A stretch of DNA of 64,000 nt, taken from assembly GCA_945873305.1 (NCBI GenBank), contig CAMCCX010000002.1, forward strand, positions 10,797 to 74,796, written 5' to 3'. The notes below the pieces were generated by a model. It was not told where the DNA came from and searched no databases. It worked only from the letters and a program-made list of their open reading frames with translations. Positions within the stretch are counted from its first letter, which is position 1; each line of letters starts with the position of its first letter. The DNA comes from Akkermansia muciniphila. Its GTDB lineage: Bacteria; Verrucomicrobiota; Verrucomicrobiia; Verrucomicrobiales; Akkermansiaceae. Below, in pieces: positions 1-64,000 of this stretch. The position numbers were made by a program, and so were the translations under genes.

Positions 1-1582
1 AGTGCTCCAGCCGCTGCGCCGCGTCACGCATCGTGCGGTAGCTGGTGAACAACACGAAGGCCCGCCCGTCGCTCTCTAACACGGACTGGCGGATTCCCTC
101 CGCCAGCAGCTCGTCATAGCGCGGCGTCCCCGGATCGGGCACGGATTTGTAGATGCGGATCTTCATCTGCCGCTGATAGTCGAACGGGCTGCCGATGCAC
201 AGCGCCCGCGCGTTTTCCGCGCCCACCCGGCCTCGGAAATAACCGAGTTTCGGGTCGCCCACGCCGAGCGTCGCGCTCGTCAGCACCAGGCTTTTCTTGG
301 CGGAAAACAACAACGGCCGCAGCTTGTCCGCCACGTTCACCGGCGCGGCGTGGAGGCTGAACTGCTGCTCGTCGCGGCCGCTTTTCTCCACCCAGTAAAC
401 GCTGTCGTCCGTCGCCTGATCGAGGAAAACCCCGATCGACCCGTGCGCCTCGCGCAGCCGCCGCGACGCGTCCTGCAACTCGGAGCGCGTCGTCTCCGAC
501 TCCTCGTCCGCCGCGAGATTGTCGATCTCCAGCCACAAGTTCCGCAACGGCTCGGCCAGTGTGTTAGGCACCACCTCCGTCTCGCGGATTCGGCACTCCT
601 TCGAGAAATTCCCGAACTTCGCCACATCCCCGACCTGATGGAAAAACCGGTCCGCCGCGATCAGCGCGGACTCCACCGCCGTCAACGCCGACGCCCGGCG
701 GAACGCTTTCAGCAGACCCTTGCGCGTCTTCGGGTGATAGAGCCGCTGCAGGTCGAAGCGCAGCCCGGACTGCGACACTCGCAGCCCGAGCTGGATCGCC
801 GCCACCTGCTCGATGGTGTGAGCCTCGTCGAGCACCGCGAAATCGTTAGGAAACAGGAATCCGCCGGTCTTTTTCGCGTCATCCTCGTCCGAAGGCTCGT
901 CGTCGGTATTGAGCAGCGCGAAAAACAAGGTGTGGTTCACCACGATCAGCTTCGCGTCCGCCGCCGCCTTGCGGGCTTCCTGGAAAAAACAATTTCCGCG
1001 AGGTCCGCAGTGGCGCGCCGTGCACAGGTGCGCCTCGCTGCACACTTGCAGCCAGACCTTCATCTGCGGCTGGAAATCCAAATCGCTCAGCGTTCCGTCG
1101 CGGGTTTTTTCCGCCCATTTGGCGATCGCCTCCAGCTCGTCGTTCTCGGTGTTGGTGAAGAGATCCGCCGATTGCTCGAAGGCGCGCCGCAGCCGCAGCG
1201 GGCACAAATAATTCTGCCGCCCCTTCAACAGCACCGCCGGAAGCTCCTCGCCGAGGACTTTCCGGACAATCGGAATATCCTTCCGCACCAGCTGCTCCTG
1301 CAAGTTGATCGTGTGCGTGGAAATGACGCCCTTGCGCCCCGTTTCCAGCGCGAACCGCGCGGCCGGCAGCAGATACGCCAGCGATTTCCCAACCCCGGTC
1401 CCGGCCTCCGCCACCAGCGGATTCGCGCCGATGAGTGCTTCCGCCACCGCCACCGCCAGCTCCTGCTGCTGCGGCCGGTATTCGAAATCCCGGGATTTCG
1501 CCAGCAGGCCTTTCCGTGAAAAAGCCTCCCGCACCGCATCGCTGAATCCGGGGATCGGTTGGCCTTCGGTCATGGAAATCAT
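1..1582 (-). CDS. dinG: DinG/YoaA-family ATP-dependent helicase (runs off window start)
   Basis: Manual minus-strand translation from ATG 1582: MISMTEG...FEYRPQQQELA...LVAEAGTGVGKSLAYL...ISTHTINLQEQL...DEAHTIE (Q-motif, Walker A, DEAH). Not called in the ORF track. Confidence 0.9.
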   Translation of the reverse strand, partial: MISMTEGQPIPGFSDAVREAFSRKGLLAKSRDFEYRPQQQELAVAVAEALIGANPLVAEAGTGVGKSLAYLLPAARFALETGRKGVISTHTINLQEQLVRKDIPIVRKVLGEELPAVLLKGRQNYLCPLRLRRAFEQSADLFTNTENDELEAIAKWAEKTRDGTLSDLDFQPQMKVWLQVCSEAHLCTARHCGPRGNCFFQEARKAAADAKLIVVNHTLFFALLNTDDEPSDEDDAKKTGGFLFPNDFAVLDEAHTIEQVAAIQLGLRVSQSGLRFDLQRLYHPKTRKGLLKAFRRASALTAVESALIAADRFFHQVGDVAKFGNFSKECRIRETEVVPNTLAEPLRNLWLEIDNLAADEESETTRSELQDASRRLREAHGSIGVFLDQATDDSVYWVEKSGRDEQQFSLHAAPVNVADKLRPLLFSAKKSLVLTSATLGVGDPKLGYFRGRVGAENARALCIGSPFDYQRQMKIRIYKSVPDPGTPRYDELLAEGIRQSVLESDGRAFVLFTSYRTMRDAAQRLEH

Positions 1583-1703
1583 CTCCCGGTCATCGCATCC
1601 CGCATCGGCCGTTCTGCCAAGCCGCAACTTCGCGCCGCGCCGCCATAACGCGCTCGACACCCCTCCCCTGCCGCCTCCACTGTCTGCCGCCCGCGGCCGG
1701 TCC

Positions 1704-3071
1704 ATGAATTTTTCCCGCAACCATCTCTTGCGCTTCCTGCTCCCCCTCGCGCTCGCCGCCGGGGGTGCCGCGGTCTGCGCGATGCTCGTCCCCGGAGAAA
1801 CCGCCGCGGTCCAAGAGCAACTCGTCGGCTTCCCGGACTCCGATTTCCAAGCCCATCACGCGCGCCCCCTCATCCTCGCGGGACTCTGTTTTCTACCTGC
1901 GCTCGCCGCTTTCCTCCACGCCCTCGGCGGCACCTTGGACCGCTACATCACCCGCCAGTTCGCCGGGATTTTCGCCATCTGCCTCGGCGCGCTGCTGATG
2001 ATCTGGCTGCTGATGGACATGGCCGACAAGATCGGCGAGTTCCGCGAAACGCAGGACGTCCTGACCACCATCGTCAAATTCTATTCCGCCCGCTCGCCCG
2101 CCGTGCTGCTCCTGTTACTGCCCTACAGCCTGCTGCTCGCGCTGCTCTATGCGCTCGGGAAACTTTCTGGCAGCCGCGAAATCATCGCCATGGTCCAAGC
2201 CGGCCGCAGCGTGATCCGGATCACCCTGCCGCTGATCCTCGCCGGCCTGCTGTTCAGCCTACTCGGACTCGGCCTCAATTACCAATGGGCACCCGCCGCC
2301 GAGAGCAACGTCGATAAAATCCTGGCCGAAGCCAGCGGCAAACAAGCCACCGAGGCCACCCACGTGCTCTATCGAAACGCCGCCAACCGCCGGCTTTGGA
2401 TGATCGGCGCGTTTCCCGAGGACTATCAAAAAGGCGAGCCGCTGCGAGACGTCGAAGTCACCACCACCCGCGCCGACAAGACCTTGGAAAGCCGCCTCTA
2501 CGCCAAGCGCGCCTTCTGGGACCGCGCCAGCCGCCGCTGGACCTTCGAAGAGGCCGTCACCGGAAATTACCCGCCCAAACAAGCGCCGGTTTTCGAAACC
2601 CACGCCGCCCCCGTCACCATCGACGCCTGGAGCGAAACCCCGTGGCAGCTCATCAAGCCCGGCCTCAGCGCCGACCTGCTCGGCATCCCCGACCTCACCA
2701 GCTGGCTCAAAGCCTGGTCCAAAAACGGCCAGTTCGCCGACCCGTCGCCCTACCTCACGCACTGGCACTACCGCTGGGCGCTGCCCTTCGCCTGCATCGT
2801 CACCGTGCTGCTCGCCACCCCGCTGGGCATCCACTTTTCCCGCCGCGGCCCCGGCGGCGGGATCTTCCTCGCCGTGGTCCTCTCCGCGCTGATGATGCTC
2901 TTCTCCAACATCTCCCTCGCGCTCGGGGAATCCGGCACCCTCCGCCCGGAGCACGCCGCCTGGTTCCCCAACATCGCATTCTCCCTGCTCGGACTCTACC
3001 TCTTCCACCGCCGGATCTCCGGCCAACCCATCTACCTGATTCTGCGCCGGCTCATACCCGGCAACGACTAA
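1704..3071 (+). CDS. LptF/LptG-family LPS export permease
   Basis: Multi-TM protein with LDRYI...F, L..LSGSREIIAMVQAGRS, RWALPFACIVTVLLATPLG motifs. ATG at 1704 preferred over the ORF-track start. Confidence 0.85.
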   Translation: MNFSRNHLLRFLLPLALAAGGAAVCAMLVPGETAAVQEQLVGFPDSDFQAHHARPLILAGLCFLPALAAFLHALGGTLDRYITRQFAGIFAICLGALLMIWLLMDMADKIGEFRETQDVLTTIVKFYSARSPAVLLLLLPYSLLLALLYALGKLSGSREIIAMVQAGRSVIRITLPLILAGLLFSLLGLGLNYQWAPAAESNVDKILAEASGKQATEATHVLYRNAANRRLWMIGAFPEDYQKGEPLRDVEVTTTRADKTLESRLYAKRAFWDRASRRWTFEEAVTGNYPPKQAPVFETHAAPVTIDAWSETPWQLIKPGLSADLLGIPDLTSWLKAWSKNGQFADPSPYLTHWHYRWALPFACIVTVLLATPLGIHFSRRGPGGGIFLAVVLSALMMLFSNISLALGESGTLRPEHAAWFPNIAFSLLGLYLFHRRISGQPIYLILRRLIPGND

Positions 3072-3084
3072 CCACCCCGCTCCC

Positions 3085-3690
3085 ATGGCTATTGCAGAAC
3101 CCTGGCATGTCCGCTCCCGCGGCCGCGAATGCGCCGCCGCCCAGCGCCCCTTCGTCGATGGCGAAATCATCGTCACCGCCCTCTTCCCCGACCCCGAATC
3201 CAGCGGCTACCTCCGCCGCGACTACTGCGTGGATGGCTGGGCGACCTATCAGGAAACCGGCGACAAGCCCTTCTCATTCTGGCGCACCACCTACACCGCC
3301 GTCCAAAACAACGATGCCGCCATCGCCGCGGAAAAACTCAGCGCCGAGGAAATCCTCCAGCGCCTCGTCGAAGAAGACGAGGACCACACCGAAAACGCCC
3401 GCTTCATCCTCGCCGTCATGCTGGAGCGCCAGAAACTCCTCCGCGAGACCGACAGCCAGCGCACCCCCTCCGGCATCCTCCGCGTTTACGAACACCGCAA
3501 AACCGGCGAGGTCTTCATCGTCAAAGACCCCGACATCCCCCTCAGCCAAGTCGAAGCCGTCCAAAACGAAGTCTTCATCCTCCTCGAAAACAACGGCCGC
3601 ACCCCGAGCCCCGAGGAAGCCGAAATTCCGGAACAACCCGAAGAAACGCCCGCGGAATCGACCGCCGAGGAAGCCGCTCCCGAAGCCTGA
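3085..3690 (+). CDS. Conserved hypothetical protein (Cys-containing N-terminus, acidic tail)
   Basis: Clean ORF directly after the lptF/G-like gene, genome-typical codon usage; no function recognised. Confidence 0.7.
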   Translation: MAIAEPWHVRSRGRECAAAQRPFVDGEIIVTALFPDPESSGYLRRDYCVDGWATYQETGDKPFSFWRTTYTAVQNNDAAIAAEKLSAEEILQRLVEEDEDHTENARFILAVMLERQKLLRETDSQRTPSGILRVYEHRKTGEVFIVKDPDIPLSQVEAVQNEVFILLENNGRTPSPEEAEIPEQPEETPAESTAEEAAPEA

Positions 3691-3700
3691 TCCCAAAAAC

Positions 3701-3825
3701 GAATGTGTCCCGGCTGTCTCGGCCGGTCTTCGGGCCTCCCGCTCCGGCTGGCAAAGTGCCCTGCAAAGTCCGTACGACCACGCCTCACACCAAGATATCC
3801 CGGCTGAGACAGCCGAGACACATTC
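3701..3825. repeat. REP-like double-hairpin element, copy 1
   Basis: Arms GAATGTGTCCCGGCTGTCTCGGCCGG (3701-3726) and CCGGCTGAGACAGCCGAGACACATTC (3800-3825) form an inverted repeat with 2 mismatches; lies between convergent genes. Confidence 0.8.
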
Positions 3826-3837
3826 CCTCCTCCGCAC

Positions 3838-6800
3838 TCAGGACGACGGACCGATCTGGATGAAGAGTCGCTGCTCGGCTCCGGCTGGCAGGTCCGCGGT
3901 GGGAATCAGAATGGACGTCTCGGTGGCGGGCCAGTCGGCGGCTTTGAAAATCCCGACATCCGTCCAGCCGCCCAGATCGCCCGACACCCGGACTTGATAA
4001 TCGCGGCCGGGGACGGTCTGGATGAGGGCGGATGCGCCAGCCGCCGCGGGAGCCACATGGAGTGTTTTCATCACGCTCGTCCGGTCCATCGGACTGGTGC
4101 CTGCCTGATATTCCGCGAGGTCGTTCATCCCGTCGCCATCACTATCCAGAGTGGCGGAGAGCGGGTTGAGGCCGGGAGCGAAGGCGAGTTCCCACGAATC
4201 CTTGAGTCCATCTCCATCCTCGTCCTCCTTGCCGCCGAAACCGAGTGTGATCGAGAACAGGTATTCCCGCTGGAAGTCGGGATCGAGCGGATAACGGAAT
4301 GGAACCACCGGCGCTTGGCCGAGTTCCAGCGTGGCTCCCCGGTACTCGTCGTCATAGCGATAGAAGATGCGGTCCGCACCACCCGGGACGTCAGGCGGAT
4401 AAATAAAGCTCACCGCGCCATTCCCCGCTCCGGGCGTCCCGTCCGGCCGGGAGTCCACAAACCCCGGGGCGATGGTTTCGCCGGGAGCCACCGCGATGAT
4501 CGCGGGCGCGGCGGAGAAGGGCAGATCGTTGTTTCCGACGACATAGCTGGTTTGCGGATCGCCGATCGCAAGCAGGGTGAAATTTCCCGGACTGTTGATG
4601 CGGACGATGAAGGGCGTCAACGGATCGGTGACCCGCCCCGCATGAAAACGGAAGCGATCCACGCTGATGGTGAGCGTGGTGCTGCCGCTGTTGGTGAATG
4701 ACTCGGCTAGATTGATGGCGAAGTTAGAATTCGCCCCGTCCTGAATGAGGTATCCCGGCTGTTCGAGCCGGTTGCCCAGTTGGAGCGAGGAAATGATGTA
4801 GCTGACCGCGAAGTGATAGTCGCGCGCCTGGCTGGCGATGAGGTTGGTCCCCGCGTTGGGAGCAAGTCCGAGCGCGACGGAACCGGCGTCAGATTCCGCA
4901 AGGCCGCCGCCGTGCCAGACCGAGGCGCCGCCATCGGTCCAAGCAATCACTTCCACGCCGCTCCCGCCGCTGCCGTTAGGATTGGCATCGATGAATCCGG
5001 GGGCGATCGACTCGCCCGGCAGCAAGGTGACGCTCATCGGAGTGTCGGAAAATGCGACATTGTTAGCGCCAACCGAATAACCGCTGCGGGTCCCGCCGAT
5101 GGCGACGACGGTGAAATTTCCCGCGGTGCCGACTCTCACGACGAAAGGCGTGACCGGGTCTCCGGCGAGGTTCGTGTGGAACGAAAAGCGGTCCAGCAGC
5201 ACGGTGACCGGGCTGGCCTCGTTGTTGGTGAAAACGGCGTTTTTCTGGACGACGATGTTCGCGTTCCAGAAGTCGCCGCCCACCGCGGCCGTCGGTGCGC
5301 CGGGGATGCCGAGATCGCCGCCGCCAAAGAAGCTCTGCGACTTGGTGCACGAGTCGGCGTTCATCGAGAGAATCCAGTTAGCCACCCTTGCGACGGAGGC
5401 GTAATCGACCGGACCGCGGGCGATCGGCGGCATCACGATGGCCGAGCCGTGCGCGCTCATGCGCTGGAAGAGCACGGAGTTGTCCAAACTGCCGGGCTTG
5501 ATCACCGCGGGCGCGGGCAGGCCGAGACCCTCGATCAAAGGCCCGCAGACGAGCGACTGGTTCGTCAGCGGCGTGGTGAAACGGGCGTCGAAGAACGCGC
5601 GGGAACTCCCGTCCGGCTGATGGCAGTGCGAGCAGTTGCTGTCGAGGTAGGAGCGGACGTATTTCTCGTCGGATAGATCCGGATCGCGGATGTCGCCGGA
5701 AGTGATCACCCCGGCGAGGTCCGCGGCCTTGAGATTTCTCGGAATGAAACCGGCCGCACTGAACGATTCGATCTGGTTGGCGGTGACGCCGCCCGGATAG
5801 GTCAGGCTGCGGTTGAGCTGGCGGGTGCGGAATCCGAGCACCGGCCCGCTGCCTGCCTGATGGCACTGATTGCACTGGCTGCGCGACGGATAGAGATAGT
5901 CGGAGGTTTGTCCGTCGAGCGTCAGCGGCTCGGTGAGGCCGTCCTCGATCAGGTCCGCCTCGGCGCCGCCGGGACGCCATTTGTAGGTCACGCCGCCCCA
6001 GCCGTCGTTGCCGTGGACGAAGAGCCGCGTCTCAAGCGGCGCGTCGTTGTCCGGGCGGGCGAAGTGCTTGACGAACACGGTGCCGACCGGGAACTGCCAG
6101 GCTTGATTCTCGTTATAAGCGATTTGTTCGCCTGCCGTGTTAGGAACGCCGTCGTTGGGAATCATCACCCAGCGCTTCTTCGAAAGCCCGGACGACCAGA
6201 GCGGCATGTTGACGTCGTAGGGGACCATGCCTTGCGCGGGCGTGAGCGCGGCGAGGTCCGAGAAAACCCCGGTTTGGGAAAGCAGCGGCGGGTATTCCCA
6301 GGTCTCGCCGCTGACGGTGCCGGCGCGCTTGATCCGGGAAATCTTACCGCCGCCCGCGGAACCGACCCCAAACGAGCTGATGCCATTCCAGATCGTGCCC
6401 GCGCGGCCCTGGCCGATCTGCGTCACGGAAAGCGTGGTCTTGGTGACGGGATCGTATTCCAGCGCATAGTAGAGCTGGGTGCTGTTATCCCCGAAGATGT
6501 ATTTTCCGGCGAGCTCGGGAATCGCCGTGCCGCGGTAAACATAGCCGCCGATGATGCAATTTCCCTGGGTGTGATCGAATTGATAGACCGGCCCGCGCTC
6601 GGTGCCTATCAGAGGCTCGGGCTTGGCGCGAATGCCGTCAGCGTCGCCCTCCTTATAGTTCCACTGGAAATTGAGGCCCGGCTGGTCCATCACGTCCACT
6701 TCCTCCCATTTCGCCGCGCCCACGTCGCCGATCCAGAAGCGGTCGCCCACCGCGTCATAAGTCATCCGGTGCGGCTCGCGCAGGCCGATGGCGTAGTATT

Positions 6801-8577
6801 CCTCGAGCGCTCCCGCCAAGCCACTCCATGGATTGTCATTCGGAATATAATAACCCTGGGTATAAGTGTGATCGATGGTGTTGACGTTGATTTCACCCGC
6901 CTGCAACGGTGGCTCGGCGGGCTGTTTGACGATCGGATGACTGACCGCACCTCCTTGCATGTCCACGTCCATCCGCCAGACGCCGGAGCGCGCGCGGTCG
7001 TCGATTTTCTGGGTGTGCGGGGTGGAATCGGCATTTTCAGTGCCCTCATCGCCCAGGCTCAGATAGAGGAAACCGTCGCCGCCAAAAACCAGTCCGCCGC
7101 CGTCGTGGCCCTTGGCGGTGTCGAACTGCTGGATCAGGATCAACTCGCTGGCAGGGTCGAAAGTCGAGGTCACGGAATTCCAAGTGAAGCGCGAGAGCCG
7201 GGCGTAATAAGGGTTGTTCGAATCAACCAACGCGTCCGGACTGTCGTTCGGATGATAGAGATAATAAACGTAGAGATAATTCTTGTCCGCGCTCTGCCCG
7301 AATTGCGGGTGGAAGGCGCAGCCGAGGATGCCGCCGTGTTTGTGGGTCGGGGCGCCCTGGTCCCAGTTCATGTACCAGACGCGGTCGCGGATATCGAGGG
7401 CGGTGACGAGTTGCGCGGGAGTCGCGGCGTCGTTGTCCGGCAGCCGGAAGATCCGGCCGTCCATTTCAGCGACCATGATTTCACTGGCAGATCCGGGCCA
7501 TGGCAGGGCGGCGATCGGCGATTCCCAGCTCAAGTTAGGGAATGCGGCGACCGTATCCACCTCGGTGGGAACGATGGAGCGCGTGGGAAGTTTTCCATTT
7601 GAAAAGGGCGCGACGGGCTTGGCTCCACCGAAGCCGGCGACGCCCTCGGTGTAGGGGCGGAGCGAGATCGCGCTCGTCGTCGGGAAATCCGAGGGCACGG
7701 CAGCGCCCGGATCTTTTTGGGCGCACCATTTCAGCGCGCGGACCAGCGTTTCCTGAAACGCGGCGCAGCGCATGCCTTCGGGTGCCGCCTGGTCCGACCA
7801 GATGTGGCCGTAGGTCGAGGCGTAAACGCGGCCGGTTCCGTAAGCTACGGTCCACTCGACCGGATGCTGGAGCGCGGGCTGGCCTTCCGGATCAGGGTCG
7901 GTGGCGTACGACAGGATCGTCACTTTTCCCGCTAGATCCGGAGCGATCCCACGGGGGAAACGCACGACCTCCAAATCGGCGGCGAACCACGAGTCCGGCA
8001 GGCCCGCGTGGATCGGATGGACGGCGGGCAGGCCGTGGCGTTTGACCAGCACGTTGGCGCGGGCGCCGTGACCGGTGGACTGGCCGGAGCCGGGAGAATG
8101 AACGAACAGCGAGTCGTCCGGGTTCACCGTGAAGGCGGTGCCGGTAGTGGCATTGTGCCACGTGAGACCGACGATTTCCTGATATTCCTGCCAGTTGGTG
8201 AAGGCTTGGTTCGCCTCGTGAAACGCATAAAATCCGCCGCCGCCGTTGACGTAGGCGGCGAAGGCGGCTTGGACGGCGGCCGGCTAGGACGCGCCTCCGG
8301 CGGCGTTGCTGTAGCCCGAGAGGACGACGTCATAGCTGGAGAAATTGGGATTCCACGCCGCCCACTCCGGGCTGGCGTCATCCTGCGGCACGAGGGACAC
8401 GTCCATTTCAAACGAGCCGTCGCGCGAGAGAATCGACCTGAAATTCTCGATACGCCGCTGCCAGTCATGATTGCTGGCTCCCTCGATGACGAGGACCTTG
8501 GTCGGGGCCGCGCCGCCTATTCCTGATAGGAAAAGGACGGCTAAAATCGACAAAGTGAAGTGTTTGGGGAGATTCAT
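3838..8577 (-). pseudogene. Large secreted multidomain protein (ThuA-like + glucose/sorbosone dehydrogenase propeller + diheme cytochrome c + tandem beta domains + Ca-binding/C-terminal domain) interrupted by one in-frame TAG at 8284-8286
   Basis: ORF-track pieces 8284..8598 and 3838..8127 share a frame, and the sequence between them reads GGAS*PAAVQAAFAAYVNGGGGFYAFHEAN. Signal peptide from ATG 8577, GLREPHRMTYD (GSDH), CNQCH and CSHCH heme motifs, DEDGDG/DSDGDG repeats. Confidence 0.75.
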
Positions 8578-8716
8578 AAAACGGGGGGATTGACGCACAG
8601 CATCTGCCGTGCCGGGATGGTGTGGAGCGGAGACAGCCCGACACGATCTCGGAGAAAATCATAAACCCCGAGGATCGCGGTGCAAGATGTTGGAGCTACG
8701 CAATCGCGTAAGGCGC

Positions 8717-9271
8717 CTAACGCAAACCAGCCGCGATGTCCCCCGCAAGGCGGGAGAGCAGACGGGACTGGGCGGCGACCATCGCGGCGTAGCCGTCGGC
8801 CGCCAGCGGTTCGCGGCCCACGAAGGTGCGGGAGGCTTTCAACTTCCGGTCGGGCAGCGAATAAGCGCGCCAGCCCGCCTCGATGACCGCGTAGCCGTCC
8901 GCCTCGCTGTGGAGCTGGCGGATGTCGAGCGTGACCTGATAGTCGATTTCCTCGTCGCGCTGCCATGGATAGGTGCGGACGTTTCCGGTTTTCATCTCGC
9001 GGCCGAGGTTGGCGGCGGTGACGCGGGCGATGGACGCGGATAAATCGCCGGCCCAGCGGTTGTCCTCGGAGACGGCGAGCTGGTTAGGAGCTTGCTGGAC
9101 CACCAGGTTCGGGCGGTCGATGTATTCCGCAAGGGTGACCGGTCCGACGCCGATGCCAATGCCGCCGCCCGAGGGCGCGGGGCCGTTGGCGGTTAGGACG
9201 TAGAAACTTTTACCGGGCTGCGCGCAACCGGAGATCAGCAGCGCGGCGAGGAGAATGAAGAATCGATTCAT
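8717..9271 (-). CDS. pqiC: PqiC-family lipoprotein
   Basis: Lipobox LISGC, GVGPVTLAEYIDRP, RWAGDL motifs; last gene of the pqi operon. Confidence 0.85.
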   Translation of the reverse strand: MNRFFILLAALLISGCAQPGKSFYVLTANGPAPSGGGIGIGVGPVTLAEYIDRPNLVVQQAPNQLAVSEDNRWAGDLSASIARVTAANLGREMKTGNVRTYPWQRDEEIDYQVTLDIRQLHSEADGYAVIEAGWRAYSLPDRKLKASRTFVGREPLAADGYAAMVAAQSRLLSRLAGDIAAGLR

Positions 9272-9285
9272 GGTGGAATGAAAAT

Positions 9286-10923
9286 TTAGCGACCTGGCTT
9301 GGGGGCTTTGGGGATGGAATTACCCGACTTGTCCTTGCCGAAGATCAGCGAGTTAGGTTTTTCTTCGAGGGTGTTGGTCACCCCCTTGATGGATCTCAGG
9401 GCAGCGCGGAGTTCATCGAGAGTGCGGAGCAAATCGCCTTGGATCGCGCCGTCCGGGCCGACGCTGGAGACGGATTTTTCAAGCGCGCCCATCGTGCTTC
9501 TCAAGTCTGCGGGAAGGCTGGCGAATTCCTCGGAATCCAGCGTCTTGCGGGCGGCGGCGATGGTGGCGGTCGCCTCCTCGGCCAGCGTGTCGATTTTCTT
9601 CATGGTGTCCTCAAGCGGCAGGGCCTGAACCTTGTCGAGGATGGCGGTGAGCTTGGCTTCCAACTGGGCGAGACCCGAGGAAACCGTCGGAATGGACGGA
9701 TAATCGCCGGTTTTCGTTATCTCGGCAGGCAGTGGCTCCTTGTAGTAATCAAGGTCCACGAACAGTGCGCCGGTGAGCAGGCTGCCGGTTTTCAAAGCGG
9801 CGCGCAGGCCTCGGGCGACGGCGTCCTTGAGGAACTCGTCGTCAGGCTTGCTGATTTTCTCGGCCGCTTCCCGCCGCAACAGGGAAGGATCGATTTCTAC
9901 CAGCACGGGAATCCGCGAGTCGGCGGCGGACGTTAGGTAATCGAAGGAAATATCCGCGACGCGGCCGATGGGAATGCCACGAAATTCCACCGGGGCCGCC
10001 TTGACCAGCCCGCGGACCGATTGATCGAAGAGCAGGACGAACTTCATGGTGGGATTGAAGGTGGATTTGTTAGCCTCGTCCTCGTCGGAGAAAAGGGTGA
10101 AAGTCGCGCCATCGGTCGCAAGAGTCCCGGGAGCCACGCCTTCGGGCACGCCGAAGGTCGCGCCGCCGGAGACCATCGCCTGGAACGAAGGAGTCCGGAC
10201 TTTGAAACCGTCCGCCCCGGCGCTGATGTCGATGCCGCTGGTGTTCCAGAAACGGGTGTTAGTCTTCACGAGAGAGCTGTATTCCTGTCTGACGAAGGCA
10301 TCGTAGGTGACGCGTTGGCCTTCGGGATCGAGCTTACGGTTTTCAATCCGGCCGACTTCAAAGCCGCGATAATAAATCGGCGAGCCCGCCGTGAGCGAGC
10401 CCGCTTCCTCGGCGGTGAGGACGAGGCGACGCCCGGGGATGTCGCGATTGGTTGGCAGCGGCGTTTCCAAGCCTTTGAAGTGATTGATCTCGTCGCTGTC
10501 CGCGGGACCGGGATCGAGCTCGATGTAGGCGCCGGTGATCAGGGTTCCGAGGCCCGAGATATCCGTGGTGGAGACCCGCGGCCGCACGACCCAGAAATTC
10601 GACCCGCCGCGCAGCAAGCGGCCGGAATCCGGATTGAGCTCAAGCCGCACGACGACCGATTTCAAATCCTCCGCCAAAGTGACTTCTTTGACGAAACCGA
10701 CCCGGACCGAACGGCAGCGGACTTCCGTTTTCTCCGCGCCGATTCCGTCCGCCGTGTCGAAGCGCACATACGCGACCGGGCCCTGCGCGCTGACGCTGCG
10801 GTAAATCATCCAGCCGCCGATCACGAGGGCCAGAATGGGAACCACCCAGACGATATTCCAACGTTGCGCGGCCCGCAATTCCGGTGTGGCGGCGGGTGGT
10901 GATGTCGTTTCCGGTTCGCTCAA
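9286..10923 (-). CDS. pqiB: PqiB (MlaD/MCE-domain) intermembrane transport protein
   Basis: WVVPILALVIGGW anchor, three MCE-like repeats (FWVVRPRVS, GSPIYYRGFEVG, APVEFRGIPIG). Confidence 0.9.
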   Translation of the reverse strand: MSEPETTSPPAATPELRAAQRWNIVWVVPILALVIGGWMIYRSVSAQGPVAYVRFDTADGIGAEKTEVRCRSVRVGFVKEVTLAEDLKSVVVRLELNPDSGRLLRGGSNFWVVRPRVSTTDISGLGTLITGAYIELDPGPADSDEINHFKGLETPLPTNRDIPGRRLVLTAEEAGSLTAGSPIYYRGFEVGRIENRKLDPEGQRVTYDAFVRQEYSSLVKTNTRFWNTSGIDISAGADGFKVRTPSFQAMVSGGATFGVPEGVAPGTLATDGATFTLFSDEDEANKSTFNPTMKFVLLFDQSVRGLVKAAPVEFRGIPIGRVADISFDYLTSAADSRIPVLVEIDPSLLRREAAEKISKPDDEFLKDAVARGLRAALKTGSLLTGALFVDLDYYKEPLPAEITKTGDYPSIPTVSSGLAQLEAKLTAILDKVQALPLEDTMKKIDTLAEEATATIAAARKTLDSEEFASLPADLRSTMGALEKSVSSVGPDGAIQGDLLRTLDELRAALRSIKGVTNTLEEKPNSLIFGKDKSGNSIPKAPKPGR

Positions 10924-11570
10924 GTGTCTGTTTTTTTAAGTGTTGATGAATCGAGTTCGAGCATTTCAAGCCGGTCCCACAAGAGTCGGGGATCGAAGCT
11001 CATCGCTGCGAACATCGTAAGCACGACCACCCCGCCGAATGCAAGCGCGCCGGGGCCGGGCGTGACGGTCATGTAATTCCCCAGCTGCACCAACGCCACC
11101 AAAATCCCCACCACGAAGATGTCCACCATCGACCAGCGGCCCATCAGCTCGGTGAACCAATACATTCTCCCAAGCATCGCGGGCGACGGGTGCAATTTCC
11201 CCGAAGCGGCCAGGCAAAGCCAACTGATGGAGATGATTTTGAGCAACGGAATCAAGATCGAAGCCGTCAAAATGACCAGCGCGATCGGGTAAGCCCCGCC
11301 TTTCCAAAAGTAAATGATCCCGCCGACGATCGTGTTGCTGGTCACCACCCCCAGCTCGACCATCGTCATCATCGGCAGGAAATTCGCCGGAATATAAAGC
11401 GCGGCGGCTGCCAGCATGAAAGCCATCGTGCGCCGGATGCTGTCCGGCTTCCGCAAGTGCAAATGCGAGCCGCAGCGCGGGCAACGCCCCAGACTGACGG
11501 GAGAAACCTTCCCGCACGTGTGACAGCCCGCCAATCCCCGCGCCGCCGCCCGTGGCAATGAACCACTCAT
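10920..11570 (-). CDS. pqiA: PqiA family protein (C-terminal-half type)
   Basis: CHTC...CPRC zinc motif, LYIPANFLP, GRWSMVDIFVV; ATG at 11570 overlaps the upstream stop. Confidence 0.85.
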   Translation of the reverse strand: MSGSLPRAAARGLAGCHTCGKVSPVSLGRCPRCGSHLHLRKPDSIRRTMAFMLAAAALYIPANFLPMMTMVELGVVTSNTIVGGIIYFWKGGAYPIALVILTASILIPLLKIISISWLCLAASGKLHPSPAMLGRMYWFTELMGRWSMVDIFVVGILVALVQLGNYMTVTPGPGALAFGGVVVLTMFAAMSFDPRLLWDRLEMLELDSSTLKKTDT

Positions 11571-12199
11571 CGTTTCGCCACCTCCAAGCGATCCCAAAGT
11601 TCATCCCGGTCGATGCCGGCGATGGCCGCCGCCATGCACAGCATCACCGCGCCAAAGGCCCAGAAACCGGGGCCGAAATGGACGTCAGCCAGCTTGTTGA
11701 GCTTCAGCAGACTGACCAATACTCCCAACAGGAACACTTCGATCATGTTCCAAGGCTCGGTCTTGTTCAGCCACTTGGCGACATGGATCGCTCCCGGCGC
11801 GATCCTTCCGAACAACAGCGGCGCACAAACATACAGCAGCCCTCCCGCCAGCGCCAAAGGCGTGACGATGGTGAAAAGCGCCAATGCCACGCCCAGCAAG
11901 GGACTGCCCTCCGCGATCAACGCCCTCGCCCCGGACGCGAGATTCAAAGTCGTCCGGATGCCCGCCGCATCCATCGTGAGAAACGGAAACCAGTTCACCA
12001 CGAACATCAATAACAGCGCGGCGATGGAAAACGACGTCACCCGCGCCAGCGAGGCGGGTCGATTTTGATAGAGAACCGCGCCGCAGCAGCGACAACGGGC
12101 AGCCACCCCCTCCGCCAGCGGCGTGGCTTCGTGCAACGTGTCGCAAAAATGACAGACCGAATAATGCGGCCCGCCCGGCGGCTGCGGCCACGGATGCAT
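11567..12199 (-). CDS. pqiA: PqiA family protein (N-terminal-half type)
   Basis: CHFC...CRCC motif, PWNMIEVFLLGVLVSLLKL. Confidence 0.85.
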   Translation of the reverse strand: MHPWPQPPGGPHYSVCHFCDTLHEATPLAEGVAARCRCCGAVLYQNRPASLARVTSFSIAALLLMFVVNWFPFLTMDAAGIRTTLNLASGARALIAEGSPLLGVALALFTIVTPLALAGGLLYVCAPLLFGRIAPGAIHVAKWLNKTEPWNMIEVFLLGVLVSLLKLNKLADVHFGPGFWAFGAVMLCMAAAIAGIDRDELWDRLEVAKR

Positions 12200-12233
12200 G
12201 GCCCGCTTGGTTCTGGAAAACGATCTTCTCATC

Positions 12234-13088
12234 TTATCGAAGGGCCACCACCCGCTGGGCGAGTTCGCCCAAACCCTCCACACCACATTCCACAAAATCC
12301 CCCGCTTGCAAGTATTTCGGCGGGCTCATCCCCATTGCCACCCCGCTCGGTGTCCCGGTGGCGACCACATCCCCTGGCAGCAAAGTCATGAATCGGCTGA
12401 CGTAACTGATCAACTGCCGGACGGAAAACGACATGTCCCCGGTCCAACTGTTCTGCCGCAGCTCCCCGTTCACCTTGCACCACAAGCGCAATTTCTGGGG
12501 ATCGCCAATCTCGTCCGCCGTCACCAACCACGGCCCCATCGGGGCGAAGCTGTCGGCGCTCTTTCCCTTGGTCCACTGCCCGCCCATTTCCTTCTGAAAA
12601 GCCCGCTCCGAGAAATCACAAAATGTCGAGTAACCGGCGATGTAATCCATCGCCTCCCGCTCGTCCACATACGACGCCGTCCGCCCGATCACCACCGCGA
12701 GCTCCACCTCGTAATCCAGCTTCGTCGAGCCACGCGGAATGATCACATCGTCGGTCGGCCCGCTCCACGCGCTCGTCGCTTTCATGAAAATCGTCGGCTC
12801 CGTCGGAATCCCCTCACCCAGCTCCTTGGCATGCTCAAGGTAGTTTTTCCCGATGCAGACCAATTTTGAAGGACGCTCCACCGCCGGCCCCAACCTCACC
12901 ACAGGATCCACCACAGCCCCTCCCGGACAACCGTCCGCCACCCACTCCGCAAGCGACTCGATCCCGCCCATCGCGAAAAAACCCTCGTCGTAGTCGTTGA
13001 ATTCACCGCTCGCATCGATCAAGCGTCCGTCCGGCAGAAGAATTCCCGGCTCCTCGCGCCCCTCGTCACCGAACCGGATCAATTTCAT
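12234..13088 (-). CDS. Fumarylacetoacetate hydrolase family protein
   Basis: MKLIRFG start, CIGKNYLEHAKE, LDYEVEL, WTKGKSADSFAPMGPW, TGTPSGV. Confidence 0.9.
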   Translation of the reverse strand: MKLIRFGDEGREEPGILLPDGRLIDASGEFNDYDEGFFAMGGIESLAEWVADGCPGGAVVDPVVRLGPAVERPSKLVCIGKNYLEHAKELGEGIPTEPTIFMKATSAWSGPTDDVIIPRGSTKLDYEVELAVVIGRTASYVDEREAMDYIAGYSTFCDFSERAFQKEMGGQWTKGKSADSFAPMGPWLVTADEIGDPQKLRLWCKVNGELRQNSWTGDMSFSVRQLISYVSRFMTLLPGDVVATGTPSGVAMGMSPPKYLQAGDFVECGVEGLGELAQRVVALR

Positions 13089-13505
13089 GCGCGCTATGTA
13101 GCAAATGAGCCGGGATTGAGGAAAGCCAATCTTCGGGAAGTCCTCGGAGGCTAGAACCAAGCAAAAAAAGAAGCGGCCCGACTGATCATCACTCCAAGGA
13201 AAACCCATTAACCCGGGAGGCATCTCAGTCGGACCGCCTTGTCTTGCGACGGGGAGAACCTGGTATCTCCCCGCCCGACTGGCAAGAAATAAGTTTCAAA
13301 AAAATAAAAATTCCCGCCTCGGCCCCGCAAAAGCAGACTTCCGGCTCATCGAGAAAATCCACCAAGCCCGAATCCGGTGACAACGCCAACTCGCAAATCT
13401 GATTGAATATTCCGGGCACCCAGCGGGTCTCGCAAATTGCGGGGAGGGAAATTCCCTTGAAATGCCCCGCGTCTCGTTTACCAGTCTCCCGACCATCAAC
13501 ATCCC

Positions 13506-13757
13506 ATGAAATCACTCGTTCTGTCACTCACCAGCGCCATCACGGCGATCGCCCTTTCCAATTGCGCCGCGCCAGCCGGCCCTAACACCCAACGCGGCGC
13601 CGCCACCGGAGCCTTGGGCGGCGCGCTCCTCGGCGGAATCATCGGCCACCAATCCGGCAACGCGCTCGAAGGCGCCGCCATCGGAGCCGCCGGTGGAGCT
13701 GTCGTGGGTGGCACTTATGGCAATGCCCGCGACCAAGAACAATACGGTCGCTACTGA
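13506..13757 (+). CDS. Glycine-zipper lipoprotein
   Basis: Lipobox LSNC followed by GAATGALGGALLGGIIG...GAAIGAAGG. Confidence 0.85.
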   Translation: MKSLVLSLTSAITAIALSNCAAPAGPNTQRGAATGALGGALLGGIIGHQSGNALEGAAIGAAGGAVVGGTYGNARDQEQYGRY

Positions 13758-13774
13758 AATCCGCTTCTTTCTCG

Positions 13775-13812
13775 AAACGGGACGTTCAATTTCTGAACGT
13801 CCCGTTTTTTTT
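13775..13812 (+). terminator. Rho-independent terminator
   Basis: AAACGGGACGTTCA-ATTTC-TGAACGTCCCGTTT stem followed by a T-run, just after the 13757 stop. Confidence 0.85.
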
Positions 13813-13853
13813 GGATGAAAATTCATCCCTGCGCCTCTTAGCCTCACTCGCCC

Positions 13854-15962
13854 ATGCAACGCCTCACCCATTTTCTCATCACCCTCGTCTTCAGCATATC
13901 CGCCGCGACGGGCCAGGCGCAACCCCTATCCTCCACCGCGAATCTGTTCTCCGAGGAAGCTTCCATCTCCCCCGGCAAGCCCTTCACCCTCGCCCTCAAG
14001 CTGGACCATCCCGCCAAGTGGCACAGCTACTACCAGAACAGCGGCGGCATCGAACAATCCCTCGCCATCAAATGGACCCTACCGCCAGGCTTCACCGCCG
14101 GCCCGATCCAGTGGTCGGTCCCCGAGGTCAAGGAAGGCTACTTCGGGAAAAGCTTCGTCTATCCAGGCAGCCCGATGTTCCTCATCGACATCACCGCCCC
14201 GGCTTCGCTTGAGATCGGCAAAACAATCACCCTCACTGCCGACGCATCCTGGCAGATCTGCGAGGAAAGCTGCCTTAACGAGCAAAAAACTTTCTCGCTG
14301 AATCTCCCCGTCGCGGCCGCTTCGCAAAAGGAGCCCGCGACTGCCGGGTTGTTTGAAAAAGCCCGGGCCAGCCAACCCGCACGACTCACAAACGCGAAAA
14401 TTTCCGCGCGACCGGACGCAAGCGACGTCCTCCTTCGCGTTGAGCCCGCCCAAGCCATCGAAGACATTCCCACCGACTTCATCCCGGACCAACCCTTTAT
14501 CAAATCGGCCGGTTCCGGCGGTTCGATCCAGCGCGACGGCAATGCGTGGCTGATCCGCCTGCCCCGCGCGACCAAGGACGCACTCGATAACGACATCCCG
14601 CAGGGAAATTCGCTCTCCGGCATTCTCACCGGTGCCCGCCCGGTCTTGATTCCAGAGACGGCTATCGAAAATCCCGCCCCCGCCGCTATCAGCGAGGCTC
14701 CCCGGCCCTTGCCGCTTTCCATGTTTCTCAAAATCTTCGGTGGCATGTTTCTGGGCGGACTCATCCTCAATCTCATGCCCTGCGTGTTTCCCGTCATCGG
14801 CCTTAAGATCATGGGCTTCGTCCAACAAGCCGGGCATGACCGGAAAAAAATCATGCTGCACGGCCTGGTCTTTGCCGCAGGCGTGCTGCTGTCCTTCTGG
14901 GTGCTCTCCCTCGCGCTCTTTCTGGGAGGAATCACCAGCTGGGGCAACCAGCTTCAAGATCCCCGCATCACCCTGGGAACGATTCTAATCATGCTGCTTT
15001 TGGGCATGAACTTGTTCGGCGTTTTCGAAATCGGCACCTCTGCCACGGGAATCGGCGGGAACCTGGTCCAAAAACAAGGCATCGCGGGCACATTCTTCTC
15101 GGGCGTGCTGGCCACGCTGATCGCCACTCCCTGCTCCGGCCCCTTTCTAGCAGTCGCTATCGGAGTCGCGGTGACATTGCCCGCGGTTCCGTTCTTCACC
15201 GCGTTCACCTTCATGGCGATCGGCCTGGCGCTGCCATATCTCGTGCTATCGATGTTCCCCGCCCTGGTCGAGAAACTGCCGCGCCCGGGACCGTGGATGG
15301 AATCGTTCAAGCAGGGAATGTCGTTTCTGCTGTTCGCAACCGCCGCCATCTTTCTCTGGGTTTACAGCGCCCAGGTATTCGACCTCAACGAAGGACAAAA
15401 GGGCCTTTGGGTCATGCTCGGACTCAGTGCCGTAGCCACCGCAGCGTGGATCTACGGTCGCTGGAACCAGCCGGTTAGAAACTCTTCCGTCCGCATGACC
15501 GCCAAAGTCGTAGCCGCGCTTCTCTGCACTGGAGGAATCCTGCTCGCGTGGCCCTGGCCTGCGACGCAGCCGGAAACCGGCGCCGCCCAAACGAAACCCG
15601 CCGCCGTATGGGGAACCTGGTCCCAACAAGAAGAAGATCGCCTGCTTGCCGAGGGCCGCCCTGTTTTCGTCGATTACACCGCCAAGTGGTGCCTGACATG
15701 CCAGCTCAACAAGGGCCGCGCGTACACCCGGCCGGTGATTGATTTGATAGAGAAAAAAGGCATCGTCCTCCTCAAGGCGGACAAGACCAACCCGAGCCCC
15801 GCCATCGACGCCAAGCTCAAGCAAATGGGCCGCAGCGCGATCCCCGTCAATGTCCTTCTAGTCCCAGGCAAGGAACCGCAAATCACACCCGCCCTGCTGA
15901 CCGCGGACTACCTGACAGAACTTTTCACCAAGGAGCTCCCGGCGAGCGAACTGAGCCGCTAA
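13854..15962 (+). CDS. dsbD: DsbD-family protein-disulfide reductase (N-terminal domain, TM domain, thioredoxin)
   Basis: WQICEESC, LNLMPCVFPV, ATPCSGPF, WCLTCQLN motifs. Confidence 0.9.
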   Translation: MQRLTHFLITLVFSISAATGQAQPLSSTANLFSEEASISPGKPFTLALKLDHPAKWHSYYQNSGGIEQSLAIKWTLPPGFTAGPIQWSVPEVKEGYFGKSFVYPGSPMFLIDITAPASLEIGKTITLTADASWQICEESCLNEQKTFSLNLPVAAASQKEPATAGLFEKARASQPARLTNAKISARPDASDVLLRVEPAQAIEDIPTDFIPDQPFIKSAGSGGSIQRDGNAWLIRLPRATKDALDNDIPQGNSLSGILTGARPVLIPETAIENPAPAAISEAPRPLPLSMFLKIFGGMFLGGLILNLMPCVFPVIGLKIMGFVQQAGHDRKKIMLHGLVFAAGVLLSFWVLSLALFLGGITSWGNQLQDPRITLGTILIMLLLGMNLFGVFEIGTSATGIGGNLVQKQGIAGTFFSGVLATLIATPCSGPFLAVAIGVAVTLPAVPFFTAFTFMAIGLALPYLVLSMFPALVEKLPRPGPWMESFKQGMSFLLFATAAIFLWVYSAQVFDLNEGQKGLWVMLGLSAVATAAWIYGRWNQPVRNSSVRMTAKVVAALLCTGGILLAWPWPATQPETGAAQTKPAAVWGTWSQQEEDRLLAEGRPVFVDYTAKWCLTCQLNKGRAYTRPVIDLIEKKGIVLLKADKTNPSPAIDAKLKQMGRSAIPVNVLLVPGKEPQITPALLTADYLTELFTKELPASELSR

Positions 15963-15985
15963 TACCCCCTTCGCCGCCTTGCGAC

Positions 15986-16052
15986 AAAGTGTCCCGACTG
16001 TCTCAGTCGGGAGCGGAGCCTCGGAATCCGACTGAGACAGTCGGAACACTTT
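15986..16052. repeat. REP-like double-hairpin element, copy 2
   Basis: AAAGTGTCCCGACTGTCTCAGTCGG (15986-16010) and CCGACTGAGACAGTCGGAACACTTT (16028-16052), 1 mismatch; between convergent genes. Confidence 0.85.
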
Positions 16053-16070
16053 AGTGGTGGGGGCGGGACG

Positions 16071-19000
16071 TCAGCCCAACAAGATCGTTAGTCGGTCGCC
16101 GGTACCCGTCAGTCGCCGCACAAGGTCGTCCATGCCGACACGGACAGCTCCGGGGCGGTAGGGATTCACTTCGCGACTAAACTCGAGAAGCGTGCCGTTG
16201 AGATCGATCGCAACCGGTCCGCGCCCGGTCTTTCCGGTGCGGTAAATCACTTCGAGCGAATGACCCGCTAGATCCAGACACGCCGTCAGCCCGTCCAGAT
16301 CCGGAGCGATGACCGGATCCACGACCAGCGCGGATTTCTCCAAACGCAACCCCAGGAAACACTGCATGATCAGCCGCACACCAATACCCGCGCCGCTGGA
16401 ATAGACGCGCCAACCGCCTTCCAGCGAAATCTCGCCCCGGCCCACCTTGTCGTAGTCGCTGAAGGCCTCGTAGCGGTCGGCGAAGGCGGCGTCGGAGCTC
16501 GAATAATAACAGTTGGCCTGGCGCGGCGTTGCGGAGGCGACCAGCTCACGGATCGCGATCGGGTTGAGCTGGCAGAGGGCGCGGAAGAAGCCCTCCGCAT
16601 CGCCGAAGTGGGCGAGCGCCTCGCAGTAGCGAAGATGGGCGTGCATGTACATGATACCGATTTCCCGCCCGAAGTAGCTGGCGCTTTCCGCCCGCTGGAA
16701 ATAAGTCTGCAAGCCGCCATGATAGGCCATCGGGCGGTCGAACAGGTGCGCGCCGTCAGGACCCAGCAGGTGCTCCCGGATGATGCCGAGGTGGGCCGCC
16801 GCCTGCGCCGGGCTGAACATGTCGTTGATGATGGCGTGGATCATCGGCAGCAGGCTGTATGACAAGCCGGTCGTGCCGTCGCGGGGATGGAGCAGGTGCT
16901 CGGTTTTTCCTCCTTCGTGGAAATAAGCAAGGCCGGCGAGGACGTCGTCCACGATGAGCACGCGCTGGAATTCTTCGAGGATCCTGGCGGCCATCGCCTC
17001 GAACTCCCCGGCGCGGCCAGCGTTTCCAAGATGCCGGAACGCGGCGGCCAGGGCGACGCATGTCTGATAGTTGAGCGTCACCGTCCAGGAACTGCAAAGA
17101 CGCTCGCGCATGTCCGGCTTGGCGGGCTGGAGCGAGTCGTTCCAATCACCGTGGCCGTAAGCGGCGAGGCTGGTGCCTTCGATCACCCGGCGCCGGATCA
17201 GATCCAGCGCGCGTTCGACATGCTGCCAGATGGTGGCTCTTTCCGCAGCGGCATCCCCATCCGGATGGAAATACGGCAGGGACTCATCGAGCACGGATGA
17301 ATCCCCAGTGGCTGATAGATACTGGGCGAGGGCAAGCAGCGGCCAATAGACGATGTCACCGTGCGAATCTCCCGGCCGGATGTTGCGCTCGCGCTCGAAG
17401 AACATGAACCATTGCGGCCAATCGCCATCGGCATTCTGCTGGCGGAAAACCCGGCATAACAGATCCCGGATCTGCTCGAAACGGCCGAGCGCGAGCAGCA
17501 GTTCGACCGGCCCCTGACAGACATCGCGGGTGCCCCAGCCGCCACCGGAGTATTGTTCGAGACCGCGCGGCGAAAGATAATGGACGAGCGCGTTGTGGAT
17601 GAACCACGGAAAGATTTCACCGGCGCGCTCCGCCGCCGGCCCCAACAGATTCTCCTGCGGCGCGGTGATCTTCAAGCCGGAGGCTATCGAATCCCAGAAG
17701 TGCCCGGGTTGCCCTGCAACCTCATCGACCAGCCGGCCGCGCATGACCAGTCCAGCGCCATTACTCGGCGCGGTGACGAAGCACAGGAACGGCTGGCTGC
17801 GCGAGACACCATCCGCGAAGAGCAATTCGTCGCCGCCGACGCTCTCGACACGCGTGCCCTCGGCAGGCCCGACAAGGAATCCGCCGTCCGGGAAACGGCG
17901 GCCCACGTCGCTGTCCGGCATCGCGCGAACGAACGCCGTGCTTCCATCCAGCTGATACCTGACAGGCACGGAGGAACTACCGTCATCGCCATTGAGGGCG
18001 ACGTGGTGGGAGACCAAAAACCTAACTGCCTCTCCTTTGAGAACCTTCAAACCTAAGCCGAGCTCATGCCTGTCAGCGGGAGCAGAGGAAACCACTTCGA
18101 TCAATCCACCCTTGTGTTTGTAAATCCAGCGACAGGAATCCGGACTCATTTCAAACGCCGACGGCACACCCAACAAAACCCAGCTCCCGTCGAATTCCAC
18201 AAACACCCGCTGCCCGTGACTGCGGAACAACCCGAGATAGCTGTGACAAGTTGATAGAAAGCGGTTGATGCTCACGTGGCCCTGCGTGACCATCGAGTGG
18301 AACACGCCGCTCATCCACGCGGTGGAGGTCAGGGCGGATTCGTCGGGGGTTAGCGATCCGCCCGAGCGCAGGAGATGGCCGTGAGGGCGGAGCACCTTGA
18401 GTTCCTTCCGCCGCAGCACCACATGGCTCTGGCGCCCGCTGAAAAACGACTCCAGTTGACCCTCCTCGCGTTCCGTGTGCCGTTGATCGCCACCAAATAA
18501 ATCCCGGATTTCAGCCTCATCCAGATCGAACGATTCCAACAACCCGGCGGCGGTAAAGAGGCTTTGAGCAGGGCGATCTCCGGCGATTTCCTCCAACCAC
18601 GGCGGGCAGACAGCTTCTGGCAGAGCCAATGCGGCGTCGATCCAACAGATGTCATCCGCAGAGGTGGCGGTCGGTTTATCCACTTCAAACCAACCGAAGA
18701 ACCCGCGTTGCGATTTCGCGCCCGGTTCGAGCACGACGGACTCGTCTTGGATGGCGACCAGAGAGTGCTCGTGCTGCAGTCGCGCCCCCGGAAGACCATC
18801 CGCTAGAGCGCCGGGTGTGCCGCCCGCACGGGTGGAGAGACCGTTGAACTGAAGCGCGTCCGTGGCATAGCCGACGGCGTTTCCGAGCGATCCGATGACA
18901 GTCCACGGGCAACTCCCCCCCATCGCCTGGTTCTGCCGCGATGCGACGGCCACGCCCTTCGCCGCATGGTCGAGCGGCGCGTGGTCCACGTATTGACTCA

Positions 19001-19445
19001 CATAAAACTCATTAAGCCGCACCGCACCATAGTGGGCGATGCCGATGTCCTGGGTGTGGATGAGATCGCAGGTGACTGGCTCATCGCCGGTATTTTCAAG
19101 TTCCACATGCCAGAACCACGCCTTGGCCGACTCTGCCAACACGAGGCGCAAGCGGAACGCCAGATCGCCCCACGCGCCGCAGGCGACCATGCCGCGGCCA
19201 AAAGTCTGATAGGACGCGGGACTGCCAGGACCTAGCAGGGGAATCGACTCCACCGTATTCCCAAGACGGCGCAGGTAGATGTTCGCCGGGCCGCCCTCCG
19301 CTTCGTTGCCGAGAAATACATTCAGCATGATGTCGCCGCAATCCGCCCGCCGGATGGAGCCGTTGGCATTCAGTTCGAAACTCATGCCAGAGGGACTGGC
19401 GGCGCGGAATGGAAAAACAACAGGCTGCGTTTCGTGGGGGCTCAT
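16071..19445 (-). CDS. GH94 glycoside phosphorylase, most like 1,2-beta-oligoglucan phosphorylase
   Basis: YSGGGWGTRDVCQGP, YGHGDWNDSLQP, REIGIMYMHAHLRY, GWRVYSSGAG; ~1124 aa fits the recalled SOGP subfamily size. Confidence 0.8.
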   Translation of the reverse strand: MSPHETQPVVFPFRAASPSGMSFELNANGSIRRADCGDIMLNVFLGNEAEGGPANIYLRRLGNTVESIPLLGPGSPASYQTFGRGMVACGAWGDLAFRLRLVLAESAKAWFWHVELENTGDEPVTCDLIHTQDIGIAHYGAVRLNEFYVSQYVDHAPLDHAAKGVAVASRQNQAMGGSCPWTVIGSLGNAVGYATDALQFNGLSTRAGGTPGALADGLPGARLQHEHSLVAIQDESVVLEPGAKSQRGFFGWFEVDKPTATSADDICWIDAALALPEAVCPPWLEEIAGDRPAQSLFTAAGLLESFDLDEAEIRDLFGGDQRHTEREEGQLESFFSGRQSHVVLRRKELKVLRPHGHLLRSGGSLTPDESALTSTAWMSGVFHSMVTQGHVSINRFLSTCHSYLGLFRSHGQRVFVEFDGSWVLLGVPSAFEMSPDSCRWIYKHKGGLIEVVSSAPADRHELGLGLKVLKGEAVRFLVSHHVALNGDDGSSSVPVRYQLDGSTAFVRAMPDSDVGRRFPDGGFLVGPAEGTRVESVGGDELLFADGVSRSQPFLCFVTAPSNGAGLVMRGRLVDEVAGQPGHFWDSIASGLKITAPQENLLGPAAERAGEIFPWFIHNALVHYLSPRGLEQYSGGGWGTRDVCQGPVELLLALGRFEQIRDLLCRVFRQQNADGDWPQWFMFFERERNIRPGDSHGDIVYWPLLALAQYLSATGDSSVLDESLPYFHPDGDAAAERATIWQHVERALDLIRRRVIEGTSLAAYGHGDWNDSLQPAKPDMRERLCSSWTVTLNYQTCVALAAAFRHLGNAGRAGEFEAMAARILEEFQRVLIVDDVLAGLAYFHEGGKTEHLLHPRDGTTGLSYSLLPMIHAIINDMFSPAQAAAHLGIIREHLLGPDGAHLFDRPMAYHGGLQTYFQRAESASYFGREIGIMYMHAHLRYCEALAHFGDAEGFFRALCQLNPIAIRELVASATPRQANCYYSSSDAAFADRYEAFSDYDKVGRGEISLEGGWRVYSSGAGIGVRLIMQCFLGLRLEKSALVVDPVIAPDLDGLTACLDLAGHSLEVIYRTGKTGRGPVAIDLNGTLLEFSREVNPYRPGAVRVGMDDLVRRLTGTGDRLTILLG

Positions 19446-19522
19446 GGCCGTATGGTGGGGTATTTCGGGGAGGCCTGTCCACCCCAAGCCGAGGTGATCG
19501 GGAGCGCTGCAAATCAGGCCTC

Positions 19523-19893
19523 TTACACCTGCTTGTCCACGTCCTCTCGCAGGTTTTCGATGATGAAGTCCTGACTGTCCGGGGTGTTCTCGCCCATGTA
19601 GAAGGCGAGCAGTTCCTTCACGCCTTTGCCTTCCTGATACTCGACATGGTCGAGGCGCATGTCCGGGCCGATCATGAAGCTGAACTCGTCGGGCGAGATT
19701 TCTCCGAGGCCCTTGAAGCGGGTGATCTCGGCGGCCTTGCCGAGTTTCGCCAAGGCTTTCTGGCGCTCGTTGTCGTCGTAACAGTAGATGGTTTCCTTCT
19801 TATTGCGGACGCGGAAGAGTGGGGTTTGGAGAATGTAGAGATGTCCGTCGCGGATCATTTCCGGGAAGAACTGGAGGAAGAAGCTGAGCAATA
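19523..19893 (-). pseudogene. Orphan 3' fragment (copy A) of the parE-like gene
   Basis: Collinear, no indels, with 33953-34320 (about 21 mismatches in ~368 bp by hand count); no 5' part; ends KQV*. Confidence 0.95.
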
Positions 19894-19894
19894 C

Positions 19895-20011
19895 CACACG
19901 GCCTACGTCTCGAAAATTGCCGGTAGTCTGCCGAAGGACTGCATCCTCATCGCCAACCTATCCGGCCGCAGCGACAAGGACGTGGAACAAGCGTCGAAAT
20001 ACCTGCTCTAA
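19895..20011 (+). pseudogene. trpB: Orphan 3' fragment of tryptophan synthase beta chain
   Basis: [38 protein letters not shown] matches the TrpB C-terminal signature (..VNLSGRGDKD..); begins where parE homology ends. Confidence 0.8.
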
Positions 20012-20064
20012 TCCGCACCACTCGTTCACTGATCACGCTCCGGACTGCTGGTCCAATCGAAACA

Positions 20065-20268
20065 TCAGTCGGATTTACCGGTCTTCTTCGGCTTCTTCGC
20101 TGCGGTCTTCTTGAGATCCGCCTTGAGGGACTTCACTTGTTTCTTCGCCTGGCTCGCGGTTTTACGGGCCGCTTTAACCGCCTCCTTGGCTTGCTTGAAA
20201 TCGGCTCTCGCCGCCTGCAACTGGGTTTGTTTTTCGTCAGCGGGTTGTTTTTCTGATAAATCATTCAT
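20065..20268 (-). CDS. Small Lys/Ala-rich basic protein
   Basis: 67 aa, helical K/A-rich body with a KKTAAKKPKK tail. Confidence 0.6.
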   Translation of the reverse strand: MNDLSEKQPADEKQTQLQAARADFKQAKEAVKAARKTASQAKKQVKSLKADLKKTAAKKPKKTGKSD

Positions 20269-20558
20269 AAGTTTGGTGGGTTAGGGTCCGCTTGATCCGA
20301 AATTGGCAGGACAAGCAAAACATTGCGACAGCATGGTCACTTACGGATGAGATCCCAGACAATCTCTCAATTGTGACGATTCTCCGCACGAGGAAGATCG
20401 ATCCGAAAAGCGGAATCTTTACAAAATGGCGAAAAATGAGCTGTGCCATGTTTCCGTGTGACAAGTCAGCCACACGTGTGATTTTTTTGTAACAGGATTT
20501 CCGTTGGGAGAAGCCAGCCGATTCATAGCTTGCCGATGCCTCTCAAACATCGGCAAAC

Positions 20559-23500
20559 ATGAAAACACGAACACTTCAATTCCAGATCGCGGCCCTCTGC
20601 GTGGGCGGACTCGCGGCATCCACCCTGCTCGCACAAGCGGACATCATCATCACCGAGGTCAACTCGAACTCCGCTGGAGGCGACTTCTTCGAACTCCACA
20701 ACACCGGAGCCTCCGCCGTGGATCTCACCGGTTGGAAATGGGACGATGACTCCCTGACTCCCTCATCCGGCGCCACCTTCGGCAGCATCTCCATCCCCGC
20801 AGGCGGCGTGCTCGTGGTGAGCAATGGAACTACCGGAACCGAGGCCGCGTTCAAGACCGCTTGGAATCTCACCGGCGATGTCAGTGTGGTAGCCACCGGC
20901 GGACCCGGACTGGGCGGCAACGACGCCGTGATCCTTTTCGATACGGCTAACAACGTCATCGCGTCATTCAACTACAAGAGCGCCGCGTTCACCGCCAATT
21001 CCATCACGCTGCAACCCTTCGCGCGCCCCGGCGCAGCCGCCCCGCTCGGCGGCCATGCCGGCCCCTCCGCCGGTTCCGCCTTCGGGGATGCGGTTTCCGC
21101 CGTGTGGGACGGAGTTTCCAACGCCAGCCCGGTGTATGTCCCGGCAGCCGTCGGAAGCCTCAATGTCCGTTCGCAATCCGGATCCATCACGAGCATCGGC
21201 TCTCCCGGCACTAACGGACTTTTCCCGGTCGCCTACGTTCCTCCGACTCCCGCCGTCATCACTCCGGATGCCATGGTGGTTCCGGCGGGTGAACTCCGCA
21301 TGCGGAAAATCTCATCGCTGAGCCTCTTCGGATCGGAGATCTCTTCCTACGATGCGGCCAGCAAACGGATGTTCGTCACGTCCAACTTCGGCCTCCAGAT
21401 CGTGGACGCGAGCAATCCCGCCTCGCCGCAGTTGCTCAGCATCGTGGATTTCAAAACTCCAGCGATCGGCCTCAACAGCAACGACGTCACCAGCGTGGAC
21501 GTCCACAACGGCAAGGTCGCCGTCGCCGTACCTAACACCACCAAGGACCTTCCTGGCCACGTTGTTTTCCTCAATGCCGCCGATGGTTCATTCATCAGCA
21601 AGGTGCAGGTCGGCGTGCTTCCCGACAGCCTCACCTTCACCCCGGACGGCACCAAGGTGCTCACCGCCGACGAAGGCGAAATGCTTACAGGAGGCACCGA
21701 CCCGGCCCCCGGCTCGGTGACCATCATCGATGTATCCAACATCGACACTCCCGTCGCCACTGTCGTCGGTTTCACCTCATTCGATGCCAGCGCCGCCGCA
21801 CTGAAAGCCGCGGGTGTCCGCATTTTCGAAGCCAGCCCGGGTGTGCTCAAGGCACCCTCCGTGGACTTCGAGCCCGAATACGTCGCGATTTCAGCGGATG
21901 GCACCAAGGCCATGGTCACCCTGCAGGAAGCCAATGCGGTCGCCCTGTTGGACATCGCCTCCGCCACCTTCACCTCCATCGTTCCTCTAGGAGAAAAAGA
22001 CTATAGCACTCTGCTAGCGGACTTCAGCGATGCTGACGGCGGAGCCAACCTTGCCACCGGCAGGCCGGTCTTCGGTCTCTACATGCCGGACGCCATCACC
22101 TCCTTCAGCGCGGGTGGAAACACCTACTACATCACCGCCAACGAAGGGGATGACAGAAACGACTTCCTCACGGAAACCACCACCGTCTCCAACGCCGGCT
22201 ACGTTCTGGATCCCACCGCGTTTCCAGCCGCCGCCGCTCTCAAGGCCAACACCAGCTTGGGCAAGCTCGTCGTTTCCAACGCACCAGGCCTGCGCGGTGA
22301 TACCGATGGAGACGGCGACATCGACCGGATCCTCTCCTACGGCGGACGCTCGATCTCGATCCTCGATTCCACAGGAACACGCATCTATGACAGCGGTGAT
22401 CTCCTCGATCAGAAACTGACCGCCATCGGCACGCCCTTCTTCGATGACGGTCGCAGCGATGCGAAGAGCATCGAGCCCGAAGGCGTGACCACCGGCGAGA
22501 TCGACGGCCGCACCTATGCTTTCGTCACCCTCGAACGCGCCCGCAGCGTGGCCGCCTTCGACGTCACCAATCCCGCCGCCGTCACCTACGCCGGACTGGC
22601 AGCCAACGCCACCGACGCAAATCCGGAAGGCATCACCTTCATCTCCAAAGCCGACTCACCTAACGGCCAACCGATGATCGCGGTGACCAATGAAACGAGC
22701 AACACGCTCACCTTCTATTCGGTAGCCCCCTACACGCTGCAAGTCCTCCACCTCGCCGACGCCGAGGCCGGCCTGCTAGCCTCGCAGACCGCGCCGAATC
22801 TCGCCGCTCTGGTGGACGCCTTCGACGGAAACTATCAGAACACGCTGATTCTCGCCGGTGGTGACAACTTCATCCCGAGCCCCTTCCTGAACGCAGGAAC
22901 AGACCCGGCGCTCAATGCGGTTCCTTCCATCGGAAAAACCGCCTTCGCCCGCCCGGACATCGCCATTCACAACGAAATCGGCGTGGAAGCGTCCGCCATC
23001 GGCAATCACGAGTGGGACCTCGGCACCGCCGTCTTCACCGACGCCATCCGCCCGGACGCCCCGTGGATCGGAGCGCAGTTCCCCCACATCTCGCTGAACC
23101 TCGACTACTCCGCGGACAGCGCCGCCAACGGCCGCTACGTGGATGTCCCGCTCAACGGAACCACCAGTCTGGTGCCCGAGTCCTCGGTGAACAAAAGCAA
23201 ACTCGTGCCCACCGCTGTCATCACCAAGGGCGGCCAGAAAATCGGCCTTGTCGGCGTGACCACCCAGCTCATCGAAACCATTTCCTCGCCGAGCGGAACC
23301 GAAATCAAAGGTTTCCCCACCGGAGCGGGACCGAACGGCGAGATGGATGACATGGACCTGCTCGCCTCTCAGATCCAGCCCTACATCAACGAACTCGCCG
23401 CGGAAGGTGTGAACAAAATCGTGCTGATGGCCCACCTCCAGCAGATCGCCAACGAGCAGCTGCTCGCCACCAAGCTCAGCGGAGTGGACATCATCCTCGC

Positions 23501-25085
23501 CGCCGGATCGAACACCCGCCTTGGCGATGTGGATGACGTGGCTGTCGCCTTCGCCGGACATTCCGCCGATTTCGCGAACACCTATCCGCTCGTCACCGCC
23601 GGCACCGACGGCAAGCCGACTCTCATCGTCAACACCGACAACGAGTTCACCTATCTGGGCCGGCTCGTCGTGGACTTCGACGCCTTCGGCCAGATCATCA
23701 CTCCGGAGCTGACAGACCGCGTTGCTGAAAACGGAGCCTACGCCTCCACCGCCGCCAACGTCGCCGCCGCATGGGGCGTGTCCGAAGCCAGCCTCCCCAC
23801 CACGGCATTCGCCGCAGGCACCAAGGGAGCGAAGGTCAAGGCCATCACCGATGCCGTGCAAGGCGTCATCAGCCTCAAGGACGGCACCATTTACGGCATC
23901 ACCAACGTCTATCTGGAAGGCGAGCGCTCGTTCGTCCGCAGCGAGGAAACCAACCTTGGTGACATCACCGCGGATGCGAATTCGAACGCCCTCCGCGCGA
24001 TCATCGGCGGCACCGCCCCCATCGTTTCCTTCAAGAACGGCGGTGGCATCCGCGCCCAGATCGGCGCGGTTTCCAGTGCCGGTGGCAGCGCCGTGAAACT
24101 CCCGCCGCCAGCCAATCCCGCCGTCGGCAAGCCTCTCGGCGGAGTCTCCCAGCTCGATATCGAAAACGCACTGCGCTTCAACAACAAGCTCATCGCCTTC
24201 GACACCACGCCCGCAGGACTCAAGGCATTGCTCGAACACGGCGTCGCGTCGTGGCCGAACCAAGGCCGCTTCCCGCAGATCGGTGGTGTCGCCTTCGCCT
24301 GGGACTCGTCGCTTCCCGCCAACAGCCGCGTCCTCACCATCTCGCTCATCGGCGAGGACGGTCTGCCATCCGCCGCGATCTATCAAAACGGGGCCGTGGT
24401 TTCCAACGCACCGGCCACGATCAAGGTGGTGACGCTGAATTTCCTCGCCAACAACGGCGACGGCTATCCAGTGAAGGCCAACGGCGAGAACTTTCGTTAT
24501 ATTCTAGCGGACAACACGCTCGGACCGGCGCTTGACGAAAGCACTGACTTCACCGCCGCCCCGCAACTCCCGGTCAACGCCGTGGGTGAACAAGCGACGC
24601 TCGCCGCCTACTTCAGCTCGAAGCACCCGACGGCCGGCACCGCCTACAACACCGTCGACACCGCCGCCGCGCTGGACCTCCGCATCCAGGGCACGGCTGT
24701 CCGCTCGGACACGGTCCTGCCCTACACCGGCGCGCAGGCATGGACGCTCAATGCGTTCTCGCCCGGCATGCTCGCCATCGGTCGCAGCCCGAGCCTGATG
24801 CTCACCCAGCCGGACCTCGCTTCGGCCGTGGGGGCGACGCGCACGGCGGGACAAGCCGACGTGACCTCGAACCCCTCCGCCTTCAGCCTCTACACCGCCG
24901 GTTCCATCCAGGACCTGCGCGGCACCGGGAACCTGCTCGTTCAGGCCGAGGGAGAAAACGTGACACTGAGCCTGCCGGTTCAGAAGTCCTCCAATCTCGG
25001 GGAATGGGAATCCGCCGGCCAACTCGACATCACGTTCCCGAAGACCGAGGACAAGGAATTCTATCGCCTCGCTCTCCCCCAGTGA
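20559..25085 (+). CDS. Secreted multidomain phosphatase: lamin-tail domain + choice-of-anchor I propeller + 5'-nucleotidase/metallophosphoesterase + C-terminal domain
   Basis: Signal peptide; IIITEVNS...FFELHN...DLTGWK (LTD); EPEYVAIS, ITANEGDDR, SIEPEGV (choice-of-anchor I); LQVLHLAD, GGDNFIP, IGNHEWD, RSEETNLG, KNGGGIRA, GRFPQIGG (5'-nucleotidase). Confidence 0.85.
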   Translation: MKTRTLQFQIAALCVGGLAASTLLAQADIIITEVNSNSAGGDFFELHNTGASAVDLTGWKWDDDSLTPSSGATFGSISIPAGGVLVVSNGTTGTEAAFKTAWNLTGDVSVVATGGPGLGGNDAVILFDTANNVIASFNYKSAAFTANSITLQPFARPGAAAPLGGHAGPSAGSAFGDAVSAVWDGVSNASPVYVPAAVGSLNVRSQSGSITSIGSPGTNGLFPVAYVPPTPAVITPDAMVVPAGELRMRKISSLSLFGSEISSYDAASKRMFVTSNFGLQIVDASNPASPQLLSIVDFKTPAIGLNSNDVTSVDVHNGKVAVAVPNTTKDLPGHVVFLNAADGSFISKVQVGVLPDSLTFTPDGTKVLTADEGEMLTGGTDPAPGSVTIIDVSNIDTPVATVVGFTSFDASAAALKAAGVRIFEASPGVLKAPSVDFEPEYVAISADGTKAMVTLQEANAVALLDIASATFTSIVPLGEKDYSTLLADFSDADGGANLATGRPVFGLYMPDAITSFSAGGNTYYITANEGDDRNDFLTETTTVSNAGYVLDPTAFPAAAALKANTSLGKLVVSNAPGLRGDTDGDGDIDRILSYGGRSISILDSTGTRIYDSGDLLDQKLTAIGTPFFDDGRSDAKSIEPEGVTTGEIDGRTYAFVTLERARSVAAFDVTNPAAVTYAGLAANATDANPEGITFISKADSPNGQPMIAVTNETSNTLTFYSVAPYTLQVLHLADAEAGLLASQTAPNLAALVDAFDGNYQNTLILAGGDNFIPSPFLNAGTDPALNAVPSIGKTAFARPDIAIHNEIGVEASAIGNHEWDLGTAVFTDAIRPDAPWIGAQFPHISLNLDYSADSAANGRYVDVPLNGTTSLVPESSVNKSKLVPTAVITKGGQKIGLVGVTTQLIETISSPSGTEIKGFPTGAGPNGEMDDMDLLASQIQPYINELAAEGVNKIVLMAHLQQIANEQLLATKLSGVDIILAAGSNTRLGDVDDVAVAFAGHSADFANTYPLVTAGTDGKPTLIVNTDNEFTYLGRLVVDFDAFGQIITPELTDRVAENGAYASTAANVAAAWGVSEASLPTTAFAAGTKGAKVKAITDAVQGVISLKDGTIYGITNVYLEGERSFVRSEETNLGDITADANSNALRAIIGGTAPIVSFKNGGGIRAQIGAVSSAGGSAVKLPPPANPAVGKPLGGVSQLDIENALRFNNKLIAFDTTPAGLKALLEHGVASWPNQGRFPQIGGVAFAWDSSLPANSRVLTISLIGEDGLPSAAIYQNGAVVSNAPATIKVVTLNFLANNGDGYPVKANGENFRYILADNTLGPALDESTDFTAAPQLPVNAVGEQATLAAYFSSKHPTAGTAYNTVDTAAALDLRIQGTAVRSDTVLPYTGAQAWTLNAFSPGMLAIGRSPSLMLTQPDLASAVGATRTAGQADVTSNPSAFSLYTAGSIQDLRGTGNLLVQAEGENVTLSLPVQKSSNLGEWESAGQLDITFPKTEDKEFYRLALPQ

Positions 25086-25113
25086 TCGCCTGACACCGCC
25101 TCACTTACGCCTT

Positions 25114-25150
25114 AAACCCCGTCCGGTCCGTCCGGGCGGGGTTTTATTTT
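25114..25150 (+). terminator. Rho-independent terminator
   Basis: AAACCCCGTCCGG-TCCGT-CCGGGCGGGGTTT followed by a T-rich run. Confidence 0.8.
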
Positions 25151-25709
25151 TGTCGGGGTCCGGGAATTGTGACGAAATCAACCCAGAAAACAATTGCGTC
25201 GGTTGAAGGGGAATTCTGTTGGCTGTCACTGGATAAGAAAACCCCAAAGAGCTTGATGAATGGCTAATCCTTACCAACCCGATGTGGTTTAACGGGATTT
25301 CTCATGCCATCTCGACCTAAGGCATCCAATGGCACACGCACTCACAAGAATCGTGCAGCCAACCAGACTGACTGCCCCGATCAGGGCGCAGACATTTTTG
25401 ATAATTTCAAACATTTTACTCAGACTTATGGATTTAACTGGCAGTTGATGCGATAATGGAGCGATTCCGAATCATTTGCGCGACGATAATCATCATCCAT
25501 GGAATCATGGGAAAATGTCGCGAGCAAACTTTCGAAATAAAAACTACCGACTCACGATCCAGCACACTATGCAAAATCGGAACATCTCCTCCGGGTTGGA
25601 AGTCCGTATTTGATTCTGTCGGCAGACTCCGTATCCCGCGTGCCAGCAAGACGCCCTTATGCGACATCCTTCAGAAACACACCCCCCTGAGAAGCCATAC
25701 GAACCAGTC

Positions 25710-26666
25710 ATGAGCGGCGTTGTTCGGCGCGAGTCATTCGAGGATCTGGCGGGCTGCATGAAGGATTATTTCCAAATCGATGCCGTCCAGTTGGAGTCGG
25801 GAGACTTTCAAGGGCAAGTCGACTTCATCGCCACGAAGTGTTTACTGCTCTACCGCGAGAATTATCCACTTCGCACCCACCTAGAGGGCGAGTTGCTAGG
25901 AAACCGATTTGGATTTTCAATACCACTTCTCACCGCCGAGGCGAGGTTTTTAGGCGAAATAGTCGATGACAACAGGATCTCGTCGAGCATTACAGGAGAA
26001 TCCTTTGATCACATGATGGAGAGCGGCTATCAGCAGATGATACTCCTGATAGATTATGCCAAATTGCTGCAAATGGCCGAGCATATATCTCTGCCGGAGG
26101 CGTCCCTCAAGGCTCTCTTGCTGGGCAGGAGAAAAAAAACCCTTCAATCGAACCACCATGACATCCAGAGCATCCGGGAGATATTCGTTCCGATGCTGAA
26201 TGCCGCACGCCAGGGCAATCTGAACATCAGCGCGGATCAGTTTGAGAAGGTGATTTTTGACTCCATTCTGCCGGTGCTCGACGGGAGTGAACACGATTTG
26301 GACCGGGGCCCCGCAGCCATCACGGTGCACCGCGCATTGGAATTGGCTCGCAGCATCACCGGACCCGTTTGCATCTCCGACCTCTGCATGGTGCTCAACG
26401 TCAACCCCAGGACTCTCCATAAAGCCTTCATCAAGATCATGGGAATGCCTCCATACCAATTTTTTCAAAAGCGCAGACTGAGCCAAGCTTACCAGATGTT
26501 GCTGAATACCGATCCGAGGGAATTCCACGTCACCGACATCGCTATGCGACTAGGGTTCTCTGAGCTCGGCAGATTTTCCGTGCAATATCGCGGATTGTTT
26601 GGCGAGAGCCCTTCAGAAACCCTCCGCCGTTTCCGGAAGTGCACTGTCGTCGTGCCCAGTTTCTGA
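25710..26666 (+). CDS. AraC-family transcriptional regulator (EutR-like)
   Basis: C-terminal double HTH (RTLHKAF...GMPPYQF; VTDIAMRLGFSELGRFSVQYRGLFGESPSETLR); visibly lower GC than flanks. Confidence 0.9.
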   Translation: MSGVVRRESFEDLAGCMKDYFQIDAVQLESGDFQGQVDFIATKCLLLYRENYPLRTHLEGELLGNRFGFSIPLLTAEARFLGEIVDDNRISSSITGESFDHMMESGYQQMILLIDYAKLLQMAEHISLPEASLKALLLGRRKKTLQSNHHDIQSIREIFVPMLNAARQGNLNISADQFEKVIFDSILPVLDGSEHDLDRGPAAITVHRALELARSITGPVCISDLCMVLNVNPRTLHKAFIKIMGMPPYQFFQKRRLSQAYQMLLNTDPREFHVTDIAMRLGFSELGRFSVQYRGLFGESPSETLRRFRKCTVVVPSF

Positions 26667-26788
26667 CCCAGACGAACCGAATTTCGCTTTGCAAGGTTAG
26701 GGACGAGCGAGCGCTCCTATCCATACTTCTCGAACGATCTTACCCTTACCACCACCATTTCAGCCCCCCGGCATCTCCTGCTAGAAAC

Positions 26789-27187
26789 ATGCACCGTCCG
26801 CGATCAATTAACCTAATTTACCGATTTCGCTTCGCCGCCGTAATGTGGTGTGCGCGATTTATCCTTCTATCTGTAGCCATTGTCCTCATGCTGGGAGGAC
26901 TCTGCGTTTATGATCCATATCTAATATACGTCGGTGCCGGAGCGGGAATTTCGGGTGGTTTTATGGCAATTCTCCAATGGATGGTCGCGAGCAAGGCGAG
27001 ATGCCCGCTCTGTCACACACCCATACTTGCCGACAAAGCCTGTTCCCGACACCGCCAAGCAAAAAACGCATTCGGCAGCCACCGCACCCGCGTGGCTCTG
27101 GCCATTATTTTCAAAAATCAGTTTTACTGCCCCTATTGCAACGAACCTACGCTGCTTCGACCGCGAAACTCCGTCAATCGAGCATGA
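26789..27187 (+). CDS. Membrane protein with C-terminal zinc ribbon
   Basis: Two hydrophobic helices, then CPLCH...CPYC. Confidence 0.65.
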   Translation: MHRPRSINLIYRFRFAAVMWCARFILLSVAIVLMLGGLCVYDPYLIYVGAGAGISGGFMAILQWMVASKARCPLCHTPILADKACSRHRQAKNAFGSHRTRVALAIIFKNQFYCPYCNEPTLLRPRNSVNRA

Positions 27188-27461
27188 AACCGCAGGGCAT
27201 CTACATTAGTAATGAATGAATGCGAGGAATTTGCTTTTGGGATGATGGCCCCTGAGAATGTTCATGTGGGGACCGAAGGACGGGGAAAAAGGGGGGTGCG
27301 GGGGAAAAGGGAACGGAAGAGGTGTTTCGGTGTGCCAGTGGGCGGCTTTTCAGTTAGAAAAATCCAAGTCCACGCCGGTAATCGGCTGATTCGGAGGATT
27401 TCACAGCGTTATTCCTTTGTCGCGAGCGTAGCTTTCCGTATCGCTTTACCAAATTTATTTA

Positions 27462-28916
27462 CTGCCGTCCCACAGGCTGGACGTGACGAGTCCTGAGCCT
27501 TGATTTTGCAAGGCGTCGAGAGGTTTTTGGCGGAGTGCCGATTGCGAGTTTTTTTACGGGAGGTTGATATATCCTTTGGATTACGCGACGATGCTGTCCC
27601 ATGAGATCATGTTCTGATAGGCGCAAATCCCGACAACCATGCGGTGTTGAGCGCTCCGATCACTTTGAATCGCCCGGATGCCGTCCCATAGGATTTCAAT
27701 AAAGCCAGTAGGTCGATCCGCTCCCACAACGCCGAGCGCGTGACGGCAAACAGCCGCGTGAAGCTATGCCCCCATGCCGAAAGGTGTGCCATGAACCGCA
27801 GCAGCACATACACCAGCAAGGCCGTGTAAACCTGCCATCTCACCGCGTTGGCGCTGTGACCGAGGAAGCTGCCGAGCTTGAGGCTCTGCTTGACCTGTTT
27901 GAAGAACACCTCGATGTCCCAGCGGCGGCGATACAGGTCGCACACGGAACGCGGGCTCCACTCCATGTTGTTCGTGATGAAGACCATCACCCGCCACTCC
28001 CCGTCCACTTCCACCCAGGCCTCAACACGCCGAAGCTTCATCCCCTTGTGCTTTCCTTGCAGCGCGATGACCTGATCCTTGATGATGTTCTCGTGGCCCT
28101 TGGTGTGATGTTTGACCACCCGGAATTTCATGTTGTCCTTGGCCCGGGTGACCCACCAGACGCCGTGCTGGTCAAGGTCGGAGAGGTGGTCGAAATCCAC
28201 GTAAGCCTTGTCGAACAGGACGATTTCGCCCGGCAGGATGGTCGCGCAGACCTCGCGGGCGCGCTTGTTGTCGTGCTGGCCGGCGGTGTCCACGATGGCG
28301 AAGGACGGCAGGAAACTGTGCAGGTCGAGCCGCAGATGCATCTTGGCCGCCGCCTTGCGCCTGCGGTGTTTGGCCCAGTCCATGCAATTGGCCACCAACT
28401 GGATGACCGTCGAGTCCACCGCGTGGATCCTGACCTTGAAGCGCCGCAGCAAGCCCTTGCCCTTGCGCCCCGCCACGAAATCCGGACTGGCGTGCTGGAG
28501 ATGGCCGAGCACCGACCAGAACAGTTTTTCGGCAAACTCCGCGTTGCGCTCCTTGTTGGCGTTGGAAAGACCGTTCCTGGATGGAGGCGTCACGCCGAAG
28601 CGCGCCAGGACTCCCGTTTTGAGTCGGAGCCAGTCACAGACATCGTTGAGTCCCATCGCGTGGGAAAGCTGGGCGAAGAGCATCGCCGAAAGATGGCTCA
28701 CCACGCTGAAGGTGCGGGCTTTGGCTTCCACGCCGGTCTCCAGGGCGTGGCGGTTGATCATTCCGCGAGGAATGAGGTTGAGCATTTGCTTGAGGACGAC
28801 CACATTGGCCCGGGCTGGTGTAGTTTTGTTCATAACACCCTACCGAGTGGCAGGAATTTCAACTCAACACCAGCCCGCTTTTCCGCTCCAAGCTAAGCCT
28901 TCCTGTGGGACGGCTG
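27462..28916 (-). mobile_element. IS4-family insertion sequence (~1455 bp)
   Basis: Terminal inverted repeats CTGCCGTCCCACAGG (27462-27476) and CCTGTGGGACGGCTG (28902-28916), 1 mismatch, flank a DDE transposase; no target-site duplication visible. Confidence 0.9.
27607..28833 (-). CDS. IS4-family DDE transposase
   Basis: AVDSTVI, LFDKAYVDF, WWVTRAK, YRRRWDIEVFFKQVKQ (YREK motif). Confidence 0.95.
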   Translation of the reverse strand: MNKTTPARANVVVLKQMLNLIPRGMINRHALETGVEAKARTFSVVSHLSAMLFAQLSHAMGLNDVCDWLRLKTGVLARFGVTPPSRNGLSNANKERNAEFAEKLFWSVLGHLQHASPDFVAGRKGKGLLRRFKVRIHAVDSTVIQLVANCMDWAKHRRRKAAAKMHLRLDLHSFLPSFAIVDTAGQHDNKRAREVCATILPGEIVLFDKAYVDFDHLSDLDQHGVWWVTRAKDNMKFRVVKHHTKGHENIIKDQVIALQGKHKGMKLRRVEAWVEVDGEWRVMVFITNNMEWSPRSVCDLYRRRWDIEVFFKQVKQSLKLGSFLGHSANAVRWQVYTALLVYVLLRFMAHLSAWGHSFTRLFAVTRSALWERIDLLALLKSYGTASGRFKVIGALNTAWLSGFAPIRT

Positions 28917-29031
28917 TGAATTGAAATCATGGTTCCGCAAATTGTGACGAAATTGCCCCAAAAACGGTTGCGCCCGTTGAAAGAAATCCCTGTTGGATTG
29001 AATTGCTTACAATCATTCCATCCAGACCATC

Positions 29032-30990
29032 ATGAAAATCGACATTGTGACGGATACCTTCGTTCCTGATGTGAACGGAGTGGCGATGACTTTGGGACGG
29101 CTGACGGACGGCCTGCGCCAACGGGGACACCGGGTGCATGTGATTCACACGGGAGTCTCGGCCAAAACGGGAGAAACCTGCGTCGCCGCCGTCCCGCTTC
29201 CCGGATACAAGGAAGTGCGCGTGGGCCTGCCGAAACCTTTCGAGCTCAAAGCCCGCTGGTTGAAGAGACGCCCGGACGCGATCTACGTCGCCACGGAAAG
29301 CCCGTTAGGAAAGTCCGCGCTCAAGGCAGCCAACGCGCTGGGCATCCCGGTGGCCTCCGGATTCCACACGAACTTCCACCAATACATGGCGCAATACGGC
29401 ATGGGCGGATTCCACCCGATGGCGATGGCCTATCTGAAAAATTTCCATCAGCGCGCGGACTGCACGCTGACGCCCTCGCGGGACATGGTGGAGCGACTCG
29501 GCAACGAGGGCTTCGAAAACGTCCATCTGCTAGGACGCGGCGTGGATACGGACTTGTTCGCCCCCGGGAAGCGTTGTGAATCCCTCCGCGCCCACTGGGG
29601 CGCACGGGCGGCCACACCGGTCGCGGTGATGGTCGGCCGGGTGGCGGTAGAGAAGAACTTCGAGTTGGCGATGAAGACCTTCGAGCAAATGCGCCAGGTC
29701 TTCCCGGACGTGAGGTGCGTGGTGGTCGGCGACGGTCCCTTGCGTGAAAAACTCGCCGTGAAATTCCCATGGGTTTGTTTTGCCGGTGTGCAAACCGGCG
29801 AGGAGCTCGCCAGGCACTATGCCTCGGCGGACGTGCTGGTCTTTCCCAGTGAAACAGAAACCTTCGGCAACGTGCTGTTGGAAGCGATGGCCAGCGGCCT
29901 CGCCACGGTGAGCTTCGACTACGCCGCCTCGGCGCTGCACGTGCGGGCGGGCGAAAACGGATTCAAGTCGGCCAAGGGCGACTCCGCCGGATTCATCCGC
30001 CACGCGGTGGACGCGCTTTCACTGCGGACGGACGACAAGCTGCGTGAAGCCGCCCGCGAAACCGCGGAATCCCTGGGATGGGACCAAGTGGTGGAGGAAT
30101 TCGCGCGCAGGCTCGCGGAGATCTCGGGAACCGCTGAAGATGTCCCCGCACCCCGGCCGAAGAAATCGAAGCGCCCCAAGTTTTCCTGTCGCACGGTCTT
30201 CATCTCGGACATCCACCTCGGCACACCTGATAGCAAAGCGGATGAAGTCGTGGAATTCCTCAAGCACATCAAGTGCCGCAAGCTGGTCCTCAACGGCGAC
30301 ATCATCGACGGCTGGGCGCTGAAACGCGGCGGGCGCTGGACATCGCGCCACAGCCGCGTGATCCGCAAGGTGATTAAGATGACCGAGCAAGACCACACCG
30401 AGGTGATCTACCTGCGCGGGAATCATGATGAGATCCTCGAGCGCTTCCTGCCGATGGCGTTCGGCAGGATCCGATTGACCAAGGAACACATTCACACCAC
30501 GGCGGCGGAAAAACGTTACCTCATCGTGCACGGTGACGGCTTCGACAGCGTCTCCACCAACCACAAGTGGCTCGCCTCGCTCGGGGCGGTGGGCTACGAT
30601 TTCCTGCTGCGCGTGAACCGCTTCTACAACCACTACCGGGCGTGGCGCGGCAAAGAGTATTTCTCCCTCAGTAAGCGAGTGAAGGCCAAGGTCAAGTCCG
30701 CCGTTAGTTTTGTAGACCGCTACGAGGAACTTCTCCAGGAGCTGGCCCGCCACCGGAAATGCGACGGCATCATCTGCGGTCACATCCACACGCCCGAAGA
30801 CAAACAGGTGGGCGCGATCCACTATCTCAACTCGGGCGACTGGGTGGAGAGCCTCACGGCCATCATCGAGCATCACGACGGACGGATGGAACTGGTGCGG
30901 CATGCCGGGTTCATCGAGAGCCTGAAGCGCGACGGACAGTCCGAACCGCGGGCGGAGCAGGCTTCCCTGCAATCCGCTTGCATGATCTAA
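29032..30990 (+). CDS. Fusion: GT4 glycosyltransferase (Agt-like glycolipid synthase) + LpxH/PlcP-like metallophosphoesterase
   Basis: N-half: IVTDTFVPDVNGV, PDAIYVATESPLG, FHTNF, FPSETETFGNVLLEAMASG. C-half: FISDIHLG, NGDIIDGW, GNHDE, VHGDGFD, ICGHIH, YLNSGDWVES. One continuous ORF. Confidence 0.85.
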   Translation: MKIDIVTDTFVPDVNGVAMTLGRLTDGLRQRGHRVHVIHTGVSAKTGETCVAAVPLPGYKEVRVGLPKPFELKARWLKRRPDAIYVATESPLGKSALKAANALGIPVASGFHTNFHQYMAQYGMGGFHPMAMAYLKNFHQRADCTLTPSRDMVERLGNEGFENVHLLGRGVDTDLFAPGKRCESLRAHWGARAATPVAVMVGRVAVEKNFELAMKTFEQMRQVFPDVRCVVVGDGPLREKLAVKFPWVCFAGVQTGEELARHYASADVLVFPSETETFGNVLLEAMASGLATVSFDYAASALHVRAGENGFKSAKGDSAGFIRHAVDALSLRTDDKLREAARETAESLGWDQVVEEFARRLAEISGTAEDVPAPRPKKSKRPKFSCRTVFISDIHLGTPDSKADEVVEFLKHIKCRKLVLNGDIIDGWALKRGGRWTSRHSRVIRKVIKMTEQDHTEVIYLRGNHDEILERFLPMAFGRIRLTKEHIHTTAAEKRYLIVHGDGFDSVSTNHKWLASLGAVGYDFLLRVNRFYNHYRAWRGKEYFSLSKRVKAKVKSAVSFVDRYEELLQELARHRKCDGIICGHIHTPEDKQVGAIHYLNSGDWVESLTAIIEHHDGRMELVRHAGFIESLKRDGQSEPRAEQASLQSACMI

Positions 30991-30997
30991 AATCTTT

Positions 30998-32710
30998 CTA
31001 TTTGAAAAGCACGTCCACCCCCATCGCGGACTTGCGGAGGAACTTGGGCATCGCCGCAGGATCACGCGGACGCAGGGCCCGAAAGACAAATCCGGCCAGA
31101 TAGAGGATGAAAAACCGGTCCACCCAGCGATAGCCGCGCTTGCGCCGCAGCAGAATTCCTGCCGCCATCGCAAGCGTGCGGCGTTTCACGGGAAATGGCT
31201 CGAAGGAAACCTTGATCCGGTAGCGCTGGCGTTTTTCCTTGGGCCAACGCAACTTGTAAGCGGCCTTCCCGGCGCGGATCCGCCCGGCGACGGATTCGTC
31301 AAACGGCAGGAAATAATAGCGGCGCGCCAGCAGGACGAGATGGAAGAAATCGCCCATGTGCTCGATGTCGTCCGCCGGAAGTCCGGCTTCGCGCGCCAGC
31401 GAGATCATCCGCGGGAACAAGGCCGCGGCCGCCTCGCCACCCGACAAGGCGGCTTCCGGATCACTAACAAAAAGCCACATGACCTTGCGCACGCCGTGAT
31501 TGATGAAAAGCGAGTCCCAGTAAACATGCAGCAATGGCGGTATCCGGACGCGCCGGAAAAACAGCTTCTGCCTGGCGAAGTCGCGGATATAGAGAAGCTC
31601 TCGAATCACGGTATCGGCGTGATCGAGAAGCTCCACCGCCGCGAACGCCCGCTCCGGTCCGAGCAGGGCTTCCACCGCTGAATCGGCGGATTTCCCGTGG
31701 CGGAAGACGGTGATGGCGGCCTCCGTGTTCAGCCGGATCCAGATGTCCCGGCCAGCGGATTCCAGATAGGCGCGCCGCCGGAAACGATGCCAGCCACCAG
31801 TCTGGCACCACACCGAAATTCCCACGACGTTTTCCACTTGTGAGAGTTCCCGCGCGAAGCGTTCGCAATCCCAGCCGATGAACGACGGATACTCGCCCGC
31901 GCCCTCATACTCCCGCCGGGCCTGCAGTTCCAACAGCTTGCGCTGCTTCACCCGGAAGAACGCGCGGTTGAGCGGGAGATAGCGGAAAAAATCGCTCTCA
32001 CCGTGTTTCATCGAAACGATTAGATTGGGCGAGTCGAGCCCCTCCAGCGTCCTTTCCAGCGTGCCCCGGTGCCAGATCAAATCGCCGATGCGGTGGGCCC
32101 CCACCGTCCACGTCCGGAAGATCAAATCCTTGCCGCGGCGTTCGAACTCGGGCAGCAGGGCCCGCAACAAGCGGTTTGCCTCGCCGGCATTGCGCAGGTG
32201 GATCCGCGTCCGGATCGGATCCTGCACGTCGTTGCCATCGCTCTCGCCGATGCGCAGGATCAATCCGGCAAGCTGGGGGAAATCACTAAGAATCCCCCGG
32301 ACCAGACCCACATAGTAAGCTTCCAACTCCGCCGGGTTCCCGCCCATGACCAGCGACAAGGCGGGCGTCATCGGCACCACATCGGTCGTTAGATAGACCT
32401 TCAGCCCGAACTCGCCGTGCAGCATGTCGAAGAATCCGGTGAATTTTCCGCGCAGGAAATCAATCCGATCCGCCACCTCCGGTTCGTGCAGCGGATGAGG
32501 AGCGAGGTGCGCCAGATCATCCAACGTAACCGCGTTGTATCCTTGCGCGGAGATCTGCCGCGCGAATTCCCGAAGCTCTTCCCCGATCGCCGCCCAGTCG
32601 TCCGGACTCGCATCGAGCAAGTCCATGAAAGAAATCTTGGACCAGTTGACCCGCATCCGGCCGCAGCCGCGAAAAAACGGGCCGATCGCATCGATGAGGA
32701 AAAGCTCCAT
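30998..32710 (-). CDS. Uncharacterised TIM-barrel-like protein, distantly GH67 alpha-glucuronidase-like
   Basis: Clean ~570-aa ORF convergent with the fusion gene; GH67 resemblance comes from my own motif alignment only. Confidence 0.6.
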   Translation of the reverse strand: MELFLIDAIGPFFRGCGRMRVNWSKISFMDLLDASPDDWAAIGEELREFARQISAQGYNAVTLDDLAHLAPHPLHEPEVADRIDFLRGKFTGFFDMLHGEFGLKVYLTTDVVPMTPALSLVMGGNPAELEAYYVGLVRGILSDFPQLAGLILRIGESDGNDVQDPIRTRIHLRNAGEANRLLRALLPEFERRGKDLIFRTWTVGAHRIGDLIWHRGTLERTLEGLDSPNLIVSMKHGESDFFRYLPLNRAFFRVKQRKLLELQARREYEGAGEYPSFIGWDCERFARELSQVENVVGISVWCQTGGWHRFRRRAYLESAGRDIWIRLNTEAAITVFRHGKSADSAVEALLGPERAFAAVELLDHADTVIRELLYIRDFARQKLFFRRVRIPPLLHVYWDSLFINHGVRKVMWLFVSDPEAALSGGEAAAALFPRMISLAREAGLPADDIEHMGDFFHLVLLARRYYFLPFDESVAGRIRAGKAAYKLRWPKEKRQRYRIKVSFEPFPVKRRTLAMAAGILLRRKRGYRWVDRFFILYLAGFVFRALRPRDPAAMPKFLRKSAMGVDVLFK

Positions 32711-32811
32711 TGCCAAGGACATGGACGATCACCTCGCCGGGCATGAGTGACGAGATATCAATATTGACGGAAACGTCACACCCCGCTGACGCCGTGCGCG
32801 ATAAATTCAAA

Positions 32812-33044
32812 TCACGCGACCGCTTCAATCTGTTTATCCACGTCCTCGCGGAGGTTCTCGATGATGAAATCCTGGCGGTCGGGCGTGTTCTTGCCCATGT
32901 AGAAGGCTAGCAATTCCTTCACTCCTTTGCCCTCTTCATACTCGACGTGGTCGAGGCGCATGTCCGGGCCGATCATGAAGCTGAACTCGTCGGGCGAGAT
33001 TTCTCCGAGGCCCTTGAAGCGGGTGATCTCGGCGGCCTTGCCGA
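32812..33044 (-). pseudogene. Orphan 3' fragment (copy B) of the parE-like gene
   Basis: [20 protein letters not shown]...[10 protein letters not shown]; 32837-33044 is collinear with 33963-34170, about 12 mismatches in ~208 bp by hand count. Confidence 0.95.
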
Positions 33045-33142
33045 AAAGCTTGAGCGCATCAAGGTCTCTCCTTAGGTTTAGGTTGGGTGCCTCATCCGCC
33101 TTTGCAATCGAAGCCCCGACACCCTAGAATCCTCACACCGCC

Positions 33143-33394
33143 ATGACCACCGCAGACCTCCACGCCCATATCTGGATCGATCCCGCCCGCTGCGGTGGCC
33201 GTCCCTGCATCCGCGGACATCGCATCTGGGTCTCCATGGTGCTCGATCTCCTCGCCGACGGCCTCACGCCGCAGGAAATCATCGCTTCCCATTACCCGCA
33301 GATCACCCTGGAAGACATTCACGCCGGCATCGCCTACGGTTCCGCGATGTCCCATGAGCGCTTTGTGTCCGTCGCCTTGGAGCCCGTCGCATGA
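33143..33394 (+). CDS. DUF433 family antitoxin
   Basis: IWIDPARCGGRPCIRGHRIWV..VLDLLADG.T..EI...YP.ITLEDI.A...Y pattern. Confidence 0.9.
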   Translation: MTTADLHAHIWIDPARCGGRPCIRGHRIWVSMVLDLLADGLTPQEIIASHYPQITLEDIHAGIAYGSAMSHERFVSVALEPVA

Positions 33395-33582
33395 AATTGA
33401 AGCTCGATGAAAACCTCGGCCTGCGGGGCCGGGACATGCTCGCAGAAGCCGGGCATGATGTTTGCACCGTGCCGGAGCAGAATCTTTGCTCCGCCACCGA
33501 TGAGCAAGTTGCTGTCCGCTGCCGTTCGGATGAGCGCGGCATCGTCAATTCCCGGGAAATCACCATAAGTTGCTTACAGTAA
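33391..33582 (+). pseudogene. DUF5615 PIN-like toxin, 3'-truncated
   Basis: MKLKLDENL...GHDVCTV...ATDEQV...RGIV, then diverges and stops at 63 aa. The expected T.D.DF segment and C-terminal half are absent. Confidence 0.75.
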
Positions 33583-33611
33583 GCCGAAATGAACGTCATC
33601 CAGCGGCGATC

Positions 33612-33875
33612 CGCACTCACTTTGGATCGAAGTCACACCTACTTTGGGCCTTGCTCGCACCCACTTCGGATCGAAGTCACATCTACTTTGGGCCTTGCTC
33701 ACACTCACTTCGGATCGAGGTCACACCTACTTTGGGCATTGCTCACACCCACTTTGGATCGAAGTTACACCTACTTTGGACCTTGCTCGCACTCACTTCG
33801 GATCGACCTCGCATCTACTTTGGGTCCGACCCGCACGCACTTTGGATACGACCCGCACCTACTTCGGATCGAACT
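33612..33875. repeat. Tandem array of 12 x 22-bp units (6 x 44-bp dimers), iteron-like
   Basis: Units start at 33612, 33656, 33700, 33744, 33788, 33832; dimer e.g. CGCACTCACTTTGGATCGAAGT-CACACCTACTTTGGGCCTTGCT. Confidence 0.95.
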
Positions 33876-33928
33876 CGCGAGGACTTTGATTGAAGGCGGA
33901 CGGGCTTGAGATCGAGCAGACCGCCACT

Positions 33929-35794
33929 TCAGGCGACCGCCACCTGCACTTGCACCTGCTTGTCCACGTCCTCGCGGAGGTTCTCGATGATGAAATCCTG
34001 ACGGTCCGGGGTGTTCTTGCCCATGTAGAAGGCGAGCAACTCCTTGACGCCCTTGCCTTCCTCATACTCGACGTGGTCGAGGCGCATGTCCGGGCCGATC
34101 ATGAAGCTGAACTCGTCGGGCGAGATTTCACCGAGGCCCTTGAAGCGCGTGATCTCGGCGGCCTTGCCGAGTTTCGCCAAGGCTTTCTGGCGCTCGTTGT
34201 CGTCGTAACAGTAGATGGTTTCCTTCTTGTTGCGGACGCGGAAGAGTGGGGTTTGCAGGATGTAGAGATGCCCGTCGCGGATCATTTCCGGGAAAAACTG
34301 GAGGAAGAAGGTGAGCAGTAGCAGCCGGATGTGCATGCCGTCCACGTCGGCATCGGTGGCGATGACGACTTTGTTATAGCGCAGGTATTCGATGCCGTCC
34401 TCGATGTTGAGCGCGGCCTGGAGCAGGGCGAACTCCTCGTTTTCATAAACGATCTTGCGCGGCAAGCTGTAGGTGTTGAGCGGCTTGCCACGGAGCGAGA
34501 AGACCGCCTGCGTCTCCACGTCGCGGCTCTTGGTGATGGAGCCGGAGGCGGAGTCGCCCTCGGTGATGAAGAGGGTGGATTCCTCACGGCGCTTGTGCTT
34601 GCTGTCGTAGCGGACGCGGCAGTCGCGGAGTTTTTTGTTATGGACCTTCGCCTGCTTGGATCGCTCTCTAGCGAGTTTTTGGATACCCTTGAGGTCCTTG
34701 CGCTCGCGCTCGGCGGAAAGGATGCGCTTCTGGATCGCCTCGGCGACCTGCGGGTGCTTGTGCAGGTAGTTGTCGAGGTTGGTCTTGAGGAAATTCCCGA
34801 TGAAGGTGCGCAGCGACTCGCCGCCCGGCTCGATGGTGGCGGAGCCGAGCTTGGTCTTGGTCTGCGACTCGAACACCGGCTCGATGATGCGCACGCAGAC
34901 GGCGGCCTCGATGCCGGCGCGGATGTCGGACGGCTCGTATTGTTTCTTGTAGAATCCGCGGATGACCTGGACCAACGCCTCGCGGAACGCGGCGAGGTGG
35001 GTGCCGCCCTGCGAGGTGTTCTGGCCGTTGACGAAAGTATAGTATTCCTCGCCGCTTTCGGGCGTGTGGGTGAAGGCGATCTCGATGTCCTTGCCGACGA
35101 GGTGGATCGGCGGATAGAGCGCCTCGTTTTCCATTTCCTCGCGCAGCAGATCCAGCAGGCCGTCCTTCGAGCGGAACTTCTTGCCGTTGAAATTGATGGT
35201 GAGCGCCGGGTTCAGATAGGAATAGTAGCGGCACATCTTCTCGACGAACTGCTCCTTGTATTTCGCCTTGGCGGGGAAAATCGTGCGGTCGAGATCGAAG
35301 GCGAGGCGGGTGCCGTTCGGCGCCTCGTCGCGCCGCGGGTTCGCCATGTCCACGGTGAGCTGGCCCTTGGAAAACTCCAGCGCCTTGGTCTGGTTGTCCC
35401 GCCAGGACTGGATTTCGAAAAAGTCGGAGAGCGCGTTGACCGCCTTGATACCGACGCCGTTGAGGCCGACGGATTTCTTGAACGCCTCGCTGTCATACTT
35501 CGCGCCGGTGTTGATCTGGGCGGCGCAGTCGAAAAGTTTCCCGAGCGGAATCCCCCGGCCGAAGTCGCGCACTTCCACCCGGCCTTGCTCGTCGATGTCC
35601 ACGCGCACTTCCTTGCCGTGGCCCATGATGTGCTCGTCGATGGAGTTATCCACCGCTTCCTTGAGCAGGATGTAGAGGCCGTCGTCGGGCGAGGAGCCGT
35701 CGCCGAGTTTCCCGATGTACATGCCGGGGCGCATGCGGATGTGTTCGCGCCAGTCGAGGGATTTGATGTCGTCTTCGGTGTAGTCAGCAGCCAT
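33929..35794 (-). CDS. parE: Type IIA topoisomerase B subunit (ParE/GyrB-like, short PVC/Bacteroidota type)
   Basis: [69 protein letters not shown]. Confidence 0.9.
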
Positions 35795-35927
35795 GAGGAA
35801 ATTCGTTTCGGAGTTCCTAAACGGTTGACGGGACGGGTGCAAGGGCGGCGATGCGGTGGAAATCAATCGCCTTGAAAATTCCCGTTGCCAGCGGCGGGGA
35901 CCTCCCCCAGCGTGCGCCCGAAACCTC

Positions 35928-36767
35928 ATGGATTGGACTTACAACATTCTCGGACCCGACCCCGCCGCCGGCCTCATGGTGGTGCTCATTCTCGTCATCA
36001 TCGAGGGCGTGCTGTCCGTGGACAATGCCGCCGTGCTGGCGACGATGGTGATGCGCCTGCCGGAACACCAGCGCGGCAAAGCGCTGAAATACGGCATCAT
36101 CGGCGCCTATGCGTTCCGCGGGCTCTGCCTCGCGCTTGCCGCGTGGCTCATCACCATCTGGTGGCTGGAACCGCTTGGCGGGCTTTACCTGCTGTGGCTC
36201 GCATGGAGCCATTTTTCGAGACACGAGTCCGTCATCGAGGAGGGCGTCGAGGCCGTGGAAACGGAAGGCAACTTCCTCTACCGTTGCACCATCGGATTGT
36301 TAGGGCCGTTCTGGGCCACCGTCGTCGCCGTGGAGGTCATGGACCTTGCGTTCTCCATCGACAACGTCGTCGCGGCGATCGCCTACGTGAAGAACTATCC
36401 GATGCCATCGAAGCTGGTGCTCGTCTGCACCGGTGTTTTCCTCGGCATCCTGGCGATGCGGTTCGCGGCCCAGGGCTTCGTGAAGCTCATGCAGCGCTAT
36501 CATTTCCTGGAAACCTGCGCCTTCATCGTCATCGCCGTGCTCGGCGTGAAACTCGTTCTCAGCGTGCCTCGTCATTTCCTGGCGAAAGGCCACGAATTCC
36601 ATGACTACCTCGCCTCCCAGTCTCAAGCGCTTTCAGCGGCGGGAAATGCCATCCACGATTTCCTCGCCAGCCATTACTTCGACATGGGGACCTCCGCCCT
36701 AACACTCTTGATCTTCATCGTCCCGGTCGTGCTACACCGGATTAAAAACGGGAGCTCGCCCGCCTGA
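35928..36767 (+). CDS. TerC-family (YkoY-like) membrane protein
   Basis: [32 protein letters not shown]. Confidence 0.9.
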
Positions 36768-36777
36768 GCAAGCGGTT

Positions 36778-36987
36778 TCAGCGGATCAGGAAATAGAACG
36801 CCACCGCGAAAAACCCGAACCAGACGGAGGAAACCTGCGTCACGTTGAGCGCCCGCGCGCCCGACGACTCGGCCGGATCATCCGGGTGATAGCCGAAGAG
36901 CTGGTCGTATTTCACCAACATCCAAAGCCCGAGCCCGGACCAGCCGATAAGGAAGAGCGCGAGGGAAATCTTGATGAGGATGATCAT
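36778..36987 (-). CDS. Small two-TM hypothetical protein
   Basis: MIILIKISLALFLIGWSGLG...HPDDPAESSGAR...; plausible small membrane protein. Confidence 0.55.
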   Translation of the reverse strand: MIILIKISLALFLIGWSGLGLWMLVKYDQLFGYHPDDPAESSGARALNVTQVSSVWFGFFAVAFYFLIR

Positions 36988-37035
36988 GAAAAATCGCCGG
37001 GTTCGTGGCGGCGAGGCGCAGCGTAGGGCCGTCCG

Positions 37036-37788
37036 ATGGCGAGTGACAACCCATTTCCCCGCCCTGACGGGAAGAGCGGCGCCCGCGCCTCCGCGGAGGA
37101 ATCGGATTTCTTTGATTCCGCACTCGCCACCCCGCGCCCGGCGGATTTTCATCCCGCGGTGATTGCGACGCAGCCTTTCAATGTCCTTCCGCGGCCAGCC
37201 CTGGCGGGAGAATTCGTGCCGACGGATTATTTCCGGGAACTCGGGCGGGCGGAGATTTGCCGGGGCGACCGGCCGCTGGAAATCGATCTGGGCTGCGGCG
37301 ACGGCTCGTTTCTAATGGAAATGGCGCGCGAGTTCCCGGAGCGGGATTTCCTCGGGGTCGAGCGCCTGTTGGGGCGGGTGCGGAAGGTTTGCAAAAAGCT
37401 CACGCGGCGGGGCTTGGAAAACACGCGGGTGCTGCGGCTGGACAGCCGCTACGTGGTCGAGTGGCTGCTGCCCGAGGCGCAGGTTTCGCGGCTGCACCTG
37501 CTCTGCCCCGATCCCTGGCCGAAGCTGCGCCACCACCGGCGGCGGCTGGTACAGCTGGAATTTCTCGAAGCGGTGCGGCGGGCGCTGGTGCCGGGCGGGG
37601 AGTTTCTTTTCATGACCGACCACGAGGAATATTTCCAATGGGCGGTGGAAATGGTGACGGAGTTCGGGAAATTCGAAATCGAGGAATGGACGGAGGATTC
37701 GTTTTTCTATCCGAAGACGGATTTCCAACAGCAATGGGAGGCCGAGGGGAAATCGATGTTCCGCCTGCGCTGCCGGAAGCCGCAGTGA
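37036..37788 (+). CDS. trmB: tRNA (guanine-N7)-methyltransferase
   Basis: EIDLGCGDG, FLGVE, PDPWPKLRHHRRRL, MTDHEEY. Confidence 0.9.
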   Translation: MASDNPFPRPDGKSGARASAEESDFFDSALATPRPADFHPAVIATQPFNVLPRPALAGEFVPTDYFRELGRAEICRGDRPLEIDLGCGDGSFLMEMAREFPERDFLGVERLLGRVRKVCKKLTRRGLENTRVLRLDSRYVVEWLLPEAQVSRLHLLCPDPWPKLRHHRRRLVQLEFLEAVRRALVPGGEFLFMTDHEEYFQWAVEMVTEFGKFEIEEWTEDSFFYPKTDFQQQWEAEGKSMFRLRCRKPQ

Positions 37789-37889
37789 TGGCGGTTTGTG
37801 GCCCTCGCCGCGAAAAAGGGCGGGTAGAATCCCGCGCGGGGTTCGAAAACGCTGCTCGCCTTTTTACGAAATTCCCCCATATTCCTCCC

Positions 37890-38102
37890 ATGACGGTCAT
37901 CGAATCCATCGTCCGTGACCTCAGCGGCATGCCGATGCGCAAGCTGGTGGAAGTGGCCCGCTACGTCCACCGCTTGAGCGAAACCGTGGAACGCGAGCGC
38001 GCCGATGTCCTCCGGGAAACCCACGGCTACCTGTCCGATGAAGATGCCCGCATCTTCGAACAAGCCTTAGAAAACTCCCGCCGCAGCGAAGCCCGTGGCT
38101 GA
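37890..38102 (+). CDS. Probable VapB-like antitoxin (70 aa)
   Basis: Manual translation MTVIESIVRDLSGMPMRKLVEVARYVHRL...GYLSDEDARIFEQALE; overlaps the vapC start. Confidence 0.75.
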   Translation: MTVIESIVRDLSGMPMRKLVEVARYVHRLSETVERERADVLRETHGYLSDEDARIFEQALENSRRSEARG

Positions 38103-38493
38103 TCGCTCCCAAGGCATCCTGCTCGACTCCAGCGTCATCATCGCCCATTTCCGGGGCAAATTGGACCTCTTCCAACTCATCTCCCCGGACGAACCGCTCT
38201 TCATGCCGCTGGTTGCCCTGGGTGAGCTTTTGAAAGGAGCCTTGAAATCGGCTGATCCCGCGAAACATCAAGCCAAGATCACCGCTCTTCTGAAAGTAGT
38301 CGCCGTTCTCAACCCGGACAGCGCGACTGCCGGACACTACGCCGCGGTCTCCGTGGCATTGGAAGCCAAAGGACAACCCGTCCCGGAGAATGACCTGTGG
38401 ATCGCCGCAGTCGCCCTCGAACTGGACATGCCACTCGCCACTCGCGATGCCCACTTCGACCGCATCGATGGCCTCGCTGTTATCCAGTGGTGA
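38095..38493 (+). CDS. vapC: VapC PIN-domain toxin
   Basis: ILLDSSVII, GEL..G, VPENDLWIAA, LATRDAHF. Confidence 0.9.
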   Translation: MADRSQGILLDSSVIIAHFRGKLDLFQLISPDEPLFMPLVALGELLKGALKSADPAKHQAKITALLKVVAVLNPDSATAGHYAAVSVALEAKGQPVPENDLWIAAVALELDMPLATRDAHFDRIDGLAVIQW

Positions 38494-38642
38494 ATGCCTG
38501 TGATCAGGCTTCATTGATATTTGGCGGATTCGGCCATCCGTCGCAGTAATCGGGGAGCCGTTGAAGAAAATTAAGGCTCGGGTGATGGGATTTTTGGTTC
38601 CGTTGAGGAAATGACAGGCTCCGGCGTGGAGGCGGCGGCTCT

Positions 38643-40910
38643 TCAACGAGGCTTGAGGATCATCACGGATTGATCCGCGAAGCCCTCCAGCCGGAGGTTT
38701 CCCGACTCGTCCACCCGCACGGTGACGCCGCCGGACTCGCCTTGATGGACGACCTGAATCCCGCGGGAACGCCAGTATTTCACCGTTTCCGGCTTCAATT
38801 GCTCGGAGACCGGGAAGGCCGAATGCGAGGCGACGATGGCCTGCGGGTTCACCGCGTCGAGGAACGCGTCGCCGAGGGAAACGACGCCGCGGTGGCGGCC
38901 CGCGATGATGACATCGGCCGAGACGTCCTTGCGGGCGTCGAGCAAGTCCGACTCGGTTAGCGCTCCGGCATCGCTGGTGAAGAGCAGTTTCCAACCGCGC
39001 CAGTGGAGGCGGAAAACCGCGACCCGGTCGTCGGCGGGGGCGTTCTGTGAGAATGGGTCGGGAGCGTGGAGAATTTCCAACCGCGCGCCGTCCGGCATGG
39101 CCAGGTCCCGGAGATCCGCGGCGTGGATCGTTTTGATTCCCGCGAGCGGCGCGTCCGTGGACCACGCGCGGAACGCCGGGCTGCGGGATTGCGCCACCGG
39201 CAAGAGCACCTGCCGGATCGGCAAAGTCCCCCAAACTTCCGCGCCGCCGCCGAGGTGGCCGCCATCCGGGTGGCTCAAAACCACCGCGTCCGGCATCACG
39301 CCGAGCCGCCGCAACGAAGGCCCGACCCGGCGCTTGAAACTGTAGCGGTCCGCGCAATCCATCAGCACCGCGCCGCTCTTGCCGCCGGAGAAACACGCCG
39401 CGCCCGCCCCGTGCTCCAGGTCGTAAACGAGCAGGAACGGACGGCTTTCCTGCGCCAGCTGGAAGTGCCCGCCGGGGATCGCGGAAAACCCCTCCGCCGT
39501 CAGGACGCAGGCTTTCGCCACCTGGCCGTTCGCCCGGTTCACCCACCGGGCGACCGGCGGGACCACCGGATAGAGCGCCGCCGCGAGCAGCGCGGCGCTG
39601 AGCAAGACGAAAACCAGCGGCACCAGAATCACCCCGGCGAAAACCGAAACCGGAGTCACCAGCCCGAAGTGAAACGCGGTGAGCGGCGTGGAGCCGATCC
39701 CCGCCACCAGCGAGACACCGAGCGACTGCGCGACGTTTCTGCGGAACCCGAGCCACGCCTTTTGCCGCCGCGTCATCATCGCCAGCGGCAGATAGAGCTC
39801 CGGCTTCGCGATCCACGAAAACAACCGCGTTCCCCACCCCGCGCCGACCGCGATCACCGCCACCACGCCGTAGGAAAGCTGCACGCCCGGCTGGAACAAC
39901 AGACGCCCGTCCCACAGCATCGCCACTAACAAAACCGCGCCCAGCGCGTTCAACAAATCCGGCCGCCTGCGGGACACGAAGGCCCCGAGGAACACCGCCG
40001 CCATCCACGCCGAGCGCATCGCCGGCGGGCTGTTTCCGGTGAGCCACGAGTAACCAAAAATCAGCGGCAGCAAGGCCAGCACCGCCCAGCGCCGGGGCAC
40101 TCCCGCCAGCCGCAGCAGCAGCCAGCCGATGCTGCCGACCATCGCCACGTGCAGCCCGCTCACGGAAAACGCGTGCAAAGTCCCGCTGTTGCGAAACGCC
40201 GCCACCAGCTCGTCCGCGTCCGGCGGTTGCTCGCCGATGACCACCGCGCGGATCACCACCGCTTCCTGCGAATCTTCCGCCAAGCCGTCCGTCACCGCCG
40301 CGCGGAAACCCCGCCGCAATGCGGATCCGCGCGCCGCCCATCCGGGAGTCACGATCTCGCCGCGCACCCGGCTGGCCTGAAAAACCGCCGCCACGCCCTG
40401 CCCCCGCAGCCACGCCGCCTGGTCGAACTCACCCGGATTCCGCCGCTCTGGCAGCGGCCCGAAATTCCCGCGCGCCCTCACCCGCGAGCCGGCGACCGGC
40501 AGCTCCCCCCGGCCCTCCCACCAGACCTTGGTTCCGGCTTGCGGACCCGTTAGCAGGACCGCCGGGGCCGACCAGAAATTCTCGCAGCCCCTGCCATCCT
40601 TGAGCAAGCGGCCCTGCATTTCCCCGCCGCCCGATTCCAACAGCTTGCGCTCGTCGGAATTCCTCGCCTCCGTCCGCCACGTGAAAACCCCGACCGCCAG
40701 CCAGCCGCAAAACAGCCAGGCCAAGCCCGTCCGCCAACTTTTCAAAACCACGCCCGCCAGACCCAGCGCCGCGCCCGCGACGAGACCCGCCGCAGGACTC
40801 CCCTCAGCTAACAAAACACATCCCGCGGCGACCACCGCCGCCGCGAACAGAGGATGCCGCCCGCAAAACACCCCCGCCCTGCCGCGGCCGCTGAGCTTGA
40901 TTTGGCGCAT
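38643..40910 (-). CDS. comEC: ComEC/Rec2 competence protein
   Basis: GTLHAFSVSGLHV, SPPAMRS, FQPGVQLSY, plus an MBL-like C-domain (LSHPDGGH, FTSDAG). Confidence 0.9.
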   Translation of the reverse strand: MRQIKLSGRGRAGVFCGRHPLFAAAVVAAGCVLLAEGSPAAGLVAGAALGLAGVVLKSWRTGLAWLFCGWLAVGVFTWRTEARNSDERKLLESGGGEMQGRLLKDGRGCENFWSAPAVLLTGPQAGTKVWWEGRGELPVAGSRVRARGNFGPLPERRNPGEFDQAAWLRGQGVAAVFQASRVRGEIVTPGWAARGSALRRGFRAAVTDGLAEDSQEAVVIRAVVIGEQPPDADELVAAFRNSGTLHAFSVSGLHVAMVGSIGWLLLRLAGVPRRWAVLALLPLIFGYSWLTGNSPPAMRSAWMAAVFLGAFVSRRRPDLLNALGAVLLVAMLWDGRLLFQPGVQLSYGVVAVIAVGAGWGTRLFSWIAKPELYLPLAMMTRRQKAWLGFRRNVAQSLGVSLVAGIGSTPLTAFHFGLVTPVSVFAGVILVPLVFVLLSAALLAAALYPVVPPVARWVNRANGQVAKACVLTAEGFSAIPGGHFQLAQESRPFLLVYDLEHGAGAACFSGGKSGAVLMDCADRYSFKRRVGPSLRRLGVMPDAVVLSHPDGGHLGGGAEVWGTLPIRQVLLPVAQSRSPAFRAWSTDAPLAGIKTIHAADLRDLAMPDGARLEILHAPDPFSQNAPADDRVAVFRLHWRGWKLLFTSDAGALTESDLLDARKDVSADVIIAGRHRGVVSLGDAFLDAVNPQAIVASHSAFPVSEQLKPETVKYWRSRGIQVVHQGESGGVTVRVDESGNLRLEGFADQSVMILKPR

Positions 40911-40956
40911 GGTGCTGGTTCCGTGGGGGGAGGGAAAACGCACCGTCCGCAGCCGA

Positions 40957-41694
40957 TCACATCTGTCCTATGTATTGCGCTTTCTGAGCCGCCAACGCCG
41001 CGGCTTCGTCGGCCACCGTCCATTCGTGCAGCTTGTGGCTCGCGTTCGCCGAGTGGCGTGTACCGGGAAATTGCTCGACCACTTGGTTCAAGATCGACAC
41101 GGCGGTCGCGCGGTCGCCCTCGACCTCGTCGTAAAGTTCCGCCAGCCGGAACAGGAAATAAGCCGCGTCGTTGAGTTCCCATTCCTGGCTCTCCAGCGCG
41201 TGGCGGATGGTCTGGATCGCCGCCGCCGCGTCGCCGAGGTTGGTTTTTTGAATTTTGGCGATTTCCACCCACGGCAGACGGTTGAGCGGATCCGCGGCGG
41301 CCGCCAGCTTGAAGGCCGCGATCGCGCCTTCGTAATCGCCCTGCGCCAGCAACGAGCGGGCGGCGTGCATGACGTCCTTCTCCACTTTTTCCCCGCTGTC
41401 GTAAACCGCGTGGGTGACCCGCTGGGCGAAGAACGGCAGCAGGTGGACCACCACGAAAATCCCCACGAAGCCGGCGCTCAAAAACGTGAGCAGGATGCCG
41501 TTGAAAATTTTCCCTCCATCCATTGACTGGAGGTCGGCTTTCATTTTCGCAACCTTGCCCTCCGGGTCGCCGGCGTCTTGCTGCACTTCGATCTGTTGTG
41601 CGAGGTCCGTCATTTCCCGGCCCGTCTTGGAATACATCATCCAACTTCCGGCCACGAGGACCGCGAGCACCCCATACATGATCCATTTCGTCAT
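40957..41694 (-). CDS. Two-TM membrane protein with C-terminal TPR-like region
   Basis: Two hydrophobic helices, then ARSLLAQGDYEGAI...FRLAELY...VVEQFPGT. Confidence 0.7.
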   Translation of the reverse strand: MTKWIMYGVLAVLVAGSWMMYSKTGREMTDLAQQIEVQQDAGDPEGKVAKMKADLQSMDGGKIFNGILLTFLSAGFVGIFVVVHLLPFFAQRVTHAVYDSGEKVEKDVMHAARSLLAQGDYEGAIAAFKLAAAADPLNRLPWVEIAKIQKTNLGDAAAAIQTIRHALESQEWELNDAAYFLFRLAELYDEVEGDRATAVSILNQVVEQFPGTRHSANASHKLHEWTVADEAAALAAQKAQYIGQM

Positions 41695-41747
41695 TCCCGA
41701 GATTGACCCATCGCGGCGGGGCTCTGGAAGCAAAATTCTAATGAATC

Positions 41748-42110
41748 TTACAGCCGCCGGGCGTTGCGACCCTCGTCGATCAATTTCCAGAAATGCTTCG
41801 AACTCGCCAGCGCCTCGTCCTCGGCGAGCGGCAGCTTCGAGCGGAACATGAAATCCGAAAACGTCCCCTTGTGCAGCACCCGGTGGACGATCACCGCGCT
41901 CTCCTTCACCTCGAAATAAAAGCGGTAATCCTTCGCCCGGAAGCGATACAAGACCACTCCGTCCCGGTCGATCTTGCCGAAGCGCTCGCCGCTCAGGTTG
42001 GTCAAATCCTCCTTGCCGACCTTGAATTCCTCCAACAGTTCGAGCTGTTCGAGAGTGCCGAGGGCGGAAAGCTCGGCGGCGCTGATTTCGTTGAAGACAA
42101 TTTGAAACAC
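41748..42110 (-). CDS. RelE/ParE-like toxin-fold protein, no adjacent antitoxin
   Basis: GTG start; FQIVF...LYRFRAKDYRFYFEV...VHRVLH pattern. Confidence 0.65.
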   Translation of the reverse strand: MFQIVFNEISAAELSALGTLEQLELLEEFKVGKEDLTNLSGERFGKIDRDGVVLYRFRAKDYRFYFEVKESAVIVHRVLHKGTFSDFMFRSKLPLAEDEALASSKHFWKLIDEGRNARRL

Positions 42111-42157
42111 CCGGCAAAGTTAACGACCCGCGGCCGCTTTGCCAGCGCCAATAATGT

Positions 42158-42213
42158 GTGTTCTGGCTGTCTCAGCCGGAATCTTGCACTCCCGACTGAG
42201 ACAGTCGGGACAC
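42158..42213. repeat. REP-like double-hairpin element, copy 3
   Basis: GTGTTCTGGCTGTCTCAGCCGG (42158-42179) and CCGACTGAGACAGTCGGGACAC (42192-42213); between divergent genes. Confidence 0.8.
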
Positions 42214-42249
42214 CTTGCTTAAGCTGCTCCGGACTCCTAAGATCCCCCC

Positions 42250-44331
42250 GTGGCCGCTGGGAATGACGCAGGACGATGGCAGACGGACGGGAAATTTTTC
42301 CGCGCCGGGAGCCAGCGCGTGCGGATGAACGCGGTCACTTACGGCCCGTTTCCCGGCGGCTGGCCGAGGTCGTTCGCGGCGGATTTCTCGCAAATGGCGG
42401 CGGCGGGATTCAACGCGATCCGGCTTTATGAAATGCCGGACGCACGCCTGCTGGACGCCGCGGCGGAGCACGGCTTGAAGGTTTTCGGCGGACTCGAGTG
42501 GGGCCAGAGCGCGGATTTTTTCCAGCAACCCGGGCTCTACTCGGCGGCGGCGGTCTCGCTGGTCAACGGCTTGCGGGACACCGCCGACCATCCGGCGCTG
42601 GCGGGCGTTTATGTGGGAAATGAAGTTCCCGCCGACCTCGCGCGCTGGATGGATCCGCTTAAGGTCCGGCGCGCCCTCGAAGAACTCATCACCCTCGGCA
42701 AGGAACTCGCGCCCGGCCTGTTATTCGCCTACGCGAACTACCCGAGCACCGAGTATCTGGAGCCGGAAAACGCCGATTTCACCGCCTTTAACATCTATCT
42801 GGAAAACGAGCCCGCGTTCCGCGGCTACCTCAAGCGGCTGCACCACATCGCGGGCGACCGGCCGCTGGTGATCTCGGAGTTCGGCATCGATTCGCGGCGC
42901 AACGGCTTGGAACGGCAGGCGGAAATCCTTCGCTGGGCCAGCCAGGCCGCGCTCGATTTGGAGACCGCCGGCATGACCATTTACGCGTGGAGCGACCGCT
43001 GGTGGGTCGGCACCGAAGTGCTGGACTGGGATTTCGGACTCACCGACCGGCACGGCAACGCGAAGCCCGCGCTCCAAAGGCTCTCTCTCAAATCTCCAAT
43101 CCCCAATCTCCCCCCCCCCTATTTCAGCGTCATCGTCTGCACGCGAAACGGCCGCGACCGCATCGGCGCCTGCCTCAAGGCGATCCGGAAAATGGACGGC
43201 GGCGGCTTCGAGACGATCGTCGTGGATGACGGATCGACCGACGGCAGCGCCGATTTCGTGGAGAAAAATTTCCCGTGGACCAGGCTCGTGCGGCTGGAAC
43301 CCTGCGGCTTGAGCAATGCCCGCAACATCGGCGCGGCCGCCGCGCAAGGCCAGGTGTTGGTGTTCACCGACGACGATTGCGAGCCGGACCGGGAATGGAT
43401 CGCGCGGCTGCGGCGGACGTTTCAGGAAGGCATTTTCGCCGCCGCGGGCGGACCGAATTTACCGCCGAAACCGCGGACCTGGGAGGAAGCGGTCGTCGGC
43501 GCCGCACCCGGCGCGCCCAGCCACGTGATGCTCGACGACGAGGAGGCCGAGCACCTGCCGGGCTGCAATTTGGCAGTCACGAAGGCCGCGTTCGACGCCG
43601 TCGGCGGCTTCGATCCGCAATTCCAAACCGCGGGCGACGACGTGGATTTCTGTTGGCGGCTGCGGGACGCCGGGTTCCGCCTCGGATTCGTCCCCGGCGC
43701 CTTCGTCTGGCATTGGAGGCGGCCGTCGATCTCGAAATTCCTCGGCCAGCAACTCGGCTACGGCCGCGCCGAGCACTTGTTGTTAGCCAAGCACCCCGCC
43801 CGCTTCTCCAAGCGCGGCGACGCGCGATGGCAGGGCTTCGTTTACGGCGGCGGACCGGTCCGGGTGATGGCGGACTCCATCATCTATCACGGCCCGATGG
43901 GCGACGCCGGCTATCAGGCGATCACCAACCGGATGCTGCCGCTGCGCGGACTTGGGAAAAATTTCGACACCTGGAAATCCCGACTCGCGCTCCGAGCCGT
44001 GAAATTCCTCCAACCCCGAATCCGCGCCTGGGCGCGAAACCGGACGATTTTCCTCCGCCCGGAATCTCCCCGCAAACCCGGGATTCCTGGCCCGTCCGAC
44101 GAATTCGCCATCGACTCCGCCGAGGGCAAGGAGCGCGACTATTTCCTCGGAATCCTGCTCCACCAAGGCTGGAAGGCCGCGGGCGAAACGGACGCTTGGG
44201 ACGTGGAAAAACCCGGCACCCGCGTGCTCATGGCCACCGAGCGCGGCCGCGGCATCGTCAAACGCACGCTCGTCCGCGTCTGGGGCTTGGAAACCCCATC
44301 ATCCTTGCGGGCGATATTGGAGGCGGGATGA
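42250..44331 (+). CDS. GH-A (GH2-like) TIM barrel fused to GT2 glycosyltransferase
   Basis: VGNEVP and ISEFG catalytic-type motifs; VVDDGSTDG, FTDDDC, LPGCNL, AGDDVDFCWR. Confidence 0.8.
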   Translation: MAAGNDAGRWQTDGKFFRAGSQRVRMNAVTYGPFPGGWPRSFAADFSQMAAAGFNAIRLYEMPDARLLDAAAEHGLKVFGGLEWGQSADFFQQPGLYSAAAVSLVNGLRDTADHPALAGVYVGNEVPADLARWMDPLKVRRALEELITLGKELAPGLLFAYANYPSTEYLEPENADFTAFNIYLENEPAFRGYLKRLHHIAGDRPLVISEFGIDSRRNGLERQAEILRWASQAALDLETAGMTIYAWSDRWWVGTEVLDWDFGLTDRHGNAKPALQRLSLKSPIPNLPPPYFSVIVCTRNGRDRIGACLKAIRKMDGGGFETIVVDDGSTDGSADFVEKNFPWTRLVRLEPCGLSNARNIGAAAAQGQVLVFTDDDCEPDREWIARLRRTFQEGIFAAAGGPNLPPKPRTWEEAVVGAAPGAPSHVMLDDEEAEHLPGCNLAVTKAAFDAVGGFDPQFQTAGDDVDFCWRLRDAGFRLGFVPGAFVWHWRRPSISKFLGQQLGYGRAEHLLLAKHPARFSKRGDARWQGFVYGGGPVRVMADSIIYHGPMGDAGYQAITNRMLPLRGLGKNFDTWKSRLALRAVKFLQPRIRAWARNRTIFLRPESPRKPGIPGPSDEFAIDSAEGKERDYFLGILLHQGWKAAGETDAWDVEKPGTRVLMATERGRGIVKRTLVRVWGLETPSSLRAILEAG

Positions 44332-44423
44332 AGTTTTCTGATAATTCCCCGAGCGGTCTCCCGTAGCGCGTTTTTGAGTTTCCCGACTCGTCCAAAAATC
44401 AGCTCCCACCGGAACCTTCATTC

Positions 44424-47400
44424 ATGAAATTCTCTCTCGCCCGCGCCACTTTCTTGGGCCTTGCCTTGTCCGTCGTCCCTCTCAGCGCGGAGCCTAACTG
44501 GATTTGGACCCGGAAAGTGGCCAAAGACGGCGAGAAAGCGACCTTCACTAAATCCTTCAGCATCAGTGGAAAAGTCAGATCCGCGAAACTCAGTTTTACC
44601 TGCGACAACGGGGCCACCGCTTTCATCAACGGCAAGCAGGTCGCCGAAAACGCCGACTGGAACCAGCCGACCCAGGCAAAACTCAACGACTTCCTCAAAC
44701 CCGGCGAAAACGAGATCCGCATCGACGCCAAAAACGGAGGATCCGTCGCCGGCCTCGTCGCCGTCATCACCCTCAAAATCGGCGGCGGCGGTGAGGAAAC
44801 CCTCATCGAGACCGGCCCCGACTGGCTCGCCTCCGAAACAGGCAGCACCGAATCCAAGCCCGCCGTCGTCGTCGGGAAATACGGCGATGGCCCGTGGGGA
44901 AAAGCCCTCATTCCCAAGACCGATGACGCCGACTCCCTCCCGGACACCACTCAAATCCAAGTCCTCCCCGGCTTCAAGGCCGAGCGCATTCACAGCGTCC
45001 CCAAGGACAAAGAAGGCTCCTGGGTCGCCCTCACCGAGGATCCGAAAGGCCGCCTCCTCGCCGGCGACCAATACGGCGGACTCTATCGCATCACGGTTCC
45101 CGCCATCGGTTCCGATGCCGAGGCCAAAGTCGAGTCGCTCACCCTGCCAACAGGTCCTAACGGCCAAATCATCGGCGGCGCGCACGGCCTGCTCTACGCC
45201 TTCGACAGCCTCTATCTGATGAACAACGAGCTCCAGGGCAAAGGCATCTGGCGCTTGAAGGACACCAACGGCGACGACCAGTTCGACAAGGCCGACTACC
45301 TCGTCCCCCTCGACGGCGGCGGCGAACACGGCGTCCACAGCCTCGTGCTTTCCCCCGACGGAAAATCCATTTTCTTCGTCAACGGCAACTACACCGAGGT
45401 CCCGAAAAACCTCGCCACCAACCGCATGGTCGGCACCGGCGAGGACCACCTCATCCCCCGCATGTGGGATCCTAACGGCCACGCCAAAGGCATCCTCGCC
45501 CCCGGCGGATATATTTGCAAAACCGACCCGGACGGCAAAAACATCGAGCTCTTTGCCGGCGGCTTTCGGAATCAATATGACATCTCCTTCGATGCGAACG
45601 GCGAGCTCTTCGCCTTCGACTCCGACATGGAGTGGGATATGGGGAGTCCCTGGTACATGCCCACCCGCATCAACCACGTCGTCAACGGCGGCGACTATGG
45701 CTGGCGCTCCGGCTCCGGCCGCTGGCCCGCTTATTATGCCGATTCCCTGCCCGCCACCGTCGATGTAGGCCCCGGCTCGCCCACCGGATCCATCTTCGGT
45801 ACCGGCGCGAAATTCCCGGTGAAATACCAGCGCGCCCTCTTCGCCCTCGACTGGACCTTCGGCACGATGTGGGCGATCCATAACGAGCCGGACGGAGCCA
45901 GTTTCAAATCCGTCAAAGAGGAATTCGTCGCCGGCAAGCCCATGCCTTTCACCGACGCCATCATCAGCAAAAAAGACGGTGCCATGTATTTCACCACCGG
46001 CGGCCGCAGAAGCCAGGCCGCGCTCTATCGAGTGACTTACACCGGCCGCGAAGCCACCACTCCGGCCGCCCCCATTCCACCCACCGCCGAGGCAAAACTC
46101 CGCCATTTGCTAGAAAGCGACACGCCGCAAGCGCTTGCCCAAGCCTGGTCGAATCTTTCCAGCAAAGACCGCTTCCTGCGCTTCGCCGCCCGCACCGCCA
46201 TCGAGCGCCAGCCCGTGGAAAAATGGACGGAAATGGCCCTCGCCGAGACCGATCCCCAAGGCTCCATCGAGGCGCTCATGGCCCTCGCCCGCCGCGGTGA
46301 CAAATCGCTCCAACCCAAAATCATCGTCGCCCTCGGCCGCCTCGATTTCACCCACCTCCCCAAAGACCTCCACCTCCCCTACCTCCGCGCCTGGCAGCTC
46401 GCCTTCACCCGCATGGGCAAGCCCGCCGCGGAAATCTGCGGGAAAATCGCCGCGCGCCTCGATCCGCTTTTCCCGAACTCCGACTCCCTCGTCAACCGCG
46501 AGCTCGCCTCGCTGCTCGTCTTCCTCGACTCCCCCACCATCGTCGGCAAGCTCGTCCCGCTTCTCGCCACCGTCCGGGATTCCGACATCAACGTCGCCAG
46601 CGAAGCCGTGCTCGCCCGCAACGACCGCTACTCGAAAGCCGTCGAAGGCATGCACGGCAGCCACCCGAACCGCCAGGCGATCTTCTACGCCAACGTCCTC
46701 CGCGAAGCCCGCGCCGGCTGGACGCCGGAGCTCCGCAAAGCCTTTTTCAGCTGGTTCCCCACCACCGCCTCCTGGAACGGCGGCAACAGCTTCCGCAAAT
46801 TCCTTGAGAACATCCGCGACCTCGCCCTCGCCAACTGCGTCACCGACGAAGCCGAGCGCGCCGCCCTCAAAACCCTCGCCGAGACCGTCATTCCCACCGA
46901 AGTCACACCTGTGATTTCCCCCAAAGGCCCCGGGAAAAACTACACCACCGACGAGATCGTCGCCCTCGCGGAGAAGGGCCTGAAAAACCGCAACTTCGAG
47001 AACGGCAAAGCCATGTTCTCCGCCGTGCTCTGCATCAACTGCCACCACTTCGGCAGCCGGGGCGGCAACACCGGCCCCGACCTAACCGGCTCCGGCAACC
47101 GCTACACCATCCGCGACCTCACCGAGAACATCACCGAGCCGTCCAAGGTCATCAGCGACCAATATCCCAGCGAGGTCATCACCCTGAAAAACGGCCAGAC
47201 CGTCACCGGCCGCGTCGTCGTCGAGGAAAACAACACGCTCTTCGTCATGACCAGCGCCTTCGCCCCCAACGCCCTAACCACCGTCGCCGACGCCGACATC
47301 ACCGACCGCAAGCCGCACCCCGTCTCGATGATGCCGCCCGGCCTGCTCAACGCGCTCAACCCGGACGAGCTGCTCGACCTCTACGCCTACATCCTCTCCG

Positions 47401-47429
47401 GCGGAAATCCGAACGACCCGCGGTTCTAA
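44424..47429 (+). CDS. PVC-type secreted heme-binding protein (propeller + HEAT repeats + CxxCH)
   Basis: Signal peptide, GFRNQYD, HEAT-like helices, CINCH, GPDLTG, SMMPPGL. Confidence 0.85.
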   Translation: MKFSLARATFLGLALSVVPLSAEPNWIWTRKVAKDGEKATFTKSFSISGKVRSAKLSFTCDNGATAFINGKQVAENADWNQPTQAKLNDFLKPGENEIRIDAKNGGSVAGLVAVITLKIGGGGEETLIETGPDWLASETGSTESKPAVVVGKYGDGPWGKALIPKTDDADSLPDTTQIQVLPGFKAERIHSVPKDKEGSWVALTEDPKGRLLAGDQYGGLYRITVPAIGSDAEAKVESLTLPTGPNGQIIGGAHGLLYAFDSLYLMNNELQGKGIWRLKDTNGDDQFDKADYLVPLDGGGEHGVHSLVLSPDGKSIFFVNGNYTEVPKNLATNRMVGTGEDHLIPRMWDPNGHAKGILAPGGYICKTDPDGKNIELFAGGFRNQYDISFDANGELFAFDSDMEWDMGSPWYMPTRINHVVNGGDYGWRSGSGRWPAYYADSLPATVDVGPGSPTGSIFGTGAKFPVKYQRALFALDWTFGTMWAIHNEPDGASFKSVKEEFVAGKPMPFTDAIISKKDGAMYFTTGGRRSQAALYRVTYTGREATTPAAPIPPTAEAKLRHLLESDTPQALAQAWSNLSSKDRFLRFAARTAIERQPVEKWTEMALAETDPQGSIEALMALARRGDKSLQPKIIVALGRLDFTHLPKDLHLPYLRAWQLAFTRMGKPAAEICGKIAARLDPLFPNSDSLVNRELASLLVFLDSPTIVGKLVPLLATVRDSDINVASEAVLARNDRYSKAVEGMHGSHPNRQAIFYANVLREARAGWTPELRKAFFSWFPTTASWNGGNSFRKFLENIRDLALANCVTDEAERAALKTLAETVIPTEVTPVISPKGPGKNYTTDEIVALAEKGLKNRNFENGKAMFSAVLCINCHHFGSRGGNTGPDLTGSGNRYTIRDLTENITEPSKVISDQYPSEVITLKNGQTVTGRVVVEENNTLFVMTSAFAPNALTTVADADITDRKPHPVSMMPPGLLNALNPDELLDLYAYILSGGNPNDPRF

Positions 47430-47467
47430 CCCTTGCGGCGCGGAACCTTGCCAACTAAGGATTGGCA

Positions 47468-48439
47468 ATGCCGCTGCTGACGAAAGATTTCGACTACCAC
47501 CTGCCCGAGGAATTGATCGCCGCGCGGCCGCTCGCCGAGCGCGCCGCCTCGCGGATGCTGGTCGTCCACAAGGCCAGCGGCGAGATCGAGCACCGGATGT
47601 TCCGCGATTTCCCCGACTACCTGCGGCCGGATGATTTGCTCGTCCTCAACGACACCAAAGTCATCCCCGCGCGGCTCTTCTCGGACGACGGCCGCACCGA
47701 GTTGCTCTGCCTCGACCGGCTTTCCCCGCTCGAATGGCGCTGCCTCGTGAAACCCGGCAAACGCATGAAACCCGGCCGCAGCGTGAGCGTCGCCGGCATC
47801 ACCGGAACCGTGACGGAAGTCTTCGAAAACGGCGACCGCCTGATCCGCTGGGACGCGCCGGTGGATTTGGAAAAGCACGGCCACCTCGCCCTGCCGCACT
47901 ACATGGGCCGCGATGACGAGTTAGCCGACCGCGACCGCTATCAGACCGTGTTCGCCCGCGAGGAAGGGGCCATCGCCGCGCCCACCGCCGGACTGCATTT
48001 CACGCCGGAGCTGTTGGAAAAAATTTCCCACGCCTTCCTCACGCTGCACGTCGGCGTCGGCACCTTCCGCCCGGTCAGCGCGGAGGTCGTCGCGGATCAC
48101 ATCATGCATTCCGAGCGCTACGTCGTCAGCGCGGAGACCGCGGAAAGAGTCAACGCCGCCGGCCGCGTCGTCGCCGTGGGCACAACCGTGACGCGGGTTC
48201 TGGAATCCATCGGCCGCCCGGTCCGCGAGCAGCGCGGCGAGACGGACATCTTCATCCACCCGCCCTATCAATTCGGCGTGGTCGGCGGTTTGCTGACGAA
48301 TTTCCACCTGCCGCAAAGCACGCTCATCATGCTGGTGAGCGCCTTCGCCGGGCAGGAACTGGTGATGGAGGCCTATCGCAAAGCCGTCGAGGAACGTTAC
48401 CGGTTTTTCAGCTACGGGGATTGCATGTTGCTGGTGTGA
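47468..48439 (+). CDS. queA: S-adenosylmethionine:tRNA ribosyltransferase-isomerase
   Basis: FDYHLPEELIA, NDTKVIPARL, AAPTAGLHFT, TNFHLPQSTL, RFFSYGD. Confidence 0.97.
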   Translation: MPLLTKDFDYHLPEELIAARPLAERAASRMLVVHKASGEIEHRMFRDFPDYLRPDDLLVLNDTKVIPARLFSDDGRTELLCLDRLSPLEWRCLVKPGKRMKPGRSVSVAGITGTVTEVFENGDRLIRWDAPVDLEKHGHLALPHYMGRDDELADRDRYQTVFAREEGAIAAPTAGLHFTPELLEKISHAFLTLHVGVGTFRPVSAEVVADHIMHSERYVVSAETAERVNAAGRVVAVGTTVTRVLESIGRPVREQRGETDIFIHPPYQFGVVGGLLTNFHLPQSTLIMLVSAFAGQELVMEAYRKAVEERYRFFSYGDCMLLV

Positions 48440-48457
48440 GGTGAAAACTCCGCGCCG

Positions 48458-49216
48458 ATGAAACTCATTTCCTGGAACGTAAACGGCATCCGCGCCACCA
48501 TTGGCAAAGGCTTCGGAGATTTTGTGACGGCGGAAAAACCGGACATCCTCTGCCTGCAGGAAACCAAGGCGCGCCCGGAACAAGTCCAGCTGCCGCTGGA
48601 GCTCGGCGGCTATCACGGCTACTGGGATTCCGCGCAGAAACCCGGCTACTCCGGCGTCGCGGTGTTCACGCGCGAGAAACCGCTCGATTTCAGAACCGGC
48701 CTCGGCATCGACGAGCACGACCAGGAAGGCCGCGTGCTGACGCTGGAATATCCCGAGTTCCACCTCGTGAATGTTTACACGCCGAACTCGCAGGACGCGC
48801 TCCGCCGGCTTCCCTATCGGATGACCTGGGACCAGGCGTTCCGCCGCCACGTCGCCGAGCTGGCGAAAACCAAGCCCGTCATTTTCTGCGGCGACCTCAA
48901 CGTGGCCCATCAGGAAATCGACATCGCCCGGCCCAAGGACAACCGCTTTTCCGCGGGATTTTCCGACGAGGAGCGCGCCAGCTTCGGCGAGCTGCTAGGC
49001 GCCGGCTTCACCGACACCTTCCGCCATTTCTATCCGGACAAGCGCGAGGCGTATTCCTGGTGGTCGTTCCGCGGCGGCGCGCGGGAGCGCAACGTCGGCT
49101 GGCGGATCGACTACTTCGGCGTCTCCTCGCCGTTCATGAGCCGGGTGAAAGACGCGGAGATCCTGCCGCACGTCCACGGCTCCGACCATTGCCCGGTGGG
49201 CATCACGCTGGCGTGA
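48458..49216 (+). CDS. xth: Exodeoxyribonuclease III
   Basis: ISWNVNGIRA, CLQETK, CGDLNVAH, GWRIDY, SDHCPV. Confidence 0.95.
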   Translation: MKLISWNVNGIRATIGKGFGDFVTAEKPDILCLQETKARPEQVQLPLELGGYHGYWDSAQKPGYSGVAVFTREKPLDFRTGLGIDEHDQEGRVLTLEYPEFHLVNVYTPNSQDALRRLPYRMTWDQAFRRHVAELAKTKPVIFCGDLNVAHQEIDIARPKDNRFSAGFSDEERASFGELLGAGFTDTFRHFYPDKREAYSWWSFRGGARERNVGWRIDYFGVSSPFMSRVKDAEILPHVHGSDHCPVGITLA

Positions 49217-49348
49217 AAACGGAGTCCAGGTGTGTTCGTGACCCCCGAGTCCTTTTTGCGGGCCTGAAAAATTTCCCCTTTTTCGGATTGCCACGCGGAA
49301 AAGCCGTCCCTAGCTTCCGCCTCCCGCGATTTTTAACCTCATTCCGAG

Positions 49349-49504
49349 ATGTCCAAGCACAACAGCCTCAAGTCCAGCGCCACCGTCGGCGGCAAACGTT
49401 CCGTTCTCAAGCGCTTCGAGCGCGTCAAACTCCTCAAGGAGCGCGGCGAATGGAAAGCCGGCAAGTCCCCAGTCGGACTGCCCAAGACCAAGCACGAGGG
49501 CTAA
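49349..49504 (+). CDS. PVC-superphylum small basic protein (51 aa)
   Basis: Manual translation MSKHNSLKSSATVGGKRSVLKRFERVKLLKERGEWKAGKSPVGLPKTKHEG*; below the ORF-track cutoff. Confidence 0.85.
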   Translation: MSKHNSLKSSATVGGKRSVLKRFERVKLLKERGEWKAGKSPVGLPKTKHEG

Positions 49505-49580
49505 TCCTCTGGCTTCGGACGAAACCACTTTCTAAAAACGCGCGGATCCCACCGGGTTCGCGCCTTTTGTATTTATTTCC

Positions 49581-50345
49581 ATGGCAACCAACGACGGCAC
49601 CCGCCTCAACAAATACCTCGCCTCCTGCGCGGTCGGCTCGCGCCGCGCCTGCGACGAGCTCATCAAGGCCGGTCGCGTCGAGGTCAACGGCAGCCCGTGC
49701 ATCAACATGGGAACCCGCATTTCGCCCGGCGACCACGTGAAGCTGGACGGCAAGCGCGTGGCACCGCGCGAGACGATGATCGTCGCCTTCCACAAGCCGC
49801 GCGGCTTCGTCTGCACCCGCGAGGACGAGCTCGGCCGCGACACGATTTACTCGATGCTGCCCGCCTCGCTGCACTCGCTGCACCACGTCGGGCGGCTGGA
49901 CATGGACTCGGAAGGCCTGCTGATTCTGACCAACGACGGCGATCTCTCGCAGCAGTTGATGCATCCCTCGAAATCCATCGAGAAGGAATATCTCGTCACC
50001 TCGAACCAAGCGTTCGAAAACGCCCACCTCGACCAATTCCTCGAAGGCGTCTTCACCACCGAAGGGAAATTGAAGGCGAAATCCATCGAGCGCCTCTCGT
50101 CGCGCCGCCTCAAGGTGGTGCTCGACCACGGCGCGAAACGCCAGATCCGCGTGATGTTCGACACCCTCGGCTATCAGGTGACCAAGCTGCTGCGCGTCCG
50201 CATCGGCGCGCTGTGGCTCGGCGATTTGGAACCCGGCGCCTGGGCGGCTTTGAACTCGGTGGAAATCCAGATGCTGCTGGGAAATCCGAAACCCGCGAAG
50301 AAGCGCGAGGCCTCGGACGAGACCCGTAAAAAAAGACCCAACTAA
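49581..50345 (+). CDS. RsuA/RluB-family pseudouridine synthase
   Basis: S4 domain RLNKYLA...SRR, HKPRG, VGRLDMDSEGLL, RQIRVM. Confidence 0.9.
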   Translation: MATNDGTRLNKYLASCAVGSRRACDELIKAGRVEVNGSPCINMGTRISPGDHVKLDGKRVAPRETMIVAFHKPRGFVCTREDELGRDTIYSMLPASLHSLHHVGRLDMDSEGLLILTNDGDLSQQLMHPSKSIEKEYLVTSNQAFENAHLDQFLEGVFTTEGKLKAKSIERLSSRRLKVVLDHGAKRQIRVMFDTLGYQVTKLLRVRIGALWLGDLEPGAWAALNSVEIQMLLGNPKPAKKREASDETRKKRPN

Positions 50346-50439
50346 GGCGTTCTCAGGACTTGCCGCGGGAGGAATGGTTTCCTAGGTTACGCCCGCGATG
50401 CGCGGCATGCGTTGTCCTGGCCTGAAAATTTGAGAACCC

Positions 50440-52395
50440 ATGAGTGCCAAAAAAACCGTTTCCAATCACGACCAAGACATCGTTCACGGGCCGTCCAAGG
50501 AATTTTCGGCGAAGGCCCGCATCCCGTCGATGGCGGCCTACAAGAAGCTCTACAAGGAATCGATCGACCAGCCCGAGAAGTTCTGGGCGCGTGAGGCGAA
50601 GGAATTGGTTTGGCAAAAACCGTGGTCCAAAGTGCTCGATTGGAAGCCCCCGCACGCGAAGTGGTTCGACGGCGGCAAGCTCAACGTCTGTGAAAACTGC
50701 GTGGACCGCCACGCCGCCGGCCCCCGCAAAAACAAGGCCGCCATCATCTGGGAGGGCGAGCCCGGCGACAAACGCGTCATCACCTACGGCCAGCTTCAGA
50801 AGGACGTCTGCCGCTTCGCCAACGTGCTCCTCAAAAACGGCGTCAAGGCCAAGGACCGCGTGCTCATTTACATGCCGATGATTCCGGAAGCCGCCATCGC
50901 GATGCTCGCCTGCGCGCGCATCGGCGCGGTGCACAATGTGGTCTTCGGCGGCTTCGCCTCGGAGGCCATCGTCGATCGCCTCGAGGACTCCGGCGCCACC
51001 ACCATCGTCACCGCCGACGGCGGCTGGCGGCGCGGCAAGGTCGTCGCCCTCAAGCCGGTGGTCGATGAGGCGCTCGCGAAATACGACAAGGTCAAGCGCG
51101 TCATCGTCGTCAAACGCTGCGCAAACGAAATCTCGATGGACGCCAAGCGCGACGCGTGGTGGCACGACGAAGTGGCCAGCGTTTCCTCGAAACACGTCGC
51201 CAAGGGCTTCGACTCCGAGCACCCGCTTTTCGTCCTCTACACGTCCGGCTCGACCGGCAAACCGAAGGGAATCCTCCACACCTCCGGCGGCTACCTCACC
51301 GGCACCTACTCGACCTGCAAATACATTTTCGACATGCGCGACGAGGATGTTTACTGGTGCACCGCCGACGTCGGCTGGATCACCGGGCACTCCTACATCG
51401 TTTACGGCCCGCTGGCTAACGGCGTCACCCAGGTGATGTATGAAGGCGCGCCGAACGCACCGGACTTCGGCCGCTTCTGGAAAATGGTCGAGGATTACGG
51501 CGTCACGATTTTCTACACCGCGCCGACCGCGATCCGCGCCTTCATCAAGGCGGGAGACCATTTCCCGAAGGCCCACGACCTATCCTCGCTGCGCCTGCTA
51601 GGTTCTGTTGGCGAGCCGATCAACCCGGAAGCCTGGAACTGGTATCACAAACACATCGGCGGCGGCAGATGCCCGATCGTCGACACTTGGTGGCAGACCG
51701 AGACGGGCGCGATCCTGATTTCCCCGCTGCCCGGCGCCACGCCCTGCAAGCCCGGCACCGCCACGCTGCCGTTCTTCGGCATCGACGCCGCGATCCTCGA
51801 CGACGCGGGCAAGGAATGCAAAAACGGCCAAGACGGACGCCTCGTCATCCGCAAGCCATGGCCGTCGATGATCCGCTCGATTTACGGCGACAAGGAGCGC
51901 TACAAGACCGCCTACTGGTCGGATTACCCCGGCGGCATCTACACGGCGGGCGACGGCGCGCGCCGCGACAAGGACGGCAATTTCTGGATCATCGGCCGCC
52001 TCGACGACGTGCTCAACGTCTCCGGTCACCGTCTCGGCACGGCGGAAATCGAGAGCGCGCTCGTCTCCCATCCCGCGGTTGCGGAAGCCGCAGTGGTCGG
52101 CCGCCCGGACGAGATGAAGGGCCAGGCCGTCGCCGCCTTCGTCACCCTGAAGGGGAATTACGAGGAATCGGAAGCTCTCCGCATCGAGTTGCGCAACCAC
52201 GTCGGCAAAGTCATCGGTGCGATCGCCAAACCGGACGATCTCCACTTCGCTCCGGGCCTGCCGAAAACCCGTTCCGGGAAAATCATGCGCCGCCTCTTGA
52301 AAGAACTCGTTTCCACCGGTAAAATCTCCGGCAACGTGACGACTCTTGAAGACTTCTCCGTCATCGAGAGCCTGCAACGCAAAATTGCCAAATAA
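50440..52395 (+). CDS. acs: Acetyl-CoA synthetase
   Basis: [46 protein letters not shown]. Confidence 0.97.
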
Positions 52396-52412
52396 GCCAA
52401 TCGGCCTTTTCC

Positions 52413-53294
52413 ATGACTTCTTCCCGCTATCTCATCGCCCGCGTTGCGCAGACCTTCGGTTATTTCCGAAGGAACCAGCGCATGGCGGATGCCGCAAGTG
52501 AAATGCACCTTTTGCGTGAGGCCGAGGCGCAGCTCGGGATGGCGATCTGGCAGAAGGTCGAGGAGATCGAGGAACTTTCCGTCGAATACTGGAACCTCCG
52601 GAAATTCATCAAGGAGAAGGAGCTGATCCAGAAAAAAATCGGGGACTGCCAGATCGAACTCGACAGGGCTCACGAAGAGCGCGCCAGCAGGCTCAACAAC
52701 ACTCCGGAAGTCCATCAGGAGCTGATGAACCAACGCATCCTGCTTCTCACCGACCTCGAAACCCTCGCCCAGCGGCGCGATGAAATCGTCGCCGAGGCCC
52801 GCGAGGTCCGCCGTGCTTATGACGGTTTCAAGATGAAACTCGAGGTGCTCACTAACGAGTCGAAAGACTCGGAGGAGGGCAAAGCGAAAATCGCCGAGGT
52901 CAAACGCCGCCTTGCCGATCTCAAACTCAAATTCTCCGACCTCAAAAAACAACGCCTCCTCATCGCCACCGAAATCGAAGCGGGCGATGACAAGGTTGAC
53001 CTCGTGGACGAGCAGCTCAACGAGAAGAAAAAGGACCGCCGGATGCATGCCTCCGAAGCTTTCCAAGTGATCAGCGAAGGCAACAAGGAGATCTCCATCC
53101 TGCGCGCGGAAAGCGGGTTGCTAGACACCCAGATGCGCCAGCTCTACGCCGAAATCGGACGTTTCATCAGCCGCAACACCCTCCGCCATCCGGCCTGCGC
53201 CGTCGCGGCGTCATCGCACCAGGGACTCGTGGATGTGATGCGCGCCCTTCGCCGCTCAAGCGCCCTGAACCACCGTCTCGCCGGCAACGCCTGA
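52413..53294 (+). CDS. Coiled-coil hypothetical protein
   Basis: Charged helical composition, clean ORF. Confidence 0.7.
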   Translation: MTSSRYLIARVAQTFGYFRRNQRMADAASEMHLLREAEAQLGMAIWQKVEEIEELSVEYWNLRKFIKEKELIQKKIGDCQIELDRAHEERASRLNNTPEVHQELMNQRILLLTDLETLAQRRDEIVAEAREVRRAYDGFKMKLEVLTNESKDSEEGKAKIAEVKRRLADLKLKFSDLKKQRLLIATEIEAGDDKVDLVDEQLNEKKKDRRMHASEAFQVISEGNKEISILRAESGLLDTQMRQLYAEIGRFISRNTLRHPACAVAASSHQGLVDVMRALRRSSALNHRLAGNA

Positions 53295-53365
53295 CCGGGC
53301 GTTAGCCTGACGCACCCGGACCCGCGCGGGATCCGGATGCGCGCCTTCCGGCCGATGCCCGTCAA

Positions 53366-55558
<2,193 letters not shown>

Positions 55559-55704
55559 CTAGGATGAAATCAATGGATCGGTGAAACGCATGAGGCTGCG
55601 CGCTACCGCGCAGACAGTCGATCACTAGTGTCTCGGAATTCGCCATCGGTAAAGCCTACGCTTTCAATGCTTGCCATTGGAAACGCCTATGGGATGAATG
55701 CCGC

Positions 55705-56598
55705 ATGGATTTGCGGCAGCTCGAATATTTCACCGCCATCATCCGGGAAGGATCGCTGACCGAGGCGGCGAGGCGCTGCCGGATCGCGCAGCCGTCCTTG
55801 AGCCAGCAATTGCGCGCGCTGGAAGACGAGCTCGGCGAAACCCTGGTGCATCGCAAGCCGCGCGGTGTGGAGCCGACGGCGGCCGGGCGGATTCTGTTGG
55901 AGCATGCCGGCCGCGTGCTTGAGGAGGCGCGGTTGCTGCGCGAGCGGTTCGCCACGCGGCGGGATTCGCGCGAGGGCAGCGTCATTTTCGGGATGATTCC
56001 CACCCTCGCGCCGTATTTGCTGCCGCGGCTGCTCTCGCCGTTTCGCGAGTCGTTTCCCAAGGTCGATGTGCAGGTCCGCGAGGCGCGGACGAGCGGGCTG
56101 ATCCAGAAGGTGGTGGATGGCTCGATCGAATTCGCGATTTTGAGCGACGTGACGCCGCAGGATCAGAAAAAATGGTCGTTGCACGTGCGGGAATTATTCC
56201 GCGAGCCGCTGATGTTGGCGCTGCCGCCTTCCCATCCGTTAGCGCGGATTTCCGAGCCGCCGAAGCCGGAGGAACTGCTTCCCGAAACGATGGTCCACCT
56301 GCGGGACGGCCATTGCCTAACCGACCGAACCTTGAAAGTCTGCCGCCTCGAGCGGCTCGATCCGCGGCTCGAATGCGACCAGCTGGAAACCGCCCTCGCG
56401 ATGGTCGAGGCGGGCATGGGAATCGCGGTGGTGCCCGAGCTCGCCGTCCGCTCGCGCCCGCTGCCGGGCGTGGTGATCCGCAGCTTCAGCGAGCCCGTGC
56501 CGGAGCGCACCATCAGCCTGATGAACCGGCGGGCCGCGCCATTATCGGCCGCCGCCTTGGAATTGATCGGACTGACAAAAAATCTCGCCCGCGATTGA
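55705..56598 (+). CDS. LysR-family regulator (OxyR-like), divergent from katG
   Basis: HTH AARRCRIAQPSLSQQ; GHCLTD carries a Cys at the OxyR-like position; adjacent to katG. Confidence 0.85.
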   Translation: MDLRQLEYFTAIIREGSLTEAARRCRIAQPSLSQQLRALEDELGETLVHRKPRGVEPTAAGRILLEHAGRVLEEARLLRERFATRRDSREGSVIFGMIPTLAPYLLPRLLSPFRESFPKVDVQVREARTSGLIQKVVDGSIEFAILSDVTPQDQKKWSLHVRELFREPLMLALPPSHPLARISEPPKPEELLPETMVHLRDGHCLTDRTLKVCRLERLDPRLECDQLETALAMVEAGMGIAVVPELAVRSRPLPGVVIRSFSEPVPERTISLMNRRAAPLSAAALELIGLTKNLARD

Positions 56599-56653
56599 TC
56601 CTTGGCATTCCCCGGTTCTGAAACAATCCTCCGCTTGCGAGCTCTCTGACCCC

Positions 56654-57898
56654 ATGAAAACACTCATCCGAATCGCTCCCATCGCCGCCATCATTTGCAG
56701 TTCGGCAAGCCTCGCCGCGGAAGCTCCGCTCATGCGTTCCCTGTTCAACGGCAAGGATCTGAGCGGCTGGACCGGCTCGGGATACATCGTCGAGGACGGC
56801 GCCATCGTCTGCACCCCGGAGGGCAAAAACCTGATGACCGAGCAGACGTTTTCCAACTACGTCCTCGACTTCGATTTCAAGCTGCCGCCCGGCGGAAACA
56901 ACGGACTCGGCATTCACTATCCGGGCACCGGCAATGCCGCTAACACCGGAATGGAACTGCAAGTCCTCGACAACACCGCGGAGAAATACAAGGACCTCAA
57001 GGAATACCAATTCCACGGCTCGCTCTACACGCTGGCCCCGGCGAAGAAGACCGGCCTCAAGCCCGTGGGCGAATGGAACCACCAACGGGTTAGTGTGTTA
57101 GGCGCGGCGGTCACCGTCGAGCTCAACGGCGAAACCATCCTCAGCGCGAACCTCGACGAGCTGGCAGCCAGTAGCCCGGACCACCAGGGCGTGAAGCGCC
57201 GCGCCGGCCACATCGCCTGGCTCGGCCATGGCGACCGCGTCGCGTTCCGCAACATCGAAATCGCCGAGGTCCCGCCCGCCGCCAACACCGAGGGCGTGAT
57301 GGCCGCCGGATTCACCCGGCTCTTCAACGGCAAAAATCTCGACGGCTGGAAACATGGAAACAGCCCGGAATGGACCGTCACGAACGGCATTCTCAAGCAC
57401 AGCGGCCGTCGCGACGAACCTGCGGATCTCTGGACCGAGAAGGAACACGGCGACTGCACCCTCGTCTTCGATTGGCGCTGGAGCGGCCGCGGCCCGCTGA
57501 AATCCCAACCACTCGTGATGCCCGACGGCTCGCAAAAGGGACAAGACGAGATCGAGGAGTTAGACAGCGGCATTTACCTCCGCGGCAACCCCAAGAACCA
57601 GGTGAACTTGTGGAACCGGCCGATCGGCTCCGGCGAGGTTTACGGCTATCGCACCGATCCCGCGATGCCTGCCGAAATCAAAGCCGGCGTGACGCCCAAG
57701 ACCAAGGCGGACCGCCCGCTCGGCGAGTGGAACCGCACGATGATCACTCTCAAGGGCGACCGTCTCAGCGTCTCGCTCAACGGCCGCGTGGTCATCGAGA
57801 ACGCGCAACTCCCCGGCATTGCGGCCAAGGGCGCGATCGGTCTCCAGCATCACGGCGCGGCAATCGATTTCGCGAATCTTTGGATCAAGGACCAGTGA
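56654..57898 (+). CDS. Tandem DUF1080 (3-keto-disaccharide hydrolase) secreted protein
   Basis: Two LFNGKxLxGW...GEWN...H repeats. Confidence 0.9.
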   Translation: MKTLIRIAPIAAIICSSASLAAEAPLMRSLFNGKDLSGWTGSGYIVEDGAIVCTPEGKNLMTEQTFSNYVLDFDFKLPPGGNNGLGIHYPGTGNAANTGMELQVLDNTAEKYKDLKEYQFHGSLYTLAPAKKTGLKPVGEWNHQRVSVLGAAVTVELNGETILSANLDELAASSPDHQGVKRRAGHIAWLGHGDRVAFRNIEIAEVPPAANTEGVMAAGFTRLFNGKNLDGWKHGNSPEWTVTNGILKHSGRRDEPADLWTEKEHGDCTLVFDWRWSGRGPLKSQPLVMPDGSQKGQDEIEELDSGIYLRGNPKNQVNLWNRPIGSGEVYGYRTDPAMPAEIKAGVTPKTKADRPLGEWNRTMITLKGDRLSVSLNGRVVIENAQLPGIAAKGAIGLQHHGAAIDFANLWIKDQ

Positions 57899-57968
57899 GC
57901 TGATACGCGATCGCGTTATTGGATCACGGCGACTCCGGGTTAGGGTGGAGCCGTATCCACCACCCCAC

Positions 57969-58415
57969 ATGACCTATAACATCCCCCCTGTTTCAAGGCG
58001 CCGCGGCATGACTCTGCTCGAACTGACGGTCGTCATCATGGTTTTGCTCGGCCTGATCTCAGTCCTGTTCATCGGCGCTCGCGCTTGGAAGCGAGGCAGT
58101 GACCGCGCCGGATGCGTGGTGACGCTGCGCAACGTGCAAGTCGCCGCCCGCTCCTACCAGAACATGTACGGCTACAATTACGGTGGCCGCCCCTATGCGG
58201 AAGGCGGCACCCAGGACATCGCCGCACATCTGTTTGCCAAAGGCTACATCGACAGCAAGGTTTACGATCAATCGCGAGGCCTGCAAAAATGCGCTGGAGG
58301 CGGCGCCTACACCTGCCCGCTGCCGGATATTTTCCCGGAGGCGGGCGAGCTTTACATGACCTGCTCGCTCTCCGGCACGGACGATCACGCGCCGGCGTCC
58401 CACGCCGGCTGGTAA
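57969..58415 (+). CDS. Prepilin-type N-terminal cleavage/methylation protein
   Basis: RG^MTLLELTVVIMVLLGL class III signal. Confidence 0.85.
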   Translation: MTYNIPPVSRRRGMTLLELTVVIMVLLGLISVLFIGARAWKRGSDRAGCVVTLRNVQVAARSYQNMYGYNYGGRPYAEGGTQDIAAHLFAKGYIDSKVYDQSRGLQKCAGGGAYTCPLPDIFPEAGELYMTCSLSGTDDHAPASHAGW

Positions 58416-58464
58416 TTGCCTGCTTGGCAGAAGTCCGATTCCAAGCGATGGATGGGGCGTCACC

Positions 58465-59676
58465 ATGCGCTACCGAGATGCCATCGATTGGTTGTTTGCC
58501 ACCCAGCTGTTTGGAATCAAACTGGGACTCGACGGGCCGCGCCAGTTGCTCAAGGAGTTCCTTGCCTATCCGGCGCACGGGGTGCAAGTCATCCACGTCG
58601 CGGGGACCAACGGCAAGGGCAGCACCTGCGCGATGATCGACAGCATCGCGCGCGCCTGCGGGCGGCGCTGCGGGCTTTTCACCTCGCCGCACCTCATCGA
58701 CTACCGCGAGCGGATCAAGGTGAACGGCGAGGAAATCCCGGAAGACGCCTGCGCCGCGATGCTCACCGAGCTGCGAGAGTTATGCGAACGGATGGAAACG
58801 CATCCGACGTTTTTTGAAATCACCCTGGCCTTGGCGATGCGCTGGTTCCGGCTCCGCGAGTGCGAGGTCATCGTGCTCGAAACCGGCATGGGCGGACGGC
58901 TCGACGCCACCACCGCCGTCCCCGCGGACGTCTGCGTGATCACGCCGATCGGCATGGATCACATGCAGTATTTGGGAAATTCCATCGAGGAAATCGCCGC
59001 GGAAAAAGCCGGGATCTTCGTGTGTGGGAAGCCCGCGATTTCCGCTCCGCAAGTGCCCGCCGCGCGCCGGGTGTTGGAAACGGAGGCGAATGAAAAACGC
59101 TCGCCGCTGGAGTTCGTGGAAGAACCGCTGCTAGGCTATCCGATGGCGCTAGCGGGCGAGCACCAGGCATGGAACGCCGCGCTCGCGGTGGCCGCGCTGC
59201 ACCGCTTGGGGATGCCTCTCAGTTCCGACAGCGTCGCCTACGGCCTCCGCAATGTGAGTTGGCCCGGGCGTTTTGAAATCATCCGGCCCGGCGTCATTCT
59301 GGACGGCGCGCACAATCCCCAATCCGCGCAAGTTCTGGCAGATACTTGGAAGCGCGGTTTTCCCGGCAAGCAAGCGTCGCTCGTCTTCAGCGCGGTGGGC
59401 GGCAAGGACATCGCCGGCGTTCTGGAAATCCTCGCCCCGCTCGCCTCGCGGATTTTCCTCTGCCCCGTCGACACGCCGCGGGCGGTTTCGCCCGCAGAAC
59501 TCGCGGGCTATCTGCCAGCGGGCGCGCCGCCGCACGAGACGTTCGGGAGTTTTGAAAAGGCGTTCGCCGCGGCGAGTTCGCACGAAGAACCCGTGCTCGT
59601 GGCGGGCTCGCTCTTTCTCGTCGGCGAGGCGCGGGCCTTGCTAACTTCCGGGAGTTTCCAGCCGAGCTCGCAGTGA
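58465..59676 (+). CDS. folC: Folylpolyglutamate synthase/dihydrofolate synthase
   Basis: HVAGTNGKGST, FTSPHL, ETGMGGRLDAT, LDGAHNP, GSLFLVGE. Confidence 0.95.
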   Translation: MRYRDAIDWLFATQLFGIKLGLDGPRQLLKEFLAYPAHGVQVIHVAGTNGKGSTCAMIDSIARACGRRCGLFTSPHLIDYRERIKVNGEEIPEDACAAMLTELRELCERMETHPTFFEITLALAMRWFRLRECEVIVLETGMGGRLDATTAVPADVCVITPIGMDHMQYLGNSIEEIAAEKAGIFVCGKPAISAPQVPAARRVLETEANEKRSPLEFVEEPLLGYPMALAGEHQAWNAALAVAALHRLGMPLSSDSVAYGLRNVSWPGRFEIIRPGVILDGAHNPQSAQVLADTWKRGFPGKQASLVFSAVGGKDIAGVLEILAPLASRIFLCPVDTPRAVSPAELAGYLPAGAPPHETFGSFEKAFAAASSHEEPVLVAGSLFLVGEARALLTSGSFQPSSQ

Positions 59677-59694
59677 TTTGGAATACCGCCGGTC

Positions 59695-60726
59695 TCACTC
59701 CACCGTCCAGGTGGAGCCGCCGTGGAGCAGTTCCTCCCAAGTGCCGGTGCCTTTTTTCGCCTTGGCGGCCTCGACTTGATCGTGGATCAGCGACTCGTAG
59801 GTCGGACGCTGGATCTGGCGGATCACGCCGATGGGCGTCGGGAAATCCGGCAGGCCCATGGTGGCGAGCATCTGCGAGTAAAGCGGGCTCACGTGGTCGG
59901 GCTCGTGGATGAGGATCTCGGCCGGTGCGGCGGTGGCGGCATCGACCACTTCGGGCACGAGGCCGTTGAGGCGGATGCCCTTTTCCTTGTCCTTACCGAA
60001 GAGCAGCGGCTTGCCAGCCTCGAGGCTGAGCATCTGGTTGTCGCGGTTTTCCTTGCCGTAAACCGGGTCCCACGCGGCGTCGTTGAAGATCACGCAGTTT
60101 TGCAGGATCTCGACAAACGAAACGCCCTGGTGCTCGTGGGCGGCCTTGAAGGTGGCGACCATGTGCTTCGGGTTGTTATCCACGGTGCGGGCGATGAAGG
60201 TGGCTTCCGCGCCGAGCGCGAACAACAGTGGATGGAGCGGATAGTCCACCGAGCCTAACGGCGTGGTCTTGGTCTTGGTGCCGACCGGCGAGGTCGGGCT
60301 GTACTGGCCTTTGGTGAGTCCGTAAATCCGGTTGTTGAACAACAGGACGGTGACGTTGAGGTTGCGCCGCAGCAGGTGGAGCAGGTGGTTGCCGCCGATG
60401 CTGAGTCCGTCGCCGTCGCCGGTGACGATCCAGACGGATAGATCGGGGTTGGCGACCTTGACGCCGGTGGCGACGGTGGGCGCGCGACCATGGATCGTGT
60501 GGAATCCATAGGTGTTCATGTAGTAGGGAAACCGACTGGAGCAGCCAATGCCGCTGATGATGCAGAAGTTTTCCCTCGCGATGCCGAGCTCCGGCAGCGT
60601 GCGCTGGAGCGAGTTGAGGATGGCGTAATCCCCGCAGCCGGGGCACCAGCGGACGTCGTTGGAGGTGACGAAGTCCTTGCGGTTGAGTTCCGGCACGGCG
60701 GGAATGTTTTGAATTTCGGTGGCCAT
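59695..60726 (-). CDS. korB: 2-oxoacid:ferredoxin oxidoreductase beta subunit
   Basis: WCPGCGD, GIGCSSR, GDGDGLSIGGNH, YGLTKGQYSPT; ATG 60726. Confidence 0.9.
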   Translation of the reverse strand: MATEIQNIPAVPELNRKDFVTSNDVRWCPGCGDYAILNSLQRTLPELGIARENFCIISGIGCSSRFPYYMNTYGFHTIHGRAPTVATGVKVANPDLSVWIVTGDGDGLSIGGNHLLHLLRRNLNVTVLLFNNRIYGLTKGQYSPTSPVGTKTKTTPLGSVDYPLHPLLFALGAEATFIARTVDNNPKHMVATFKAAHEHQGVSFVEILQNCVIFNDAAWDPVYGKENRDNQMLSLEAGKPLLFGKDKEKGIRLNGLVPEVVDAATAAPAEILIHEPDHVSPLYSQMLATMGLPDFPTPIGVIRQIQRPTYESLIHDQVEAAKAKKGTGTWEELLHGGSTWTVE

Positions 60727-60731
60727 GGCGA

Positions 60732-62576
60732 TCAGTCGTTGATGAGTTGAAGGATGCGTTCGCGGATTTCGCTGACTTTGAAAGGGCGGCCCATGATTTT
60801 CGGCATGGAGATGGCATCTACCAGATAGCGCGCCCGCAGGATCATGCAGAGCTGGCCGGAGTTGAGTTCCGGGATGAGGACCTTGTCGAAGCCTTTGATC
60901 AAATCGCCGAGGTCGGGCGGCAGCGGGTTGAGGTAGCGGATGTTGGCGCTGCTGACCTCGAAGCATTCGAGCCGGAGCGACTCGACCGCCGAGGTGATGG
61001 CGCCGTGGGTGCCGCCCCAGCCGAGGACTAACAATTTACCGTTGCGTTCGCCGGTGACGTTGAGCGGCGGGATGCTCTTGGCCACGGCCTCGACCTTGGC
61101 GGCGCGCAGGCGGGTCATTTCGCTGTGGTTGAGCGAGTCGTAACTGATGCTTCCCTTGGTGTCCTTCTCGAGTCCGCCGAGGCGGTGCTCGAGCCCCGGC
61201 TGGCCGGGGATGGCCTGGGTGCGGGCGAGGGTTTCCGGATCGCGGGCGAAGGTGACGTAAGGCTTCGAGGGATCGGCGAAGGGCTTGGAAATTTCCGGCA
61301 GCGAGGCTTCGTCCGGCACTTTCCATGGTTCGGAACCGTTAGCCAGATAGCCGTCGCTGAGCAGGATGACGGGCGTCGAGTATTCGAGCGCGATGCGCAC
61401 CGCCTCGAAGGCGGCGCGGAAGCAGTCGGACGGGGAGTTCGCCGCGACGACCGGCAGCGGGCTCTCGCCATGGCGGCCGTAGAGCGCTTGCAGCAGGTCG
61501 GATTGCTCGGTCTTGGTCGGCAGTCCGGTGCTGGGTCCGCCGCGCTGGACGTTGACGATCACCAGCGGCAGCTCGGTGGAAATGGCGAGGCCGATGAACT
61601 CGCCCTTCAAACACATGCCCGGTCCGCTGGTGCCGGTGATGCCGATCTGGCCGGCGAAACTCGCGCCGAGCGCCACGCCGATGGCGGCGATTTCATCCTC
61701 CGCCTGCACGGTTTTCACGCCGAAGTGTTTGTAGCCTGCCAGAGTTTCGAGGATCGAGGACGCGGGCGTGATGGGATAGCCCGAGAATAACAAGTCGCGG
61801 CCGGCCTTTTTCGCGCCGGCGATCAAGCCGAGGGCGAGCGCCTCGTTGCCGGAAATTTTGCGGTAAGTGCCGGGCGAGACCTCCGCCCGCGCCACCATGT
61901 AACGGTTGCGGGTGGTCTCGGTGGTTTCGCCGAGGAAATAGCCGGCCTTGAGAACGCGGATGTTAGCCTCCGCGAGGGCGGGCGCTTTTTTGGCCCACTT
62001 GGAATTGATGTAGTCGATGGTCGGCTCTAGCGGACGGCCATAGACCCAGTAGGTGAAACCGAGGGCGAAGAAGTTCTTGGTCCGGAGTTTCTCCTTCATC
62101 GTGAGCGGGCTCTCCTTGAGCGACTCGACCGCCAAGCCGGTGATGTCGAGCGGGAGAACTTCGTATTTCTTCTGGAGCGCCGGGTCGTCTAGCGGATTCG
62201 ACGTGTAGCCGGCCATCGCCAGGTTTTCGGGGGTGAAGGCGGCGGAGTTGGCGATCAGCAGCCCGCCTTCTACCAGATCCATCAAGTGGACGGCGAGGGC
62301 GGCGGGGTTCATGGCCACCAGCGAGTCCGGCTCGTCGCCCGGCGTGAGCACGGTCACGCTGCCGAAGTGGACTTGGAACGCGGACACACCCGCGATGGTG
62401 CCGATCGGCGCGCGGATTTCCGCCGGATAATCCGGGAAAGTCGCGATGGCGTTGGGGACGGTGACGCTGGTGTCGGTGAAACGCTCGCCAACGATTTGCA
62501 TTCCGTCGCCGGAATCACCGGCGAAGCGGACTACCACGGATTTCATCTCGCGGAAGCCGCGGGTGGATGGGGTCAT
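60732..62576 (-). CDS. korA: 2-oxoacid:ferredoxin oxidoreductase alpha subunit
   Basis: FAGDSGDGMQ, YPITPAS, QAEDEIAA, QRGGPSTGLPT. Confidence 0.9.
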   Translation of the reverse strand: MTPSTRGFREMKSVVVRFAGDSGDGMQIVGERFTDTSVTVPNAIATFPDYPAEIRAPIGTIAGVSAFQVHFGSVTVLTPGDEPDSLVAMNPAALAVHLMDLVEGGLLIANSAAFTPENLAMAGYTSNPLDDPALQKKYEVLPLDITGLAVESLKESPLTMKEKLRTKNFFALGFTYWVYGRPLEPTIDYINSKWAKKAPALAEANIRVLKAGYFLGETTETTRNRYMVARAEVSPGTYRKISGNEALALGLIAGAKKAGRDLLFSGYPITPASSILETLAGYKHFGVKTVQAEDEIAAIGVALGASFAGQIGITGTSGPGMCLKGEFIGLAISTELPLVIVNVQRGGPSTGLPTKTEQSDLLQALYGRHGESPLPVVAANSPSDCFRAAFEAVRIALEYSTPVILLSDGYLANGSEPWKVPDEASLPEISKPFADPSKPYVTFARDPETLARTQAIPGQPGLEHRLGGLEKDTKGSISYDSLNHSEMTRLRAAKVEAVAKSIPPLNVTGERNGKLLVLGWGGTHGAITSAVESLRLECFEVSSANIRYLNPLPPDLGDLIKGFDKVLIPELNSGQLCMILRARYLVDAISMPKIMGRPFKVSEIRERILQLIND

Positions 62577-62652
62577 GGGTCTGGATGGATTTGAAGCTGA
62601 TCCAATTAAGAATCTGCCCCCCCGGGCGTCAATGGCGGATGTGGGTTGATGC

Positions 62653-62829
62653 TTACTTCGCTGTCGCCGCGGGCTTCCCGGTGAGCGCGGTGAAGGCGGC
62701 CCTGGCCATCTCGCCGGCGCCTTCGGCGTTGGGATGGACTCGGTCGGGGAGGAGCCGAGGCTGGTCGGCGAGGGCGGCGTGCATGTCGATGACGCCGAGT
62801 TTCATCTCCGCGGCGAGGGTGTCGATGCT
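62653..62829 (-). pseudogene. 3' fragment of an SGNH/GDSL hydrolase
   Basis: IDTLAAEMKLGVIDMHAAL...PDRVHPNAEGAGEMA (DxxH block V); upstream sequence lacks the GDS block. Confidence 0.7.
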
Positions 62830-63033
62830 TGAGCGCTTGCGGTCCGGAACGGAGCCCCGAAGGCGAGGCCCATGGCGATGGAATGCGGGTAAGAAATGTC
62901 CGGTCTGTGACAAGGGCCGTGGAGCAATCCGCAACGACATGGGCGATCTTGCATGAGGGAGGAGAATGCGTCTTTCAACCGAGGTCGCATCCTCCTTTCG
63001 GTCAGCACGGAAAACACCGAACTAACAAACATT

Positions 63034-64000
63034 ATGAAGACCAACGTAATCAGACTAAGGCAACTCGGCGGCGGCGTGGTTGCGGCCTTGTTGATATCCA
63101 GCCAGACGGCTCCTGCCGACAACTTGCCTGCCGGCGTGGCCTGGGGCAAAGTCGTCAACAATCAGAGCATCATTCCCGGCACCGAAGCGAAACCGTTCAA
63201 CAGCTACAACCAGCCGTCTTTGAATACGGCTGGCTATGTGGTGTTCCGGGCGCGTAGCAAGGGCCCGCAACCGGTGAGCGGCATCTACGCGAGGAACATG
63301 CTGGCAGCGGGCGAGACCATCCGGATTGCGGACCGCTCCACCAAGGTTCCCGCTCCGAACAACCTGGCCTCGGAATTCAACGAGTTCCCCTCGATTCCGC
63401 GGATTTCGATGACGTCTCAAACCATGGCCACGCGTGGAAATTCCCAGCCTGTCTGGACCTATCAGGTGGACGACACGGATACGAGAGTGGGCACCACCGG
63501 GATATTCCTTAATCCGGGCGGAACTCTCATCACTGGCGTCGGCTTGCTGGGGGCGGTCCCGTGGACGGAAGCTTCGGTGCTTGGGGTGGACTATTTTCCT
63601 TACATGGCGGTCCCCGGGGTGAGTCCGGTAACTCGCTTTGACGTCTTCCCCGGCTCCCCGGCACTTGCCGCTGGCGATTTGATCGTCTTCAAGGGGAACT
63701 ACACCGTGGCGGGAGAAGGAAAGACCGGGGTGTTTTTCCGTGATCCGGTCAGCGGCGACGGAGTCTTGCCCGTGCAGACGATCGCCAACAGCAGCACCGT
63801 GATTCCGAATCTTCCAACAGGTATCGCCGGTGTGCCCTTCGGTTCGACGGCTCCCCCGAGCGCGGCGGGAGGCCTGGCGGTGTTCGCCGGTTTCGATAAC
63901 GAGGGTTCACCGACCTACGGCGGGATTTATCTCGCGCCGCTCATTCCCACTCCCACACTCACCACCGTGGTCGGCATCGGCGATCCGGTCCCGGGTGAAA
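63034..64000 (+). CDS. Secreted beta-propeller-like protein (PEP-CTERM-associated type), runs off window end
   Basis: Manual translation from ATG 63034: MKTNVIRLRQLGG...FNSYNQPSLNTAGYVVFRAR...VFKGNY...GSTAPPSAAGG..VFAG; open to the window end. Confidence 0.7.
   Translation, partial: MKTNVIRLRQLGGGVVAALLISSQTAPADNLPAGVAWGKVVNNQSIIPGTEAKPFNSYNQPSLNTAGYVVFRARSKGPQPVSGIYARNMLAAGETIRIADRSTKVPAPNNLASEFNEFPSIPRISMTSQTMATRGNSQPVWTYQVDDTDTRVGTTGIFLNPGGTLITGVGLLGAVPWTEASVLGVDYFPYMAVPGVSPVTRFDVFPGSPALAAGDLIVFKGNYTVAGEGKTGVFFRDPVSGDGVLPVQTIANSSTVIPNLPTGIAGVPFGSTAPPSAAGGLAVFAGFDNEGSPTYGGIYLAPLIPTPTLTTVVGIGDPVPGE

Follow-up and report, generated by a model that had tools for sequence, protein, structure and literature searches.

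The window, the whole 64,000-nucleotide stretch of DNA analysed here, carries on its minus strand an intact parE-like gene (33929-35797) with the Pfam domains HATPase_c, DNA_gyraseB, Toprim and DNA_gyraseB_C. The product, a type IIA topoisomerase B subunit, has 622 amino acids from Met-45 of a 666-aa open reading frame that reaches 35929; none of the NCBIfam models for GyrB and ParE reaches its cut-off, and the assignment between GyrB and ParE is only "parE-like". Three same-strand copies of the 3' end of this gene were found by repeat search, alignment and BLAST: the intact end, whose stop codon is 33929-33931, and two displaced, 5'-truncated copies downstream of the gene, tail B (32812-33044, minus strand, 233 bp) and tail A (19523-19896, minus strand), the older of the two. 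In the alignment tail A covers 19522-19896, about 371-375 bp, and the part of the intact end that it shares is 33949-34323 (the last ~375 bp). The tails delimit two segments: cassette 1 (33045-33928, 884 bp) between the intact gene and tail B, and a distal cassette (19897-32811, ~12.9 kb) between tails B and A. A first-pass annotation had drawn both boundaries in the right places. Tail A stops 36 bp upstream of the start of a resident SOGP/GH94-like glycoside phosphorylase gene (16071-19487, minus strand; Pfam SOGP_N, SOGP_2nd, Glyco_hydro_94 and SOGP_4th), which lies downstream of the whole array.

The tails differ from the intact gene in the manner of alleles. Tail A is 93.9% identical to the intact end, and tail B 93.5% identical over 32830-33044 (215 bp), its own C-terminus continuing to 32812. 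All 14 differences between the intact end and tail B are synonymous; the 23 differences from tail A comprise 17 synonymous and 6 non-synonymous codons, the latter including a change of Q to a stop. Random substitution would give ~80% non-synonymous changes, and the observed counts were matched in 0 of 2000 simulations. These values uphold the initial reading of three ends in one orientation, ~94% identical and mostly synonymous in their differences. Since nearly all differences are synonymous, the copies appear to have diverged as working alleles rather than in place after duplication. The alignment also confirms three different C-termini, with KQIEAVA before the stop in tail B and KQV in tail A after its Q-to-stop change; in one related contig (L175) tail A is kept as a 125-aa open frame. 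Variants common to tails A and B and absent from the intact copy had been noted earlier, and five were found. The intact allele of the conspecific contigs L081 and L161 has these five variants as well, which makes the intact tail of the window the odd one out. The comparisons support the view that the tails are displaced old gene ends and that each insertion brought a replacement end.

Cassette 1 consists of tandem repeats, a gene pair resembling a toxin-antitoxin (TA) module and a promoter-like site. The repeat array (33612-33888; 22/44-bp units; TRF period 44, 4.8 copies, 86% matches) occupies the parE-proximal end and abuts a truncated gene of the toxin-like family DUF5615. Several units contain the palindrome ACTTCG-GAT-CGAAGT; the motif occurs 6 times here against 0.19 expected and, among 174 loci, only in contigs with cassette 1. 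The DUF5615 gene (33391-33582, plus strand; PF18480, E=3e-9) encodes 63 aa spanning profile positions 1-52 of 110, whereas full-length homologues have 119-121 aa. It overlaps by 4 bp the antitoxin-like DUF433 gene (33143-33394, plus strand, 83 aa; PF04255, E=1e-21), homologues of which, at 81-89% identity, sit in many unrelated contexts. A sigma-70-like promoter, TTGCAA-17-TAGAAT (33101-33130, plus strand), is predicted by a consensus scan as a pattern match only; the scan gave 2 overlapping matches, against 0.4 expected, in the 98 bp between tail B and the start of the pair. As in type II toxin-antitoxin modules, the two genes are small, adjacent and co-oriented, represent a matching pair of families and would have a promoter of their own.

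The same cassette, with identical junctions, has been detected in contigs L081 and L161-L163. Over the five contigs one unit is constant, made up of the final ~50 bp of the intact tail, the whole of cassette 1 and the opening ~90 bp of tail B, while the flanks on both sides vary; the last ~50 bp of the intact gene, with its C-terminus, are constant in all contigs that carry the cassette. An empty site is provided by the sister MAG contig L001, in which parE with a tail-B-type end runs straight into hyp, the glycosyltransferase fusion gene and NT5, the distal-block genes described below. Tail B matches this working end at 96.3% over the common 215 bp, with an identical C-terminus and a near-identical downstream intergenic sequence. 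Cassette 1 is judged recent, as it is missing from L001, where the tail-B-type end is the working end.

Could template switching or replication slippage have made the repeats in place, copying cargo from elsewhere and the gene end a second time, with the tails diverging later by allelic conversion? The two repeats around restriction-modification genes resemble each other more closely than they do the empty site, e.g., 417/423 against 345/370 (PMC2853133), as such copying would give, and later overwriting of tails by recombination is evident at this locus. In the window the relation is the reverse: the intact tail and tail B are 93.5% alike, less than either is to L001 (95.8 and 96.3%, respectively). 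The two also differ in C-terminus and post-stop sequence, where a conversion patch would replace the cassette too, and tail B has exactly the C-terminus and downstream sequence of the cassette-free L001. Copying in place is accordingly considered improbable. The first-pass annotation had proposed that incoming DNA brings its own tail and pushes the old one downstream. The replacement ends and L001 favour this, but its corollary of a separate donor for each tail is weakened by the apparent later overwriting.

The distal cassette begins with a hypothetical gene of 574 aa (hyp; 30998-32722, minus strand), for which Pfam and NCBIfam searches gave no match and which lies directly after parE in L001 at 90% amino acid identity. 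A gene for a GT4 glycosyltransferase/calcineurin-like phosphoesterase fusion (29032-30990, plus strand, 652 aa; Pfam, NCBIfam) is found in L001 at 94.6% amino acid identity. The third gene, NT5 (20559-25085, plus strand), encodes a 1508-aa secreted protein with LTD, choice-of-anchor I and 5'-nucleotidase C-terminal domains (Pfam, NCBIfam). It is convergent with parE, and in L087 its 3' end lies ~60 bp past the parE stop, with neither hyp nor the glycosyltransferase gene. The region upstream of NT5 (19897-20558) abuts the 5' break of tail A, with a junction sequence shared by L084, L162 and L175; this region is 94-96% identical to L175, flanking genes 83-90%.

Within the distal cassette lies a secondary low-GC insert of 3.7 kb (25223-28930; GC 0.51-0.55 against ~0.62 elsewhere) that is absent in L001. 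It contains an AraC-type regulator (25659-26666, plus strand; Pfam, NCBIfam), a 182-aa Zn-ribbon-like open reading frame (26639-27187, plus strand) and an IS4-family DDE transposase (27607-28833, minus strand; Pfam, NCBIfam), the transposase lying inside this insert and away from the tail junctions. Read depth over the insert in run X3 was ~0-2 against 11-21. The insert is flanked by a 67-bp imperfect direct repeat (28931-28996 and 25156-25222) with 50 of 67 positions identical and a local score of 31, against a shuffle maximum of 15 (n=300); the repeat is single copy in L001. Rather than the one cassette that had been described earlier, the 12.9-kb segment is, as far as these comparisons go, composite, the IS4/AraC insert having been added later, and the block itself appears old, since the same junction occurs in a contig only 87.5% identical. 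No TA module was found in the distal 9-kb block. An empty site for it was not found; the more distant relatives examined have SOGP beside other genes.

Arrays of this kind in metagenomes invite the suspicion of strain-chimeric misassembly at a repeated or polymorphic gene end. The window is metagenome-derived, 7 of the 14 closest MAG contigs end at the parE 3' end or within ~1.3 kb past it, and two contigs with alternative joins exist. Every junction, however, recurs in separate assemblies of other samples. The 3.4-kb contig L161 spans hyp, tail B, cassette 1, the intact tail and the parE body; L081 spans parE and the cassette, and L084 and L175 span NT5, tail A and SOGP. The same joints are seen in other species (L001 and L175). 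Logan unitigs of different metagenomes cross the unique junctions, that between cassette and tail B in X1-X3 and that between the NT5 side and tail A in X2. Independent assemblies in this way confirm the junctions, and an artefact is extremely improbable.

Traces of recombination are found in and around the gene end. Between window and L081 there is a patch of 90-95% identity at 34383-33984 between flanks that are ~100% identical; on this alignment, the patch is direct evidence of allelic replacement by homologous recombination inside parE. The two contigs with alternative joins have hybrid tails. In L163, cassette 1 is joined to a tail with a 5' part from B and a 3' part from A, followed by SOGP; in L162, the NT5 upstream region is joined to a tail with a 5' part from A and a 3' part from the intact end, followed by cassette 1. 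These are candidate products of tail-tail recombination, a deletion and a circle or tandem junction, respectively. They could also be short-read assembly chimeras, since both switch tails in a 56-bp stretch, the only one in which all tails agree. A hybrid-tail test on cassette 1, counting mismatches to L001 in the alignment, gave 8 in 162 bp against 0 in 60 bp, a distribution in keeping with a hybrid although the difference is not significant.

The architecture is not confined to this array. In two relatives, L003 and L083, other small two-gene TA-like cassettes lie behind parE tails, so that the displaced tail lengths are 371, 233, 150 (L083) and 71 bp (L003). The same arrangement occurs at a beta-helix gene in L022, with a PIN-toxin cassette and a 146-bp repeat, and at an intergenic site in L007, with a ParE_toxin/Unstab_antitox pair and a 115-bp repeat; the repeat copies in both show mostly synonymous differences. 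By these sequence matches the cassette architecture is not parE-specific. No empty site was found for L003, L083, L022 or L007. Small cassettes mostly carry TA-like modules, plausibly because addiction would counter-select loss by recombination between the repeats. In cassette 1 and L003 addiction cannot act now, as the toxin genes are truncated or fragmented.

Partial copies of a target gene around cargo are also what an integrase might leave. If an integrase, since lost or encoded in another part of the genome, had acted on an att site within the 3' end of parE, the outcome would resemble tRNA-targeting islands or tycheposon satellites, and tandem partial target-gene copies bounding cargo are a hallmark of repeated site-specific integration (tycheposon preprint). 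The window is only 64 kb of the genome, and a recombinase elsewhere in it is possible. The search combined partial Pfam screens with a scan for sequence motifs, the latter over 2.26 Mb of related loci, among them 10-kb flanks from about 96 close relatives. Neither the window nor any of 178 related loci gave a tyrosine or serine recombinase in the motif scan (two spurious matches only), Pfam gave no recombinase among all large open reading frames of 16-36 kb, and two Pfam screens listed no recombinase among the genes downstream of parE. Cassettes of 0.5-1.3 kb are too small for an integrase. The four tails also start at different distances from the stop, where one integrase would yield one length, and thus leave no common att core; in L162 and L163 the apparent crossovers map 150-200 bp before the stop, beyond the 71-bp tail of L003. 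Site-specific integration is therefore very unlikely, as the first-pass annotation had held from the different starts of the tails and the lack of an integrase.

For this architecture, with its empty site, absent integrase motifs, variable tail lengths, recombination mosaic and recurrence at other loci, the reading we consider probable is a series of nested insertions with long target duplication, made and moved by RecA-type homologous recombination without a dedicated recombinase. An incoming segment would start in the last 70-370 bp of the gene, pass the stop codon and carry the cargo. Recombination with the resident gene would give an intact gene ending in incoming DNA, with the old end left past the cargo as a 5'-truncated remnant, and a second event in front of the first would build an array. 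This geometry would be that of a single crossover of a circularised fragment bearing a 3'-terminal gene piece (insertion-duplication), the circle being a presumed intermediate. In E. coli, single crossovers of circular molecules gave duplications of 109-950 bp of the homologous gene end (PMC3240628). A cassette flanked by homologous gene ends on both sides might then spread to relatives via a double crossover in which the gene body and the displaced tail would be the left and right arms, respectively, and tail-tail recombination could delete it or loop it out. The first creation of each cassette would still require an illegitimate joint, and the route of DNA entry is a presumed part of the model.

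The first-pass annotation had favoured homology-facilitated illegitimate recombination (HFIR) of linear DNA via natural transformation, in which donor parE would provide the homologous anchor and the other end of the cargo would be joined illegitimately within the resident tail. Its broader claim of homology-driven, integrase-free entry agrees with the replaced alleles in parE and the tail-B-type end of L001. One-sided homology, the lack of an integrase and the visible import of diverged alleles would also suit HFIR. A ComEC gene lies at 38643-40943, and long target duplications around restriction-modification genes occur mainly in competent species (PMC2853133). Nevertheless the predicted outcome of HFIR is a deletion of recipient DNA adjoining the anchor (PMC3240628), whereas here this DNA is retained and duplicated. 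In the E. coli experiment, circles had entered by a single crossover in 56 of the 60 events that duplicated a gene end (PMC3240628). HFIR would also need an illegitimate joint within the resident last 71-371 bp in at least four independent events. The nearby ComEC gene, mentioned earlier, is not by itself evidence of competence, and the lineage is not known to be competent. HFIR is rather unlikely and fits less well than single-crossover or tail-armed homologous recombination.

A more speculative extension, which we hold only tentatively, is that a gene-end-flanked cassette could be a self-sufficient mobile unit without a recombinase. The displaced tail would be its portable right-hand homology arm, and addiction modules (TA here, restriction-modification earlier) might hop into any genome sharing the conserved gene, loop out as circles and stack into arrays. 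If so, long target duplication would be a property of addiction plus homology and not of DNA cleavage by the cargo. The array bears on how small TA modules and other accessory "islets" get into chromosomes when no mobile-element genes accompany them, a process for which a 2026 survey of TA acquisition (PMC13617665) invokes recombination at core genes on either side. Here an empty site and a recombination mosaic, together with candidate junctions of a deletion and of a circle, come from natural populations, and the parE tails in uncultured freshwater Luteolibacter offer a concrete system for testing the homology-plus-addiction idea. Gene-end remnants are also a simple sequence signature of recombinase-free gene gain in metagenomes, and may be a reason why MAG contigs often break at the parE-like gene.

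Several known systems resemble the array in part. In tandem islands at tRNA genes (tycheposons and others), successive inserts are also bounded by partial target copies, and each new insert displaces the older ones from the intact gene. Those islands have tyrosine recombinases and partial tRNAs of fixed length, unlike the parE array with its variable tails and lack of a recombinase gene in or beside the element, and a site-specific integrative island was rejected on these grounds. An integron cassette array was likewise rejected: the window has no tyrosine recombinase motif, gene tails bound the cassettes, and there are no inverted repeats in 18-36 kb. Orphan rhs-CT/cdiA-CT arrays also show a full-length gene followed by displaced 3' fragments with some conserved upstream coding sequence and their own cargo, and recombination between main gene and orphan rearranges the locus (PMC3967940). 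Their tails are functional polymorphic toxin domains, whereas here the tails all encode one conserved end of a type IIA topoisomerase subunit, the product of the main gene, and the cargo is unrelated, so that an Rhs/CdiA array was rejected too. HFIR shares the one-sided homology for foreign DNA entry and the independence from a recombinase gene, but is expected to delete recipient DNA by the anchor, where the parE locus keeps a duplicated gene end. Campbell-type insertion-duplication gives the same order of intact gene, insert and 5'-truncated copy, with E. coli duplications of 109-950 bp (PMC3240628); that system is a laboratory plasmid, and the parE locus offers only the possible circle-junction contig L162.

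The closest known kind is insertion with long target duplication of restriction-modification gene complexes (Nobusato et al. 2000; Furuta, Abe & Kobayashi 2010, PMC2853133). There, repeats of tens to >400 bp surround complexes that have no mobility genes, and most cases come from competent species. Furuta et al. (2010) defined it by a repeat >30 bp, both copies of which correspond to one copy in an insert-free relative, around an insert <20 kb with restriction and modification genes and no other mobile-element genes. The repeats here measure 233 and 375 bp in the window, 150 bp in L083, 71 bp in L003, 146 bp in L022 and 115 bp in L007. For cassette 1, L001 has a single tail and then hyp. The inserts are 0.9 and 12.9 kb, the sole mobility gene being the IS4 transposase in the later 3.7-kb insert missing from L001. 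The cargo is DUF433/DUF5615 or hyp, GT4-phosphoesterase and NT5, in which Pfam found no restriction-modification domains. Both systems have a small unit with addiction properties, no mobility gene and direct repeats of varying length that align to one empty-site copy, and in two Haemophilus cases the repeat overlaps a gene 3' end (PMC2853133). At parE, in contrast, TA-like modules and a 9-kb metabolic or surface block make up the cargo, the insert enters the coding 3' end of an essential gene and restores it, the events are nested, and the host phylum is Verrucomicrobiota. The parE copies are allelic, with synonymous differences and different C-termini, whereas the restriction-modification repeats are near-identical. 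The mechanism has been unsolved since the 2000 description; its discoverers suggested that double-strand breakage by the restriction enzyme drives insertion (PMC2853133), and PIN, DUF5615 and AbiEii cargo would not supply such breakage. Its architecture at the coding end of an essential gene in another phylum, around cargo for which no DNA-cleaving activity is predicted, points to homology and addiction as the common factors.

The gene with the repeated 3' end encodes a type IIA topoisomerase B subunit of 622 aa (33929-35797, minus strand) with the Pfam domains HATPase_c, DNA_gyraseB, Toprim and DNA_gyraseB_C. All NCBIfam GyrB and ParE models score below cut-off for this protein, and 'parE-like' is therefore the safe name. 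The window comes from a freshwater Luteolibacter-like verrucomicrobium. Judged by the parE-like protein, its nearest relatives are MAGs of Luteolibacter and Akkermansiaceae; of the words sampled from the region, 81% are present in one lake-water run, whose unitigs match with essentially no mismatches. MAGs titled 'Akkermansia muciniphila' or 'Prosthecobacter debontii' (L001, L008, L009, L011, L022, L024 and L027) carry parE-like proteins 64-99% identical to that of the window, and for the closest of them (87-99% identical) these titles look coarse or wrong as taxonomic labels. In 7 of the 14 closest GTDB MAGs (L002, L004, L008, L009, L010, L014 and L018) the contig stops within the parE 3' end or at most about 1.3 kb beyond it, suggesting that many populations are heterogeneous in strain, or carry repeats, at this locus.

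Repeat search, alignment and BLAST all detect two further copies of the parE-like 3' end on the same strand of the window. Tail A (19522-19896, minus strand, 375 bp) matches the intact end at 93.9% identity. Tail B (32830-33044, minus strand, 215 bp) does so at 93.5%, and its own C-terminus reaches 32812. The tail coordinates, identities, C-termini and cassette sizes of the first-pass annotation were all correct. No other dispersed repeat of at least 50 bp occurs across the 64-kb window. The tail differences look allelic, unlike decay. All 14 differences between tail B and the intact end are synonymous; in tail A, 17 codons differ synonymously and 6 non-synonymously (including a Q to stop change two codons before the end), against about 80% non-synonymous changes expected from random substitution. 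The idea that a tail is kept for holding the promoter of the next gene is unsupported, since a crude scan of tails A and B gave no sigma-70-like site in either.

The array is not an assembly artefact, because independent assemblies reproduce each junction. One ENA contig (L161, 97.8% identical) carries the 574-aa gene hyp, tail B, cassette 1 (33045-33928), the intact tail and the parE body, and the conspecific L081 has parE and cassette 1 on one contig. The 5'-nucleotidase-type gene NT5, tail A and SOGP, the resident gene beyond tail A, share a contig in L084 (99.7% identical), and L175, from another species, has them in the same order as the window. Unitigs cross the cassette/tail-B junction in sequencing runs X1-X3 and the NT5-side/tail-A junction in X2.

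Cassette 1 is directly adjoined by tail B. In the parE direction it consists of a spacer of about 40 bp at the parE-proximal end, a 22/44-bp tandem-repeat array (33612-33888), a plus-strand DUF5615 gene of which 52 of 110 profile positions remain, an intact plus-strand DUF433 gene that overlaps the DUF5615 gene by 4 bp, and a promoter-like site (33101-33130). The tandem-repeat array stands where the absent 3' half of the DUF5615 gene would be. Several of its units contain the palindrome ACTTCG-GAT-CGAAGT, a motif confined to cassette 1 among all DNA fetched. DUF433 homologues of 81-89% identity are found in many unrelated neighbourhoods without flank duplication, so that flank duplication reflects a mode of insertion, not the gene family as such. 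None of these neighbourhoods revealed a donor for cassette 1.

Cassette 1 and the new parE end are a recent insertion in front of tail B. In the closest GTDB genome (L001, about 94% nucleotide identity), parE is directly followed by hyp, by GT (a GT4-phosphoesterase fusion) and by NT5, and cassette 1 is absent. The working parE end of L001 is of the tail-B type: it is 96.3% identical to tail B, both have the C-terminus KQIEAVA followed by the stop codon, and the intergenic sequence is near-identical onward into hyp. Tail B is therefore the former working end; the insertion ahead of it brought cassette 1 together with a new end. Tail A is old: L175, only 87.5% identical overall, has the same NT5-upstream/tail-A junction; its tail A is an open tail of 125 aa.

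The distal interval between the two tails (19897-32811) holds three genes, encoding the hypothetical 574-aa protein, the GT4-phosphoesterase fusion and a 1508-aa LTD/choice-of-anchor-I/5'-nucleotidase protein. This 12.9-kb block had been viewed as a single cassette and is in fact composite. It is broken by a low-GC insert of 3.7 kb (25223-28930) with an AraC regulator, a 182-aa Zn-ribbon-like ORF and an IS4-family transposase, and this insert is missing from L001 and nearly so from the run X3 population. It lies between the copies of a 67-bp imperfect direct repeat (25156-25222 and 28931-28996; 50 of 67 positions identical), of which L001 has one copy only. The length of this repeat far exceeds that of a normal transposase target duplication. 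In a further related contig, L087, the NT5 3' end lies about 60 bp past parE, without hyp or GT. The closest SOGP contig, L175 (89% aa), already shows the NT5-tail A-SOGP order. The SOGP neighbourhood differs in the more distant relatives examined: two contigs (83-87% aa identity) have ArsP/DUF1980 upstream of SOGP. None of the SOGP contigs examined has parE directly upstream of SOGP, as an ancestral arrangement would, or an empty site for the distal block. Exact-protein look-up returned no match for SOGP, and short contigs only for hyp.

No sign of a site-specific recombinase was found at the parE array. Pfam detected none in any large ORF of the region, and a scan for tyrosine and serine recombinase motifs across 2.26 Mb (the window plus 178 fetched loci, among them 10-kb flanks of about 96 close relatives) yielded only two matches, both spurious. 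Integrases were absent from the top 25 families listed in a Pfam screen of 135 parE-downstream ORFs in relatives, and from a second screen of 78 such ORFs; these downstream-ORF screens are weak negative evidence. More telling against a recombinase than the motif and Pfam negatives are the variable tail lengths. Displaced parE tails occur in two further lineages, with lengths unlike those in the window. The first (L003) has a 71-bp tail and a cassette of DUF6577 and AbiEii toxin fragments, followed by kdsB. The second (L083) has a 150-bp tail and a cassette in which two small ORFs, 64 and 84 aa long, lie side by side; neither gave a significant Pfam or NCBIfam match, and only their gene organisation and a reading of the sequences suggest a toxin-antitoxin (TA) pair. 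Tail breakpoints of 371, 233, 150 and 71 bp are therefore not the product of one att core. Cassettes of 0.5-1.3 kb also lack room for an integrase.

Insertions of the dif/Xer or Tn7 type leave repeats of 28 bp or 5 bp. Both types are rejected for this locus, where the repeats measure 70-370 bp. Extra parE-tail matches in the related loci L123 and L128, obtained with an nhmmer profile of 93 tails, showed no real similarity on pairwise BLAST and translation and were rejected. An IS200-like (Y1) transposase-like ORF with an HVHLL-type motif in translation stands right after the parE stop of L128 (about 2300-2950). A Y1_Tnp match is also present in the downstream-ORF Pfam screen, the output of which does not give the source ORF.

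The tail-flanked architecture is not specific to parE, as self-comparison of all fetched loci revealed. For example, in a Prosthecobacter-like MAG (L022, 2434-3481) a beta-helix/CBM gene has its final 146 bp duplicated with 89.7% identity, the copies differing in 10 synonymous and 4 non-synonymous codons. They flank an 85-aa ORF and a PIN-domain toxin, and the displaced tail begins 8 bp past the toxin stop. In L007 (11025-11874) a 115-bp intergenic segment is duplicated with 83% identity around a ParE_toxin/Unstab_antitox pair. L007 is a Luteolibacter MAG, in which this pair follows parE at a distance of 9 kb. Synonymous changes also account for most of the differences between the L003 and L083 tails and their own intact copies. 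As side observations, a Flavobacteriaceae MAG (L041, 8367-9245) has a 99-aa ORF, a possible GIY-YIG nuclease from its sequence, between 260-bp direct repeats of 93% identity. Another Luteolibacter relative (L092) has a 154-bp direct repeat, 90.9% identical (5936-6088 and 6736-6886), 0.4-1.4 kb downstream of parE; it encloses small ORFs without Pfam match and is not a parE tail.

Several lines of evidence speak for homologous recombination. Between the window and L081, identity is about 100% from TerC to within parE and, resuming at 33980, across cassette 1, with a difference of 5-10% over 34383-33984. An allelic patch has been swapped within the parE 3' end, and it stops about 50 bp before the stop codon, where homology to other alleles ends. 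Further patches of 88-89% identity to L081 occur amid about 100% identity at 36584-36783 and 37584-37683; mosaic recombination is therefore not restricted to parE.

Five contigs share a constant unit, made up of cassette 1 with some 50 bp from the end of the intact tail on one side and some 90 bp from the start of tail B on the other, and the sequence around this unit varies among them. In L163 cassette 1 is followed by a hybrid tail (5' B-type, 3' A-type) and then SOGP, with the distal block absent. L162 runs from the NT5 upstream region through a hybrid tail (5' A-type, 3' intact-type), cassette 1 and tail B into hyp, the join that an excised circle or a tandem copy should give. Both tail switches fall in the sole 56-bp stretch identical across all tails: recombination would occur there, but a short-read assembler could also join sequences wrongly at that point. 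Logan contigs, being k=31 unitigs, cannot bridge this shared stretch and neither confirm nor refute the two hybrid joins.

Tail A is 92.8% identical between the window and L175. The non-coding DNA upstream is 94-96% identical and the flanking genes just 83-90%, and third-position changes dominate. These values suggest that recombination with working alleles renews the tail remnants. The 94-96% zone, which comprises 19897-20230 and the first half of tail A in the window (1001-1500 in L175), lies upstream of NT5 and may represent a conserved regulatory region or recent recombination.

The integrase-free, homology-anchored model of the first-pass annotation, in which an old tail is pushed downstream, is supported. 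Its specific mechanism, homology-facilitated illegitimate recombination (HFIR), which predicts a deletion, holds up less well, and so does the weight placed on comEC. In an E. coli study built to detect HFIR, with a deletion as predicted product, 56 of 60 events instead duplicated part of the homologous gene end, by 109-950 bp in 14 sequenced clones, which the authors explained by a circular molecule that contained part of the gene end and integrated through a single crossover (PMC3240628). The parE array has exactly the geometry of these single-crossover duplications. An incoming fragment with a stop codon would restore parE and leave a 5'-truncated copy as long as the homologous piece on the incoming DNA, so that tails would vary. 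Once such an array has formed, a linear fragment with the parE 3' region, cassette and displaced tail could enter a naive relative by ordinary double crossover. The left crossover would fall upstream of the tail's start and the right one inside the tail, giving a recipient tail that is donor-type at its 5' end and recipient-type at its 3' end, with the recipient's C-terminus and downstream DNA. Such a product fits tail B of the window and the hybrid tail of L163. Tail B has 8 mismatches to L001 in 162 bp, then 0 in 60 bp (hand count), a lean in this direction that is not significant. First creation of each cassette would still require an illegitimate joint, for which circularisation, HFIR or template switching are candidate sources.

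Among named phenomena, the nearest match is 'insertion with long target duplication', recognised when Helicobacter pylori genomes were compared and afterwards in other bacteria, most of them naturally competent (PMC2853133, PMC3874152). There, restriction-modification (R-M) units are inserted without mobility genes, direct repeats from tens to over 400 bp flank the insert, and the empty site holds a single copy to which both repeats align; the two cases quoted from Haemophilus have a repeat that overlaps a gene's 3' end (PMC2853133, PMC3874152). The mechanism was left open, with DNA breakage by the cargo suggested to be involved (PMC2853133). The parE array has the structural features of this class and falls outside it by cargo alone, which consists here of TA-like modules and a large block without predicted DNA-cleaving function. 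It also differs in its target, an essential gene whose coding end is both hit and restored by the insert, in the nesting of its events, and in its two copies, which are allelic and not near-identical. In a 2013 review, the same group mentions this insertion mode solely for R-M systems (PMC3874152), and a 2026 study of TA acquisition makes no mention of flank duplication (PMC13617665). A limited literature search found no TA cassettes described as long target duplications. Tycheposon-type tRNA islands require a recombinase, integrons require attC sites, and orphan Rhs/CdiA arrays require polymorphic toxin tails; none of these defining features was found in the array. Real and well reproduced, the parE array offers a natural setting in which to test how addiction modules and other islets enter chromosomes without mobile-element genes.

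Follow-up and report, generated by a model that had tools for sequence, protein, structure and literature searches.

The gene described here, from a lake-water Verrucomicrobium, probably encodes a bifunctional enzyme of lipid remodeling under phosphate starvation, in which a C-terminal PlcP domain would free diacylglycerol (DAG) and an N-terminal Agt2-type glycosyltransferase (GT) would glycosylate it. In other bacteria, two separate enzymes swap phosphorus-containing membrane lipids for sugar lipids when phosphate is scarce. In the 64,000-nucleotide stretch of DNA analyzed here (the window), both are encoded by one ORF of 652 aa from ATG to stop (Table 1). The fusion seems to have arisen in one clade from a gene pair and to stand under Pho-type control. 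Lipid remodeling by PlcP and Agt is an already known pathway; it is the fused form for which a literature search returned no description, nor did the search return any description of GADG in Verrucomicrobia.

Table 1. Features of the fused gene and its surroundings (coordinates of the window).
Feature	Position	Strand	Basis
Whole fused gene, Agt2-like GT4 plus PlcP-like metallophosphoesterase	29032..30990	+	ORF, Pfam, homologues, metagenome junctions
N-terminal domain (aa 1-365), retaining GT4 of GT-B fold, Agt2-type, predicted UDP-sugar:diacylglycerol glycosyltransferase	29032..30126	+	Identity, NJ tree, motifs, Foldseek
Linker (aa 366-385), Pro/Lys/Arg-rich, predicted disordered	30127..30186	+	AlphaFold pLDDT, alignments
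C-terminal domain (aa 386-634), PlcP-type metallophosphoesterase (predicted phospholipase C) with helical insertion at aa 512-574	30187..30933	+	Identity, LpxH model scores, motifs, AlphaFold
Degenerate GTGAC-N6-GTCAC copy GTGACGAAATTGCCCC, 2 mismatches, 88 nt upstream of the ATG	28944..28959		Sequence and relatives
Conserved hypothetical protein of 574 aa with a TIM barrel distantly resembling GH67 α-glucuronidase and a helical C-domain	30998..32722	-	Conserved adjacency, Pfam of homologues, AlphaFold, Foldseek
Palindrome copy TTGACGGAAACGTCAC, 1 mismatch, 42 nt upstream of the neighbor's start	32764..32779		Sequence

First, we focus on the N-terminal domain, whose placement as Agt2-type within the DAG-glycosylating GT4 group is supported by identity, phylogeny and motifs. 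Its closest characterized relative is the glucuronosyl-DAG synthase Agt2 of P. aeruginosa (PA0842; 44% identity over 393 aa, E = 4e-102), compared with 30% identity to canonical Agt1. The functions of Agt2 and PlcP have been established by mutants and heterologous expression (PMC8528852). In an NJ tree of the GT domains, no group from outside the Verrucomicrobia lies closer than the Agt2 group (support of the joint clade 76), whereas the canonical Agt/Agt1/SAR11 clade lies separate and deep. The canonical signature FPSxTDTFG has an Asp, part of a His-Asp dyad, where the N-terminal domain carries Glu276 (FPSETETFG). Canonical enzymes (A. tumefaciens Atu2297, P. aeruginosa PA3218, SAR11 PB7211_960) have in common with the fused protein the type of reaction (UDP-sugar plus DAG; predicted here), the GRVAxEKN motif, the catalytic His and a PlcP partner, but they are encoded by separate ORFs downstream of plcP. 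Because of Glu276, the deep separation of the clades and the low identity, membership in the Agt/Agt1/GTcp group was rejected. Hence, the description of the domain as Agt-like in the initial annotation holds for the DAG-glycosylating GT4 group but not for canonical Agt. The exchange of Asp for Glu was dismissed as a sign of lost GT activity, since Agt2 likewise has Glu in the shared SETFG.

Residues that may contact the acceptor are also retained. His112, Arg169, and Trp350 as well as GRVAVEKN and FPSETETFG are invariant across 40 relatives, and the three residues align pairwise with their counterparts in Agt1 and Agt2. In GTcp, His104, Arg163, and Trp320 have been implicated in DAG binding (PMC8231724); judging from the alignments with Agt1 and Agt2, these are probably the matching positions. 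Foldseek placed BshA, MshA, and PimA as the best structural matches of the domain, with retaining GT4 enzymes at E = 3e-21.

Predicting the acceptor of a GT4 enzyme is difficult, and in the fused protein it might be phosphatidylglycerol as in GpgS, another glycolipid or a cell-envelope precursor, in which case the two halves would not catalyze consecutive steps of one pathway. GpgS (P. aeruginosa gpgSDF), a GT4 acting on lipid head groups as is predicted for the fused protein, provides the best NCBIfam model for the N-terminal domain (NF053787, 147 bits), and replacing Asp by Glu in GTcp (D256E) abolishes >90% of activity (PMC8231724). However, the score is far under the cut-off of 480, and the validated DAG glucuronosyltransferase Agt2, Glu included, is also sub-threshold on the GpgS model at 135 bits; a GpgS function was rejected on these scores. 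Moreover, no gpgD or gpgF (deacetylase, flippase) partner was seen near the fused gene, and DAG is favored by the link to PlcP, a producer of DAG, which in dozens of species takes the form of a fusion or a tight operon. With the identity to Agt2 extending over the whole domain, an acceptor other than DAG is unlikely. For a DAG glycosyltransferase, 44% identity to Agt2 is nevertheless too distant to fix the sugar donor, and the sugar specificity of the Verrucomicrobial enzyme is thus a prediction.

The initial annotation described two domains with intact motifs in one polypeptide, and both are indeed present. Pfam assigns Glyco_transf_4 to aa 14-174 (E = 7e-29), Glycos_transf_1 to aa 186-344 (E = 6e-24), and Metallophos to aa 387-588 (E = 2e-13). 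The GT motifs GFHTNF, GRVAVEKN, FPSETETFGNVLLEAMA, and LGW and the metallophosphoesterase motifs SDIHLG, GDIIDGW, GNHDE, HGDGFD, GHIHTP, and GDWVE are complete and do not vary among 40 relatives. Divergent fused lineages with one degenerate half (the GT in P0123 and P0124/P0308, PlcP in P0322) might suggest that a single half is catalytic and that the other serves as scaffold, membrane anchor or regulatory module. Yet the window protein and 39 relatives keep every catalytic and substrate-binding motif in both halves, and each half is 44% identical to active enzymes, so that a single catalytic half is improbable and two working halves are the favored arrangement.

The C-terminal domain is supported as PlcP type, as the initial annotation had proposed, rather than LpxH. 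The field recognizes PlcP by a BLASTP E < 1e-40 against MED193 PlcP (PMC4796936). Here, the validated reference was the orthologue of P. aeruginosa PlcP (PA3219), with 44% identity over 254 aa (E = 1e-75). Identity to 25 proteobacterial PlcPs amounts to 36-52%, compared with 22% to E. coli LpxH (25% over 120 aa in the pairwise alignment, E = 2e-5). The domain shares family and the complete metal-binding set (DxH, GD, GNH[DE], H, GHxH) with the PlcPs of S. meliloti (SMc00171), Phaeobacter (MED193_17359), SAR11 (PB7211_983), and P. aeruginosa, which are coupled to a DAG-glycosylating GT4 and, as is likely here, Pho-controlled. Unlike these proteins of ~270 aa, it forms the C-terminal half of a longer polypeptide and lies downstream of the GT instead of upstream. 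A search with the C-terminal domain gave 741 matches at E < 1e-30, of which the best 150 are mostly stand-alone proteins of ~240-320 aa, as expected for PlcP, plus a few fused clusters. In a PDB sequence search with the domain, no match was significant and LpxH was absent at E ≤ 1.

A lipid A enzyme of LpxH type (UDP-2,3-diacylglucosamine diphosphatase), joined to a glycosyltransferase of the envelope, would accord with the JGI/NCBI names (“LpxH/glycosyltransferase involved in cell wall biosynthesis”) and with weak matches to LpxH models. Both proteins belong to the same superfamily, and the helical insertion of the C-terminal domain is placed where LpxH has its lipid-binding cap. However, the domain falls widely short of both LpxH equivalog models, with 47 bits on NF003743 (cut-off 134) and 30 bits on TIGR01854 (cut-off 190), as does genuine PlcP (55 and 45 bits), whereas E. 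coli LpxH reaches 363 and 389. Its identity to PlcP is 44-47%, far above that to LpxH. The names are non-discriminating, since stand-alone relatives of the domain all carry the generic “UDP-2,3-diacylglucosamine diphosphatase/LpxH” and validated PlcP bears the same “UDP-2,3-diacylglucosamine diphosphatase” label in RefSeq. An LpxH-type function is already disfavored and, in our estimate, very improbable. Reading the domain as PlcP would correct widespread annotations (“LpxH/glycosyltransferase”, “glycosyltransferase”) of proteins in public databases, with >100 such clusters among the matches listed.

The fusion is real and conserved throughout a clade. Contigs from three independent lake-water metagenomes cross the GT/PlcP junction with 0-1 differences and 0 indels, and >100 fused homologues (75-96% identity) have equal length and an identical Pfam set. 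Short contigs in freshwater and sediment metatranscriptomes match both halves of the gene, although DNA carry-over is possible. An assembly or sequencing artifact merging two adjoining genes, which the adjoining and partly in-frame genes of sister lineages might bring to mind, is already refuted by the identical junction in independent assemblies and by species-representative genomes, isolates included, in which 24 fused ORFs are complete.

A survey of the distribution, which the initial annotation had called for, found at least 24 species representatives whose loci are complete and carry the single fused ORF (Luteolibacter, Haloferula, Rubritalea, Persicirhabdus). Isolates among the carriers are Luteolibacter sp. 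AS25 (complete chromosome), Rubritalea marina DSM 17716, R. spongiae, Haloferula chungangensis, and Persicirhabdus sediminis. Rubritalea marina was previously entered as “plcP with Agt nearby”, the fusion not being remarked (Sebastián et al., 2016). At 17 sister Verrucomicrobiales loci, two adjoining genes occur in the order GT→PlcP, with the ATG of PlcP overlapping or 0-30 codons past the GT stop; 4 of the 17 pairs are in the same frame with one stop between them. These pairs are probably translationally coupled. Unfused agt2-like→plcP pairs (Prosthecobacter, Brevifollis, other Verrucomicrobiales) are 46-52% and 54-65% identical to the fused protein and share gene order and upstream palindrome, but encode two polypeptides, and several of these loci have two operator copies and an adjoining divergent PhoB-like regulator. 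Proteobacteria show the opposite order, plcP→agt1-like, or a solo agt2-like gene. The initial annotation described the two enzymes as separate genes, which is accurate for Proteobacteria but not for one Verrucomicrobiales clade, where fusion appears to be the norm and to derive from an adjoining GT→PlcP pair.

The phylogeny is consistent with one fusion event. The GT tree unites the fused proteins in a clade (support 57%) whose sister group is the adjoining-gene clade; the Agt2 group branches off next. The NJ tree of the PlcP domain does not separate fused from unfused Verrucomicrobial lineages (support 28) and lacks resolution; hence, the argument for a single origin draws on the GT tree and taxonomy. 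The fusion independently ties Agt2-type GTs to PlcP: in P. aeruginosa, the Agt2 gene stands apart from plcP, beside plcH and plcR, and experiments were required to establish the connection. PlcP-mediated remodeling, studied almost only in Proteobacteria, would furthermore be extended to abundant freshwater and marine Verrucomicrobiales, including cultured strains. In some divergent fused proteins one half is visibly degenerate: the GT His and GRVAxEKN are gone from P0123 and from the MAG cluster P0124/P0308 (“Akkermansia sp.”), as are GNHD, HGD, and GHIH from the PlcP half of P0322.

Between the domains, the sequence GTAEDVPAPRPKKSKRPK quoted in the initial annotation occurs at aa 366-383, but the spacer measures ~20 aa (aa 366-385) and not ~25. 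AlphaFold assigns pLDDT <50 to aa 369-379, the sole such internal stretch between the domains. The linker aligns with the C-terminal tail of Agt2 and the N-terminal tail of PlcP, and PlcP of unfused relatives begins with this basic stretch. The model of the fused protein has a pTM of 0.50 and shows no fixed inter-domain interface. Since the pTM is at this value and the linker is disordered, a fixed inter-domain tunnel is not predicted. True channeling of DAG, as initially envisaged, is unsupported by the AlphaFold model and would be speculative; membrane tethering is the more conservative reading.

In the mechanism that we propose, the fused protein would be a cytoplasmic, membrane-peripheral enzyme. 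Its PlcP half, a metallophosphoesterase of Mn type, would remove the phosphorylated head group of phospholipids, PG and PE for example, to yield DAG, which the GT half would convert with a UDP-sugar into a phosphorus-free α-glycosyl-DAG. The sugar transferred is most likely glucuronic acid, while glucose is possible. The flexible basic linker would hold the two active sites together at a fixed 1:1 ratio, so that DAG might be made and used at one membrane patch; any kinetic benefit of this tethering is presumptive. In the Luteolibacter/Haloferula/Rubritalea lineage, the fusion may have arisen when an ancestral agt2-like→plcP pair, then translationally coupled, lost the stop between its genes. 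As a natural one-gene cassette predicted to turn phospholipid into glycolipid, the gene might be of use in tests of tethering and DAG flux and in the engineering of low-phosphorus membranes.

The convergent neighboring gene is probably linked to the fusion. Its family adjoins GT/PlcP genes in varied orientations at loci L001, L008, L009, L025, L028, L041, L051, L054, and L058. One homologue (P0360) scores 25.5 bits on the Pfam GH67M model (GA 23.5), others reach ~15 bits and the window protein is below the cut-off. The AlphaFold model (pLDDT 68) shows a (β/α)8 pattern, and its best Foldseek match is the GH67 α-glucuronidase 1h41 (E = 1.5e-9, TM only 0.45), followed by a GH138 α-galacturonidase. 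PDB sequence searches with a single sequence or a profile of the neighbor gave no significant match. The neighbor, apparently co-regulated with the fusion, offers a starting point for finding an unknown step of glycolipid metabolism.

The fused gene probably belongs to a Pho-type regulon marked by the candidate operator GTGAC-N6-GTCAC. Among relatives, 25 of 44 loci carry a perfect or 1-mismatch copy at -85 to -91; the background is 0.017 per 250 nt. At locus L025, perfect palindromes precede genes for a PstS-family protein, PstC (263 bits, cut-off 196), and a porin of the O/P type. Copies also occur between the GT/PlcP operon and a divergent regulator with PhoB as its best model; such PhoB-like regulators score 238-243 bits against the PhoB equivalog cut-off of 296. 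For a site of PhoB, which binds tandem repeats, a symmetric palindrome would also be unusual. The palindrome common to the promoters of the fusion, pstS, pstC, and porin O/P, together with the PhoB-like regulator, points to probable Pho control. The E. coli-type Pho box CTGTCAT-N4-CTGTCAT, the kind of operator from which the putative one here differs, was not enriched upstream of the 44 loci at ≤4 mismatches (20% vs. 10% background) and was dropped in favor of the palindrome, which surfaced in the same scan. In the window's genome, regulation may be altered because the operator copy has two mismatches and an IS4 element lies 111 nt upstream. The palindrome is a testable candidate for a Verrucomicrobial Pho operator.

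A bolder and rather doubtful reading joins the fusion, the GH67-like neighbor and the palindrome into one phosphate-controlled module. DAG would be channeled into glucuronosyl-DAG, the neighbor would act as a membrane-associated cytoplasmic α-glucuronidase removing GlcA, and GTGAC-N6-GTCAC would be a previously undefined Pho box of Verrucomicrobiales. If true, the neighbor would be the first glycolipid uronidase, and remodeling would be reversible or tunable.

In the window, the glycosyltransferase (GT) and the metallophosphoesterase do share one polypeptide, as the initial annotation had claimed, since a single ATG-to-stop ORF (the fusion) carries the Pfam domains of both (table). An artefactual ORF is ruled out because contigs of three independent lake-water metagenomes span the junction with 0-1 differences and zero indels and because the identical Pfam set recurs in each of the 120 top-scoring homologues in the database, which are 624-690 aa long and 75-96% identical. 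The motifs, also described as intact, are so in both halves, every catalytic one being invariant in 40 relatives. The quoted linker is present at aa 366-383; the spacer measures ~20 residues, not ~25, and is probably disordered because pLDDT drops below 50 at aa 369-379 of the AlphaFold model. Short contigs of freshwater and sediment metatranscriptomes match both halves, and also the convergent neighbouring ORF (the neighbour).

As comparators we used annotated pieces of the P. aeruginosa chromosome that are filed as 'plasmids' and in which the plcP-agt1 operon (PA3219/PA3218 orthologues) was recognised through adjoining cyaB and agt2 (PA0842) through adjoining plcH and plcR. P. aeruginosa mutants and E. 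coli expression show that these genes encode PlcP, MGDG synthase and GADG synthase (Jones et al., PMC8528852). In BLASTP, the window protein matches the PlcP reference at 44% over 254 aa (E 1e-75) and E. coli LpxH at 25% over 120 aa (E 2e-5). Against the two LpxH equivalog models of NCBIfam, which have cut-offs of 134 and 190 bits, the C-domain reaches 47 and 30, a genuine PlcP 55 and 45, and a genuine LpxH 363 and 389. At the level of sequence, this control scan is decisive for a PlcP-type rather than an LpxH domain, as first proposed. A helical insertion of the C-half (aa 512-574) occupies the position of LpxH's lipid-binding cap.

The 'Agt-like' label of the N-domain holds with regard to its DAG-glycosyltransferase relatives, but the domain matches Agt2 (44% over 393 aa, E 4e-102) better than canonical Agt (Agt1, 30%, E 7e-39). 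Hallmarks of the Agt/GTcp clade are GRVAxEKN, FPSxTDTFG and a His-Asp dyad (PMC8231724). The window protein keeps GRVAVEKN and the His, whereas Glu replaces the Asp, exactly as in Agt2, and the domain is thus Agt2-type. Its top curated NCBIfam model is the GlcNAc-PG synthase GpgS (147 bits, cut-off 480). Validated Agt2 is likewise sub-threshold (135 bits), hence the score reflects subfamily kinship, and GpgS identity is rejected. Foldseek matches of the modelled N-half are retaining GT4 enzymes.

With the C-domain as query, an exhaustive search retrieved 741 proteins at E<1e-30. The 150 listed comprise a few fused clusters (560-660 aa), some longer architectures and fragments and, for the remainder, stand-alone proteins of ~240-320 aa (37-52% identity). 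A scan of species-representative genomes gave 80 loci (L-numbers), sorted by separate tblastn for each domain and ORF tracing. Both domains lie in one ORF, with at least 54% identity to the window protein, in 24 complete loci, labelled Luteolibacter (including the AS25 complete chromosome), Haloferula chungangensis, Rubritalea marina DSM 17716, R. spongiae, Persicirhabdus sediminis and many 'Akkermansiaceae/Verrucomicrobiales' MAGs. Seventeen loci (Prosthecobacter, Brevifollis, Verrucomicrobiaceae MAGs) encode the two proteins in adjacent genes, again with the GT ahead of PlcP, and in seven Verrucomicrobial loci the flanks of PlcP hold no GT. Hence the statement that these are separate genes applies to proteobacteria, with plcP→agt1-like pairs or a solo agt2-like gene, but not to the 24 fused Verrucomicrobial loci.

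In adjacent loci the PlcP ATG overlaps the GT stop or follows 0-30 codons later. In four, both genes share a frame interrupted by one stop (table), which would place these unfused relatives one mutation short of the fused state. The Lys/Arg-rich segment before SD(I/V)HLG is PlcP's own N-terminus in unfused relatives, suggesting that the 'linker' is GT C-tail plus PlcP N-tail, joined via stop loss. A bootstrapped NJ tree of the GT domain unites the fused proteins in a single clade (support 57) holding, besides complete copies, only two contig-truncated ones. Adjacent-gene Verrucomicrobiales are its sister, followed by the Agt2 group (joint-clade support 76), and Agt1/SAR11-type proteins fall into a deep clade of their own. 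The PlcP tree gave no resolution within Verrucomicrobiales. The window gene's nearest relative is in lake MAG L008 (95% protein identity).

Some divergent fused homologues appear half-dead from alignment A1: in P0123 and P0124/P0308 ('Akkermansia sp.' MAGs) the catalytic His and the UDP-sugar motifs of the GT are gone and the PlcP motifs retained, and in P0322 the GT motifs are retained and the metal-binding motifs of PlcP gone. Several labels are likely wrong, namely the eukaryotic transcriptome source (EukProt) of the 564-aa fused homologue P0121, 'Gloeobacteraceae cyanobacterium' for a fused homologue and its neighbour (P0024/P0341), and the species names 'Akkermansia muciniphila' and 'Prosthecobacter debontii' of MAGs L008, L019 and L014.

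The best-supported reading of the fusion is a bifunctional peripheral-membrane enzyme, whose PlcP half would release DAG from phospholipid and whose Agt2-type half would glycosylate the DAG to an α-glycosyl-DAG, probably GlcA-DAG. Both domains are folded in the AlphaFold model (mean pLDDT 72; pTM 0.50), but the linker is disordered, and no fixed inter-domain tunnel is predicted. Thus, fusion would more plausibly bring a benefit through co-localisation and a fixed stoichiometry than through the structural channelling of DAG initially envisaged. The lipid-remodelling pathway and both enzyme families are already known, and a published tabulation lists PlcP for Verrucomicrobia and 'Agt near plcP' for Rubritalea marina (Sebastián et al., 2016). 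Databases give the fusion protein generic labels, and in our literature search no paper described the fusion or the inverted gene order, or reported glycolipid remodelling for this group. Two side leads add some value, a candidate Pho operator and a GH67-like partner.

Upstream of the 44 Verrucomicrobial loci scanned there is no enrichment of the canonical Pho box, but the scan brought to light a palindrome, GTGAC-N6-GTCAC, which has dyad symmetry in contrast to the tandem repeats of the known Pho box. With ≤1 mismatch it lies upstream of the GT start in 25/44 loci (background 0.017 sites per 250 nt). In fused loci the site is mostly perfect and falls between positions -85 and -91, and several adjacent-gene loci carry it twice. 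Perfect copies elsewhere are intergenic. In L025 perfect copies precede the genes of a PstS-family member (198 bits against a cut-off of 207), of PstC (263 bits against 196) and of a porin O/P of the phosphate-selective type. A divergent ~230-aa ORF flanks the palindrome in five adjacent-gene loci (L033, L034, L038, L049, L055); those of L034 and L049, the two tested, belong to the OmpR family of response regulators, as does an L041 ORF with an upstream site, and PhoB is the best model for all three (238-243 bits, cut-off 296). The 1508-aa window ORF behind two copies is a secreted-type choice-of-anchor-I/5'-nucleotidase-type phosphoesterase. This comparative evidence, short of proof, suggests that the fusion gene family belongs to a phosphate-starvation regulon, with GTGAC-N6-GTCAC as a candidate Pho-regulon operator of Verrucomicrobiales.

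The neighbour, whose promoter carries a palindrome copy, has no Pfam or NCBIfam match itself; one homologue passes Pfam GH67M. Homologues of ~570 aa adjoin GT/PlcP genes in nine loci in shuffled orientations, including next to solo plcP, and in at least 13 cases a fusion homologue and a neighbour homologue come from contigs of identical length. Its AlphaFold model (pLDDT 68, pTM 0.71) is a (β/α)8 barrel with a helical domain, best matched in Foldseek by GH67 α-glucuronidase 1h41 (E 1.5e-9) and GH138 α-galacturonidase. The protein lacks a signal peptide, and its C-terminal helices are hydrophobic or amphipathic. The family is predicted to be a distant GH67-like TIM barrel. The apparent co-regulation of an α-uronidase-like protein with a GlcA-DAG-synthase-like enzyme is suggestive of a possible functional tie.

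Coordinates of features in the window and in scanned loci
Feature	Position	Strand	Remark
Fusion gene	29032..30990	+	ATG-to-stop ORF, 652 aa
Glyco_transf_4 (Pfam)	aa 14-174 of fusion		first lobe of GT4 glycosyltransferase
Glycos_transf_1 (Pfam)	aa 186-344 of fusion		second lobe of GT4 glycosyltransferase
Calcineurin-like metallophosphoesterase (Pfam)	aa 387-588 of fusion
Neighbour, conserved 'hypothetical'	30998..32722	-	574 aa, convergent to fusion
Palindrome relic	28944-28959		2 mismatches, exactly 88 nt upstream of fusion ATG
Palindrome copy	32764-32779		1 mismatch, just upstream of neighbour
Palindrome copies	20325-20340, 20458-20473		1 mismatch, precede 1508-aa ORF
IS4-family insertion sequence	27457-28921		20-nt inverted repeats 27457-27476 and 28902-28921
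IS4-family transposase	27607-28833	-
Small ORF	33143-33394		inside L008-absent stretch
SOGP-type β-1,2-glucan phosphorylase-like	16071-19487	-
Multi-MlaD (PqiB-like)	9286-10923	-
GyrB/ParE-type topoisomerase subunit	33929-35929	-
Stop between same-frame GT and PlcP	L032:5403-5407, L033:4930-4934		TAA
Stop between same-frame GT and PlcP	L034:7122-7126		TGA
Stop between same-frame GT and PlcP	L038:7140-7144		TAG
Perfect palindromes, examples	L001:9916, L012:5912, L034:5874, L049:5858/5924
Perfect palindromes in L025	2152/3088/4407/4451
Neighbour homologues	L001:11913-13610, L025:7844-9529, L028:4166-5884, L041:8054-9781, L051:4209-5918, L054:3993-5696, L058:3867-5570

An IS4-family element ends 111 nt upstream of the fusion ATG. 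DNA homology to L008 begins exactly at 28921, suggesting that the element or the upstream context is peculiar to this genome, and the region splits into variant copies in metagenome assemblies. Downstream, ~0.9 kb (33044-33956) has no counterpart in the otherwise collinear L008. In the translations of overlapping ORFs at 33570-33909 a motif like 'THFGSKSHLLWALL' recurs, suggesting tandem repeats. The wider surroundings, which also encode acetyl-CoA synthetase, catalase-peroxidase and DsbD, have the look of ordinary chromosome.

Follow-up and report, generated by a model that had tools for sequence, protein, structure and literature searches.

A relative of GH67 alpha-glucuronidases encoded beside phosphate-starvation and lipid genes is a candidate for headgroup removal from phosphorus-free membrane lipids

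When phosphate is scarce, aquatic and soil bacteria adapt in an important way by exchanging their phospholipids for lipids that contain no phosphorus. The known steps lead forward only (PlcP, Agt, BtaAB, OlsBA/OlsF), and PlcP with Agt or BtaAB constitutes a known type of lipid-remodelling operon, in which Agt makes MGDG and GADG (PMC4796936). No enzyme that removes the GlcADG headgroup was found described in the literature. In the window, the whole stretch of 64,000 nucleotides analysed here, a gene that fuses a GT4 glycosyltransferase to a plcP-type metallophosphoesterase lies tail to tail with a gene for another protein (Table 1), and an earlier note had suggested that this neighbour could remove the glycolipid headgroup when phosphate returns. 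The question is what the window protein is and whether it belongs to lipid renovation. It is a cytoplasmic enzyme, a distant relative of the alpha-glucuronidases, in an uncharacterised family.

The open reading frame that includes the target gene covers 30998-32722 on the minus strand. A start at 32710 is supported because nearly all homologues are 570 amino acids long and begin with MELF, and the gene is no chance reading frame since 594 clusters (50% identity) match the protein at E<=0.001. The fusion gene, with the terminal letters ...ATGATCTAA, ends 7 bp from it, the distance that the earlier note had given; the two genes are convergent and are therefore not co-transcribed. No match to the sigma-70 consensus was present on the minus strand of the presumed promoter region, and the metatranscriptome contig covering 32508-32845 is weak evidence, as such contigs are sparse and may include DNA.

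Table 1 Features of the locus, with positions in the window.
Feature	Position	Strand	Details and basis
GT4 glycosyltransferase fused to plcP-type metallophosphoesterase	29032..30990	+	652 aa; Pfam and NCBIfam
GT4 part of fusion	about 29032-30150	+	residues 14-344, GT4 domains (Pfam, NCBIfam)
plcP-type esterase part of fusion	about 30190-30990	+	residues 387-588, calcineurin-like metallophosphoesterase domain
7-bp convergent intergenic spacer	30991..30997	.	AATCTTT; then CTA, the target stop codon read on the minus strand
GH67-related enzyme gene	30998..32710	-	570 aa; stop codon 30998-31000; ORF, homologue lengths, family clusters, AlphaFold, Foldseek
Cationic tail, candidate interfacial membrane anchor	31001..31225	-	residues 496-570; 19 K+R, 4 D+E; hydrophobic stretch RFFILYLAGFVFRAL
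C-terminal helical domain	31226..31765	-	residues 316-495; helices in model
(beta/alpha)8 barrel	31766..32710	-	residues 1-315; model secondary structure and invariant columns
Invariant barrel residues	within 31766..32710	-	D7, D64, D110, R153, E156, D158, R199, W201, K235, D240, E261, Q263, E267, W301, W307
E261...E267 (motif LELQARREYEG)	31910..31930	-	counterparts of AguA E386 and E392 (E393 in GlcA67A); invariant
D240 (motif GESDFF)	31991..31993	-	counterpart of GH67 D365/D364, candidate base; invariant
Basic triad R153 (32252-32254), R199 (32114-32116), K235 (32006-32008)	32006..32254	-	aligned to GH67 K288, R325, K360; invariant
E156 (motif RIGESDG)	32243..32245	-	counterpart of GH67 catalytic acid E292 (C. 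japonicus GlcA67A) / E285 (G. stearothermophilus AguA)
Upstream non-coding region, presumed promoter region of target	32711..32829	-	position 5' of start

The AlphaFold model of the window protein built from a diverse alignment (pLDDT 94.1, pTM 0.93) has GH67 alpha-glucuronidases as its top PDB matches in Foldseek, 1GQL (E 2.6e-12) being followed by 1L8N, 1MQQ and 1K9D. GH67 chains occupy ranks 1-6 and are six of the best seven matches (E 2.6e-12 to 3.3e-9); the GH138 alpha-galacturonidase 6HZF comes after them (E 5.9e-9). The GH67-like barrel proposed in the earlier note is thus borne out. GH115 was absent from the top 50 Foldseek matches, and the window protein had no match to the Pfam GH115 family. 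A first model from 35 close homologues (pLDDT 67; GH138, GH20 and GH89 on top) was superseded by the diverse-alignment model, and matches to xylose-isomerase and tagatose-epimerase barrels (E about 1e-5) were taken as generic barrel similarity.

As in GH67, a helical domain comes after the catalytic (beta/alpha)8 barrel, and both are of the GH67 type. The start of this domain resembles that of the GH67 C-terminal domain, with stretch 3 of the family profile A3 aligning to AguA 457-509, and long relatives match Pfam Glyco_hydro_67C. By contrast, the N-terminal domain of about 140 residues that precedes the barrel in GH67 is missing: strand 1 starts at residue 3 in the model, which also agrees with the noted absence of a signal peptide, and no Pfam match to Glyco_hydro_67N was obtained.

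The window protein by itself had no match in Pfam (E<=1), NCBIfam or the PDB sequences, and profiles of full-length members, A1 (close) and A2 (diverse), gave no significant PDB sequence match. GH67 is reached by sequence only via the bridging relative P0251, which matches the window protein at 6.5e-38 and GH67 1H41 at 2e-8, or via profile A3, which includes long relatives and matches AguA 1K9D at 2e-5. Pfam Glyco_hydro_67M matches (E<=1) occur in 5 of the 35 close homologues, of which only P0036 passes the gathering score (25.5 vs 23.5 bits). All four pairs of motifs that the earlier note had proposed between the protein and GH67 were reproduced by the computed alignments, from the family profile directly or through P0251. 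Compared with GlcA67A (1GQI/1GQL/1H41) and AguA (1K9D/1MQQ), the window protein has a Foldseek TM of about 0.5 and 12-14% identity, carries an extra cationic tail and is encoded among Pho and lipid genes rather than genes of xylan utilisation. It lies outside GH67, being without the N-terminal domain and a Pfam match of its own and having an altered 4-O-methyl pocket.

The invariant residues are located at, or shortly past, the C-terminal strand ends of the barrel (model and columns of A2 and A3), and among them, in collinear motifs, are counterparts of the GH67 catalytic Glu, of its Asp/Glu pair and of three of its basic residues. For the catalytic acid, in the loop after strand 4, the P0251 motif RIGEAGG is paired with KADSEGQ of 1GQI; the alignment of the window protein to P0251 keeps this register, and E156 is invariant in the family; this position is mutated to Ala in the 1H41 chain, and the PDB title of 1K9E names E285N. 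For the pair, gDFF of profile A3 aligns to MDFQ of AguA 1K9D and P0251 aligns to 1GQI at the same place, so that D240/E267 match D365/E393 of GlcA67A (via P0251) and D364/E392 of AguA (via the profile). The E386Q chain 1MQR scored 5 bits below wild type in the A3 search. In GH67 the Asp/Glu pair reportedly activates water, and K288, R325 and K360 are said to bind the glucuronate carboxylate.

The 4-O-methyl pocket of GH67 is formed by W152, E160, N201, V202, N203 and K283 in BhGlcA67 numbering (PMC8056927). In the window protein N201-V202-N203 becomes D65-L66-A67 and the Lys becomes R153, in an aligned stretch that is weak on its own. With these pocket residues replaced the sugar may not be glucuronic acid, and the anionic group that the basic triad would hold could equally be sulfonate or phosphate. 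The GH138 enzyme BT0997 (6HZE/6HZF), the second-best structural match, has an alpha-linked uronic acid substrate, but it is an 860-residue secreted enzyme for pectin RG-II, and 6HZE/6HZF had no sequence match in any PDB search with the window protein or the profiles. GH115 alpha-glucuronidases have core fold and substrate class in common with GH67 (PMC3879575); their active-site residues are unlike those of GH67, whereas the family described here keeps the GH67 set.

The C-terminus is basic, as the earlier note had stated, and the peptide quoted there is present in it. The cationic, partly hydrophobic tail is kept across the family (median 18 K+R vs 4 D+E), with a transmembrane-grade window in only 10 of 82 members. 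These sequence features suggest that the cytoplasmic protein probably binds membranes peripherally.

Among 80 close verrucomicrobial loci the fusion gene adjoins the target only in the nearest clade, and 47 of the 55 with adequate flanks are without linkage (8 linked). The neighbours at the unlinked loci appeared by eye to be housekeeping genes, for example nuoB/C, recF and galE. From this genome scan the linkage was first regarded as not conserved, a view that was reversed once distant members were examined: a Pho or phosphorus-free-lipid gene lies within 3 kb in 21 of 46 distant, dereplicated loci with adequate flanks, or in 11 of 24 when counted by 50%-identity cluster. The linkage to agt/plcP that the earlier note had named as a check is thus present among distant members and lacking in most close verrucomicrobial relatives; both the GH67-like fold and a recurrent agt/plcP and Pho linkage were found.

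The genes within 3 kb of distant members are PHP-like-GT4 fusions, plcP-type esterases, btaA-btaB, pstSCAB-phoU, DgkB-like lipid kinases and an OlsF-like gene. GT4 and plcP-type esterase genes cluster within 0.5 kb of the target. In this nearest interval there are 16 GT4 hits (140 kb surveyed), compared with 2 at 4-6 kb (377 kb) and none at 6-8 kb (339 kb); the esterase hits number 12 in the nearest interval, 3 at 2-4 kb and none farther away. A PHP-like-GT4 fusion lies before the target, spaced by -3 to +44 bp, and often overlaps its start. The btaAB operons have the orders target-btaA-btaB-plcP and btaA-btaB-target; no GT4 homologue was detected within the fetched 8 kb of three btaAB-plcP operons (L124, L132, L140). 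The target directly follows pstSCAB-phoU or phoB-phoR-phoU in L094, L006 and L086; L094 reads pstS-C-A-B-phoU-target-DAGK, and L006 (80% identical to the window protein) combines pstCAB-phoU-target with the convergent GT4-esterase fusion. L149, merely 44% identical, has the same convergent pair as the window. A DgkB/YegS-type lipid kinase adjoins the target in three loci, and the OlsF-like gene is downstream of it in L121. These arrangements are mutually independent, and the linkage recurs across lineages in several gene orders, beyond inherited synteny.

The family's gene clusters resemble the PlcP-Agt and PlcP-BtaAB operons described for phosphate-stress lipid remodelling (PMC4796936) in that the target stands beside plcP-type esterases, Agt-like GT4 genes and btaA-btaB, in some cases with pst-phoU or a PhoBR-like pair ahead of them; they differ in the glycosidase component, undescribed there, and in the fusion of GT4 to an esterase in the window and to a PHP-like domain elsewhere in the family. 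The PHP-like-GT4 fusions are possible analogues of PlcP-Agt. Their N-terminal domain, in GT4 proteins of roughly 800 residues, was assigned from weak PHP matches in Pfam (E 0.004-0.009) and motifs seen by eye, with no confirmation from PDB sequences. The phosphoesterases co-operonic with the family are of two unrelated folds.

Because the Pho and lipid linkage recurs among distant members, a role of the family in phosphate-regulated lipid renovation is well supported. The family is also a good candidate for the enzyme that strips sugar headgroups from phosphorus-free membrane lipids, since its genes repeatedly adjoin phosphate-starvation and phosphorus-free-lipid genes in many lineages. The best explanation, which builds on the observed fold, catalytic-residue conservation and genomic linkage and to which we assign a probability of roughly 45%, is that this is a new GH67-related glycosidase family, accessory to phosphate-regulated lipid renovation, that most likely cleaves alpha-glucuronic acid from Agt-made glycosyl-diacylglycerol. 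By analogy with GH67, the enzyme would be an inverting hydrolase of an alpha-linked sugar, E156 serving as general acid, D240 and E267 activating water and R153, R199 and K235 holding the anionic group of the sugar. Loss of the anionic headgroup from the product of Agt-type GT4 enzymes would regenerate diacylglycerol, which might be re-glycosylated, converted to betaine lipid via BtaAB or phosphorylated by a DgkB-like kinase, and the enzyme would thereby regulate how the surrogate lipids turn over and what their composition is.

A wider claim, that the family is the missing headgroup hydrolase (for alpha-glucuronosyl-diacylglycerol or other anionic glycosyl-diacylglycerols) of a widespread phosphate-regulated lipid cycle from Verrucomicrobiota and Leptospira to Patescibacteria, is doubtful. 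Such a cycle would draw on PlcP- or PHP-type esterases, Agt-type GT4 enzymes, BtaAB and a DgkB-like kinase and would interconvert phospholipids, diacylglycerol and phosphorus-free lipids. A comparable step is catalysed by YihQ (a GH31 sulfoquinovosidase) and the NAD-dependent SqgA (GH188), whose substrates are diacylglycerol glycolipids, or their glycerol derivatives, that lose an anionic alpha-linked sugar headgroup (PMC13436972). Both are functional analogues only, of families and mechanisms unrelated to the window protein. GH31 enzymes use a retaining mechanism, and YihQ and SqgA belong to the catabolism of sulfoquinovose, neither being known from Pho operons.

The proposed timing, action when phosphate returns, is weakened. 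Co-operonic arrangements argue against expression solely on phosphate resupply, and in many lineages the target overlaps or directly follows synthesis genes or pstSCAB-phoU. Such arrangements, with translational coupling to the synthase or to pst-phoU, imply that the genes are expressed together under starvation, and for a pure 'eraser' this looks futile. Also against the headgroup-hydrolase reading are the convergent pair in the window, the unlinked verrucomicrobial loci, the btaAB-plcP operons without a GT4 hit within 8 kb and the Patescibacteria and one Woesearchaeote whose members have unrelated neighbours.

Co-expression during starvation would make sense if the enzyme instead helped in scavenging phosphorus, by taking the sugar off a lipid or glycoconjugate that contains phosphorus and so letting the PlcP- or PHP-type esterase free the phosphate. 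The substrate might be a glycosylated phosphatidylglycerol headgroup, a phosphoglycolipid or a phosphate-bearing sugar, with phosphate rather than carboxylate in the basic triad. The position in or directly after pstSCAB-phoU, the two esterase folds and the presence in operons without detected GT4 fit such a helper, as does N-acetylglucosaminyl-phosphatidylglycerol synthase, the NCBIfam family that the linked GT4 domains match best, although far below cut-off. Yet the DgkB-like kinases suit a diacylglycerol product equally, the substrates of the GH67 and GH138 relatives are uronic acids, and we know of no phosphorus-containing glycoside substrate that is general across these phyla; we consider this reading unlikely. 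Less probable again is that the adjacency means nothing in the source genome, being inherited synteny of one verrucomicrobial clade around a housekeeping protein unrelated to phosphate. The convergent orientation, the confinement of linkage, within the 80 genome loci, to relatives with 72% identity or more and the reshuffling of the locus by an insertion sequence and a toxin-antitoxin insertion would be expected from this, but not the same pair at 44% identity (L149), the upstream pstCAB-phoU of L006 or the association in differing gene orders in 11 of 24 deep clusters.

Two further readings keep a hydrolase but change its substrate, and we regard both as very improbable. Classical GH67 carbon catabolism, in which a cytoplasmic alpha-glucuronidase or alpha-galacturonidase acts on imported oligosaccharides and the neighbourhood is coincidental, accords with the GH67 homology and the GH138 structural similarity; AguA of G. 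stearothermophilus is intracellular, and the relatives of 800-1000 residues look like polysaccharide-degrading CAZymes. None of 169 metagenome and genome-collection loci has a transporter, xylanase or polysaccharide-utilisation context, however, the 4-O-methyl pocket is not conserved while the cationic tail is, and Pho and lipid genes are strongly enriched beside the target. The other reading takes the PHP-like-GT4 or GT4-esterase as a synthase-phosphatase pair that, like those of the sucrose-phosphate or mannosyl-phosphoglycerate pathways, converts a phosphorylated acceptor into a small glycoside, the GH67-like enzyme then hydrolysing the solute. Several solute pathways with two steps use a GT4 fused to a phosphatase-type domain, weak NCBIfam matches of the GT4 domains include MshA, BshA and sucrose-phosphate synthase, and a carboxylated aglycone could be the ligand of the basic triad. 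Against this, the esterase domain of the window fusion is 58-59% identical to stand-alone esterases of btaA-btaB-esterase operons, the OlsF-like, Lgt-like and DgkB-like neighbours are lipid enzymes and the tail looks membrane-directed.

If headgroup removal is correct, the family would be a new GH67-related glycoside hydrolase family with a non-polysaccharide role. In any case it provides a concrete and widely distributed candidate for glycolipid turnover, for example of glucuronosyl-diacylglycerol, with predicted catalytic residues and members in the culturable Luteolibacter, Haloferula and Leptospira.

Members of about 570 residues occur in Verrucomicrobiota, Leptospira, Patescibacteria and other groups; a plasmid collection yielded no useful homologue. 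P0060 (839 residues) was rejected as a domain fusion, being an over-extended reading frame. Some of the longer relatives, of 800-1000 residues, have GH20b-like N-terminal domains.

The ORF of the GH67-like gene extends on the minus strand from 32722 down to 30998, and its start is likely at 32710 because nearly all homologues are 570 amino acid residues long and begin with MELF. The ORF call, the homologue lengths and the 7 bp (AATCTTT) between the stop codons of this gene and the GT4-metallophosphoesterase fusion gene bear out the boundaries and neighbour given in the earlier note. The two genes converge and therefore cannot share a transcript. With hundreds of homologues in the Verrucomicrobiota (62-94% identity) and 594 family clusters at 50% identity in a representative library, this is clearly a genuine gene. 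DNA metagenomes with its sequence were from lake, sediment and marine sources only. Metatranscriptome contigs, though sparse, match the first part of the fusion gene and, for the GH67-like gene, its 5′ end and the region upstream, which hints that both are transcribed. An IS4/IS5-type transposase gene just upstream of the fusion gene could have displaced its native promoter.

The window protein by itself matched no Pfam or NCBIfam model and no PDB sequence, while the Pfam model Glyco_hydro_67M was matched by 5 of 35 close homologues, one of them exceeding the gathering score. The relationship to GH67 is carried by the homologous protein P0251, which matches both the window protein (6.5e-38; 1e-44 by BLASTP) and the C. 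japonicus GH67 enzyme (1H41/1GQI; 2e-8), and by a family profile including long relatives (A3), which matches G. stearothermophilus AguA in three collinear stretches (2e-5). These alignments to GH67 structures reproduce all four motif pairs given in the earlier note. E156 aligns with the GH67 catalytic acid, exactly the position at which the 1H41 and 1GQI chains differ, and E261 with AguA E386, the E386Q chain (1MQR) scoring 5 bits lower; E285N and E386Q are studied mutants according to PDB titles. In the P0251 and A3 alignments, D240 corresponds to D365/D364, E267 to E393/E392, and R153, R199 and K235 to K288, R325 and K360. All seven residues are invariant in 39-45 diverse family members. 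The functional roles of the GH67 residues are reportedly those described by Nurizzo in 2002, Nagy in 2003 and Golan in 2004.

Long relatives (~800-1000 residues) match Glyco_hydro_67C and 67M. The proteins P0247-P0268 (750-1057 residues), one of which has a GH20b-like N-terminal domain, share residues ~45-435 with the family, match GH67C and GH67M weakly and seem to form a sister group, so far unclassified, that links the family to GH67.

The fold proposed earlier was recovered in an AlphaFold model built from 45 diverse sequences (27-53% identity; pLDDT 94.1, pTM 0.93), in which residues 3 to ~315 form an eight-stranded barrel; helices make up the next domain, and a tail ends the chain. GH67 alpha-glucuronidases were its top Foldseek matches in the PDB (2.6e-12, TM ~0.5), ahead of GH138 alpha-galacturonidase (5.9e-9), then GH20 and GH84. 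A model from 35 close sequences (≥68% identity) reached a pLDDT of only 67, with the conserved active-site loops least confident, and had GH138 as its top Foldseek match. Model quality and Foldseek ranking were thus strongly tied to alignment diversity (models m2a7c9ec3170e and m6e4497d07403).

Unlike GH67 enzymes, the window protein lacks the GH67 N-terminal domain and falls below the Pfam threshold. N201-V202-N203, found around the 4-O-methyl group in every GH67 enzyme (PMC8056927), align to D65-L66-A67 of the window protein in a stretch that is weak taken singly. The ~570-residue proteins are a family apart from GH67 itself. Some members are labelled "glycosyl hydrolase family 67" by NCBI (Leptospira; MAGs of Spirochaetes, Chitinivibrionales and Fibrobacterota) and others "hypothetical" (Bdellovibrionales, Pontiellaceae, Patescibacteria, a Woesearchaeote); no characterised member was found among the database entries and literature searched. 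The family is a new one related to GH67, and its physiological role is probably new too. Full-length members occur in reduced-genome CPR bacteria and in a DPANN archaeon; in the Patescibacteria locus a DedA/VTT membrane protein is encoded divergently to the family gene. Several lake-water MAGs with close homologues (L001, L056, L057) carry the title 'Akkermansia muciniphila' or 'Prosthecobacter debontii'; these names are probably classifier artefacts, as gene content and habitat resemble freshwater Akkermansiaceae or Luteolibacter relatives.

Among 80 genome loci, all from Verrucomicrobiota, the fusion adjoins the gene only in ~10 relatives with ≥72% identity, the most widespread neighbour is common to at most 20 loci, and neighbours in close loci look housekeeping by eye (nuoB/C, recF and galE, among others). 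By itself this survey would suggest inherited synteny. A verrucomicrobial relative (L006, 80% identical, convergent fusion present) has the order pstC-pstA-pstB-phoU-target, with phoU matching PF01895 (2e-37). In the window, a duplicated parE/gyrB-like 3′ end (215 bp, 93.5% identity) flanks an insertion that is absent from the 90% identical L001, where 123 bp separate the end of parE from the GH67-like gene downstream.

A second survey covered members at 27-52% identity (80 metagenome loci and individual look-ups). In at least 10 dereplicated loci a protein of ~800 residues is encoded directly upstream on the same strand (gaps -3 to +44 bp), usually overlapping the start of the GH67-like gene, and in two more it is divergent at ~155 bp. 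Its C-terminal half is a GT4 domain with the same best NCBIfam match as the window's GT4 domain, N-acetylglucosaminyl-phosphatidylglycerol synthase, far under the cut-off. Its N-terminal half has PHP-type phosphoesterase motifs (HVHS..S, TDHN, GGSDDH), with weak Pfam matches (E 0.004-0.009) and none among PDB sequences. This fusion, of which we know no description, may play the part of PlcP-Agt with another esterase fold. PlcP-type esterases with 42-59% identity to the window's esterase domain adjoin the gene in L106, L129 and L149, the last with a convergent GT4-esterase pair arranged as in the window. In L124, L132 and L140 a divergent response regulator-kinase pair is followed by target-BtaA-methyltransferase-esterase (BtaA = DUF3419, 1e-105), and L116 has btaA-btaB-target; PlcP with btaAB or agt is a described lipid-remodelling operon (PMC4796936). 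The order is phoB-phoR-phoU-target in L086 and pstS-pstC-pstA-pstB-phoU-target-DAGK_cat/YegS_C kinase in L094 (gaps 2 and 8 bp), so that one of three DgkB-like kinases sits inside a pstSCAB-phoU operon; the second overlaps the gene by 4 bp in L150, and the third adjoins it divergently in L117. An OlsF-like acyltransferase lies downstream in L121, an Lgt-like gene next to the family gene in L165 and L135, and a fatty-acid desaturase and EamA transporter precede the gene in Leptospira tipperaryensis. The Lgt-like protein (prolipoprotein diacylglyceryl transferase family, 431 residues) recurs paired with an unannotated 772-residue protein.

Coordinates of features in the window and in homologue loci
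Feature	Position	Strand	Remark
GT4-metallophosphoesterase fusion	29032-30990	+	GT4 domains, then calcineurin-like metallophosphoesterase (Pfam, NCBIfam)
GH67-like gene	30998-32710	-	
parE/gyrB-like 3′-end copies	32830-33044; 33956-34170		
Insertion	~33045-33955		flanked by both copies
DUF433 gene	33143-33394	+	in insertion
Short DUF5615/PIN-like ORF	33391-33582	+	in insertion; by eye
44-bp tandem repeat array	33612-33888		in insertion
Transposase	27607-28833	-	DDE_Tnp_1 + DUF4372
AraC regulator	25659-26666		
1508-residue protein	20559-25085	+	
SOGP/GH94-type phosphorylase	16071-19487	-	1138 residues
PHP-like-GT4 fusions	L104:2401-4914; L121:1514-4003; L135:5509-8004; L166:5218-7998		others exist
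PHP-like-GT4 fusion	L102:5441-7846	-	
DgkB/YegS-type lipid kinases (soluble; DAGK_cat + YegS_C)	L094:9709-10680; L150:9701-10591; L117:1568-2632 (-)		three unrelated loci
Lgt-like/772-residue pair	L165:2649-4967 and 5722-7017; L135:9786-14112 (-)		
Family gene, Patescibacteria	L081:8001-9716		
Family gene, Woesearchaeota	L083:8001-9650		

Across 150 loci left after dereplication at 95% identity, GT4 genes numbered 16, 13, 5, 2 and 0 at 0-0.5, 0.5-2, 2-4, 4-6 and 6-8 kb from the gene, and esterase genes 12, 0, 3, 0 and 0, the sequence surveyed per bin being similar or larger farther out. The conserved agt/plcP linkage expected in the earlier note held for distant members, where 21 of 46 loci with adequate flanks have at least one Pho or phosphorus-free-lipid gene within 3 kb, but not for close verrucomicrobial loci (8/55); by clusters at 50% identity the count is 11 of 24.

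Judged by its sequence, the family is a GH67-related predicted glycosidase in which all the GH67 catalytic residues are retained, together with a putative anion-binding triad. The gene has repeatedly been recruited into putatively Pho-regulated phosphorus-free-lipid clusters, with different gene orders and two unrelated esterase folds. Most simply, the protein would be a glycosidase that removes the headgroup of its putative substrate, anionic glycosyl-DAG, and regenerates DAG. This fits because the DgkB-like, BtaAB and GT4 neighbours all use DAG, and also because the sole known analogous enzymes, the GH31 and GH188 sulfoquinovosidases, lie in other families (PMC13436972) and none acting on the GlcADG headgroup is described in the literature searched. 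A less likely yet plausible alternative is that the protein acts on a phosphorus-containing glycoconjugate, helping phosphate release. For the headgroup glycosidase, action once phosphate returns, as suggested before, found no support: the overlap of start and stop codons implies that the gene is expressed together with those for synthesis and uptake. A hydrolase acting on the operon's own product is common in biosynthetic operons, such as those for glycogen, cellulose and alginate, and by this analogy the enzyme could plausibly serve homeostasis or editing.

The protein lacks a signal peptide, and its basic C-terminus proved to be conserved family-wide: the last 75 residues contain a median of 18 K+R against 4 D+E, and a moderately hydrophobic stretch of ~15 residues. 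A transmembrane-grade segment is present in only 10 of 82 members. The cationic tail would fit a putative interfacial membrane anchor.

The 1508-residue protein (lamin-tail, choice-of-anchor-I and 5′-nucleotidase C-terminal domains) could be a secreted phosphoesterase. The 4 kb between its gene and the fusion gene contain the AraC regulator, and these surroundings may form a phosphate-stress island. The window also encodes a SOGP/GH94-type glycoside phosphorylase, unrelated to the GH67-like protein.

Follow-up and report, generated by a model that had tools for sequence, protein, structure and literature searches.

Judged by sequence comparison, the array of 22-bp repeats beside the 3′ end of a topoisomerase gene in the window (the whole 64-kb stretch of DNA that was analysed) belongs to an undescribed family of Verrucomicrobiota arrays built of tandem 22-bp units; no description of such arrays was found in the searched literature. 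In related genomes the array stands upstream of one constant partner, here called gene X, at the border of variable islands of defence and toxin-antitoxin genes. With moderate confidence, we read the array as an iteron-like platform with many protein-binding sites, for which the gene X product would be the likely binder and which a deletion has orphaned in the window. The window copy itself is most probably a relic of an insertion.

Direct reading gave 12 head-to-tail units, each of exactly 22 bp, which fill positions 33612–33875 of the forward strand. A degenerate thirteenth unit was likewise read directly, and it was aligned with sister contigs (Table 1). The first eight units alternate between an A form, CGCAC(T/C)CACTT(T/C)GGATCGAAGT, and a B form, CACACCTACTTTGGGCCTTGCT, with the tails ATCGAAGT and GCCTTGCT, respectively. 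The resulting 44-bp higher order is confined to these eight units, and units 9–13 are degenerate monomers, which agrees with the alternation degenerating toward 33875 that was originally predicted. Units 1–8 are highly homogeneous, a feature that fits recent expansion by slippage or unequal exchange as well as it fits selection. Tandem Repeats Finder reported a period of 44 over 33612–33824 (4.8 copies, 86% matches, score 321) and rows of period 22 at 33614–33846 and 33788–33872, and it detected no comparable array elsewhere in the 64-kb window. The pattern ACTTYGG-N15-ACTTYGG-N15-ACTTYGG matched 10 times, always inside the array, and never in 100 shuffles. The B-unit motif occurred 4 times against 0.06 expected. 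Reading, Tandem Repeats Finder and shuffles together bore out the twelve phased repeats of the original prediction. A core of the form C(G/A)CA-N3-ACTT(T/C)GG was read in each window unit, and the predicted form of it, C(A/G)CA..(C/T)ACTT(T/C)GG, fitted 11 of the 12 units, unit 8 beginning with T.

All three forward frames are open across the array. Among 5.8 billion proteins, none was homologous to its translation at E ≤ 0.001, and the Pfam matches to its ORFs were below cut-off; with a period of 22, not a multiple of 3, the array is therefore not protein-coding. The units abut without spacers and the neighbouring ORFs carry no cas domain, so that the earlier exclusion of both a protein repeat and a CRISPR locus stands. 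Rfam 15 gave no match to the array at the gathering score, and no tRNA was found in the window. Folding energy of the array was ordinary on both strands (z = −1.2 and +0.7), and no promoter or terminator consensus was seen at the array. GC content around the array was 0.53–0.59, and no AT-rich unwinding element was seen in the window. The topoisomerase stop codon (33929) lies 32 bp from the thirteenth unit and 54 bp from the twelfth.

Table 1. Features of the array and its surroundings in the window.
Feature	Position	Strand	Basis or remark
574-aa gene, no family match	30998–32722	−	Pfam, NCBIfam, PADLOC
Distal direct repeat, displaced copy of the 3′-terminal ~220 bp of the topoisomerase gene	32823–33044	−	92% identical to 33949–34170
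Sigma-70-like promoter of the toxin-antitoxin (TA) pair, TTGCAA-17-TAGAAT	33102–33130	+	Conserved in relatives L124–L129
DUF433 antitoxin-type gene, intact, 83 aa	33143–33394	+	Domain match
DUF5615 (PIN-like toxin) gene, truncated	33391–33582	+	Profile positions 1–52 of 110 only
Leader, 64-bp inner flank of the array	33548–33611	+	Reading
13-bp palindrome GCTTACAGTAAGC in the leader	33572–33584	+	Reading
GCCGAAATGA in the leader	33583–33592	+	Recurs at the same relative place before the L135, L156 and L160 arrays
Units 1–8, four 44-bp A/B pairs	33612–33787	+	Reading and Tandem Repeats Finder
Units 9–12, degenerate monomers	end at 33875	+	Reading
Thirteenth unit, degenerate, CGCGAGGACTTTGATTGAAGGC, outer array edge	33876–33897	+	Reading; aligned with sister contigs
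GyrB/ParE-family type IIA topoisomerase B-subunit gene, listed ORF	33929–35929	−	Convergent with the array
Proximal direct repeat, within the intact 3′ end of the topoisomerase gene	33949–34170	−	Sequence comparison

The array and the TA pair are enclosed by two direct repeats of the topoisomerase 3′ end, 222 bp long, 92% identical and 1126 bp apart; the TA pair and the array therefore lie in an inserted segment of 1.1 kb. In related strains, the topoisomerase gene is followed directly by other sequence (loose ends at 33947/33949). The two repeat copies diverge in their last ~10 codons: one ends in DKQIEAVA and a stop, the other in a different stretch of 11 residues. The true start of the topoisomerase is probably near 35794 (MAADYTEDD...), and GyrB models outscored ParE models for this gene, with all scores below the curated cut-offs. 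A (GCAGGT)n hexanucleotide repeat encodes a (QV)n tail of the topoisomerase (window 33935–33960; L136 4691–4709; L144 170–188; contigs and loci are cited by our numbers), and 6 bases are missing at 33945 in a contig of one metagenome (run X4). The 574-aa ORF on the far side of the insertion is conserved in several metagenomes.

Inside the inserted segment, the toxin gene is cut. One metatranscriptome contig matches 33388–33547 and then continues as an intact toxin (...LDLDFANP), and it is also at this base, 33547/33548, that the window parts from the intact DUF5615 homologue of L127. The toxin gene was thus broken there, and the leader and array were joined to it by deletion or fusion. Together, the direct repeats and the cut at the junction speak for that part of the original prediction in which the array is a remnant of the element that brought the TA pair. 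The DUF433 antitoxin and its promoter remain intact beside the cut toxin, as an orphan antitoxin. Close DUF433 homologues (80–92% identity) are often alone or beside other genes, and the toxin of one relative (L130) has an in-frame stop. A perfect heptanucleotide microsatellite, (CATCCGT)14-18, lies directly upstream of the DUF433–DUF5615 promoter in L127 (1497–1609), L128 (426–524) and L129 (1–127), and its length varies among samples.

A wide genome scan for three ACTTYGG cores in 22-bp phase returned at least 120 loci, mostly unrelated arrays from many phyla, and the window's own species was not among the matches listed. A narrower pattern applied to metagenomes returned 19 loci, including the window's own species (L136, L144). 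Near-identical metagenome contigs (L001–L003, L136, L144) carry the same array plus one extra 21-bp unit, and near-identical contigs with the same layout came from several freshwater and marine metagenomes. The metagenome scan gave homologous arrays at L135, L146, L148 and L145/L150. L127 was reached independently, through an 86%-identical DUF433 protein, and holds a degenerate family array upstream of an intact DUF433–DUF5615 pair. The 22-bp period is common to L127, L135, L146, L148, L150, L153, L155, L156, L159, L160 and L162.

The family core is bipartite, CGCAC-N2-ACTTTGG followed by a variable spacer, and it is present in the window array. In a logo of per-array consensus units, positions 1–5 (CGCAC), 8–14 (ACTTTGG) and 22 were conserved, and positions 6–7 and 15–21 were variable. 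Because the search pattern required the core, L135, L146, L148 and L150 are no evidence of its conservation; the core was also present in loci found without array sequence (L127, L153, L155, L156, L160). In Haloferula sargassicola (L155), an array of ~23 units has the unit CGCACCTACCYTGGATCGAACT, almost the same as the last unit of the window, CGCACCTACTTCGGATCGAACT; that last unit differs from the Haloferula consensus at 2–3 positions. Searching plasmid DNA with the array and IMG/VR with the pattern gave no match. Many unrelated and very regular 22-bp arrays occur in other phyla (L073, L072/L076 of Acidobacteriota, L019, L031, L116, L123 and others), with their own short inverted repeat in each unit. 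The array of L073 (132–336, Parabacteroides hominis) lies in a locus with three tRNA genes.

The inner flank is common to L127, L135, L146 and L148 and encodes a 233-aa protein, gene X, which is intact in L135. The array was found upstream of gene X in all ten independent gene X loci: L127, L135, L146, L153/154 (Luteolibacter), L155, L156, L157/158, L159, L160/161 and L162/163. Seven of the ten were fetched without reference to any array, and all seven have an array of 22-bp period. At these loci, ~170–210 bp separate the array from gene X; the two are divergent, and the orientation of the array is fixed. Between the two stands a conserved element of ~45 nt, TGYCAGAAAnnGTTAGnTnGGGAAGAAGCAAAT, and, in L135, L153 and L160, an AT-rich stretch. 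Inspection of the conserved element by eye gave no convincing spacing for a sigma-54 or sigma-70 promoter. Arrays without gene X also exist (L145/L150). The survey of the monomer and its neighbours that was proposed with the original prediction brought out a constant partner, gene X, but no Rep or Par gene beside the related arrays and no plasmid match.

A word-indexed search found 256 homologues of gene X, all annotated as ‘hypothetical’, with Luteolibacter, Haloferula and Verrucomicrobiota as the named hosts. A profile search of the full library gave 2,309 clusters at 50% identity, and the loci examined were all from Verrucomicrobiota. The most divergent copies (54–55% identity) keep GCAC and the 22-bp period, with CCCAGAC or CCCGGGC as the second half-site; at one gene X locus the second half-site is GATTTGA. 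The family has no match in Pfam, NCBIfam, PHROGs or PADLOC, and no relative in the PDB by sequence. The AlphaFold model is all-alpha with nine helices and a mean pLDDT of 84, with a pTM of only 0.48, and Foldseek gave no significant fold match against PDB and BFVD. No recognisable DNA-binding domain or fold was found in gene X. On one face of its N-terminal helix there are four near-invariant arginines (R7, R8, R11, R14), an arrangement that would be compatible with nucleic-acid binding. Gene X is absent from 72,556 plasmids, 50,697 phages and IMG/VR. In the window, tblastn with six family members gave nothing below E 0.1. Rep, Par, integrase and gene X are all absent from the window, as expected from the earlier statement that no cognate protein is encoded nearby.

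In most loci, gene X is followed by variable cargo of defence, restriction-modification, abortive-infection-type, helicase/nuclease or toxin-antitoxin genes. HicAB, AIPR, ORF6N, T5orf172, DEAD/PLD helicases, MmeI/Eco57I-type and Mrr/methylase genes were seen behind it, as were a ParE toxin, a glyoxalase and an integron-cassette-type domain. On both sides, the genes next to the module change from genome to genome; they include dtd, tyrS, a DEAD-box helicase, an ECF sigma factor, LysR and AIM24. A layout like that of the window was seen in L156, where the array, gene X and cargo lie between direct repeats of the dtd 3′ end (208 bp, 86%). There the outer edge of the array is ~48 bp from the intact dtd stop, the same geometry as at the topoisomerase gene of the window. 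A general rule that the array abuts the 3′ end of a target gene was rejected: it is true in the window, L156, L146, L155 and L162 and fails in L135, L157, L159 and L160. Which end of the neighbouring gene faces the array, 3′ or 5′, varies among loci, and the loci therefore have no attachment geometry in common. No integrase was seen within the fetched stretches of the related loci. The module is part of variable, probably mobile DNA.

An 86-bp piece of the 3′ part of gene X is repeated behind an inserted HicA/HicB-type pair in L153 (5395–5480 and 6130–6215), and many database members of gene X are C-terminal fragments only. Gene ends have therefore been repeatedly duplicated by insertions in these genomes. 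From these sequences, gene X itself seems to be an insertion target.

As seen in relatives, the complete module consists of an array of ~2.5–23 units, the divergent gene X and then genome-specific cargo. Since the bipartite core is present in each 22-bp unit, the same motif recurs once per two helical turns, on one face of the DNA; this single conserved motif per two turns suits the geometry of a protein-binding array, as originally predicted. In the reading that we prefer, such a platform would load many copies of one sequence-specific protein. We infer that this protein is most likely the product of gene X, the sole constant neighbour, with which the units change. Once bound, the platform may control or organise the module, for example by autoregulation, titration or pairing of copies. 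A further proposal, that gene X is a DNA-binding protein of new fold which on the phased array directs replication, recombination, insulation or expression of the cargo, is possible but tentative.

In the window, the sequence shows that the array arrived with the 1.1-kb insertion at the topoisomerase 3′ end. An internal deletion then joined the 64-bp inner flank to the middle of the DUF5615 toxin gene, and the same deletion presumably took out gene X and other cargo. This deletion model is based on one junction and on the 10-nt motif GCCGAAATGA. That motif is all that the inner flank of the window has in common with L135, L156 and L160, and the ~45-nt element near gene X is absent; the shared motif lends modest support to a loss of gene X by deletion. 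In cis, the window array would then be a relic, active only if gene X were encoded elsewhere in the genome.

The first alternative is that the array is the remnant oriV or partition centromere of an integrated plasmid-like element; once this was excised, an initiator or a centromere-binding protein would occupy the units. We consider this unlikely, although it is the best placed of the other explanations. Phased direct repeats of 22 bp are the classic geometry of iterons. Theta plasmids carry such iterons, for example the seven 22-bp iterons of the R6K gamma ori, and also those of pSC101 and RK2. The present family resembles plasmid and SGI1 iterons in its same-orientation direct repeats, the ~22-bp period, one motif per unit and a co-varying adjacent gene. 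It differs in having no Rep-family initiator, in an all-alpha partner without known fold and in that this partner, gene X, was found on no plasmid record. It also differs in length (12–23 units here against 3–7), and the window copy has no partner at all. The AT-rich stretch that stands between array and gene X at L135, L153 and L160 would suit an origin; in the window, at its GC content, no AT-rich unwinding element was seen, nor was there a GC-skew turn. A replication origin for the whole window was rejected, as no GC-skew turn was present. No DnaA box or unwinding element was identified at the array, the search being made without a phylum-specific DnaA-box consensus. Genes for Rep, ParA/ParM/TubZ or ParB/ParR were found neither in the window nor conserved beside related arrays, and no Rep domain was seen in the neighbouring ORFs.

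Tandem-repeat centromeres include F sopC (12 × 43 bp) and R1 parC (10 × 11 bp). In common with them, the window array is long and tandem, has a higher-order unit of 44 bp and contains a short palindrome in alternate units. Unlike these centromeres, it lacks a ParA/ParM/TubZ NTPase or known centromere-binding protein, in the window and beside all related arrays.

Integrated islands with iteron origins are known: SGI1, an island situated at the trmE 3′ end, carries four iterons of 17 bp beside rep in its oriV (PMC7433901). By analogy, SGI1 oriV is the nearest precedent for an island-borne array, and in two cases, the window and L156, the module likewise lies in an integrated island at the 3′ end of a housekeeping gene. 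The IncA/IncC iteron consensus yaTRTGGG...gcTGCACG, read across the unit boundary as TGCACG-ya-TRTGGG, resembles CGCACGG-ac-TTTGGG and is a lead only (PMC7433901).

Arrays linked to a weakly RPA-like initiator gene also speak for an origin. Those of Planctomycetaceae (L068/L089), Thermomicrobiales (L006) and Pyrinomonadaceae (L042), from three phyla, have the 22-bp period and an ACTTTGG(GG) core, in a true iteron-like layout, 130–150 bp upstream of the conserved gene; the likeness in core was imposed by the search pattern. The units read CACTTTGGGGTnCGG (L068 5631–5966, minus strand; L089 2384–2742; L006 4114–4452; L042 960–1181), and the downstream protein of ~500 aa has a weak match to replication initiator protein A (PF10134). 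Their spacer, which matched no Rfam family, shows striking conservation (…CCTAACTCTTAACTCT…CAACAACAACAAG…GGTGGTGGTGCTTTTTT). The partner differs from gene X, to which it is unrelated, and the array is co-directional with it. Shared ancestry of gene X with the RPA-like Rep was rejected (hhalign probability 0.2%), and no RPA-like Rep homologue was found in the window. An all-alpha gene X, unrelated to this Rep and absent from plasmids, phages and IMG/VR, speaks against an origin.

Tn7-type ends were also compared. They have 22-bp TnsB sites beside the 3′ end of glmS, which are few, irregular and inverted at both ends, with a 5-bp target duplication. As in Tn7, 22-bp sites lie near the stop codon of a conserved gene and the element genes read away from these sites. 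In contrast with Tn7, the present case has a single long tandem array, confined to one end, a duplication of ~200 bp and no Tns genes.

Next in rank, and with a rather small chance of being correct, is a neutral minisatellite, that is, a slippage-prone 22/44-bp repeat without function at any locus. Copy number differs by one unit between near-identical strains and from ~2.5 to ~23 units between loci. Higher-order units of 44 and 66 bp occur in family arrays and point to expansion by unequal exchange, and unrelated 22-bp arrays are numerous in other phyla. Against neutrality, the period, the orientation, the position relative to gene X and the 12-nt bipartite core persist at 55–80% gene X identity, while the spacers are free; neutral non-coding DNA would be randomised at that distance. 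A neutral VNTR with neither a conserved core nor an associated protein, which the original prediction named as the outcome that would count against it, was thus not what we observed: copy number varies, yet the core is conserved across genera and a protein is associated with it.

Improbable, too, is a function of the array as RNA, either as a repeat-containing non-coding RNA or as a protein sponge, possibly bound by the arginine-rich helix of gene X. The fixed orientation of the array and the arginine-rich N-terminus of gene X are in line with it. The A-unit can form the hairpin ACUUCG-GAU-CGAAGU, in which both variants (C/U, A/G) keep G-U pairing on the plus strand only, and GGA is present in 8 of the 13 units. 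However, there was no Rfam match, the folding energy was no more than ordinary on either strand, and neither a promoter nor a terminator consensus lay at the array. Other arrays preserve the linear core but not the hairpin. The array was found in no RNA run, and among metatranscriptome contigs there was coverage of the TA genes but not of the array; this missing coverage is weak evidence because contigs break at repeats.

The array could also be a decoy or an amplified operator for the DUF433/DUF5615 pair, which we regard as very improbable. The TA promoter spacer CTTTGCAATCGAAGC is close to CTTTGGATCGAAGT of the unit, the A-unit contains a 6-3-6 palindrome, and L127 has a degenerate array upstream of a homologous TA pair. 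However, GGATCGAA is family-wide in arrays without a nearby TA pair (L155, L160), the promoter motif varies among TA homologues (ATCGCAG, TTCGAAG), and most close DUF433 homologues have no array (L124–L126, L130–L133). As the main explanation, a TA operator is contradicted by this distribution and was rejected. The TA promoter region 33097–33124, CTTTGCAATCGAAGCCCCGACACCCTA, resembles one unit plus the start of the next, CTTTGGATCGAAGTCACACCTA; this resemblance is probably coincidental because GGATCGAA occurs family-wide in arrays without a TA pair. A chromosomal site tied to the topoisomerase gene, such as a topoisomerase or fork-barrier site, which the original prediction had also offered, is scarcely credible: only the position just past the stop codon favours it, while the array sits inside an insertion absent from related strains and the same family is found at at least 10 other loci beside unrelated genes, a distribution that contradicts it.

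Taken by itself, the window is of modest consequence, as a record of an insertion and a deletion at the end of an essential gene. Its copy of the array shows ordinary decay, and the array family is worth study in its own right. If the pairing of gene X and array is functional, it defines an unstudied nucleoprotein module, which would mark the sites at which defence and toxin-antitoxin genes collect in a phylum that has been little studied. Gene X would then represent a new fold for binding DNA (or RNA), whose cognate site is already at hand. The module would also serve as a marker for finding islands in genomes of Verrucomicrobia, and possibly as a replication or maintenance tool where genetic tools are lacking.
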